From Candidatus Pacearchaeota archaeon (GTDB lineage Archaea > Nanobdellota > Nanobdellia > Pacearchaeales > DTIR01), in NCBI GenBank assembly GCA_016211995.1, contig JACRHU010000047.1, forward strand, positions 1 to 33,431: DNA of 33,431 nt, read 5' to 3'. The stretch's first letter is position 1. Each line of letters begins with the position of its first letter. Below, one piece after another: positions 1 to 33,431 of this stretch. Both the position numbers and the translations under genes were made by a program. Under the pieces are notes generated by a model. The model was not told where the DNA came from, ran no database searches, and saw only the letters and a list, made by a program, of their open reading frames with translations.

Positions 1-71
1 CTCTCTATCAGTCATGGATTTATTTAAATGACTGCCAAATTGCGTTTAAAAAGCTTTCGGAGAAAGTTTTT

Positions 72-1037
72 TTAGAAATAGCTGAATTTGTGCTCGCGAA
101 TTATTATTATTGTGTCTATTGTTTTTATTATGTCTGAAAAATTATCCCTTATTTCTACAAGAATTTTAAAAAATTCTTCATTACCTGAAACTTCGAATTC
201 AGGTTCTAAGTCCCATTCTCCAAGCACTCTAACAAAATGGATTATATTCGGATGCATTTTACAATAGTTCATGAATTCTTTTATTCTCTCGCTTGTTGGT
301 TTTTTAATTTTAATAAAACTTTTAAAAAATTTATAATCGAGCTTTTCATAATTAATAGCTATTTTAGTTCCTAAAATTATGCCTTGCTTTTCAAGTTGTT
401 TTATCCTATAGCTCACTATTCTTTCTGTTGTTTTCAATTTAGTAGCAATATCAATAACAGAAGCTCTCCCATTTCTTGCTAGTTTTTTGAGTATTTCCAA
501 ATCTATTTTATCTATATCTATCTCTCCTTGTTTACCAAGAATATTTGCTTCATCTTGTAGGCTGCCTTTTTTTCCAACAATATAATTTCTTCTGTAAGTT
601 ATTGCCTCTATTAATTGGCTTATCTCATTTTTGTATATAAAATCACTTAGTTTAGAAATTATTTCATTCTTAATTTTATCAAATTCCTCAAGAGTTTTTG
701 TTTCGATCGCTATAATCATGTCAAAAATACCGAAACAGGAAACAATCCATTTAACCACTGGCAGACTTTTAAAGTAAGTAATTATCTTATCTTCTGCTTC
801 TCTTGTTAGGTTTTCAAATTTAAGATAAATTTTGAACTGCTTTATTCCTAGTTTAGCTAAGTCAAGCATAACCATGTAATTACTTATTATTCCTTTTTTT
901 TCAAGTTGCTTTATTCTGTAATGTACAACTTCTGTTGGAAGCCCAACTTTCTTGCCTATTTGAGAAGCGCTCTGTCGTGCCTCAAAATCTAGCTCATAGA
1001 GTATTTTTCTATCTTTCAAATCAAGTTTAATTACCAT
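72..1037 (-). CDS. Lrp/AsnC-family transcriptional regulator with two tandem HTH+RAM units
   Basis: Two AsnC-type HTH starts (LDLKDRKILYELDFEARQSASQIGKKVGL; IDKIDLEILKKLARNGRASVIDIATKL), each followed by a ligand-binding domain ending in G-x-F/W-D. Confidence 0.92.
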   Translation of the reverse strand: MVIKLDLKDRKILYELDFEARQSASQIGKKVGLPTEVVHYRIKQLEKKGIISNYMVMLDLAKLGIKQFKIYLKFENLTREAEDKIITYFKSLPVVKWIVSCFGIFDMIIAIETKTLEEFDKIKNEIISKLSDFIYKNEISQLIEAITYRRNYIVGKKGSLQDEANILGKQGEIDIDKIDLEILKKLARNGRASVIDIATKLKTTERIVSYRIKQLEKQGIILGTKIAINYEKLDYKFFKSFIKIKKPTSERIKEFMNYCKMHPNIIHFVRVLGEWDLEPEFEVSGNEEFFKILVEIRDNFSDIIKTIDTIIIIREHKFSYF

Positions 1038-1150
1038 ATTTTAATAAAGCAACATTTTCTTTATAAATTTTGTGGTTTTCTTAAAAATTAAGCCAAAAAG
1101 TTTTAAATATCCATCTTACCATTTAACAGTAACAACAATCAAGAAATGTT

Positions 1151-2716
1151 ATGGGGAAAAATAAAATGAAGAAAAAAATAATGTTTATTAAACCTGCATT
1201 AGAAACAACTGCTGTGTGGGATCCTATAAGGACATGCAGCTATTTGGGAATGTGGTTTCTAGCGTCTCATCTGAAAGAGAAAGGGCATGATGTCAGATAT
1301 CTAGATGAGGTTGTTAGAAATAATGGGCTTAATAAAAGGCAATTATTTAGAAGAATACTAGAAGGAGATAAAATTACAGAAATTCCCTTGGATATTTCTT
1401 TTGAAGAATACCATGCTCGGAAAATGGATGATTATCATAAAATGACTCCTAAAGAATTTGTAGAAAAATATACTGCTTTTAGGGATGGAAAGGTTACTAG
1501 AGATATGGTAAGGACTGGAAACTCTATTGAGGATACTTTATCAGAAATTGAAAAATATCAGCCAGAATTTGTAGGAATACCTATTATCGCAAGTGCCAAT
1601 CATATCCCTTCGCTTAAACTTATACAAGCAATAAAAGAGAGATTTCCAAGAGTTAAAATAATGATTGGAGGACAACATGTAACTGCTTTTTATAATGAAT
1701 TCGCAAAAAATCCAAATGTAGATTATATTTTCACAGGAGATGCAATAACAAATATAGAAGATGTGATAGAAGGAAAGAGAACCGAGAGAGTTATTCATGG
1801 AGGTTTTCAGACAATGGATAATTTTCCATTACTTGACCCTTCTATTATTGAGGAGAATGATTATCCGAGAGAACCTACCTACACCTACACAACTCAGGGA
1901 AGAAAATCAGCAGATTATATGTTTTCAAAAGGATGCTTTAGGAAATGTGAATTTTGCGTTGCGGGAAGCCAAAAAGGAAATCATGTTACTGCTATAGATT
2001 ATAATAAAGTAGATGAGCAATTAAGAATTTTCAAGGAATACGGAATAGAGGAAATAATTGTTCAGGATGATGCTTTTTTATGGGATAGAAACCACGTAAG
2101 AGAGCATCTTCCTAAAATACTTGGATTAATGAAGAAATATGGTTTTTACTGGCAGAATAACGGCGGAGTAGAATTTGAAGCAATAGATGATTTTGTTACA
2201 GAGCAGCTTATTAAATACAATCAAGAAGGTGAAGGAAGATGCACTTCTTTATATGTTCCATTTAATCCAAGAGCATGGAATAAAGGAAAAAGTGCAGCTG
2301 GAACAATGTCTCAGAGATATCACTATAACTTTGAAAACTTAAAAAGATTAAGAGAAGAAGCAGGAATTTATGTTTTCTCAAGTCAAATAATTGGAACACC
2401 AGAAGATACAGTGGAGATTATGGAATCAGATATTGAACTTCATAAAAAGATTATTTCAGAGGGCTATCTTGATGCAGACTTAACATTAACTGCAACTTTA
2501 TTACCAGGAACAAGATGGTATGATAATAACAAACAAAATCTTGTAAACCCTAATGACTGGGCAGGATATAGCCTTTTTGTATCACATTATGGAACAGAAA
2601 ATATTCCTAACCCAAAAGTTATGGAATATTTTATGGTAAAGAGAGTAAAAGAATTAGATAAATATCAGAGAACATATAATTGGGGAACAGCTTTTCCAAG
2701 CGAGAAAAAAGGTTAA
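1151..2716 (+). CDS. Cobalamin-binding-domain radical SAM protein (start may be 1166)
   Basis: CxxxCxxC motif in SKGCFRKCEFC; N-terminal B12-binding features (YLGMWFLASHLKEKGHDV, IMIGGQHVT, VDYIFTGDA); QDDAF and IIGTPEDT motifs. Confidence 0.9.
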   Translation: MGKNKMKKKIMFIKPALETTAVWDPIRTCSYLGMWFLASHLKEKGHDVRYLDEVVRNNGLNKRQLFRRILEGDKITEIPLDISFEEYHARKMDDYHKMTPKEFVEKYTAFRDGKVTRDMVRTGNSIEDTLSEIEKYQPEFVGIPIIASANHIPSLKLIQAIKERFPRVKIMIGGQHVTAFYNEFAKNPNVDYIFTGDAITNIEDVIEGKRTERVIHGGFQTMDNFPLLDPSIIEENDYPREPTYTYTTQGRKSADYMFSKGCFRKCEFCVAGSQKGNHVTAIDYNKVDEQLRIFKEYGIEEIIVQDDAFLWDRNHVREHLPKILGLMKKYGFYWQNNGGVEFEAIDDFVTEQLIKYNQEGEGRCTSLYVPFNPRAWNKGKSAAGTMSQRYHYNFENLKRLREEAGIYVFSSQIIGTPEDTVEIMESDIELHKKIISEGYLDADLTLTATLLPGTRWYDNNKQNLVNPNDWAGYSLFVSHYGTENIPNPKVMEYFMVKRVKELDKYQRTYNWGTAFPSEKKG

Positions 2717-2738
2717 TTATCTCCGCCTAACTTCAACT

Positions 2739-3146
2739 TCATCTTTGTTTAATCTTCTTAGTAAATTCAATCACATCTTTTCTAAGCTCCTCTGTAATAG
2801 AATGAAAAACCATTTCATTGTCTACCTCTCAATACTCATGCGCAAGGATATTTCTCATCCCTTTTGCTTCTTTTAATTTTTCTGCCAATTCTCCAGAAAT
2901 TATCTTTTCCTTTGCAAGAATATCAAATGCTTCTTTATCCCCTTCTGGAATCCTGAACCCCTTTTCTCTAATAATCAAAAAGGCGAGATCAACAACCGCC
3001 TCTATAATTCTTTCAGTATATCTCTCGCAAGCTGCCTTTGTTTTAAAATCTTTGATATATTCTTTTAAATTGTTTGGTTTTATCTCGCCAAGTTCATCAA
3101 GATATTTTTCTATTTCTTCAATTTTATCCTTGATTCTTTTGTTCAT
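2739..3146 (-). pseudogene. hepT: HepT/DUF86 HEPN ribonuclease toxin with in-frame premature TGA at 2829-2831
   Basis: ACERYTERIIEAVVDLA and RNILAHEY (RX4H-Y) motifs; after the TGA the frame continues EVDNEMVFHSITEELRKDVIEFTKKIKQR to a stop at 2739, giving a 135-codon DUF86-like protein. Confidence 0.85.
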
Positions 3147-3636
3147 ATATAACCCTCCCTTTCAAATCAATTTCTTTTTGAATCTTATGCGGTAGAATAT
3201 TATAAACTTGTATATCTATTTTTTCATTCACTTTTTTTAACATATCAAGCCTAAATTGTGTCGCTTCTTTTTTTGTTGTGCCAACAAATTCAACTGCGAT
3301 GTCTATATCAGATCTGAGCGTTAATTGATTTTCTGTTACAGAACCAAATAATACAATTCTTTTTATTTTTGGTAAATATTTGCTTTCAAGAATAATCTCT
3401 CTTGCTTCATTAATCATATCTTTAATTAGTAGTCCATGTTTAAGCTGAAAATCTTGATTAAATGGTATGAGCGCACTAATTGCCTCGAATTTTTTTCTTA
3501 TATCCCTTGAAAGCCGCATTTTTTCTGATGCTTTTAATCTTACTCCCAGTAATTGTTTCTCAATAATGAATAGCTCTCGCCTTCCGAATATCTTTCTCAT
3601 ATTTTTATTCTTTTTGATAATGTCTAATAAGGTCAT
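3124..3636 (-). CDS. mntA: Minimal nucleotidyltransferase (MNT) antitoxin with N-terminal extension
   Basis: GSX10DXD motif in LFGSVTENQLTLRSDIDIAV; overlaps start of downstream HEPN gene. Confidence 0.88.
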   Translation of the reverse strand: MTLLDIIKKNKNMRKIFGRRELFIIEKQLLGVRLKASEKMRLSRDIRKKFEAISALIPFNQDFQLKHGLLIKDMINEAREIILESKYLPKIKRIVLFGSVTENQLTLRSDIDIAVEFVGTTKKEATQFRLDMLKKVNEKIDIQVYNILPHKIQKEIDLKGRVIYEQKNQG

Positions 3637-3702
3637 ATTGTTATCACCATTCTGATAATAGTTATCATAATAATGATATATTTAAATCTTTCGTCTACCA
3701 AC

Positions 3703-4674
3703 CTATTTCCAACTTATCTCAACATCATCAGTCCTCTCGCGAGGATTGATATTGGCCTTTTCAGGTGCAATTGAAATTCCAGCTTTGAACATTTTTTCTC
3801 CAAGATATGCAATCATAGCGCCGTTGTCCGTTAAAAGGTCGTTAGGAGGACAAAAGAATTTTGCTCCTCTCTCAAAACACATAATTTTTGCCATCTCTTG
3901 AAGCCGAGAATTGCAAGCAACTCCTCCTCCAAGAAGCAATTCTTTTTTATTAAGATGTGCTAAAGCTCTTTCAGCAGCTTCAATCAGCATTGAAAAAGCT
4001 GTTTCTTGCAATGAGTATGCAAGATTTTCAATTTTTTCTCCTTTGTCATATTTTTGTTTCAAGTTTGTTAGCAAACCAGAAAAAGCAACATCCATTCCTT
4101 TAATTGAATAAGGCAATTCTATGTACTTGCCATTTTTTGCAAGTTGTTCTATCTTAGGACCAGCAGGAAATCCTAGCCCACAATGTCGAGCAAATGTATC
4201 AATAAAATTTCCTGTTCCAATATCAAGTGTTTCTCCAAATATCCTGTACTTGCCAGCAGAATATGAAATAATCTGAGTATTCGCACCAGAAGCATAAAGC
4301 AAAACAGGGTCTTTTGCTCCAGTCAGTTCACCAATTTCTAGATGAGCAATACAATGATTAACAGGAATTAAAGGCTTATTCAATTTTTCAGAAAGTTTTT
4401 TAGCAAATTTTAATCCCTCAAGCAAGCAAGGTGCAAGTCCTGGTCCATGTGAATAAGCAATTGCGTCTATATCATTAATTCTTATCTTCGCCAGGTTTAT
4501 TGCTTCATTTAAAATCACTTCACTTACCTCTGCATGATGTTTTGCAGCTTCCATTGGAATTATTCCCCCTTTCTCAGTTTTATAAGCAGAAATCACATTA
4601 ACAAGAATTTTTTTATCTTTAACAATACCAATTCCAAATGTGTGTGCAGTACTTTCAATTCCTAAGATTATCAT
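3703..4674 (-). CDS. kae1: tRNA N6-threonylcarbamoyladenosine synthase Kae1 (KEOPS)
   Basis: ILGIESTAHT, GPGLAPCL, VNHCIAHLE, SGANTQ, GETLDIG, GGGVACN and TDNGAMIA motifs. Confidence 0.97.
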   Translation of the reverse strand: MIILGIESTAHTFGIGIVKDKKILVNVISAYKTEKGGIIPMEAAKHHAEVSEVILNEAINLAKIRINDIDAIAYSHGPGLAPCLLEGLKFAKKLSEKLNKPLIPVNHCIAHLEIGELTGAKDPVLLYASGANTQIISYSAGKYRIFGETLDIGTGNFIDTFARHCGLGFPAGPKIEQLAKNGKYIELPYSIKGMDVAFSGLLTNLKQKYDKGEKIENLAYSLQETAFSMLIEAAERALAHLNKKELLLGGGVACNSRLQEMAKIMCFERGAKFFCPPNDLLTDNGAMIAYLGEKMFKAGISIAPEKANINPRERTDDVEISWK

Positions 4675-4768
4675 TATAAAATATTAATTAGAAGATATAT
4701 AAAATTTACCTCATCTAATTTTTACTAAAAAGCCGTTATATTCAATTTACCCTACGGCGACTTAGAAA

Positions 4769-5845
4769 TAAAAAAATTGGGCTTTAATTATCTCAGATTA
4801 AATCTTACAATAGTTGTATTATTGTCATTTTCAAAGTCTTTAATTAACTTTTTCAAATCACTCTCTGTTAGTCCTCTTAGTGCATATTGAGAGTTAGATG
4901 TACAGGAATAGACCCCCAAGTCTTGTTTAAACTGGGGTTTATAGCCTCTTACGAGTTCCCGTGCTTCGGCTTCACTTTTTGATTCAATTATAACAAAAAT
5001 AGTTTCAAGTGGACTGCTCCACATCTCATCAACCGGTTCTTTAAATCCTTGATAGGTATCACAATAATATTTTATCAGTTCATAAATAGTTAACATAACA
5101 TCATGATGGTGTTCAGAATTTGTTTCATACTTAAGGTGCCTTGTCTTGACTAAGAAATCCGGGGTAATGCCTTCAGAAGAAAGTTCTTCTCTCACAGTAG
5201 GTGAAGGATCCTTAGCCTTTTTTTCTCCTGTTAAAGTATTAACCATCACTGCCAGTTCCCTTACTTTGCCCCCAGTGATAGAATAAAATTGTTCATCAAA
5301 TGCCTCTGGTCCTTGGGAGTCATGATCATGACATTTTCTTGTTAGGATAGATTCATCAACCACCGCTTCTTCAATATCAAATAAAGGGTGTGTCTGTTGC
5401 GCTATAATTTGTTCTAAGAAGGGGTATTTTGATCTGAGACCATACAATCTTTCAATTTTCAATCCCTCACTCTCCGGCCCAACATAAATAACAAGTTCAC
5501 AATCTAGATTTCCTCTTGGCGCATCTGTAACAAACTCATGAACAACAATCTTTTCAAATCTATGAATATTAGTCCAATATTCACCCCCCCAGTCATAGTG
5601 GAAATCCAATGCAGAACCAGTTGACATATTTTTTCTATCTTCTATTTTGATATCAATAATAGGGTGTTTTATACTCTCAATTAATCCCTCTAAAAAACCA
5701 AATTGTTTTTTCAATTCTCTAAGTTTTTCTTCCCTAACCCTCACATGTTCTGCCATGTGTTATGGAATATTATCAAATTATTTAAACTTTTCCATTATAA
5801 CCACTTCAAAGTTAATAATCACACCTACTAAGCCCAATTTTTTTA
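4769..5845. mobile_element. Putative inverted-repeat-bounded cassette carrying one orphan gene
   Basis: TAAAAAAATTGGGCTT at 4769-4784 and its exact reverse complement at 5830-5845; AAAT on both outer sides if the IR is taken as 15 bp. Confidence 0.45.
4788..5756 (-). CDS. Hypothetical protein
   Basis: 322-aa ORF; BRE/TATA-like GAAAAGTTTAAATA about 25 nt upstream on the minus strand; no recognisable motif. Confidence 0.8.
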   Translation of the reverse strand: MAEHVRVREEKLRELKKQFGFLEGLIESIKHPIIDIKIEDRKNMSTGSALDFHYDWGGEYWTNIHRFEKIVVHEFVTDAPRGNLDCELVIYVGPESEGLKIERLYGLRSKYPFLEQIIAQQTHPLFDIEEAVVDESILTRKCHDHDSQGPEAFDEQFYSITGGKVRELAVMVNTLTGEKKAKDPSPTVREELSSEGITPDFLVKTRHLKYETNSEHHHDVMLTIYELIKYYCDTYQGFKEPVDEMWSSPLETIFVIIESKSEAEARELVRGYKPQFKQDLGVYSCTSNSQYALRGLTESDLKKLIKDFENDNNTTIVRFNLR

Positions 5846-6071
5846 AATATTGTCTCCTTCGCAGAAATTTATACGCGAGAACTCAACTTTGATTTTTTGC
5901 CTTAGGCATCATTGCACTAAAACTCAATCCCTCCAAGTATTCGGGACAGATAACAGCGATTATATCTAATTTAGAATTCGGGGTCAAAAATTAGAGGATA
6001 TCAAATATACATTTTGTTAGACATGCTTGCTCATCCAAAAACTTTAAGTATCTTCTGAGCTTATATCCTTC

Positions 6072-6797
6072 ATGAATAAACTGGGGAAAACAGCTTTAGC
6101 TATTGGGTTAACAGGACTACTTGCATTAGTAGTTCCAACAGGTTTGCGGGGAGAAGAAGCAAAGAATGAAGCAGGAAATCAGACAAAACCTGCTGCTACT
6201 GCAACGACTCAAACAAAGGTTCAAACTTTCCAAGATGTTCCGACTAATTACTGGGCATATGATGCTATTGAAAAAGTCTACAATGAGAAAATTATGAATG
6301 GATGTGCTGAAGATCCAAAAATGTTTTGTCCAGCAGGGAGGGTTACAAGAAGGTCTCTCATGAAGTATATAGAAAGATTATTTGGATATGATGAAAAATT
6401 TGAAGAATTCTATCCTCCTGTAAATCCTACATTTTCAGATATCTCCCAAGATGACGAAGAATTTTATAAGGCAGTTGAATATCTTATATATTTAGATGAT
6501 TTTTTTGCAGAATATGAACAAAATGAAAAACAGTTTATGCCGGATAAAGAAGCAACAAGATTGGACATTTCTTTGTTTTTAGTGGACATACTTAATCTTA
6601 AACCATTCTATCCAGATGCTCCCAGCTTTGAGGATATTTCTGTAACAAATAAGTATTATGGGAATATAGAGGCAATTGCAAAAAAAGGAATAGTTAATGG
6701 AATCATAAAGGATGACAAGAAATATTTTATGCCAGACAGAACTATAACAAGAGATGAAACAGCAACATTCATTTACAGAGCATTTTTTAAGAAATAA
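6072..6797 (+). CDS. Secreted protein with three S-layer homology (SLH) domains
   Basis: Signal peptide, Thr-rich linker, then FQDVPTNYWAYDAIE..IMNG..FCP..VTR, FSDI..FMPDKEATR, and FEDI..YYGNIEAIAKKGIVNG..FMPDRTITRDE. Confidence 0.9.
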   Translation: MNKLGKTALAIGLTGLLALVVPTGLRGEEAKNEAGNQTKPAATATTQTKVQTFQDVPTNYWAYDAIEKVYNEKIMNGCAEDPKMFCPAGRVTRRSLMKYIERLFGYDEKFEEFYPPVNPTFSDISQDDEEFYKAVEYLIYLDDFFAEYEQNEKQFMPDKEATRLDISLFLVDILNLKPFYPDAPSFEDISVTNKYYGNIEAIAKKGIVNGIIKDDKKYFMPDRTITRDETATFIYRAFFKK

Positions 6798-6857
6798 CTA
6801 TTATAATATCTTTCTTAGAACATATAAATATTTATACTTCTTATCTATAGAATTTAA

Positions 6858-7217
6858 ATGAATCTTGAGCAAAAATTTAACCAGCTTATAGAACAGTGGA
6901 AAAAAGAAATTGATGAAGGGAATGTTTTGATTTATTCTTCTCCTCACCCATTGTTAAATTGTCCTGCATACAAGGAAATTATTGCTCTTGGCCCACATGT
7001 GCTTTTATTTATAAGAAGATTTTATGATTCTCCTGAAAAAGACATTACAACAGAGACAATAAAAGGGCATGGGTTATTATCTGCAGTTATAGAAATCGCA
7101 GGAGAAGATTTTTCTTCGTCAATTCCATGCCATTTACGAGGTAGGATTGATGAGTTAGAAGAACACACAAAAAAATGGCTTGACAACAATATGAAAAAAT
7201 ATTTTGGGGGGTCTTAG
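6858..7217 (+). CDS. Hypothetical protein
   Basis: 119-aa ORF with natural protein composition; convergent with next gene. Confidence 0.75.
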   Translation: MNLEQKFNQLIEQWKKEIDEGNVLIYSSPHPLLNCPAYKEIIALGPHVLLFIRRFYDSPEKDITTETIKGHGLLSAVIEIAGEDFSSSIPCHLRGRIDELEEHTKKWLDNNMKKYFGGS

Positions 7218-7606
7218 TAAGCTAAAGCTTGTTCTAAAATATAAACAGGCGGTTTTTCTTTAAAATAAGTTCTTTTTATTAGAGTATGTCCTGTTTCAAT
7301 TCCTTTTTCTGTTAGTTCATCACACAACTTTTCTAAATCTTTCCCATGCCCAACAACTTTTTTATCATATATTGCAACCCATTGGTCGGGGTACTCTCTC
7401 CTTAATCTTTTATGATTATTTGTATAAAACTCCAAATCTTCTCGATTTCGTTTAAACTCATTTCTTATTTTTTCTATTATCTCCTTAGTACTCATGTTTT
7501 CATATCCCTTATATCCCTTTAATTCCTCTGCAAATTCTTCATATGTTATAAGTCTAAAGCCTCTTTTTTCTTTTTTATTCATCCTACTATTTCTCCGAAT
7601 TCCCAT
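7214..7606 (-). CDS. DUF5678-like domain protein
   Basis: YPDQWVAIYDKKVVGHGKDLEKL matches my recollection of the DUF5678 pattern; start uncertain. Confidence 0.65.
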   Translation of the reverse strand: MGIRRNSRMNKKEKRGFRLITYEEFAEELKGYKGYENMSTKEIIEKIRNEFKRNREDLEFYTNNHKRLRREYPDQWVAIYDKKVVGHGKDLEKLCDELTEKGIETGHTLIKRTYFKEKPPVYILEQALAY

Positions 7607-7696
7607 GACTATTAAGAGCTAAAGGAATATATAAATCTTTTTTATAGAAGAATAATCTAAGAACCCGAAGCTGATACCTTCGGAGAATTGCAGGTG

Positions 7697-7799
7697 ATCA
7701 AAAAACCTTTGGGTTTTTAGGATCCTGAAAACACCAAAAATTGATATTTTTGGATGCTGTCAAAAATCTTTGATTTTTGAAGTCTTTGATTTTCATGAT
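7697..7799. repeat. Nested double-hairpin palindromic element (GGATCC hub)
   Basis: AAAAACC-tttg-GGTTTTT, GGATCC, TGAAAA...TTTTCA enclosing a second unit CCAAAAAT/ATTTTTGG-atgctg-TCAAAAATC/GATTTTTGA. Confidence 0.75.
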
Positions 7800-7844
7800 G
7801 TATAAATTTATATTTTTCTAAAGATAATTATGTGCAAAGCTTTC

Positions 7845-7860
7845 AAAAACCTTATAAAGC
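7845..7860 (+). promoter_or_regulatory. BRE/TATA promoter of SRP RNA
   Basis: CAAAAACCTTATAAAG about 25 nt upstream of the RNA 5' end. Confidence 0.6.
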
Positions 7861-7879
7861 CTTAAGTCTGCATATTTTT

Positions 7880-8139
7880 GCAGACTAGACCGGCACGCCA
7901 GCCCTGTGCTGTCATGTCCGCGGGCTTTAAACAGGTCGCAAGGGAATGTGTCAATATTTTGTATACAGCCTTGTTTTTCAACTGCGAAGCTTTGTCCTGC
8001 TTGATCTTGCTTTTGCGAAACAGGTCAGGTCCGGAAGGAAGCAGCCTTAAACAATAGCTAAGGTGCTTGCAGGGTCGCAAAGTGGAGAAGAAATTCAAGT
8101 TAACTGTATAGGAAATATGCAGCTACTTCCCGAGTCTGC
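7880..8139 (+). ncRNA. ffs: Archaeal signal recognition particle (7S) RNA
   Basis: Helix 8 signature GGTCAGGTCCGGAAGGAAGCAGCC; terminal helix GCAGACT/AGTCTGC; Alu loops with complementary GCCC/GGGC; long helix 5; T-run after the 3' end. Confidence 0.95.
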
Positions 8140-8166
8140 ACTTATTTTTTTGAGTAATTAGTATCA

Positions 8167-8288
8167 CAAGTGATTGACATCACTTGCATTTGCTGGGCTA
8201 TTCGCGAAAATCTATGATTTTCGGGATCCCAAAAAGCTGGTTGCCTCCAGCAAAGCTGGAATGTTGAGCTTTTTGCGACAATCGCCCA
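8167..8288. repeat. Palindromic elements: CAAGTGAT/ATCACTTG hairpin plus GGATCC double-hairpin element
   Basis: 8224-8278 is identical over 55 bp to 18196-18250; 8168-8185 matches 16234-16251 at 17/18 in reverse orientation. Confidence 0.8.
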
Positions 8289-8363
8289 ATTATTTAGCAT
8301 TAAGTATATAGAGGGAATATTTAAAAATTAGGTATTCTATATATAATCAATAAAAGGGGTAGA

Positions 8364-8969
8364 ATGAAATCAAGAATAGCAAGAAAAGCACAATTCTATA
8401 TAATAGGAGCAGTCGCAATAGCAATTATTTTAGCTGGCTTAGTAACTCTTGTAAATTACAGTATAACAAAGCCAGAGCCTGTTAAATTCTATGATTTAAA
8501 CAAGCAACTGCATTATGAAACTACAAATATAATAAATTATGGAGTTTTGAATAATCAGGATGTGAATGCTACAATTAAAAAATTTATTGATGAGCAGTTT
8601 TTGCCATATATCAAACAAAAAGATCCTGATATTGAGTTAATTTACATTTATGGAAATAGCAGTGATGCTTCTGTTGTGAATTATGGTAAGGAGGCAATTT
8701 TTGTTTCAGGTTCTCAAATCTCTCCTGGGGGAGCAACAAGCACATCAACAGTTAGCATTGACATAGGTGGAACAACAGCAGAAAAAACAGTAGTACAAGC
8801 TACAAGATATTTCCAGCCCTTCTCAATGTTCTTGGCACCTTCAAGAGTTGTCAATGTTAAAATTGGCGATAAAAATTATGATTTCAAACTATCAGGCCAG
8901 CAACAATTTTTTGCAATACTAACAACAAAAAAAGGAAAAGAGACGTATGTTACAGCATCAGAAGGATAA
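8364..8969 (+). CDS. Pilin-like protein (class III signal peptide-like)
   Basis: RKA/QFYIIGAVAIAIIL N-terminus; first gene of pilin cluster. Confidence 0.75.
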   Translation: MKSRIARKAQFYIIGAVAIAIILAGLVTLVNYSITKPEPVKFYDLNKQLHYETTNIINYGVLNNQDVNATIKKFIDEQFLPYIKQKDPDIELIYIYGNSSDASVVNYGKEAIFVSGSQISPGGATSTSTVSIDIGGTTAEKTVVQATRYFQPFSMFLAPSRVVNVKIGDKNYDFKLSGQQQFFAILTTKKGKETYVTASEG

Positions 8970-9005
8970 ATAAAAAAAGCTTATGTAACAATACTAGAAG
9001 GATAA
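8934..9005 (+). repeat. Degenerate tandem copy of gene 3' end (36-bp period)
   Basis: Gene ends GKETYVTASEG*; next 36 nt read IKKAYVTILEG* in frame (25/36 nt identical). Confidence 0.75.
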
Positions 9006-9044
9006 AAAGCAAGAATTTTAAAGCGCTAATGTTATAAATATAAA

Positions 9045-9578
9045 ATGAGAGAAAATAAAAGAGGCATTTCAGAGCTAATTGCTTATGCTCTATTAGTGGG
9101 TTTGGCTATTTCATTGAGTGTTATTGTTTACATGTGGCTCGAGGTTTATGTTAAGCCTTCGTCAATAAACGTTTGTCCGAGTGGAACTAGCCTTATAATA
9201 GAAGATTATTCTTGTAGTCTATCAGGCATTCTCACTCTAAAGGTAAAGAACAAAGGACTTTTTAATGTAAGTGGATTTATACTTAGAATTAACAACAGGT
9301 CAAAACTAGGAGAACCTTTAGGAAATCCTATTTATAGATTAAGACCAACGACCGGACCTGGTGCAGGAGGAGATTTTTTTGTGTTTGGAGGAGATAATGA
9401 ACCATTAGCTCCTGGGTTGAATAAAGAGTTTACAGATATAGCATATTGCGGAACACTAACTGAAATTGAAATTCAGCCAATTAGACTTGAAGAAGGGATA
9501 GATGAGCCAATCTTATGCGACAAGGCAGTTATAAGGCAGAAAGTTAGTTTGTCATCTGGTTGTAAAATAGAATGTTAA
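9045..9578 (+). CDS. Archaeal type IV pilin-like protein
   Basis: KRG/ISELIAYALLVGLAI class III signal; paired Cys. Confidence 0.88.
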   Translation: MRENKRGISELIAYALLVGLAISLSVIVYMWLEVYVKPSSINVCPSGTSLIIEDYSCSLSGILTLKVKNKGLFNVSGFILRINNRSKLGEPLGNPIYRLRPTTGPGAGGDFFVFGGDNEPLAPGLNKEFTDIAYCGTLTEIEIQPIRLEEGIDEPILCDKAVIRQKVSLSSGCKIEC

Positions 9579-9615
9579 TAAAAAGATATTTAAATTATAT
9601 TAACTTGAAAATAAA

Positions 9616-10086
9616 ATGAAAAATAAAAAAGGGGTAGCTCCGGTTGTTGCAACAGTTCTTCTTGTTGCATTGACTATTGTATTAGCAGCAATAATATTCT
9701 TATGGGTTAGAGGATTTGTATCAGAGCAGATACTAAAATTTGGGCAGTCTGCAGAACAAGTATGCGATGAAATTAGTTTTGATGCTGCAATCACATCAGG
9801 TGAGGCAGGAGGTTTTATTTTAGATTTAACTAATAATGGACAGATTCCAATAAATGATTTTGATATAAAGAAGCAGCTAGACGGCAAATCAGAAATTGAA
9901 AGAATAACTGTTGGATTAGACAAAGGAGCCTCGCAACCAGTTAATATAAGATTTGATAGTGGCCTGCCAACCAGAATAACTGTGATTCCTGTTTTGCTTG
10001 GAACAGTTAAAGGAGGAGGAGCAAAATCCTTTAAATGTGCAGACAGCCTTGGAAAGATATTAGATGTCCCTCAATCTTGGGAATAG
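9616..10086 (+). CDS. Archaeal type IV pilin
   Basis: KKG/VAPVVATVLLVALTIVLA archaeal pilin N-terminus. Confidence 0.92.
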   Translation: MKNKKGVAPVVATVLLVALTIVLAAIIFLWVRGFVSEQILKFGQSAEQVCDEISFDAAITSGEAGGFILDLTNNGQIPINDFDIKKQLDGKSEIERITVGLDKGASQPVNIRFDSGLPTRITVIPVLLGTVKGGGAKSFKCADSLGKILDVPQSWE

Positions 10087-10151
10087 CAAGAGAAAGGTTT
10101 TTAAATTAATCATTCTTATAATAATAAAATAAATAAAAGAGGAAACAAATA

Positions 10152-10688
10152 ATGAAAAAAAACAAAAGAGCAATTTCTACTTTAGTTGCGACAGTCTTGC
10201 TTATTTTGATAACAGTTGCTGCAGTTGGAATTATCTGGGGAGCAATAATGCCAGTGATTACAAGGACAATGGAAATCGGACAAGCTTGCTTGAATGCAAG
10301 AGTTACGATAAATACCGAGTCTGGATATACCTGTTATAAGACAGTAGGAGCTGATAAATTTGTGAACATAATGATTTCTCGTGGTTCAGAAGACTTTACA
10401 TTGTCTGGAATCAACTTGATTCTTATAGGCGGCGGAACATCTACTTCATGGAACATACAATCAGGAAAAGCAGAGACAACTGCTACTGTTTATAGTACTA
10501 CTCCAGTTTTCCCACATACATTTGCAGATAGTGAATTCCCAGCGCCAAATGAAGAGAAAACATATACTTTCAAGGTAACTACTCAACCAGATGAAGCAAA
10601 AGTTGCGCCAATTGTTAAAGTTGGAGCAACATTAAGAACATGTTCTGTTTCATCCTCAGTGCCAGTTCCAAAAACGTGCGCTATTTAA
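10152..10688 (+). CDS. Archaeal type IV pilin
   Basis: KRA/ISTLVATVLLILITVAAV archaeal pilin N-terminus. Confidence 0.92.
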   Translation: MKKNKRAISTLVATVLLILITVAAVGIIWGAIMPVITRTMEIGQACLNARVTINTESGYTCYKTVGADKFVNIMISRGSEDFTLSGINLILIGGGTSTSWNIQSGKAETTATVYSTTPVFPHTFADSEFPAPNEEKTYTFKVTTQPDEAKVAPIVKVGATLRTCSVSSSVPVPKTCAI

Positions 10689-10822
10689 TAGTAGAATTGT
10701 AGTGGTATGAAAGAACATTTGGATAGTAGAATTTATAGTGATGGAGGTAGAGCGTACAAGGGGTAGAATATTTACTTAATTTTATTTTTAATTTAAAATT
10801 TCTTTAATTTTTATATTCAAAG

Positions 10823-11359
10823 ATGATAAACAAAAGAAAACTTGGGCAGATATGGGTTGAAACAGTTATATACACTCTAATCGGATTAGCTGTTATCGGC
10901 CTTCTTCTTGCTATTGCAAGGCCAAAAATAGCTCAAACCCAGGATGATTTTGTAATAAAGCAGACAATTAGTGCAATGAATGAACTTGACAAGAAAGTAA
11001 GTGAAGTTAAACAAGCAGTTGGCAATAGAAGGATTGTGGAATTCCAGCTTTCTAGAGGAACATTAACAATTGATTCTACAACAGAAACTATTTCTTGGGT
11101 GCTTACTGGAAGCAATTTTATGTTTAGCGAGCCTGGCACGCAAGCATCAATAGGCAGAATAAATGCACTAACAAAAAAAGTCTCAGATAAGTACGATGTT
11201 ACTTTAACAATGGATTACAATGGAATTATTTCAATGACTACTAATAATATAGATAATAAACTTGTAACTTTACAAACAGCAAAAACTCCTTATAACATAC
11301 TCATTGAAAATGTTGGTGAAGATAATGGAAAAGTAAAAATAGATATTTCTATTTCTTAA
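10823..11359 (+). CDS. Pilin-like protein
   Basis: KLG/QIWVETVIYTLIGL with Q+1 and E+5. Confidence 0.82.
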   Translation: MINKRKLGQIWVETVIYTLIGLAVIGLLLAIARPKIAQTQDDFVIKQTISAMNELDKKVSEVKQAVGNRRIVEFQLSRGTLTIDSTTETISWVLTGSNFMFSEPGTQASIGRINALTKKVSDKYDVTLTMDYNGIISMTTNNIDNKLVTLQTAKTPYNILIENVGEDNGKVKIDISIS

Positions 11360-11462
11360 TTTTTAAAAAGACAATGAAAAAATAAAAGTAGATACTACTA
11401 TTTCTTAATTTTTAAAAAGACAATGAAAAAATAAAAGTAGATACTACTATTTCTTAATTTTT
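11321..11462 (+). repeat. Tandem repeat, 49-bp period, derived from pilin 3' end
   Basis: Gene ends DNGKVKIDISIS*; two identical downstream copies read DNEKIKVDTTIS* (33/39 nt identical to the gene end). Confidence 0.9.
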
Positions 11463-11494
11463 CAACCAAGAAATAAAGAATCTTTTTTGATAAT

Positions 11495-11547
11495 AAGCTT
11501 TGCACATATTTTAGGTGAGATTATAGTCTCATTTATGTGCAAAGCTT
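11495..11547. repeat. MITE-like palindrome with GCTTTGCACATA/TATGTGCAAAGC ends
   Basis: 14-bp perfect terminal IR plus internal hairpin; same ends at 17325-17382 and a half copy near 7829-7842. Confidence 0.75.
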
Positions 11548-11574
11548 TAAAAATTTGAAATTCTTAAGTGAAAT

Positions 11575-14500
11575 ATGAAAAAGGGAGTGGTAGAAGAGGT
11601 GGAAAAGATAGAAATTAATCTCTCTCCAGTTGTTCCTTCTCTTCCTAGATTTAAAGATAAAACACAAATTGATGTGAGGTATATGCTTATATCTCCTTAT
11701 GTTTCTGCTCACATATACTGGAACAAAGAGCTTTCAGAAGTTGCTTATGAAATCGAAGAGCCAATGCTAACAGAACTAGAAAAGCAGCAGCTGGAAAAAT
11801 TGGAAAAAGGGATGCGCGAGCTAATCAATGTCAACTTACTTGTAGAAAAAAATGTAGACGCTATTTTAGAGTACATTAACAAAACTGCAAAATTACTCGC
11901 TTCAGAGCTTGGTTTGAAAATGACAAAAGATACATATAAAAAATTGTTCTATTATATCTTCAGAGATTTTGTTGGGTTAAATGAAATTGAGCCATTCTTA
12001 AGAGATTATTTTATAGAGGATATAGAGTGTAACGGGGTTGACACTCCTATCTATATAATACATAGGGTATACAGAAATCTCCGTACAAATATTGCTTTCC
12101 ATAATATAGATAATCTAGCAAGCTTTGTTGAAAAGCTTGCTCAAAGATGTGGTAGATACATCAGTTACGCTACTCCATTATTAGATGGCACTCTTCCAGA
12201 CGGTTCTAGAGTAAATGCTACATATACAGCAGATATTACATCAAGAGGTCCGACTTTTTGTTTCAAAGATGGTTATGTTCAGCTAAGTGATGGACGAATA
12301 AAAAATATAAAAGAATTATTTGAAGAGAGCAAAAAAAATTTTGGATTTAGAATCGAGAATGGAAATGAGATTGTTAAAGTTGCCAATATTAATTGTTGCG
12401 GTGTGGGGGAGAGAGATTTACAGCAAAAAGATTCTAGAATTGAGTCTATTATCAAACTAAAAGCACCTAAAAAACTTGTTAAAATTCATTTTGAAGATGG
12501 CGGAGAAATAGAAGTAACCTTAAATCATTTGTTTCATGTTGCTGGCAATTCGTTAGATCTTATTGAGGCAAGGAATCTTAAAAAAGATATGCTGATTCCG
12601 ATGCCAAGAAAATTGGAAGTTTCAGGATACAGGCAAAAAATAGATGTCTATTCAATAATAAAAGATTTTTCTTATCTTAAAAAAATATGTATAATCAATA
12701 CCCCCGCGGTAAAAAATATTGTAACTAGCGAGATGAAATCAGGAGGGAGAAATTTCAGGCAGGTTTTATCTCAGAAATATGGCGTTGAAGATTCTTATTT
12801 CTATGGAATAGTACATAAAGGAAATTCAATCTCTTTTACTATTCTGGATGGGATATGTAAACAACAAAATCTTAATTTCAATGACCTTGAAGAAATTTCT
12901 GTTAATGTTTATGGTGGAGGAACAAAAAATAAAACAAAATCAGTCAAAGTTCCAAGAGAAATTGATGAAGAGTTGGCTTATCTTACCGGTGCGTTGATAA
13001 GCGATGGCCATTTATCAAAAGAATATATAGACTTTTCGTGCTATGAGGATGGATTCAAAAAATCTGTAAAAGAAAAACTCTTAAACAAATTCGGCAGATT
13101 TGATTCTTATTGCAATGATAATAGAATTTATGTGTGTAATTTATTTGTCCCTTTCTTTTTCAATAAGCTTTTTGGCATTCCTATAGGCAAAAAATCTCCT
13201 ATCGTCAAAATCCCCGAGCTGATCTTCAAATCAGACAATAGAGTTATAGCGTCATTTATAAGGGGGTTATTTGATGGTGATGCCACTTGCAGGGCTGGTT
13301 TGAGCTACAAAACATACTCTAAATCTCTTGCAGAAGGTTTGACTTATCTTCTTGCAAGATTAGGAATATACTCTTATTTAAGAAAAACTGAAAAAGAATA
13401 TAGGGTTAATATACCTTCACCATACTATAAAAGATACAGAGATATGATAGGTTTTGATAGCATAAGCAAGACGAGTGACTTGAAAAGATTAGTAGAAAAG
13501 CAAGTAGAACATAAAACATTTATTAGACATGATAGAATCCCTGGTGCGCCGGTTATGGCTATTATAAACAGATTGGGCATAAAAAAGAAAGAGTTACTTA
13601 AAAATTGTTGTTTTAGTTATAACAGATTCCTTTATATGTCATTTTCAAAGGATTTTGTTCAAAAATTATTCGAGGAGATTACTAAGGATGAGAATGTAGG
13701 ACTTGTTAAGAAAGAATTAGAATATATAGATTGGCTACTAAACTCTAAACAAGAGTTTGTTAAAATTAGCAATATAGAGATAATCGATAATAAGGAACAA
13801 GTATATGATATAGAACTAGAACCTTGTAAATTTTTCATAGCAGGCAATAAACCGATGAATATATTTGATACAATAAGAAAATTTACAAAAATTCCATGGA
13901 CTCCTATTCAGCTAATTAGTTTAAACACATTAAGCCCTGAAATGCTCGCATATTTCTGGATTCTTATCCAATATAAATGTAATATACTAATCACAGGAGG
14001 AACAGCTTCAGGAAAAACTACTTTGCTTAATGCATTGGCATTCTTTATTCCGCCAGAAGCAAGAGTTGTCAGCATTGAAGATACAAGGGAGTTGAATTTA
14101 CCAAGAGAAAACTGGCTGCCGAATGTTGCAAGAACAGGCATAGGTGTTGGAGGTATAGGAGAGGTTGATTTATTTAGCCTTCTTAAAAATTCTTTCAGGC
14201 AGAATCCAAACTATGTTATTGTAGGAGAGGTCAGGGGAAAAGAGGCTTTTGTTTTATTTCAGGGAATGGCATCAGGACATCCATCAATCAGCACAATTCA
14301 TGCAGATTCTGTTGATACAGTTATCAAAAGACTTGAAACTCCACCAATTGAGTTATCACCAACATTAGTCAATACATTAGATGTTGTAGGAGTAATGACA
14401 CATGCTATAGTAAACAAACAAGAAACCAGAAGATTGAGAGAAGTAATTGAAGTAGTTAATGTCACACCAGAAGGAATTGCTATAACCAACACTCCATTTA

Positions 14501-14736
14501 TATGGAATGCAGCAGATGACAGATTCTATTTCAAAAAAGACAGCAGAGTACTTGAAAAAATAATGAATAGATATGGACTTTCAAAAGAAGAATTGTTGCG
14601 TGAATTTGATATAAGAACAAGAATACTTTTTAAGATGTTTCAGAATAAGATATTTGGTTTTGATGAAGTCCAGAGAATGATTAATGAATATTATAAAAAT
14701 CCTAAAGACGTTCTTACAAAATTAGGCTTAGTATAA
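11575..14736 (+). CDS. Type II/IV secretion (PilB/FlaI/TadA-like) pilus assembly ATPase, intein-containing
   Basis: IEDIECNG, TLPDGSRVN, GPTF|TIRKF, Walker A GGTASGKTT, SIEDTREL, RQNPNYVIVGEVRG, GHPSISTIHA; 516-aa extein. Confidence 0.96.
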   Translation: MKKGVVEEVEKIEINLSPVVPSLPRFKDKTQIDVRYMLISPYVSAHIYWNKELSEVAYEIEEPMLTELEKQQLEKLEKGMRELINVNLLVEKNVDAILEYINKTAKLLASELGLKMTKDTYKKLFYYIFRDFVGLNEIEPFLRDYFIEDIECNGVDTPIYIIHRVYRNLRTNIAFHNIDNLASFVEKLAQRCGRYISYATPLLDGTLPDGSRVNATYTADITSRGPTFCFKDGYVQLSDGRIKNIKELFEESKKNFGFRIENGNEIVKVANINCCGVGERDLQQKDSRIESIIKLKAPKKLVKIHFEDGGEIEVTLNHLFHVAGNSLDLIEARNLKKDMLIPMPRKLEVSGYRQKIDVYSIIKDFSYLKKICIINTPAVKNIVTSEMKSGGRNFRQVLSQKYGVEDSYFYGIVHKGNSISFTILDGICKQQNLNFNDLEEISVNVYGGGTKNKTKSVKVPREIDEELAYLTGALISDGHLSKEYIDFSCYEDGFKKSVKEKLLNKFGRFDSYCNDNRIYVCNLFVPFFFNKLFGIPIGKKSPIVKIPELIFKSDNRVIASFIRGLFDGDATCRAGLSYKTYSKSLAEGLTYLLARLGIYSYLRKTEKEYRVNIPSPYYKRYRDMIGFDSISKTSDLKRLVEKQVEHKTFIRHDRIPGAPVMAIINRLGIKKKELLKNCCFSYNRFLYMSFSKDFVQKLFEEITKDENVGLVKKELEYIDWLLNSKQEFVKISNIEIIDNKEQVYDIELEPCKFFIAGNKPMNIFDTIRKFTKIPWTPIQLISLNTLSPEMLAYFWILIQYKCNILITGGTASGKTTLLNALAFFIPPEARVVSIEDTRELNLPRENWLPNVARTGIGVGGIGEVDLFSLLKNSFRQNPNYVIVGEVRGKEAFVLFQGMASGHPSISTIHADSVDTVIKRLETPPIELSPTLVNTLDVVGVMTHAIVNKQETRRLREVIEVVNVTPEGIAITNTPFIWNAADDRFYFKKDSRVLEKIMNRYGLSKEELLREFDIRTRILFKMFQNKIFGFDEVQRMINEYYKNPKDVLTKLGLV
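12259..13869 (+). mobile_element. Intein (537 aa) with LAGLIDADG homing endonuclease, atypical C-terminal Asp
   Basis: Splits GPTF/TIRKF; starts CFKDG; block B VTLNH; YLTGALISDG and FIRGLFDGDA; block F VYDIELEPCKFF; ends NIFD, +1 Thr. Confidence 0.93.
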
Positions 14737-14758
14737 CTAAAATTAATTAGAGACAAAA

Positions 14759-14932
14759 ATGATATCAAAAGAGAAAGCGCAATTTCTCGCCCAGCTTATT
14801 CAGAGTATGCAAGAAGCTGCTTATGAGCTAGATAAGGCTATAAGAGAGACAGATTTTGCTAAAATTAAACGTGTTAAAGATTTTATTCTTGCTTTACAAG
14901 TTAAAATAACAGAGGTTACAAGAGAAAAATGA
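14759..14932 (+). CDS. Small helical protein (57 aa), not in ORF track
   Basis: MISKEKAQFLAQLIQSMQEAAYELDKAIRETDFAKIKRVKDFILALQVKITEVTREK; fills the gap and has ATGA overlap with next gene. Confidence 0.75.
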   Translation: MISKEKAQFLAQLIQSMQEAAYELDKAIRETDFAKIKRVKDFILALQVKITEVTREK

Positions 14933-16233
14933 CAATAGAATCTTTAAGAACTAATCTAATGCAGGAAAAACAATTAGTAGATAATATTCTTGTATTATAT
15001 GAGCAGTTTGAAAATGCAGCAGGAACAGAAAAAAATTTCTTCGCGAATGCGATTATTTCTTTGCTTAATCAGGTCGATATTATAAATAATTCTGTTCCAA
15101 GAATTTTAGATGAGATTAAATCAGCTAAGCAGCTTCCAATAGTTATCCAGAGAGAAGCAGAGATACAAATAGCAATTATCGGCCAGATTACACTCGATAA
15201 AAAAGATAAAAAAAAGTATCTTAAAGAGCTTGAGATAAGCAAAAGAGCAATTAATGAGCTGAAAAAAAAGACAAAAGAACCGAAAACCAGGGAAATAGAG
15301 GTTTTTAAAAAACCAAATCAGCTTGCTTCAGCTTCTTCTAAATTATTTGGAAGAATGTCTTTCAATCTTGTTGAAAAGGGCTCTTTTAAATTTATTAATA
15401 CCCAACTAAGAAAAGCAAATATGCCCTATCTTTTGTCTACTTATCTTTCACTGATGTTTTTTTTCACGCTTGTGGTATTTATTGTTTCAATATTGGCTGC
15501 TGTTTTATTCACTTTTTTTAAAGTTGGATATTTAGCAGGGCAATTTTTTCCTTCTTTTTCTTTAAATCTAGAAAATATAGGTCAGAGACTTTTGACTAAT
15601 ATAATGTATTCACTCTCATTGCCAATACTCACTTTCGCAGCATTTCTCTTGTATCCTTCAGGGGAAGCATCTTCTATAAAAACAAGAATAGACAATGAAC
15701 TACCCTTCGCGGTCTTGCATATGTCATCAATTGCTGGAAGTGGTGTTGAACCAAGCAGAATTTTTAGAATAATTGCCATGAGTAAAGAATACCCCGCAAT
15801 TGGAAAAGAGATTAGGAAAATTGTTAATCAAATAAATTTGTATGGCTATGACCTCATAACAGCTTTACGAAACACAGCAAAATCAACTTCTAATGATAGC
15901 TTAGCCGCATTGCTAAATGGACTTGCAACAAACATTTCTTCAGGAGGAACTTTGAAAGACTATCTAGACAAAAAAGCTTCAGATACAATACTTGATTACA
16001 AACTTTCAAGAAAAAGATACAGTAATATGGCTGAAACTTCTATGGATATTTACATTGGTGTTTTAATTGCAGCACCTTTAATTTTCATGATTCTTTTGAT
16101 AATGATTAATGCAATCGGAATAGCATTTGTAGGATTAAATCTAATAACTATCTCACTTTTAATTGTCGGAGGCACTATCCTAATAAATATAGGTTTCCTG
16201 ATTTTCCTTAAATTCAGGCAACCACCACAATAA
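14929..16233 (+). CDS. Type II secretion system F / TadC-like pilus platform protein
   Basis: IDNELPFAVLHMSSIAGSG, EIRKIVNQINLYGYDLITAL; multiple TM helices; follows ATPase. Confidence 0.92.
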   Translation: MTIESLRTNLMQEKQLVDNILVLYEQFENAAGTEKNFFANAIISLLNQVDIINNSVPRILDEIKSAKQLPIVIQREAEIQIAIIGQITLDKKDKKKYLKELEISKRAINELKKKTKEPKTREIEVFKKPNQLASASSKLFGRMSFNLVEKGSFKFINTQLRKANMPYLLSTYLSLMFFFTLVVFIVSILAAVLFTFFKVGYLAGQFFPSFSLNLENIGQRLLTNIMYSLSLPILTFAAFLLYPSGEASSIKTRIDNELPFAVLHMSSIAGSGVEPSRIFRIIAMSKEYPAIGKEIRKIVNQINLYGYDLITALRNTAKSTSNDSLAALLNGLATNISSGGTLKDYLDKKASDTILDYKLSRKRYSNMAETSMDIYIGVLIAAPLIFMILLIMINAIGIAFVGLNLITISLLIVGGTILINIGFLIFLKFRQPPQ

Positions 16234-16279
16234 AAGTGATATCAATCACTTATATTATAAATTTAAAAATAAATAAAAA

Positions 16280-17146
16280 ATGGAATTGCAAAAAAGCCAT
16301 TATGTAGGAATGGGATTTGCTATAGCAATCCTGCTAGTAGACTTGTTTGTTTTTGGGCTTAAAAGCAGGCTTGTATTTTTTGTTGCAGGCATAGCAGTGC
16401 TTGTTGGTGTTTTACCATTTTTAATAACAGTGATGATAGAAACAGGTAGGGCAAGAGAAAAAGAAATGATGTTCATAGAATTTACTAGAGATTTGGTAGA
16501 GTCTGTTAAAACTGGAACACCAATCAGCAAGGGAATCTTGCATGCAAAAGGCAAGGATTATGGAAGCTTAACACCACATATTTCTAAGCTTGTTAATCAG
16601 GTAGCTCTAGGAATTCCTGTTAAACAAGCCTTAAGAACATTCTCAAAAGATGTTAATAATCCAGTTATTGGAAGGTCAGTCACACTGATTGGAGAAGCAG
16701 AGGAAGCTGGCGGTTTAATAGATACTATTCTTGAATCTGTTGCAAAATCTGTAAGCGAGATAGAAGACATAAAAAAAGAACAGAAAGCTGCTGTGTATAA
16801 TCTTGTTGTTCAGGGCTATATCATCTTTTTTATTTTTATTATAATTATGCTTGTAACTGAAATTAAAATAATTCCAATGACTTTGAATTTGCCAGGAACA
16901 CAGGGTGGCATTGATATTCTTGGCGTACAGGCAGGCACTGGTGGAAGATTAACAGCAGAGCAGCTATCACTTCCATTTCTTATTTTATTGATAGTTCAAG
17001 GTCTTTTTGCTGGATTGGTCATAGGAAAACTTTCAGAAGGTTCAATAAAATCAGGAATAAAACATTCTGTTATACTTATATTCCTAGCATATCTTGTAAC
17101 AACTGGTGTACGAGTTATATTAGTCAAACCACCTGTGCCTACATAG
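16280..17146 (+). CDS. Second type II secretion system F / TadC-like protein
   Basis: FIEFTRDLVESVKTGTPI, DYGSLT, GLVIGKLSEGSIKSGIKH; TM helices. Confidence 0.92.
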   Translation: MELQKSHYVGMGFAIAILLVDLFVFGLKSRLVFFVAGIAVLVGVLPFLITVMIETGRAREKEMMFIEFTRDLVESVKTGTPISKGILHAKGKDYGSLTPHISKLVNQVALGIPVKQALRTFSKDVNNPVIGRSVTLIGEAEEAGGLIDTILESVAKSVSEIEDIKKEQKAAVYNLVVQGYIIFFIFIIIMLVTEIKIIPMTLNLPGTQGGIDILGVQAGTGGRLTAEQLSLPFLILLIVQGLFAGLVIGKLSEGSIKSGIKHSVILIFLAYLVTTGVRVILVKPPVPT

Positions 17147-17286
17147 CATCAATAGTAACTTTTAGATTATGCTCTTAGTCAAACTTACTGTAACCACTTA
17201 ACTGATGACTAGCAACTTTTAAATTATACTCCTAGCCAAGCCTACTGTAACCACTTAACTGATGACTAGCAACTTTTAAATATACT
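17117..17286 (+). repeat. Tandem repeat, 55-57-bp period, derived from gene 3' end plus downstream sequence
   Basis: Gene ends ILVKPPVPT*; copies read LLVKLTVTT* (stop 17199-17201) and LLAKPTVTT* (stop 17256-17258), each followed by ACTAGCAACTTTTAAAT. Confidence 0.85.
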
Positions 17287-17314
17287 TTTTTCTTTCTATA
17301 GTAATAAAAAGAGG

Positions 17315-17392
17315 TCTAAAATGGGCTTTGCACATAATCAACATAAAATTAATAGTCACTTACTCACATATATGTGCAAAGCATCTAAAATG
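17315..17392. mobile_element. MITE-like insertion with 9-bp flanking direct repeat
   Basis: TCTAAAATG (17315-17323), GCTTTGCACATA...TATGTGCAAAGC, TCTAAAATG (17384-17392); 69-bp in-frame addition. Confidence 0.75.
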
Positions 17393-18115
17393 TATAAAAA
17401 AAAGAAAGCAATCGGCCATTTAGAGATGATTACTTCTTTCTTAATATTTGGAGGCTTTTTATTTTTCTTGTTATTCTACCTTAATCCCCTAAAACATCAA
17501 AGCATTTCAAATGTAATTCTAGATGCTGTTAAAGCAGGTATTGATGATAATGCCACATTATACATGGTTAAGGTGCCTCTTACTGTTAGTGCAACAGGCT
17601 CTTGTTTTCAGGTCCCTATAGACGAGGTATTTAGTAATACAGATCCTAAAAAATTTTTAGTTCAAACAAACATTGGGGATACAGTGCCCTTCACAATAAC
17701 TGAGCCCAGTGGTAAGCATTATATGAATATAGAAAATAAAAATGGTATTGAAATTTATTATGTCTACTCAAGTGCAGAAGATCTATCTTCTCCTTTTCCA
17801 CCCTTACCTGCTTGTAGCCCTCCAGGTAAGTATTCTTTCACTAATCCTCTAGTTTATACTCCATATTCTGAAGCAAAATTAAACTATCTTCAACAAAAGT
17901 ACAAAATAGATTATAATGGCTTAAAAGATCAATTTAAAATTCCTAGAGCATATGATTTTGTAGTTAATATAACAGATATCTCAACTAAACAGGCTATAGT
18001 TGAAATGAAAGTTTCAAAACCTGCAAATATTGAAATAAGAGCAACAGAAATTCCTGTAGAAGTATGGACGAATAATAATATAGTAAATGCAATAATGAAT
18101 ATCCAGGCATGGTAA
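17321..18115 (+). CDS. Pilin-like protein (ancestral start probably equivalent to ATG 17390)
   Basis: KKKKA/IGHLEMITSFLIF class III-like leader with E+5; RBS-like GAGGT precedes ATG 17321. Confidence 0.78.
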   Translation: MGFAHNQHKINSHLLTYMCKASKMYKKKKAIGHLEMITSFLIFGGFLFFLLFYLNPLKHQSISNVILDAVKAGIDDNATLYMVKVPLTVSATGSCFQVPIDEVFSNTDPKKFLVQTNIGDTVPFTITEPSGKHYMNIENKNGIEIYYVYSSAEDLSSPFPPLPACSPPGKYSFTNPLVYTPYSEAKLNYLQQKYKIDYNGLKDQFKIPRAYDFVVNITDISTKQAIVEMKVSKPANIEIRATEIPVEVWTNNNIVNAIMNIQAW

Positions 18116-18259
18116 CCATTAATTGTTATCGACTCGGCATTGACCAGCCGAGACAAATGGAAGCCTATCATCAAGAAAATCCTAAAGGATTTTCAGGATC
18201 CCAAAAAGCTGGTTGCCTCCAGCAAAGCTGGAATGTTGAGCTTTTTGCGAATCGGCTTC
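18116..18259. repeat. Palindromic element cluster (GGATCC hub)
   Basis: CTCGGC/GCCGAG hairpin; GAAAATCC/GGATTTTC; GGATCC; CAAAAAGCT..AGCTTTTTG; outer GAAGCC/GGCTTC; 55-bp identity to 8224-8278. Confidence 0.8.
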
Positions 18260-18276
18260 TACCTTAGAAAAGAAAA

Positions 18277-18711
18277 ATGAGAAAAAATAAAAAAGCATGG
18301 ATCAGAATTGCAGAGGCTGTCTCTGCAATTTTACTTCTGACTAGCATTTTACTAATAATCTCACTGAGGGCAACAGAGAAAGAAGATATCTCTTCAAACA
18401 TGTACACTATTCAGAGGGCAATACTTGATGAGGTTTCGAGTAATGGAAATATGAGGTCAGTTATTTTATCGATAGACCCAGAAGATCCTTATAAAGATGA
18501 TTTTAAAGATGAGAACATCCAGATAAAAGATTTTCTCAAAAAAAGAGTACCACTTGGATTAAGTTTTAACTATACTGTCTGTAAGCCTTTAGAGAGCTGC
18601 TTTAATCCAACAGTTCCCAGAAATAAAGATGTTTATGTTGATGATGCTATAATAAGCACAGTCCCTACAGAATACTCCAGAAAATTTATATTTTATGTTT
18701 GGATTGATTAA
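18277..18711 (+). CDS. Pilin-like protein
   Basis: KNKKA/WIRIAEAVSAILLL basic leader plus hydrophobic helix. Confidence 0.75.
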   Translation: MRKNKKAWIRIAEAVSAILLLTSILLIISLRATEKEDISSNMYTIQRAILDEVSSNGNMRSVILSIDPEDPYKDDFKDENIQIKDFLKKRVPLGLSFNYTVCKPLESCFNPTVPRNKDVYVDDAIISTVPTEYSRKFIFYVWID

Positions 18712-18756
18712 TGTCTTTAACATTGAATTTATAAAACCTAATTTCTTATTGTGCTT

Positions 18757-19170
18757 ATGAAATATAAATATCTTAAACATACAGCTGATATTAAATTCCA
18801 GGCTTTTGGCAAAACTCTTGCAGAATGCTTTGAAAATTCTAGCCTTGCCATGTTTAATGCTATGTATCAAGGAAATGTAAAAAGAAAAATCAAGAAAAAG
18901 ATAAAAGTTAAAGGTAGGGATTTAGAAAGTCTTTTATATAACTTTTTAGAAGAGCTTTTATTTCTGCTTGACTCAGAGAATTTTTTTCTTAGTAGAATTA
19001 AAGTATATATTAATGAAAAAAATTTATCTCTCAGCGCAGAGCTTGAAGGGGATGAAGCAAAGAATTATGCAATCTCTCTAGATGTAAAGGCAGTAACGTA
19101 TAATGAAATGTTTGTAAAACATCAAAGAGCAAAGAATAAATATATATGCCAGGTTGTGTTGGATGTGTAA
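18757..19170 (+). CDS. Archease
   Basis: YLKHTADI and DVKAVTYNEM..VVLDV motifs; upstream of rtcB. Confidence 0.95.
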   Translation: MKYKYLKHTADIKFQAFGKTLAECFENSSLAMFNAMYQGNVKRKIKKKIKVKGRDLESLLYNFLEELLFLLDSENFFLSRIKVYINEKNLSLSAELEGDEAKNYAISLDVKAVTYNEMFVKHQRAKNKYICQVVLDV

Positions 19171-19172
19171 AA

Positions 19173-19574
19173 ATGAAACTAAAAAAAAGAAAATTATTTA
19201 TTATTATTTTTATAATCTTATTTTTATTGGGATTATTCGTAAACTTTTATTTTTGCAGATGTGATTTGGCTTTAGGGACCCCAGTTCTGAGGGATGATTG
19301 CAGTTTCTCTATTACTAATTTTTTTTCTTCTGTGTATAATATCTTATTTTTTCCCTCTAGCAAATATCTGACTTATTTAAGCATCATTCAATTTCCAGAA
19401 GGCAGCTGGTTTTTTGGGCATCTAGAGGTTTGTGAAGGATTTGATTATATTGGACCAAAGTATTTTCCTGTTTTATTCTGGCTTGTCACAATACTATATT
19501 GGTTCTTAATTTCTTATATCCTATCATTTATATACTTAAAATTAATTAAGCTTTTTAGAAATAAACTGAAATAA
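19173..19574 (+). CDS. Hypothetical membrane protein
   Basis: Basic N-terminus, N- and C-terminal TM helices, Cys-containing loop; start reassigned to 19173 to avoid overlap. Confidence 0.65.
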   Translation: MKLKKRKLFIIIFIILFLLGLFVNFYFCRCDLALGTPVLRDDCSFSITNFFSSVYNILFFPSSKYLTYLSIIQFPEGSWFFGHLEVCEGFDYIGPKYFPVLFWLVTILYWFLISYILSFIYLKLIKLFRNKLK

Positions 19575-19597
19575 AAATATCAAAGAATACATATAAA

Positions 19598-22240
19598 ATG
19601 GTAGAAATAAAAAAAATTTCAAAATATGAATGGTTGATTCCAAAAGAAGGAGCAATGAATGTTCCTGTTGTAATTTTTGCAAGCGAGAAGCTTCTTGAAA
19701 AAATGAAGGAAGATATAACTTTACAGCAAGCTATGAATGTTGCCCAACTTCCAGGAATTGTTGAAAAAAGTATTGTGCTTCCTGACGCCCACCAAGGATA
19801 TGGAATGAGTATTGGGGGAGTTGCTGCCTTTGATTTAAATTCTGGAGTAATCAGCCCCGGTTGTGTAGGTTATGATATCGACTGCTCGGTCAGGCTTTTA
19901 TCTACAAATCTAAACAATAAAGATATTAAAGGTAAAGAGGAGCAAATTTCTTCTCAATTATTTAGGGATGTTCCTTCAGGGGTAGGTGAAAAAGGAAGAA
20001 TTAGGCTTACAAAAGAAGAGTTAGATGAAGTTCTAAAAAATGGGGCTCAATGGGCTGTGAAAAAAGGTTACGGAGAAAAAGAAGATTATGTGCATACTGA
20101 AGAAGAAGGAAAAATGAAAGAGGCAAATCCTGAATATGTTAGTGAAAGGGCCAAAATAAGAGGCATGCCACAATTAGGAAGTTTAGGGGCTGGAAATCAC
20201 TTCTTAGAAGTTCAGGAAGTGGATGAGATTTATGACAAGGAAATAGCCAGGAAATTTGGGATTAAAGAGAAAGGACAAGTAACAATTATGATTCATTGTG
20301 GGAGCAGGGGATTAGGACATCAAGTAGCTTCTGATTACATAAAATTAATGGAAGATGAATATGGTTTTGAAAATTTGCCAGACAGAGAATTAATTAATGC
20401 TCCTATTTCAAGCGAGTTAGGAAAGAAATATTTTGGGGCTATGGCTGCTGCAGTTAATTTTGCATTTGCAAATAAACAGCTTATAACTCATTGGGTACGA
20501 GAAGCTATGAAAAGAATTTTCCCTAATTTTAAGGCAGAGGTTATATATGAAGTTTGCCATAACATAGCAAAGTTTGAAACACATAACATAAATGGAGAAG
20601 AAAAGAAAGTTCTTATAATGAGAAAGGGAGCTACTAGGTCTTTTGGTCCAGGAAGAAAAGAACTGCCAAAGGATTATATAGATATTGGGCAACCAGTATT
20701 GATACCTGGAAGCATGGGAACATCAAGCTACATTTTAGTAGGAACGAAAAAAGCAGAAGAATTAACTTTTGGGAGCACGTGTTTTACTGGTGATACTAAA
20801 ATAATAACAGATAAAGGAATAATAACCTTAAAAGAAATTAATGAAAGATTTCAAAATGGAGAAAAATTTCTTGCTCTATCAATAAATGAGTCTAATTTAG
20901 AATTAGAATGGAAACCTATAATGAATACATTCAAAAGAAAATCAGATGTCGTAGAAATTTCTATTTCTCAGACAAACCGTTCAAACTTAAGCAAACTAAG
21001 AACTACAAGAGACCATAATTTCTTGACATTAAAAAATTTTAATTTGATTGGTGAGGAAATTGAAAAAATTATTTCAAAAGAAAAAATGTTGATTGCAGTT
21101 GATTCTTTAAAAAGTGATATTCAAAAGAGTATAAATCCCAATTTAGCATATCTTGTTGGAGCTTTAGTTACAGATGGGTATGTTTATTTGGATAAGAGAA
21201 GAGGAAAGATAACATTTACCCAAAAGAAAGTCGCCAAAAAACTCGATTTTATTTATCACGTACAAAATTGTTTTAGAGAGTGTTTTAATACAGAATTGAG
21301 AGAGTATAAAACAAAATTTGGGGGGGGAACTATAAGAGGCAGGCAAATTTATGGGGAGGGAACAGATTTTATTTGTTGCCAGAAAAATCCAGCAATTGAA
21401 ATTTTAAATATAACTTCTAATCTTCCTAAGTGGGTTATGGAGCTTGATAAAGAAGCAAATTTTAACTTTTTAGCTGGAATTATTGACGGTGATGGTGCTT
21501 GGAATCCTAATAGACAAGTTTTAGATATCTTTACAGGGGATGAAAATGTTGCTGAAGCAATACTTCTATCATGTTTGAAAATGGGGATTTTACCATACAT
21601 CTCAAAACAAAGGGGCTCTTGTTTTGTAATTCAAATATCAGAAAAAGAAGATTTAATTTTTGGGTATACAAAGAGAGTTAAAGGAATTTTTAGAAAAAGG
21701 AAATACGGACAAAAATTATTTTCTGCAAAACAAATGTTTGAGGGTGTTGAAGTTAGATGGCCATTTTTACATAAAGCAATAAGAAATAATTTGATAAGTT
21801 ATGAGCAAATTCTAAAACATATTCATAAATATCCTGAAATTAAAAAAGAAGTTAAAAAGCTAATAGAGTCCCCTATTAGAATGTTAAGAGTTAAAAAATT
21901 AAAAGATGTTGGTATTAGTGAATTGTATAATATTGAGGTAGCAGACAATCATAATTATGTTGTTCTTACTGATATGTTTATGCCTATTTTTGTTAAAAAT
22001 TGTCATGGAGCAGGTAGAGTTATGAGTAGACATGAAGCCTTAAGACATCAAAGGGGGGAAGAAGTAAAATCTAATCTAAAAAAACTGGGAATAGAAGTAA
22101 AGTCTGGAAGCTGGAAAGGATTGGCAGAAGAGGCTCCTGAATCATATAAAGACATTGAAGAGGTAGTAAAAACAAGTCATGAGCTGGGTATAGGCCGATT
22201 AGTAGCAAAGGTTAAGCCATTAATTGTCATTAAGGGCTAG
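19598..22240 (+). CDS. rtcB: RNA-splicing ligase RtcB, intein-containing
   Basis: PDAHQGYG, VGYDIDC, GNHFLE, HCGSRG, HNIAK, RKGAT, PGSMG, FGST|CHGAGR, EEAPESYK; 473-aa extein. Confidence 0.97.
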   Translation: MVEIKKISKYEWLIPKEGAMNVPVVIFASEKLLEKMKEDITLQQAMNVAQLPGIVEKSIVLPDAHQGYGMSIGGVAAFDLNSGVISPGCVGYDIDCSVRLLSTNLNNKDIKGKEEQISSQLFRDVPSGVGEKGRIRLTKEELDEVLKNGAQWAVKKGYGEKEDYVHTEEEGKMKEANPEYVSERAKIRGMPQLGSLGAGNHFLEVQEVDEIYDKEIARKFGIKEKGQVTIMIHCGSRGLGHQVASDYIKLMEDEYGFENLPDRELINAPISSELGKKYFGAMAAAVNFAFANKQLITHWVREAMKRIFPNFKAEVIYEVCHNIAKFETHNINGEEKKVLIMRKGATRSFGPGRKELPKDYIDIGQPVLIPGSMGTSSYILVGTKKAEELTFGSTCFTGDTKIITDKGIITLKEINERFQNGEKFLALSINESNLELEWKPIMNTFKRKSDVVEISISQTNRSNLSKLRTTRDHNFLTLKNFNLIGEEIEKIISKEKMLIAVDSLKSDIQKSINPNLAYLVGALVTDGYVYLDKRRGKITFTQKKVAKKLDFIYHVQNCFRECFNTELREYKTKFGGGTIRGRQIYGEGTDFICCQKNPAIEILNITSNLPKWVMELDKEANFNFLAGIIDGDGAWNPNRQVLDIFTGDENVAEAILLSCLKMGILPYISKQRGSCFVIQISEKEDLIFGYTKRVKGIFRKRKYGQKLFSAKQMFEGVEVRWPFLHKAIRNNLISYEQILKHIHKYPEIKKEVKKLIESPIRMLRVKKLKDVGISELYNIEVADNHNYVVLTDMFMPIFVKNCHGAGRVMSRHEALRHQRGEEVKSNLKKLGIEVKSGSWKGLAEEAPESYKDIEEVVKTSHELGIGRLVAKVKPLIVIKG
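20780..22000 (+). mobile_element. Intein (407 aa) with LAGLIDADG homing endonuclease
   Basis: Starts CFTGDT; block B TTRDH; YLVGALVTDG and FLAGIIDGDG; block F LYNIEVADNHNY; ends VKN, +1 Cys. Confidence 0.94.
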
Positions 22241-22273
22241 ATTAAAAATAGTAGCTGTTATGAAAGGTTAAAA

Positions 22274-22966
22274 TCAGGGAGATATACAATCATTATCTAT
22301 AACTCCATCACAATCATTATCAAGGCCATCACATATTTCATCAACAGGGCCAATATCTCCTTCACATTCACTCCATGTTCCATTAACACAAGGACTATCC
22401 CCAAACTCACATTCACCAATGTCACTTCCACAATTTTGTATTTCTCCATCAATACAATTGCATCCTTCATCTGCAATGCCGTTACAATCATTATCTTCTC
22501 CATCGCAAATCTCTAGAGAAGGAATACATTCTTCAGTTATATTTTCTACAATTTCTTCAGATTGATTCTCACTTTCTTCTGGATAATTTATCTCTGGAGG
22601 GGTGGGAGCATAAACAGGGCTATATCTAGGTGCAATCTCTATTAATTCTTCATAATAAGAAGTTGTTATATTGATAGTCTTTTTTCTATCAACCAGTATT
22701 TCGAGAGTGTAATTTTCAGTTTTTCCTGGCAGAAGGGGAATCTTACCTTCGTATCTTATCTTCTTTCCATTCATATCTCTGAAATTTATTTCATTTAATG
22801 GAAGAATTCCTATATTTTTTATTATAATAACATTACCATCTGTAAAAACTACCTCAAATTTTTGTGCATCACCATATTTCAAAAATAAAGATAATCCAAC
22901 AGATAAAATAACAAGAGCTGCAACAAGTACAAAATAGATTAACGGCAATGCCCCCTTTTTATTCAT
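22274..22966 (-). CDS. Pilin-like surface protein with C-terminal MopE-type Cys/Asp repeats
   Basis: Start reassigned to MNKKG/ALPLIYFVLV; EICDGEDNDCNGIADEGC and EICDGLDNDCDGVID repeats. Confidence 0.8.
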   Translation of the reverse strand: MNKKGALPLIYFVLVAALVILSVGLSLFLKYGDAQKFEVVFTDGNVIIIKNIGILPLNEINFRDMNGKKIRYEGKIPLLPGKTENYTLEILVDRKKTINITTSYYEELIEIAPRYSPVYAPTPPEINYPEESENQSEEIVENITEECIPSLEICDGEDNDCNGIADEGCNCIDGEIQNCGSDIGECEFGDSPCVNGTWSECEGDIGPVDEICDGLDNDCDGVIDNDCISP

Positions 22967-23085
22967 AACTAGAATAATCCAATATCGTATAAAAACCTTA
23001 TCTTTCTCGAGAATAAAAAACTTTATAAACATCTTATTCCTAATTCTAGACATAATAAAAACATAAAAATAAAGGAGGAAAAAAG

Positions 23086-23262
23086 ATGGTTGGTATTTCA
23101 ACTGGTGCTTGGCTTTGGGCTCTAATATCTTCATTATTTGTGCCAATATTTATGCTAGTAACCGGAACAGTTATCTTCAAAAAAGTTTCAAAAACAGCAG
23201 GTATTGTTTTATTACTTTTAGGATTAATCCAAGTAATAGGGGTAATTAGCACATTTATTTAG
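23086..23262 (+). CDS. Small two-TM membrane protein (58 aa), not in ORF track
   Basis: GGAGG RBS; MVGISTGAWLWALISSLFVPIFMLVTGTVIFKKVSKTAGIVLLLLGLIQVIGVISTFI. Confidence 0.7.
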   Translation: MVGISTGAWLWALISSLFVPIFMLVTGTVIFKKVSKTAGIVLLLLGLIQVIGVISTFI

Positions 23263-23294
23263 TCTAAACATAGAATAAATCTATCAAAAAGAAG

Positions 23295-26200
23295 ATGGTT
23301 TCAAAAAAGGCAATAACTTTTATATTTTTAAGTTCTCTAATTATTTCTTCAGTCTTTTTAATTTTAATTTCGCAAAATATTGCCAAAGCAGTTTTGCCAA
23401 CCACAGAGCCAGGAGAAAGTTTTTCATTTACTATAGCTGCAGATGAAAGCTGGGATGATCCGAGGACTACACCTGCAGGGCAGCCATTTAATTTGACTTT
23501 ATTTACTATTGATACTCCGCACAATAGAGATGGGATTTCTAGCACAACTAACCCAGGATATCCTGGAATCTTTGCATATACTTATAATGAAGGTATCTTT
23601 TTTAATAATAAATCTCAGATGACTATAATCCCTTCAGCTTGGGGGTATAATACGAATACTCATGGAATCTATGATTTAGTCTATGGAGCATCATCGGGAT
23701 GGTATCCTGATACAAGAAGGTCTTGCACCACATCTGCACCATGCACTTTAGATTATCTTAATCCTTATCCAGACAGCAAACATATAATTGAGATGAATGT
23801 TTCATGCATTAATAGAGGATTTACTTTAAGAATAGGCTCTACTAACTTTGAAGGAAGATGTCCCTATACTACAAATCTTTCTATAATTTCTAATATTAAT
23901 AATATTACGCAAATGAGGGGATTAGATTCATCTACAGGTGCTTATCAAAATACAGCATTCTTTTTTATTAATGTTACATATAGAATGAATCATACACAGC
24001 CAATAGTATCTGATATACAAAATGGAGAGGTTAGTTTGAGTGATGGCAAAAAATCTTTAGGTAGTGTTAGCAGTTTTCTTGCCTCAAAATTAACTCATGG
24101 TGGAAATGTTATAAATCCTTCTGTGAGTTCTAGTGATGAATTTGTTAAATTGACTATTGAAAATGTTGCAGGAACTCCAACAGTTTTTGCATGTCTTGAT
24201 GGAGACAGGAACACAGTTTGCGACAAAGATGAACAATGCCCAAGTGCAGAATACATAAATATTGATGATGCAAGAAATGTGCCTGAAACGGATTATTCAA
24301 GCCCTTTATATAGAAAACAAGTATTTTTTGATATATGCAAAGATACAGATAGTGCCCATCCAGAAAGAAATGGATATTTTAATGAGTCATGGCAACTTTT
24401 TGCTAAAAATGTAACTCAAGGTTGTGTTATAACCTCAAATAGATTTTTATATTATTGCCCAGGACCTTTATTAACAAGGGCAGTAGTAGCAATTTTTCTG
24501 CATAACGCATATGATTTTAAATCTCTTCCTAATAAATTTGGAAGCGATTATTTTGATGATATCTTAGCTTCTGGAATAAGTAATACAATGAATAGAAGTA
24601 TTGGTTTTATATGGGAAAAAAAGGTTACATTAGGATGCTGTGCTGGAGCAGAATGCTCAGGTGGAACTGGTACTCTTTTTTATTGCCCTAATAATTATTT
24701 AACAAGAGTAGAGTTAGCTGTATTTATTGTAAGAACTGCTAATTCAACTGATTCTCATAGAAGTGACTCTGTTTGCTCAAACAGGGTTGTATGTTTTAAT
24801 GACATACCTTCATCAATTCAATTTACAGACATGACTCTTAATGGTGATCCAAGTTGTGGTACTGGCAGCCCTCCAAAAGTATGTTATGACCCTGAATTTA
24901 TTAATTCAACGAGATGGATTAAATGGAAAGGTATAACTACAGGTTGTACAGCAACTACTTTCTGTCCAACTGTACAAGCTAGCAGGGGAATGGTTGCTAA
25001 AATGTTAGGCAGTGGGCTTCAATATATAAATATCCAACAGGTTATTCCGAGTCAGGGTGACTTAATCTGGGCAGATATGCACATTCCTCCAATATATGGG
25101 ATAATTTCAGCAGAAAGAAATGATTCTGTGCAACTTATTTGGAAGAATATGGATCCAACATTTGAAAACAATAAAATTAAATTCACTATCAATGATTTTG
25201 ACACAAGCACTTCTAATCCTGACTGTACTACATCATGGGGAGATAAAATATTTTATACTACTGCAACAAAACTGCCAGATAATACTGTTCAGGCAAATAT
25301 CACCTGGAGAGCAAGAACTTGTTTTAACCCGACTGAAAGAAATCCAACCAACTTAAATTTCAGTGTACAAAGAGTAGACTCTTCTTTACAACCTATTTCT
25401 TCTAGCATTGATTCATCATCAATCACAATAAACTCGCCAGATAATGATGCTAGCCCAACAGCAGTAATAAAGGTCCCAAAATATAACTTTCCTTTGACAA
25501 TATATGGGCCAACAAATTTGGATGGAAATATTTTTAATATAGAGCCTCCGCAGACATCAGTTTCTGTCGGTTTCCAGTCAGATTCACAGGATGCTGATGA
25601 TTATTTAATCGAGCAGTGGAAAATATGGAATGACTCAACAGCTGATAACCCAATCACAGGAACAGGAAGGCAATTTTCAAGCACATTTTCAAAATACGTG
25701 AGCGGGCAATATTGGGTTAATTTAACTGTAACAGAAGATGGAGCATCATACAACAGAAACAAAAAAGCAAGCGCACTTTCATTATTTTATGTAAATCAGA
25801 CCAATGCAAATGATCCTCCATTTACTTGGATAAGCAATCCAAAAGAAGGAGAAGAATTTGAAGCTAATCCAATATGGTTTAATGCAACTTATAGCTGGGA
25901 TGATGAAACTCCATTCATTAATCTAAATTTCTCATGGCTATTTGATGATGGTGTTAAGTATTCTGCAAAAGGATTTGTAGGAGCAAACCTCTCAAAGAAT
26001 TTCTCATCACCAGGGCCGCACTGGGCAAAGTTAAAAGTAATAGATAATAATCCAATTCCATTGTCTTCTAAAGCTAGTGTTAATTTTTTAATTAAAGGTT
26101 GCAAGTTAGGCGATATTTATGAGTTTAAGAATTCTTGCTTCTCTGATAGGATTCACTATTGCACCTCAACTCTTGAGATTAAGAACACAATGAATGATTT

Positions 26201-26837
26201 AGGTGCTTGTAAAGGTGCAGATAATACATATAACACAGCAGATGATTGTTGCCCTAGAGACTATAAATGTGATCCTGATCCAACAATCAATAAATGTATT
26301 CCACGAACAACAGAGTGCAGTGGCTGGACAGATGAAGCTACTTGTATAGCTAATGGCTGTTTCTGGAAAGATGGCATCTGCCAGCCTAGTTCAGTTATGT
26401 TATCATGCTCTGATTATTTAACTCAAGAGTTATGTGAGACAGATCCTTTAACACTTGGAAAAGAAGGAGGAGTTGGTTTAGGAACAGAAATCTGTGGAAC
26501 AACACAAGGAAATTATATTATAACTAGCTGTGCATGCAAGTGGGTAAACAATTTATGCCAATTGAATTATCTTTTACAAAAGGCAATTAATCCATATGAG
26601 CCACCAACAGCGGTATGTGACAAATATTTTTCATTGACTCCTTGTGTAGATGGAAAAAGAATAGAGAGCTGGATTGCTACAAGAGACCCAACAGCTTCAG
26701 AAGACCCATTATGTTCTGATGGATCCAAAGAGATTACTTGTGGATTTGCTTCATCAAAACTTCCTTTCTTTGGAACAATTAGCTTCATAATTGCTGTTGC
26801 ATTAATAGTTCTGTATTATTCTTTGAGAAGAAGATAA
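23295..26837 (+). CDS. Large membrane-anchored surface protein with three SLH-like modules, PKD-like domains and a Cys-rich region
   Basis: Signal peptide; VTQGC..YCP..LTRAVVAIFL, VTLGC..YCPNNYLTRVELAVFI, GITTGC..FCP..SRGMVA; FSWLFDDG..PGPHWAKLKV; C-terminal TM plus RRR. Confidence 0.85.
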   Translation: MVSKKAITFIFLSSLIISSVFLILISQNIAKAVLPTTEPGESFSFTIAADESWDDPRTTPAGQPFNLTLFTIDTPHNRDGISSTTNPGYPGIFAYTYNEGIFFNNKSQMTIIPSAWGYNTNTHGIYDLVYGASSGWYPDTRRSCTTSAPCTLDYLNPYPDSKHIIEMNVSCINRGFTLRIGSTNFEGRCPYTTNLSIISNINNITQMRGLDSSTGAYQNTAFFFINVTYRMNHTQPIVSDIQNGEVSLSDGKKSLGSVSSFLASKLTHGGNVINPSVSSSDEFVKLTIENVAGTPTVFACLDGDRNTVCDKDEQCPSAEYINIDDARNVPETDYSSPLYRKQVFFDICKDTDSAHPERNGYFNESWQLFAKNVTQGCVITSNRFLYYCPGPLLTRAVVAIFLHNAYDFKSLPNKFGSDYFDDILASGISNTMNRSIGFIWEKKVTLGCCAGAECSGGTGTLFYCPNNYLTRVELAVFIVRTANSTDSHRSDSVCSNRVVCFNDIPSSIQFTDMTLNGDPSCGTGSPPKVCYDPEFINSTRWIKWKGITTGCTATTFCPTVQASRGMVAKMLGSGLQYINIQQVIPSQGDLIWADMHIPPIYGIISAERNDSVQLIWKNMDPTFENNKIKFTINDFDTSTSNPDCTTSWGDKIFYTTATKLPDNTVQANITWRARTCFNPTERNPTNLNFSVQRVDSSLQPISSSIDSSSITINSPDNDASPTAVIKVPKYNFPLTIYGPTNLDGNIFNIEPPQTSVSVGFQSDSQDADDYLIEQWKIWNDSTADNPITGTGRQFSSTFSKYVSGQYWVNLTVTEDGASYNRNKKASALSLFYVNQTNANDPPFTWISNPKEGEEFEANPIWFNATYSWDDETPFINLNFSWLFDDGVKYSAKGFVGANLSKNFSSPGPHWAKLKVIDNNPIPLSSKASVNFLIKGCKLGDIYEFKNSCFSDRIHYCTSTLEIKNTMNDLGACKGADNTYNTADDCCPRDYKCDPDPTINKCIPRTTECSGWTDEATCIANGCFWKDGICQPSSVMLSCSDYLTQELCETDPLTLGKEGGVGLGTEICGTTQGNYIITSCACKWVNNLCQLNYLLQKAINPYEPPTAVCDKYFSLTPCVDGKRIESWIATRDPTASEDPLCSDGSKEITCGFASSKLPFFGTISFIIAVALIVLYYSLRRR

Positions 26838-26878
26838 TAGTAGTTCTATATTATTCTTTAAGGCAAAGAAGAAAATAA
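26802..26878 (+). repeat. Degenerate tandem copy of gene 3' end
   Basis: Gene ends LIVLYYSLRRR*; 26837-26878 reads IVVLYYSLRQRRK* with three synonymous differences. Confidence 0.8.
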
Positions 26879-27137
26879 TACTTGGTGAAAATTCTAAATT
26901 ATGATAAGGCGAGTAGAACAAATAGATATTTTTATTAAGTATTAGCTTAAGTGATGGAATTTAGGTGATAGAGAAAATCAGGAAAGAGAAAGAAGATAAA
27001 TCAAGATAGGAGATCAGGATAGGAAGGAGAGATATTCTATCTACCTGTTATTTTTAATTTTCATTTTTATCCTGTTTTTTCCTCGAAATCTTTATAAATA
27101 TCATTTTTGTATTACTATAAAGATAAAAGGGGTTTGA

Positions 27138-29930
27138 ATGAAAAGAACATTTATGTCAGAAATACAAAGCATTTCTGAGCATCCTAAAAACCAGACTAAC
27201 AAATCACACTCTAAAGAACGTGGTAAAAATCAAAAGGTTTTTTTGATTTTGATAATTTTAGTAGGCATAGCTTTTCTAAGTCTTGCAAATGCACTTGTTA
27301 TTACTGGTGCTCTGAATACATTTAATTTAACTAAAACAAGCTATGCTCCGGGGGAGTTACTGCAAGGAACAATGAATATAAGCTTGAGAGATGAGCTGAT
27401 TGATAGCATTGTGAAAACAAGTTTGATTAATTTTCAGACAAAACTTATTGATTTTTTAAATAATACTGACCTAGTTGCAGGAAAAGATTATATATGCAAT
27501 CCTGCCAGTTGTGGAAGTTTCTATGATGTTAGAGGAACTCCAGAAAAAATCAAGACAATAATGAGTAAGATAGTCGGTCCCATGGTTGTAGGCAAGAATC
27601 TAGAAATCAAACCCCAAGCATTAACATTTAATGTTTCAGCAGCAGAAACTAGCTCTTTAATATTCACAAGCAGCCCTGTTAAAATTGATTTGCTCAATGA
27701 TGGAACAATAGACTGGATGTATCTTGATGCATCAGATTCTTTTGCTGCAAAATTATACAGCCCTTGTTACACAGAAGTGAATGCTACAAGAGACTTTTTA
27801 ATTGATGCAAATGGTTTTTGCCAGAAAATAAATTTACCAGAATCTTCAAAATTTAAGATTAATGCATTAGTCAGAAAAACAGGAACAGCAGAAGGAAATT
27901 TATATGTTTCGCTATATGACAAGGAAGCAGATTATGCAAGTGACTGGTGTGATATGCCAGAGCCTACTTCTACAACTTATTCAGAGATAAGCTGTATAGC
28001 AGATTTTACTTCTACTGGTGACGGAGAGTATTATGTATGTATAAAAGATACAGAGTCAGATTATGCTTACAAGATAAAAGGTGAAACAACTGATGAAAAA
28101 ATATCCAAGGAAGCATGTCCTGGAGGATATAGGGGATTGCCTCAGGATGCTAGTTCAGATAAAGCAGATGTTGCAATATCCGTGAATGCAGCGTATATTG
28201 CTCCATTTACAAAAACCCTTGTATTTAATTCAGAAGAATTTGATAAAACACATTCTGGAACATTACGAGAGTACTTGCAAGATTATATTTCAAACAAATA
28301 TGGAAATGATTGCATTACAAATAAATGCATAATTCCAATAAATATAACATCAAAAATTTCTATTAGGATAAGCAATTTAGATATTGCTTATTGCTCTGGC
28401 TCTTTATGCGAAACAACTGAATATATGTATGATGTTGTAACGAGCAATGCGAAAATTAAGATGAATTATACAATGCTACCAATTCAAGCTGCAAATCTTT
28501 CTGCTCCAAAAACTCCGGCAAATTACACTGCCAGAGTTTTTATAGGAGACAAAGAAATAGGCACAGCAGAGATAACTGTAGAAAAAGTTCCTATTGTTGT
28601 GGCAATTACCCCTAAAATAATTCCTGCTGCGACACCCACAATAATTATTGCGCTTGTAAATTCTACATTCAATGTAACTAAATTTGAATGGACTTTTGGT
28701 GACGATAGCAGTGAAACAACAACATCAAATACTGTCAGCCATACCTACACAAGCACAGGAACATTCAAAATTTCTGTTAAAGTAACTGATATTAGAGATA
28801 AGAGTTCAACAAGTTATTTCACAGTCATAGCAGGCTCACCAAAAGATATGATTAACTCTTCAATAACTCAGAAAACTAAGCAAGTTGATGATTTTGTTTC
28901 TACATTAAACAGCTATCCTGATTGGGAAATTCCTATAATAAAACAGGTAGCAGGGATAGATGGGATTAAAGCTACGATAAATACAGCCAAGACAAGTTTT
29001 AGTACAGCAACAACAGAAGAAGAATATTTACAAATCATGTCTACCTTATCTTCTTTATCAATCCCTGTAACTATATCGGCTGTATCAACTACTAGTGAAT
29101 TTGAATATCCTGTTGACCCTAATAAAGTTGATCCAGATTTGGTAAGCAAGGCTGGAGCAGGAAGTTATGATCCAGAAAAGACAGATGAAGTAAGAAACGC
29201 AATTGCAGGATGGGCAACAGATAATTTGAATATCAAATTACAAGGGACTGTTTTTGATATCAAAAAAGAAGATAAAACTGATGATTATGTTTCTGTAATC
29301 AATCTGAAAGTAAACCCTAAAACAAGCATAAATGATTCTTTTCTTATTATTTTAGCTGACTACCAAAAAACAAAATTTGCAGATAATTATAATCAGAAGA
29401 ATATCGACGGTTATATAGCAATTACATTAAAATCTGGCAATTTTGAATTTGCAATTCCTGGCAGAATAGACCTTTCTGATTTTGACTTATTTATCTCTCC
29501 AAACTTTGAGGATTTAGGGGCAGGGATAGTAATAGAATGCAATGACAATGGAATATGCGAGTCAGATTTAGGAGAGAATTACAAGAACTGCAGAGTGGAC
29601 TGCAAACCAATTGGTATAGGCATTTTCCTGGCAATAGGATTAATTGTATTTGTTTTTATTCTTTATTTATTCTTAGGCTGGTGGTATGAAACTAAATATG
29701 AATCTTATTTATTCAAGAACAGGCAGGATTTAGCTAATATAATCTTATTCGTTTCTAATGCATTGAATCGTGGAGTAGATGAAAAAGAGATGCGGGAAAA
29801 ACTGAAAAAAGCAGGATGGAATGGCGAGCAGATAGAATATGCAATAAATAAAGTTAAAGGGAAAAAGATGGGAATGCCTGCTTTAAGAAGAGGAATAAAA
29901 AAGAAGCAAATAGAGCTAGGAAGAAGATAG
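27138..29930 (+). CDS. Large membrane-anchored PKD-domain surface protein
   Basis: Signal peptide; FEWTFGDD..HTYTSTGTFKISVKVTD PKD motif; CNDNGICESDLGENYKNCRVDC; TM; cytoplasmic LKKAGWNGEQIEYA. Confidence 0.88.
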   Translation: MKRTFMSEIQSISEHPKNQTNKSHSKERGKNQKVFLILIILVGIAFLSLANALVITGALNTFNLTKTSYAPGELLQGTMNISLRDELIDSIVKTSLINFQTKLIDFLNNTDLVAGKDYICNPASCGSFYDVRGTPEKIKTIMSKIVGPMVVGKNLEIKPQALTFNVSAAETSSLIFTSSPVKIDLLNDGTIDWMYLDASDSFAAKLYSPCYTEVNATRDFLIDANGFCQKINLPESSKFKINALVRKTGTAEGNLYVSLYDKEADYASDWCDMPEPTSTTYSEISCIADFTSTGDGEYYVCIKDTESDYAYKIKGETTDEKISKEACPGGYRGLPQDASSDKADVAISVNAAYIAPFTKTLVFNSEEFDKTHSGTLREYLQDYISNKYGNDCITNKCIIPINITSKISIRISNLDIAYCSGSLCETTEYMYDVVTSNAKIKMNYTMLPIQAANLSAPKTPANYTARVFIGDKEIGTAEITVEKVPIVVAITPKIIPAATPTIIIALVNSTFNVTKFEWTFGDDSSETTTSNTVSHTYTSTGTFKISVKVTDIRDKSSTSYFTVIAGSPKDMINSSITQKTKQVDDFVSTLNSYPDWEIPIIKQVAGIDGIKATINTAKTSFSTATTEEEYLQIMSTLSSLSIPVTISAVSTTSEFEYPVDPNKVDPDLVSKAGAGSYDPEKTDEVRNAIAGWATDNLNIKLQGTVFDIKKEDKTDDYVSVINLKVNPKTSINDSFLIILADYQKTKFADNYNQKNIDGYIAITLKSGNFEFAIPGRIDLSDFDLFISPNFEDLGAGIVIECNDNGICESDLGENYKNCRVDCKPIGIGIFLAIGLIVFVFILYLFLGWWYETKYESYLFKNRQDLANIILFVSNALNRGVDEKEMREKLKKAGWNGEQIEYAINKVKGKKMGMPALRRGIKKKQIELGRR
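27154..27247. repeat. Double-hairpin element inside the coding N-terminus
   Basis: TCAGAAAT/ATTTCTGA, GCATCC hub, AAAAACC...GGTTTTT; same architecture as the intergenic copies. Confidence 0.65.
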
Positions 29931-30084
29931 AGAGAAATAAAGAGAGATAAAATAGAATAAAAAATAGAAAAACGAAAGATTTAATAATCATAATTGGCAA
30001 GATTAAAACTTAAACAAAAGAAAGAGAGTAGAAATAGATAACCAAATAAAATTAAAACTTAAACAAAAAATAAAAAGGTGAAAA

Positions 30085-30732
30085 ATGCAGATAAAAATAA
30101 TCCCGAATTTTTTTAAGAGAATTTTCGCTTCATTATTCAAGAAAAAGAAGCACATTCAGCTTGGTTTTTATGGACCTCCAAATGCAGGAAAAACCTCTCT
30201 TGCTAACAGAATATGCAAAGATTGGACAGGCGAAGAGCTAGGAACAGTTACAAAGATTCCTCATGAAACAAGAGAGATACAAATCAAAGAGAAAGTGGAT
30301 ATTAATTTTAAAGGAAGACAGCTGACTTTCAAGCTTGTAGACACACCAGGGATTGCTACAAAAATAGATTACGAAGAGTTTTTGAAATTCGGCCTAACAA
30401 AAAAAGAAGCTAAAGGTAGAGCAAAAGAGGCAACAAAAGGAGTCATTGAAGCAATTAAATGGCTTGATGACATGGATGCTATTATTGTTGTCTTGGACGC
30501 AACATTAAACCCATATAGCCAAGTTAATATAACTATAATCGGAAATATTGTTGCAAGAAGAATTCCTGTGCTTATAGTTGCTAATAAAATTGATTTGCAT
30601 AAAGCAGATACTAAGAAGATTGAGGCTGCTTTTCCAGAATACGAGGTAGTTGGAATAAGCGCAAAGTTAGGGAAGAATATGGAAGAATTTTACGAATCAC
30701 TTTTCAGGCTTTCAAAAAAGAGGAAAGGATAA
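30085..30732 (+). CDS. oapA: Era-like small GTPase (OapA/ArvA-like)
   Basis: GPPNAGKT, IPHETRE, DTPG, NKID, ISAK; AKEATKGVIEAIKWL; next to DUF2073-like gene. Confidence 0.88.
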   Translation: MQIKIIPNFFKRIFASLFKKKKHIQLGFYGPPNAGKTSLANRICKDWTGEELGTVTKIPHETREIQIKEKVDINFKGRQLTFKLVDTPGIATKIDYEEFLKFGLTKKEAKGRAKEATKGVIEAIKWLDDMDAIIVVLDATLNPYSQVNITIIGNIVARRIPVLIVANKIDLHKADTKKIEAAFPEYEVVGISAKLGKNMEEFYESLFRLSKKRKG

Positions 30733-30750
30733 AAGGAGGTTGAAAGATAA

Positions 30751-30882
30751 AAGCAAATGCATTAGTAGCTAATGTGACAATAAGCGAGCCATGACAAGCT
30801 CGCACATTTGCAAGCAATCATAAAAACTAAAATGTTTTTAGGATCCTAAAAATCGTAAGATTTTTATGATGTCAATTGCTTG
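30751..30882. repeat. Nested palindromic elements
   Basis: CAAGCAAT...ATTGCTTG hairpin enclosing TAAAAAC/GTTTTTA-GGATCC-TAAAAATC/GATTTTTA; preceded by GCAAATG..CATTTGC enclosing two hairpins. Confidence 0.78.
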
Positions 30883-30910
30883 GGGCTTATTAAATATCTA
30901 ATAATAAAAA

Positions 30911-31297
30911 ATGGCTAAACTATCTTTAACAATTCAGTTTATACCTTATTCAGAGATAGAATCTTTAACTCCAACAGAAAGAATAAAGAAACTGCTGAAA
31001 ATAGTCCTTGACAATAAAATTGTGTTACTACAAGGAAAACTTAAAGCAGAGGAAGAAGCTAGGCTCATAGAAGATACAATGGTCTTGATAGGTAATGTTA
31101 AAGGTTTCAAAGGTGTAGAGCTTGCAGTGCTTGCACCAAAAGCAGGTACTTCTCCTATATTTAGCAGGATGAGGAAAGGAATTGCTAAACTTCTTGTAGG
31201 AGCACAAGATGTTATAACAATAATCGGACCAGCAACACTTGTAAGAGAAATTAAAAAAGATCCAAGCAAGATAGAATTGTTCTTGAAAGGCAAGTAA
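30911..31297 (+). CDS. oapB: DUF2073 protein (OapB/ArvB-like)
   Basis: ERIKKLL..IVLLQGKL..EEEARLIEDTM..FKGVE..ITIIGPA..IKKD pattern; follows the GTPase. Confidence 0.85.
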   Translation: MAKLSLTIQFIPYSEIESLTPTERIKKLLKIVLDNKIVLLQGKLKAEEEARLIEDTMVLIGNVKGFKGVELAVLAPKAGTSPIFSRMRKGIAKLLVGAQDVITIIGPATLVREIKKDPSKIELFLKGK

Positions 31298-31310
31298 TTA
31301 GTTCTTAAGA

Positions 31311-31610
31311 TTATTTATAATTTTTTATTCTATTCAAGACATTAAGAAAACCTTGGTGATTTAATTCATTTCCGTCTCTTTTATCGCTTATCTGCTTGAG
31401 AATACTTATTTCTTTGTCAATGCAATCAACATATTTTTGATAGCCTGGACATTCTGATAAAGATATCCATTCTTTGATTGTTTCTAAATCGAATATGAAA
31501 CCAGTATGATTTAAGTCAGAGCCATTTCTTCTTTCACTTATTCTATTGAGTTTTTCAGTTTCTTGTTTAATTAACTCATTGACTACTTCTGAAATTTTCA
31601 TAGTTTCCAT
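31311..31610 (-). CDS. Hypothetical protein with internal duplication
   Basis: Start reassigned to METMKISE (TATA-like TTTATAAA about 25 nt upstream); two similar halves. Confidence 0.7.
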   Translation of the reverse strand: METMKISEVVNELIKQETEKLNRISERRNGSDLNHTGFIFDLETIKEWISLSECPGYQKYVDCIDKEISILKQISDKRDGNELNHQGFLNVLNRIKNYK

Positions 31611-31672
31611 AGAATGGTGTGCATAACTAAAGTTTATAAACCTTATGATGAAAAAGGATTTTTTATTATTTC

Positions 31673-32332
31673 TCACCTCTTAAGTTCTTTAAGTGTTGGT
31701 AGAAGCCTGTCTATTTCATAACCTATTCCTGGGTATAAAACAAATCCTGTCTTGAAAATATGCCTTGTAAAATAATCTTCGTCTTCTGGAATTCTTTCTA
31801 CTTCGTCTGTAAAGTTTTGGGTTAGTCTTTCCAGCAAACCCATTGCAATATCTGCGTCTATTGGATATTCTTTTACAAATTCTTTTGAAATCTTTTCTAT
31901 CTTTTTATCTCCTGGATCCAGAGTAAATATTCTATATATCTCATTTAGATAACGAGCGACCCTTGTATTGTGTTCACGTACTGCTCTCAGCATTTTCTGA
32001 TTTGATATTATTGAAGCCATGACAACTCCTGTTTGTAGAGCAAGAGATTCATTACCGTGTCTGGTATCTACTTTTCCTTTTTCGTATTTTGGATCATGTT
32101 CCCCTAGATATTCACAAAGAACTTTTCCAATTTCCTGCATGTCTGGTTTTTCAAGTCTAAAAGTTATATAATTTCTTAATTCACTCTCAAAATTTTGTAA
32201 TATCTCCAGAGCACCTTTTTTACCTGTATCTACATATGTATCTTTATCATAAACATGATCTCTTAAGAAAAATGCTGCTTTGTCTATATCTTCATGAAAA
32301 TTATGCACTAACCCTCTTATTAAATTTCTCAT
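31673..32332 (-). CDS. Hypothetical protein
   Basis: 219-aa ORF, no recognisable motif. Confidence 0.75.
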   Translation of the reverse strand: MRNLIRGLVHNFHEDIDKAAFFLRDHVYDKDTYVDTGKKGALEILQNFESELRNYITFRLEKPDMQEIGKVLCEYLGEHDPKYEKGKVDTRHGNESLALQTGVVMASIISNQKMLRAVREHNTRVARYLNEIYRIFTLDPGDKKIEKISKEFVKEYPIDADIAMGLLERLTQNFTDEVERIPEDEDYFTRHIFKTGFVLYPGIGYEIDRLLPTLKELKR

Positions 32333-32380
32333 TCTAAGGAGTTAAAAATACTTTATATTTTTAAAGATTTATGTTAGAAA

Positions 32381-33142
32381 TCATACATTTCTGAGTGGAA
32401 GATTAAAAAATTCTATTGCATTTTCTGCTGTTTTTCTCCAGACTTCTTCAAAACTTATTTTTTTGATTTCTGCTATTTTCTCTGCAACTGACCTTATTGC
32501 AAGCGGTGTATTTCTTTTTCCAAAACCAAACCAAGGAGAATCAGTTTCAAGCATTATTTTATCAAGTGGAATGTCTCTTGCTATTTTTTTTATGTCTTTT
32601 GAAGTATAGACAGAAGGCCCTATTGATACACTCCAGCCATTTTTCAGTACATAATCAATATGTTTCCTTGAAGAAAATAAATGCATTAACACTTTTGTTT
32701 TTGCATTCTCCTCAAGTATTTTTAGACAATCATCAAAAGCATCCCTGCAATGCACTACAAGAGGCTTTTCTAATTCATTTGCAAGATCTATGAATTCAAG
32801 AAAGATTTCTTTTTGCCTCTGTTTTGTTTCTTCATCTTTAACATGAAAATACTCTAACCCTGTCTCCCCTACTGCGCAAATTTTTTCTTTATTCTGCCTT
32901 ATGAATGAAATTGCATTCTCTATTCCAGAATCTTTTATTTTAGATGCATAAACTGGATGAACAGCCAGAGAAATAAAAACAAAATTCTTGTATTTTTCAT
33001 GCATTTCTAAGGCTAGTTTAAAGTGGGGCATATATGGAGAAGAGCTTATCACTGCTCTTAATTCTTTTTTACAATCTTCAATAACTTTATCTCTATCTGA
33101 ATCATAATCTTTTTGTTCAAGATGGCAATGTACATCTATCAT
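32381..33142 (-). CDS. tatD: TatD-family nuclease
   Basis: DVHCHL, VHP, AVGETGLEY, VHCR, LETDSPW motifs. Confidence 0.95.
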   Translation of the reverse strand: MIDVHCHLEQKDYDSDRDKVIEDCKKELRAVISSSPYMPHFKLALEMHEKYKNFVFISLAVHPVYASKIKDSGIENAISFIRQNKEKICAVGETGLEYFHVKDEETKQRQKEIFLEFIDLANELEKPLVVHCRDAFDDCLKILEENAKTKVLMHLFSSRKHIDYVLKNGWSVSIGPSVYTSKDIKKIARDIPLDKIMLETDSPWFGFGKRNTPLAIRSVAEKIAEIKKISFEEVWRKTAENAIEFFNLPLRNV

Positions 33143-33281
33143 TCTTTTTCCAGTGTATATGAATTTAAAAACATTTCAGCAGCAGCTTTAAAGTGAGTAT
33201 AATTCATATTTTTCTAAAGTTAATTATATATAAAGATTTCAGCGGCAAAAGTTTTATATATCCTACCTATTTAATCCAGGC

Positions 33282-33431
33282 ATGACACATCAATGCGTGC
33301 ATTGTGGAAAATTGTATCCTACTGCGTCTAAAGAGTTACTTTCAGGATGCAGTTGTGGAAGTCATTTCTTTTTCTTTGTCAGAGAGGAAGCTCTGCCGGC
33401 GCTTCAGGAAGAAACAGCAGACTTAACAACA
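33282..33431 (+). CDS. oapC: Zn-ribbon protein (OapC/ArvC, DUF2072-like), truncated by window end
   Basis: MTHQCVHCGKLYPTASKELLSGCSCGSHFFFFVREE; BRE/TATA-like CAAAAGTTTTATATA upstream. Confidence 0.85.
   Translation, partial: MTHQCVHCGKLYPTASKELLSGCSCGSHFFFFVREEALPALQEETADLTT

Follow-up and report, generated by a model that had tools for sequence, protein, structure and literature searches.

Five double-hairpin loci in the analysed window

The window, the whole stretch of 33,431 nucleotides analysed here, comes from a Candidatus Pacearchaeota genome, a DPANN archaeon. It contains five loci in which A-run/T-run hairpins flank a short hub, together with copies of a second repeat family, a 58-bp cassette with palindromic ends (Table 1). 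One locus lies downstream of the SRP RNA (8195..8287), another in the spacer between a GTPase gene and OapB (30811..30882), and a third at the start of ORF 27138-29930, which encodes a PKD-domain surface protein. All five had been described by the initial annotation; they are present at the positions that it gave and belong to a genome-wide family, made up of two sub-families and composites rather than of a single uniform element.

Table 1. Positions and sub-structures of the repeats in the window. R1 is a covariance model built from 40 copies other than the five window loci; z values refer to single-strand DNA folds.
Feature	Position	Strand	Sub-parts	Scores and remarks
Composite element	7697..7799	.	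ATCA flank 7697-7700; hairpin 1 7701-7718; hub GGATCC 7720-7725; outer right hairpin, arms ~7726-7733 and 7785-7795; nested doublet 7734-7780 (hairpin 7734-7753, hub region ATGCTG 7754-7759, hairpin 7760-7780); TGAT flank 7796-7799	R1 41 bits (match 7693-7759); z -4.9
Cassette, right part (..TTATGTGCAAAGC)	7800..7840	+		Adjoins composite element 7697..7799
Doublet with long-loop right hairpin and outer stem	8195..8287	.	Outer stem GGGC 8195-8198 with GCCC 8284-8287; hairpin 1 8205-8223; hub GGATCC 8224-8229; hairpin 2 8230-8275, enclosing inner hairpin CCAGC-AAA-GCTGG; CGA flank 8276-8278	R1 44 bits (8202-8278); z -4.5
Empty cassette copy, 49 nt	11497..11545	.
Empty cassette copy, 58 nt	17325..17382	.
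Doublet with outer stem, right half long-looped as in 8195..8287	18160..18259	.	Outer stem GAAGCC 18160-18165 with GGCTTC 18254-18259; hairpin 1 18175-18194; hub 18196-18201; hairpin 2 18202-18247	R1 47 bits (18170-18251); z -4.3
AGCATCC-hub doublet, 93 nt	27155..27247	+	Hairpin CAGAAATAC-aaa-GCATTTCTG 27157-27177; hub 27178-27184; right hairpin, arms 27185-27192 and 27236-27244, around a decayed 43-nt loop module; TGAT 27244-27247	R1 24 bits (27199-27251); z -2.9
Canonical doublet in 8-bp outer stem	30811..30882	.	Outer stem CAAGCAAT 30811-30818 with ATTGCTTG 30875-30882; hairpin 1 30821-30840; hub GGATCC 30841-30846; hairpin 2 30847-30866; TGAT 30867-30870	R1 72 bits (30813-30874); z -4.9

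The boundaries AT|CA...TG|AT that had been read at two of the loci hold for the first and the last of them, and the 55 shared identical bp (8224-8278 = 18196-18250) lie inside a 63-nt match at 98%. At C65:6432-6478 the element of 18160..18259 occurs as a short-loop allele. The nesting in the first locus was also borne out: positions 7734-7780 are an AGCATCC/GGATGC-hub doublet between the right-hairpin arms of a GGATCC element, and this composite of ~100 nt recurs three more times, twice in C76 and as a variant at C46.

The locus at 27155..27247 is not intergenic, which corrects the first reading. It is an in-frame insert covering codons 6-37 of the surface-protein gene, in the N-terminal region of the product. 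Despite its low R1 score, inspection by eye makes it a clear AGCATCC-hub member with a decayed long loop. Its left junction, ATTTAT^GTCAG, matches the cassette insertion point described below.

Modular architecture and stem covariation

The alignment of 40 copies gave the flanks ATC(A/G) and (T/C)GAT around the hub GGATCC, and a GTAG or CGTC tag was absent from it. Each unit is ~25-30 nt long and carries runs of T4-7 on both strands; across the elements the termini have in common only CA..TG or CAG..CTG. The stems covary, as had been proposed: 104 double-changed cells were counted compared with 30.9 in shuffles, none of 500 shuffles reaching 104, and 91% of the stem cells are paired compared with 36-60% when the partner is slid as a control.

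The make-up of the elements is modular, with one-hairpin units combined into doublets, triplets, quartets and nested arrangements. The 98 hairpin cores of 49 doublets comprise 78 distinct ones, 11 of which recur with at least two different partners, and an identical right half of 52-55 nt is joined to four different left halves and flanks. Nested forms are common in the genome, where a four-hairpin composite alone has at least nine copies. Most hairpins have a one-off sequence and yet pair perfectly, which would be unusual after a recent burst; host selection or template-switch correction could be the reason instead.

Abundance in the genome and among relatives

With 0.92 Mb, the assembly reaches 78% completeness and is interrupted at repeats; it contains no repeats longer than 800 bp. 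About 70 of its 97 GGATCC sites are hubs flanked by two A-run/T-run hairpins, both of canonical form at 55 hubs. The covariance-model scan recommended by the initial annotation located at least 82 distinct places among the 148 matches listed, with scoring limited to 150 candidates, and the AGCATCC-hub sister sub-family contributes ~35 further copies (37 listed; 36 with a stricter pattern). On each strand of the genome a strict doublet pattern was counted 38 times, whereas the reversed pattern, used as control, does not occur at all. Perfect A/T-run hairpins number 413 compared with about 107 in shuffles. Of the 121 hairpin arrays, 105 are doublets, 14 are triplets and 2 are quartets, compared with 8-9 doublets in shuffles. 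Copies lie outside ORFs in 71 of 78 cases, proportionate to the length of the spacers.

The spread among relatives is patchy and lineage-specific. The GGATCC form was found in none of 40 relatives, and related elements, differing in their hub and flank letters, were detected by the covariance model in 14 of 60 relatives, in very unequal numbers. Across the order, genomes have between 0 and at least 82 copies, and related metagenome contigs have only one place in 236 kb.

Empty and filled insertion sites

Filled and empty sites were compared, another of the checks proposed earlier. Three window sites are empty at orthologous positions in sister genera (g4/g5): G003 and G004 have no element at the site downstream of the SRP RNA, the GTPase-OapB spacer is without an element in G003, G004 and G005, and ~31 residues corresponding to 27155..27247 are absent from the orthologous proteins of G003 and G004. 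At 18160..18259 the orthologous site in G003 is filled by a diverged double hairpin; thus, not every copy is recent. In the contigs, which break at the elements, no empty site was seen at the population level. A filled site in another genus fits long retention as well as host function.

The cassette is a recurrent target of insertion. A pattern search found 19 cassettes, 14 of them empty; at least seven cassettes are filled, with inserts at exact positions. In four diverged cassettes (C16, C22, C49 and C67) a 56-nt doublet sits at the identical point TTTAT^GTGC, the inserts being identical at 52-56 of 56 positions and the cassette parts at only 33-49 of 58. The empty cassette of C64 matches the cassette part of C16 at 58 of 58 positions. 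Three further cassettes are filled at one point by a 50-51-nt GGATCC doublet, as judged against four aligned empty cassettes. At TTTAT^GTGC the junction is ambiguous by 4 nt (ATGT), at GAATT(T)^ATAC by 1 nt, and no target duplication at the cassette junctions was consistent or longer than this ambiguity. For identical inserts in diverged cassettes, gene conversion is possible in principle.

A preference for insertion into existing palindromes, as initially suggested, was confirmed only in part. The frequent nesting, the doublets located in the loop of the TCAGAAAC..GTTTCTGA hairpin, and outer stems about twice as frequent as in the control agree with it, but the best-defined insertion points are at the inner edge of the cassette arm and not at the palindrome centre.

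Search for a mobilising enzyme

A Pfam search of the window found no transposase, in agreement with the initial annotation. The co-occurring HUH/Y1 enzyme for which it had proposed to look was not found: in the 78%-complete assembly there was no match to Y1_Tnp (PF01797)/RAYT, nor to IS110 DEDD, DDE_Tnp_1 or serine resolvase, and TnpB gave sub-threshold zinc-ribbon matches only. Among relatives, 6 of 14 element-bearing and 6 of 46 element-free genomes have Y1, a weak association, and several element-bearing relatives are without it, among them G004, a genome in one contig. In a sister genus (G001), IS200-like copies end in GC-rich hairpins that are unrelated to the A/T-run elements studied here. 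Six genes with elements on both sides were inspected by eye for sequence motifs, and none is transposase-like.

Interpretation and alternatives

With a probability of roughly 0.7, the repeats are non-coding, non-autonomous mobile DNA, defined more by structure than by sequence, that has multiplied in this DPANN archaeon. Their mobility is well supported and they are probably selfish. The initial annotation had arrived at a structure-defined non-autonomous mobile family, and neither of the outcomes it had named as contrary, a lack of further copies or fixation without empty sites, was found.

We infer that the unit is one ~25-nt hairpin, C-N-[x A4-6 yz, loop of 3-7 nt, z'y' T4-6 x']-N-GAT, which would land 3' of a T-rich site, usually ending in AT, and so give the closure ATC...GAT. 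Units would pile up side by side because their own 3' end, ...GAT, recreates the landing site. The hub G-GAT-CC would then represent two units overlapping in AT, the hubs GGAACC, AGCATCC, GTTTCC and GGACCC would derive from other unit types, and nested forms would arise where units land in the loops of earlier hairpins. Movement may proceed via single-stranded hairpin DNA, with mobilisation in trans by a shape-reading enzyme of HUH/Y1 or another type, and the covariation would mean that copying requires staying a hairpin. With a T-run on each strand of every unit, the elements probably also terminate archaeal transcription in both directions, as a side effect or a later host use.

A doubtful variant is that units are moved by a non-standard mobiliser, either an unrecognised structure-specific DPANN enzyme or replication-linked template switching at extruded AT-rich hairpins. 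Template switching would both place copies of units in hairpin loops and preserve the perfect pairing of stems. Under either possibility, Russian-doll hairpin arrays would be the product of a transposase-free process and serve a reduced genome as intergenic punctuation.

It is unlikely that the elements are primarily host-functional intergenic modules, acting as bidirectional terminators, insulators or RNA 3'-end stabilisers whose hairpin is kept by host selection and which spread by recombination. The T-runs on both strands fit such a role, archaeal termination being governed by U-tracts according to PMC8716108, as do the strong stem covariation, the nearly exclusive intergenic location and the one site retained across genera with changed sequence (18160..18259/G003). 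However, there is no enrichment at convergent genes, where terminators are most needed (3 of 61 classified copies, such spacers making up 15% by number and 9.6% by length), and 11 of the 61 copies lie between divergent genes. Function leaves unexplained why the letters ATC/GGATCC/GAT are conserved and why hub codes are specific to lineages, as well as the nesting, the in-frame copy within a gene and the identical inserts at one exact point in another repeat, and most relatives manage without elements.

Other readings are far less probable. That the elements are binding or recognition sites, for a TrmB-family regulator or for a restriction-modification-like enzyme reading GATC/GGATCC, is very unlikely. 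Without its hairpins, the backbone ATCA-GGATCC-TGAT forms a perfect palindrome. The genome as a whole strongly avoids GATC (992 sites compared with 2448 expected), yet this sequence is central in the elements, and there are 11 TrmB paralogues. On the other hand, no Dam-type methylase was found, other sub-families and relatives have non-palindromic hubs, hairpin sequences vary greatly between the conserved letters, and the precise insertions and nesting are left unaccounted for. A family of small structured RNA genes with a three-way junction would agree with the covarying stems and with an outer stem and two-hairpin folds at z near -4.5, but we consider it highly improbable: the only Rfam match in the window is the SRP RNA, R1 scores are equal on both strands, the asymmetric sub-family shows no orientation bias relative to genes (18 versus 13), only 18 of 48 copies have an outer stem of at least 6 nt, and the make-up is modular, nested and recombinant.

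Relation to known palindromic repeats and significance

Mobile repeats of this kind are already known, as REP/BIME, PATE/SMR and RPE-like elements, and occur here in a new variant form, the archaeal counterpart of bacterial REP/BIME. PMC3733652 describes REP/BIME (REPIN) sequences as short imperfect-palindrome units, mostly intergenic, that form singletons, dimers and clusters, including heterodimers differing in stems or loops, with some families inserted within larger palindromic targets, some without a dedicated transposase, occasional intragenic copies and very unequal abundance between related genomes. The present elements resemble them in these respects, as imperfect palindromes of 20-40 bp that are repeated many times, mainly extragenic, and arranged in dimers and mosaics including heterodimers. 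They differ in the archaeal host with its reduced genome, in A-run/T-run stems instead of GC-rich pairs, in the closure ATC...GAT instead of a GTAG or CGTC tag, in a 6-nt hub instead of spacers of 20-100 bp, in the frequent nesting and in that no RAYT was found in the 78%-complete assembly.

The haloarchaeon Haloquadratum walsbyi has transposase-free PATEs with palindromes near their ends, among them terminal-only versions of ~52 bp that consist of two palindromes, and SMR-A, which enter palindromes, preferably those of other mobile elements, without target duplication (PMC3119063). The present elements likewise have palindromes near both ends, no terminal inverted repeats and no clear target duplication. 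PATEs have ends in common with resident IS605-type transposons (tnpA/tnpB), whereas no IS200/IS605 or TnpB gene to which the present ends could be related was found in the assembly. Classical MITEs do not fit, as there are no DDE-matching terminal inverted repeats and no consistent duplication, and DDE_Tnp_1 and IS110 are absent from the assembly. Rickettsia palindromic elements (RPE), which PMC3733652 also mentions, are palindromic repeats able to sit in frame in protein-coding genes. The 93-nt copy at 27155..27247 is like them in this, although it is the one such case examined here and most copies are intergenic. Mitochondrial double-hairpin or repetitive hairpin-forming elements are two adjacent, often AT-rich hairpins with conserved stems and variable loops, multiplied by tandem insertion into double or multiple hairpins, patchy among close relatives, without flanking duplications and with a mechanism described as not known (PMC2800124, citing Paquin et al. 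2000). They belong to eukaryote organelle genomes, and no sequence relation is expected.

DPANN archaeal genomes are small and are usually called streamlined. Here, more than 100 selfish-looking repeats fill the spacers of a genome of ~1 Mb; they break up the assembly, insert into a second repeat family at one precise position and have lengthened a surface protein by 31 residues. Because of its unusually clean filled/empty pairs and its simple one-hairpin unit, the family is a good system for how tiny palindromic repeats move without a visible transposase, and it bears on the question whether such repeats provide archaeal terminators. Annotators should mask the repeats, which account for contig breaks and for some incorrectly called start codons; 12 of 93 copies lie within 300 nt of a contig end, compared with 5.2 expected.

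Structure and abundance of the hairpin elements

The window comprises one whole 33.4-kb contig (C26) of an assembly of 86 contigs and 0.92 Mb, with 32.5% G+C and a completeness of 78%, and encodes a type IV pilus locus, archease and RtcB, a GTPase and OapB. Five loci in which two A-run/T-run hairpins are joined by a short hub had been reported by the initial annotation, and all five were found on inspection of the sequence to be as described. In the genome as a whole GGATCC occurs at 97 sites, about 70 of which have, on each side, a hairpin with the layout x-A(4-6)-yz / loop / z'y'-T(4-6)-x'. Both hairpins are canonical at 55 sites, and the remainder are mostly long-loop or composite variants. 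A strict doublet pattern had 38 matches per strand; with its letters in reverse order, it had none. Perfect A/T-run hairpins number 413, compared with about 107 in shuffled sequence, and arrays of two or more hairpins number 121, compared with 8-9.

An alignment of 40 copies gave the frame ATC(A/G)-hairpin-GGATCC-hairpin-(T/C)GAT. Pairing is present in 91% of its cells, as opposed to 36-60% when the partner is slid. Changes on both sides of a stem were counted in 104 cells against 30.9 in shuffled alignments, none of 500 shuffles reaching as high, which bears out the claim that the stems covary. The further copies that were expected genome-wide also exist: R1, a covariance model built from 40 copies outside the window, gave at least 148 matches at no fewer than 82 distinct places. 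Within the window its scores were 41-72 bits for four of the loci and 24 bits for the remaining one. Folded as single-stranded DNA, four loci have z values of -4.3 to -4.9, and locus 4 has -2.9. Loci 2, 3 and 5 are additionally enclosed by an outer stem of 4-8 bp. As a constant third helix it was rejected, an inverted repeat of at least 6 nt being present in 18 of 48 copies versus about 9 expected.

Most copies (71 of 78) lie outside open reading frames. Twelve of 93 are within 300 nt of a contig end, where 5.2 would be expected, so the copy number is probably underestimated. Contigs assembled from three groundwater DNA runs of one study likewise end at elements, and none of them joins the two sides of an element as an empty site would.

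Features and their coordinates
Feature	Stretch	Positions	Strand	Remark
Locus 1	window	7697-7799		
Inner element	window	7734-7780		within right hairpin of outer element
Locus 2	window	8195-8287		
Locus 3	window	18160-18259		
Locus 4	window	27155-27247		inside ORF 27138-29930
Locus 5	window	30811-30882		
Cassette copies	window	11497-11545, 17325-17382		
Cassette copies, partial	window	7800-7840, 33201-33241		
SRP RNA, archaeal	window	7878-8141		
PKD-domain surface protein	window	27138-29930		ORF
Diverged double hairpin	L110 (G003:C6)	2340-2450	minus	orthologous to window 18116-18276; own outer stem CTCTTT..AAAGAG
Truncated IS200-like Y1 transposase gene	L101 (G001:C7)	1505-1954		about 100 nt from two G001-type double hairpins, hub GGTCCC
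PilB-like secretion ATPase	window	11575-14736		intein
RtcB	window	19598-22240		intein
Tandem duplications	window	11298-11481, 17148-17261, 26803-26872, 29999-30083		periods 49, 57, 35 and 49 nt
Hairpin of another type	window	8167-8186		
Relative of that hairpin	window	16229-16263		after gene 14929-16233

Hairpin units, sub-families and nesting

Sub-families are set apart by hub and flanks. The hub GGATCC goes with flanks ATCA..TGAT, GGAACC/GGTTCC with ATCA..TGTAA, and AGCATCC/GGATGCT with an ATGT-CAGAAAT hairpin .. TGAT (37 copies listed, 36 by a stricter pattern); GTTTCC and GGACCC are the hubs of further sub-families in this genome. A four-hairpin composite of about 105 nt is present in at least nine copies. 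After removal of both hairpins the ATCA-GGATCC-TGAT backbone is a perfect palindrome. ATC..GAT would close each hairpin around one mismatch, and an overlap of two units in AT would then produce the hub G-GAT-CC. Elements of relatives follow the same closure logic in other letters, TCC..GGA with hub GGACCC and ATG..CAT with hub GCATGC.

It is the single-hairpin unit and not the doublet that behaves as the module. One right half, 52-55 nt long and identical throughout, is joined to four different left halves and flanks. The 98 hairpin cores from 49 doublets amount to 78 distinct sequences, and 11 cores occur with two or more different partners. Nested forms are common, and the element inside an element noted in the window was confirmed. 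In loci 2 and 3 a CCAGC..GCTGG hairpin sits inside a long loop, a short-loop allele being present on contig C65. Copies with the AGCATCC hub contain an inner CCACAC..GTGTGG hairpin, and nesting reaches three deep in one of them. The TCAGAAAC..GTTTCTGA hairpin carries GGATCC doublets in its loop and is otherwise closed by a loop of 5-6 nt.

GATC itself is rare genome-wide, with 992 sites versus 2448 expected under a Markov model (ratio 0.41), whereas other 4-bp palindromes have ratios of 0.78-1.31. By our estimate the element hubs hold about one-tenth of these sites. A Dam-type methylase was looked for in the genome and not found.

A 58-bp cassette as insertion target

A second repeat family in this genome is a cassette of 58 bp whose AT-rich core is enclosed by the inverted arms GCTTTGCACATAA / TTATGTGCAAAGC. 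A pattern search detected 19 inverted arm pairs genome-wide, 14 with cassette lengths of 49-58 nt and five longer. Cassettes often stand just 5' of genes, of the SRP RNA and of a likely tRNA. A cassette 13-mer has 44 occurrences here and two in the relative G004, and is absent from 19 other relatives. The cassette may be a MITE, or else a bidirectional promoter or operator specific to this lineage.

The cassette is a hot spot for insertion of the hairpin elements. The same 56-nt AGCATCC-hub doublet is found in four cassettes (three of 114 nt and one on C67), exactly between TTTAT and GTGC. The four inserts are identical at 52-56 of 56 positions, the surrounding cassette parts at only 33-49 of 58. 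An empty cassette on C64 equals the cassette part of a filled one on C16 at 58 of 58 positions, and their flanks are unrelated. Three other cassettes carry a GGATCC doublet of 50-51 nt at GAATT(T)^ATAC when aligned with four empty cassettes. These filled and empty pairs, with inserts at exact points, answer the comparison that had been proposed and are the clearest evidence for mobility.

No consistent target duplication is seen, given a junction ambiguity of 4 nt for the 56-nt AGCATCC-hub inserts and 1 nt for the GGATCC inserts. A duplication of 2 bp (AT) or 4 bp (ATGT) fits the AGCATCC-hub inserts but was dropped, since it fails for the GGATCC cassette inserts and for most right flanks of AGCATCC-hub copies. 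Immediately to the left of AGCATCC-hub copies there is almost always ..TTAT, in the window copy too; this seems to be either a target preference or a sequence on which movement depends.

Orthologous sites and distribution

Orthologous sites were compared with genus g4 (genomes G003 and G004), whose GTPase protein is 80% identical to that encoded here. Between the SRP RNA and the gene that follows, these two genomes have 60-76 nt versus 222 nt here, and the GTPase-OapB spacer is without an element in G003, G004 and G005. Locus 4 is 93 nt long, in frame and without stop codons, and the start codon ahead of it has a Shine-Dalgarno-like GGGG. The locus lengthens the signal-peptide n-region of the PKD-domain protein by about 31 residues, which the orthologues in G003 and G004 lack. 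With filters off, R1 gave one significant match in 44 kb of orthologous loci, at the spacer equivalent to window 18116-18276, where the position is kept across genera and the sequence has changed. Three sites are thus empty and one is filled, so the copies are not all fixed at orthologous positions.

The GGATCC form was found in none of 40 relatives. At E <= 1e-4 and among the matches listed, 14 of 60 relatives have related forms by R1 and 46 have none, with at least 43 matches on both strands in G001, 24 in G005, 14 in G031, 11 in G028, 10 in G010 and 7 in G004. Related metagenome contigs (236 kb) have one place by R1, and a few DPANN genomes in GTDB have related elements at 1-6 places each. 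A GTDB-wide search with the exact GGATCC pattern gave thirty scattered single matches, mostly chance-like, and viral contigs gave one weak, unrelated match. Searched against metagenomes, the neighbouring T2SSF protein matched 30 loci. The highest identity was 56%, over a partial match, and none of the loci came from a strain close enough to show exact empty sites.

Search for a mobilizing enzyme

The co-occurring HUH/Y1 transposase whose search had been proposed was not found in the 78%-complete assembly, nor did Y1_Tnp, IS110 DEDD, DDE_Tnp_1 or resolvase models match in it; a TnpB zinc-ribbon model gave only sub-threshold matches. The assembly has no DNA repeats above 800 bp. Six genes, one for a Fic-motif protein, have elements on both sides, and none is transposase-like as judged by eye. 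Y1 occurs in 6 of the 14 element-bearing relatives (as defined by the matches listed) versus 6 of the 46 others, and is missing from several element-rich relatives and from the one-contig genome G004. IS200-like copies of G001 and G033 were inspected. A link to the G001 transposase was rejected: double hairpins lie near its truncated copy, but the hairpins at the ends of the IS200-like copies are GC-rich and bear no relation to the elements. The full-length copy L100 has no neighbouring double hairpin.

Interpretation and relation to known repeats

The elements are probably a non-autonomous, structure-defined mobile repeat family (probability roughly 0.7): they insert precisely and without duplication, their 5' flank is constant, their hairpins are subterminal, and they favour other repeats as targets. 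The reading proposed at the outset, by analogy with REP/BIME, is supported. The features listed have counterparts in the REP/BIME and PATE/SMR-A elements described in PMC3733652 and PMC3119063, and this match suggests movement as single-stranded hairpin DNA. However, the REP tag GTAG or CGTC is absent, PATE have a related resident IS605-type element whereas the assembly has none, and MITEs have inverted repeats with duplication, which these elements lack. The elements would thus work like REP, PATE and MITE though failing the defining test of each. No paper on such elements was found in the literature on DPANN with REP, MITE or palindromic repeats. We consider the family of moderate interest for its clean insertion evidence, one-hairpin unit, nesting and missing enzyme.

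Copying that requires the hairpin would account for covarying stems; given the 78 distinct well-paired cores, host selection or template-switch correction is a possible source as well. T-runs are present on both strands, and U-tracts govern archaeal termination (PMC8716108, in the part consulted), so that the elements are likely to act as bidirectional transcription terminators as a consequence. Termination as the main explanation was rejected on placement: of the 61 copies flanked by genes on both sides, 47 lie between co-directional, 11 between divergent and only 3 between convergent genes, which argues against this role as the origin of the elements. Placement among gene orientations roughly follows spacer length.

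Other features of the window and genome

The PilB-like secretion ATPase and RtcB each contain an intein bearing a LAGLIDADG homing-endonuclease domain. The genome has 11 paralogous genes (e.g. C19:5143-5889 and C1:3412-4152), a large number for 0.9 Mb, for a protein about 245 residues long; judged by eye from its N-terminal helix-turn-helix, the protein looks like a TrmB-family regulator. Short tandem duplications occupy four window spacers just 3' of genes. A hairpin of another type, CAAGTGAT-tgac-ATCACTTG, directly follows the T-run ending the SRP RNA and has a relative elsewhere in the window. The half-sites of this hairpin, ATCAC/GTGAT, are similar to the element flanks taken in reversed order.
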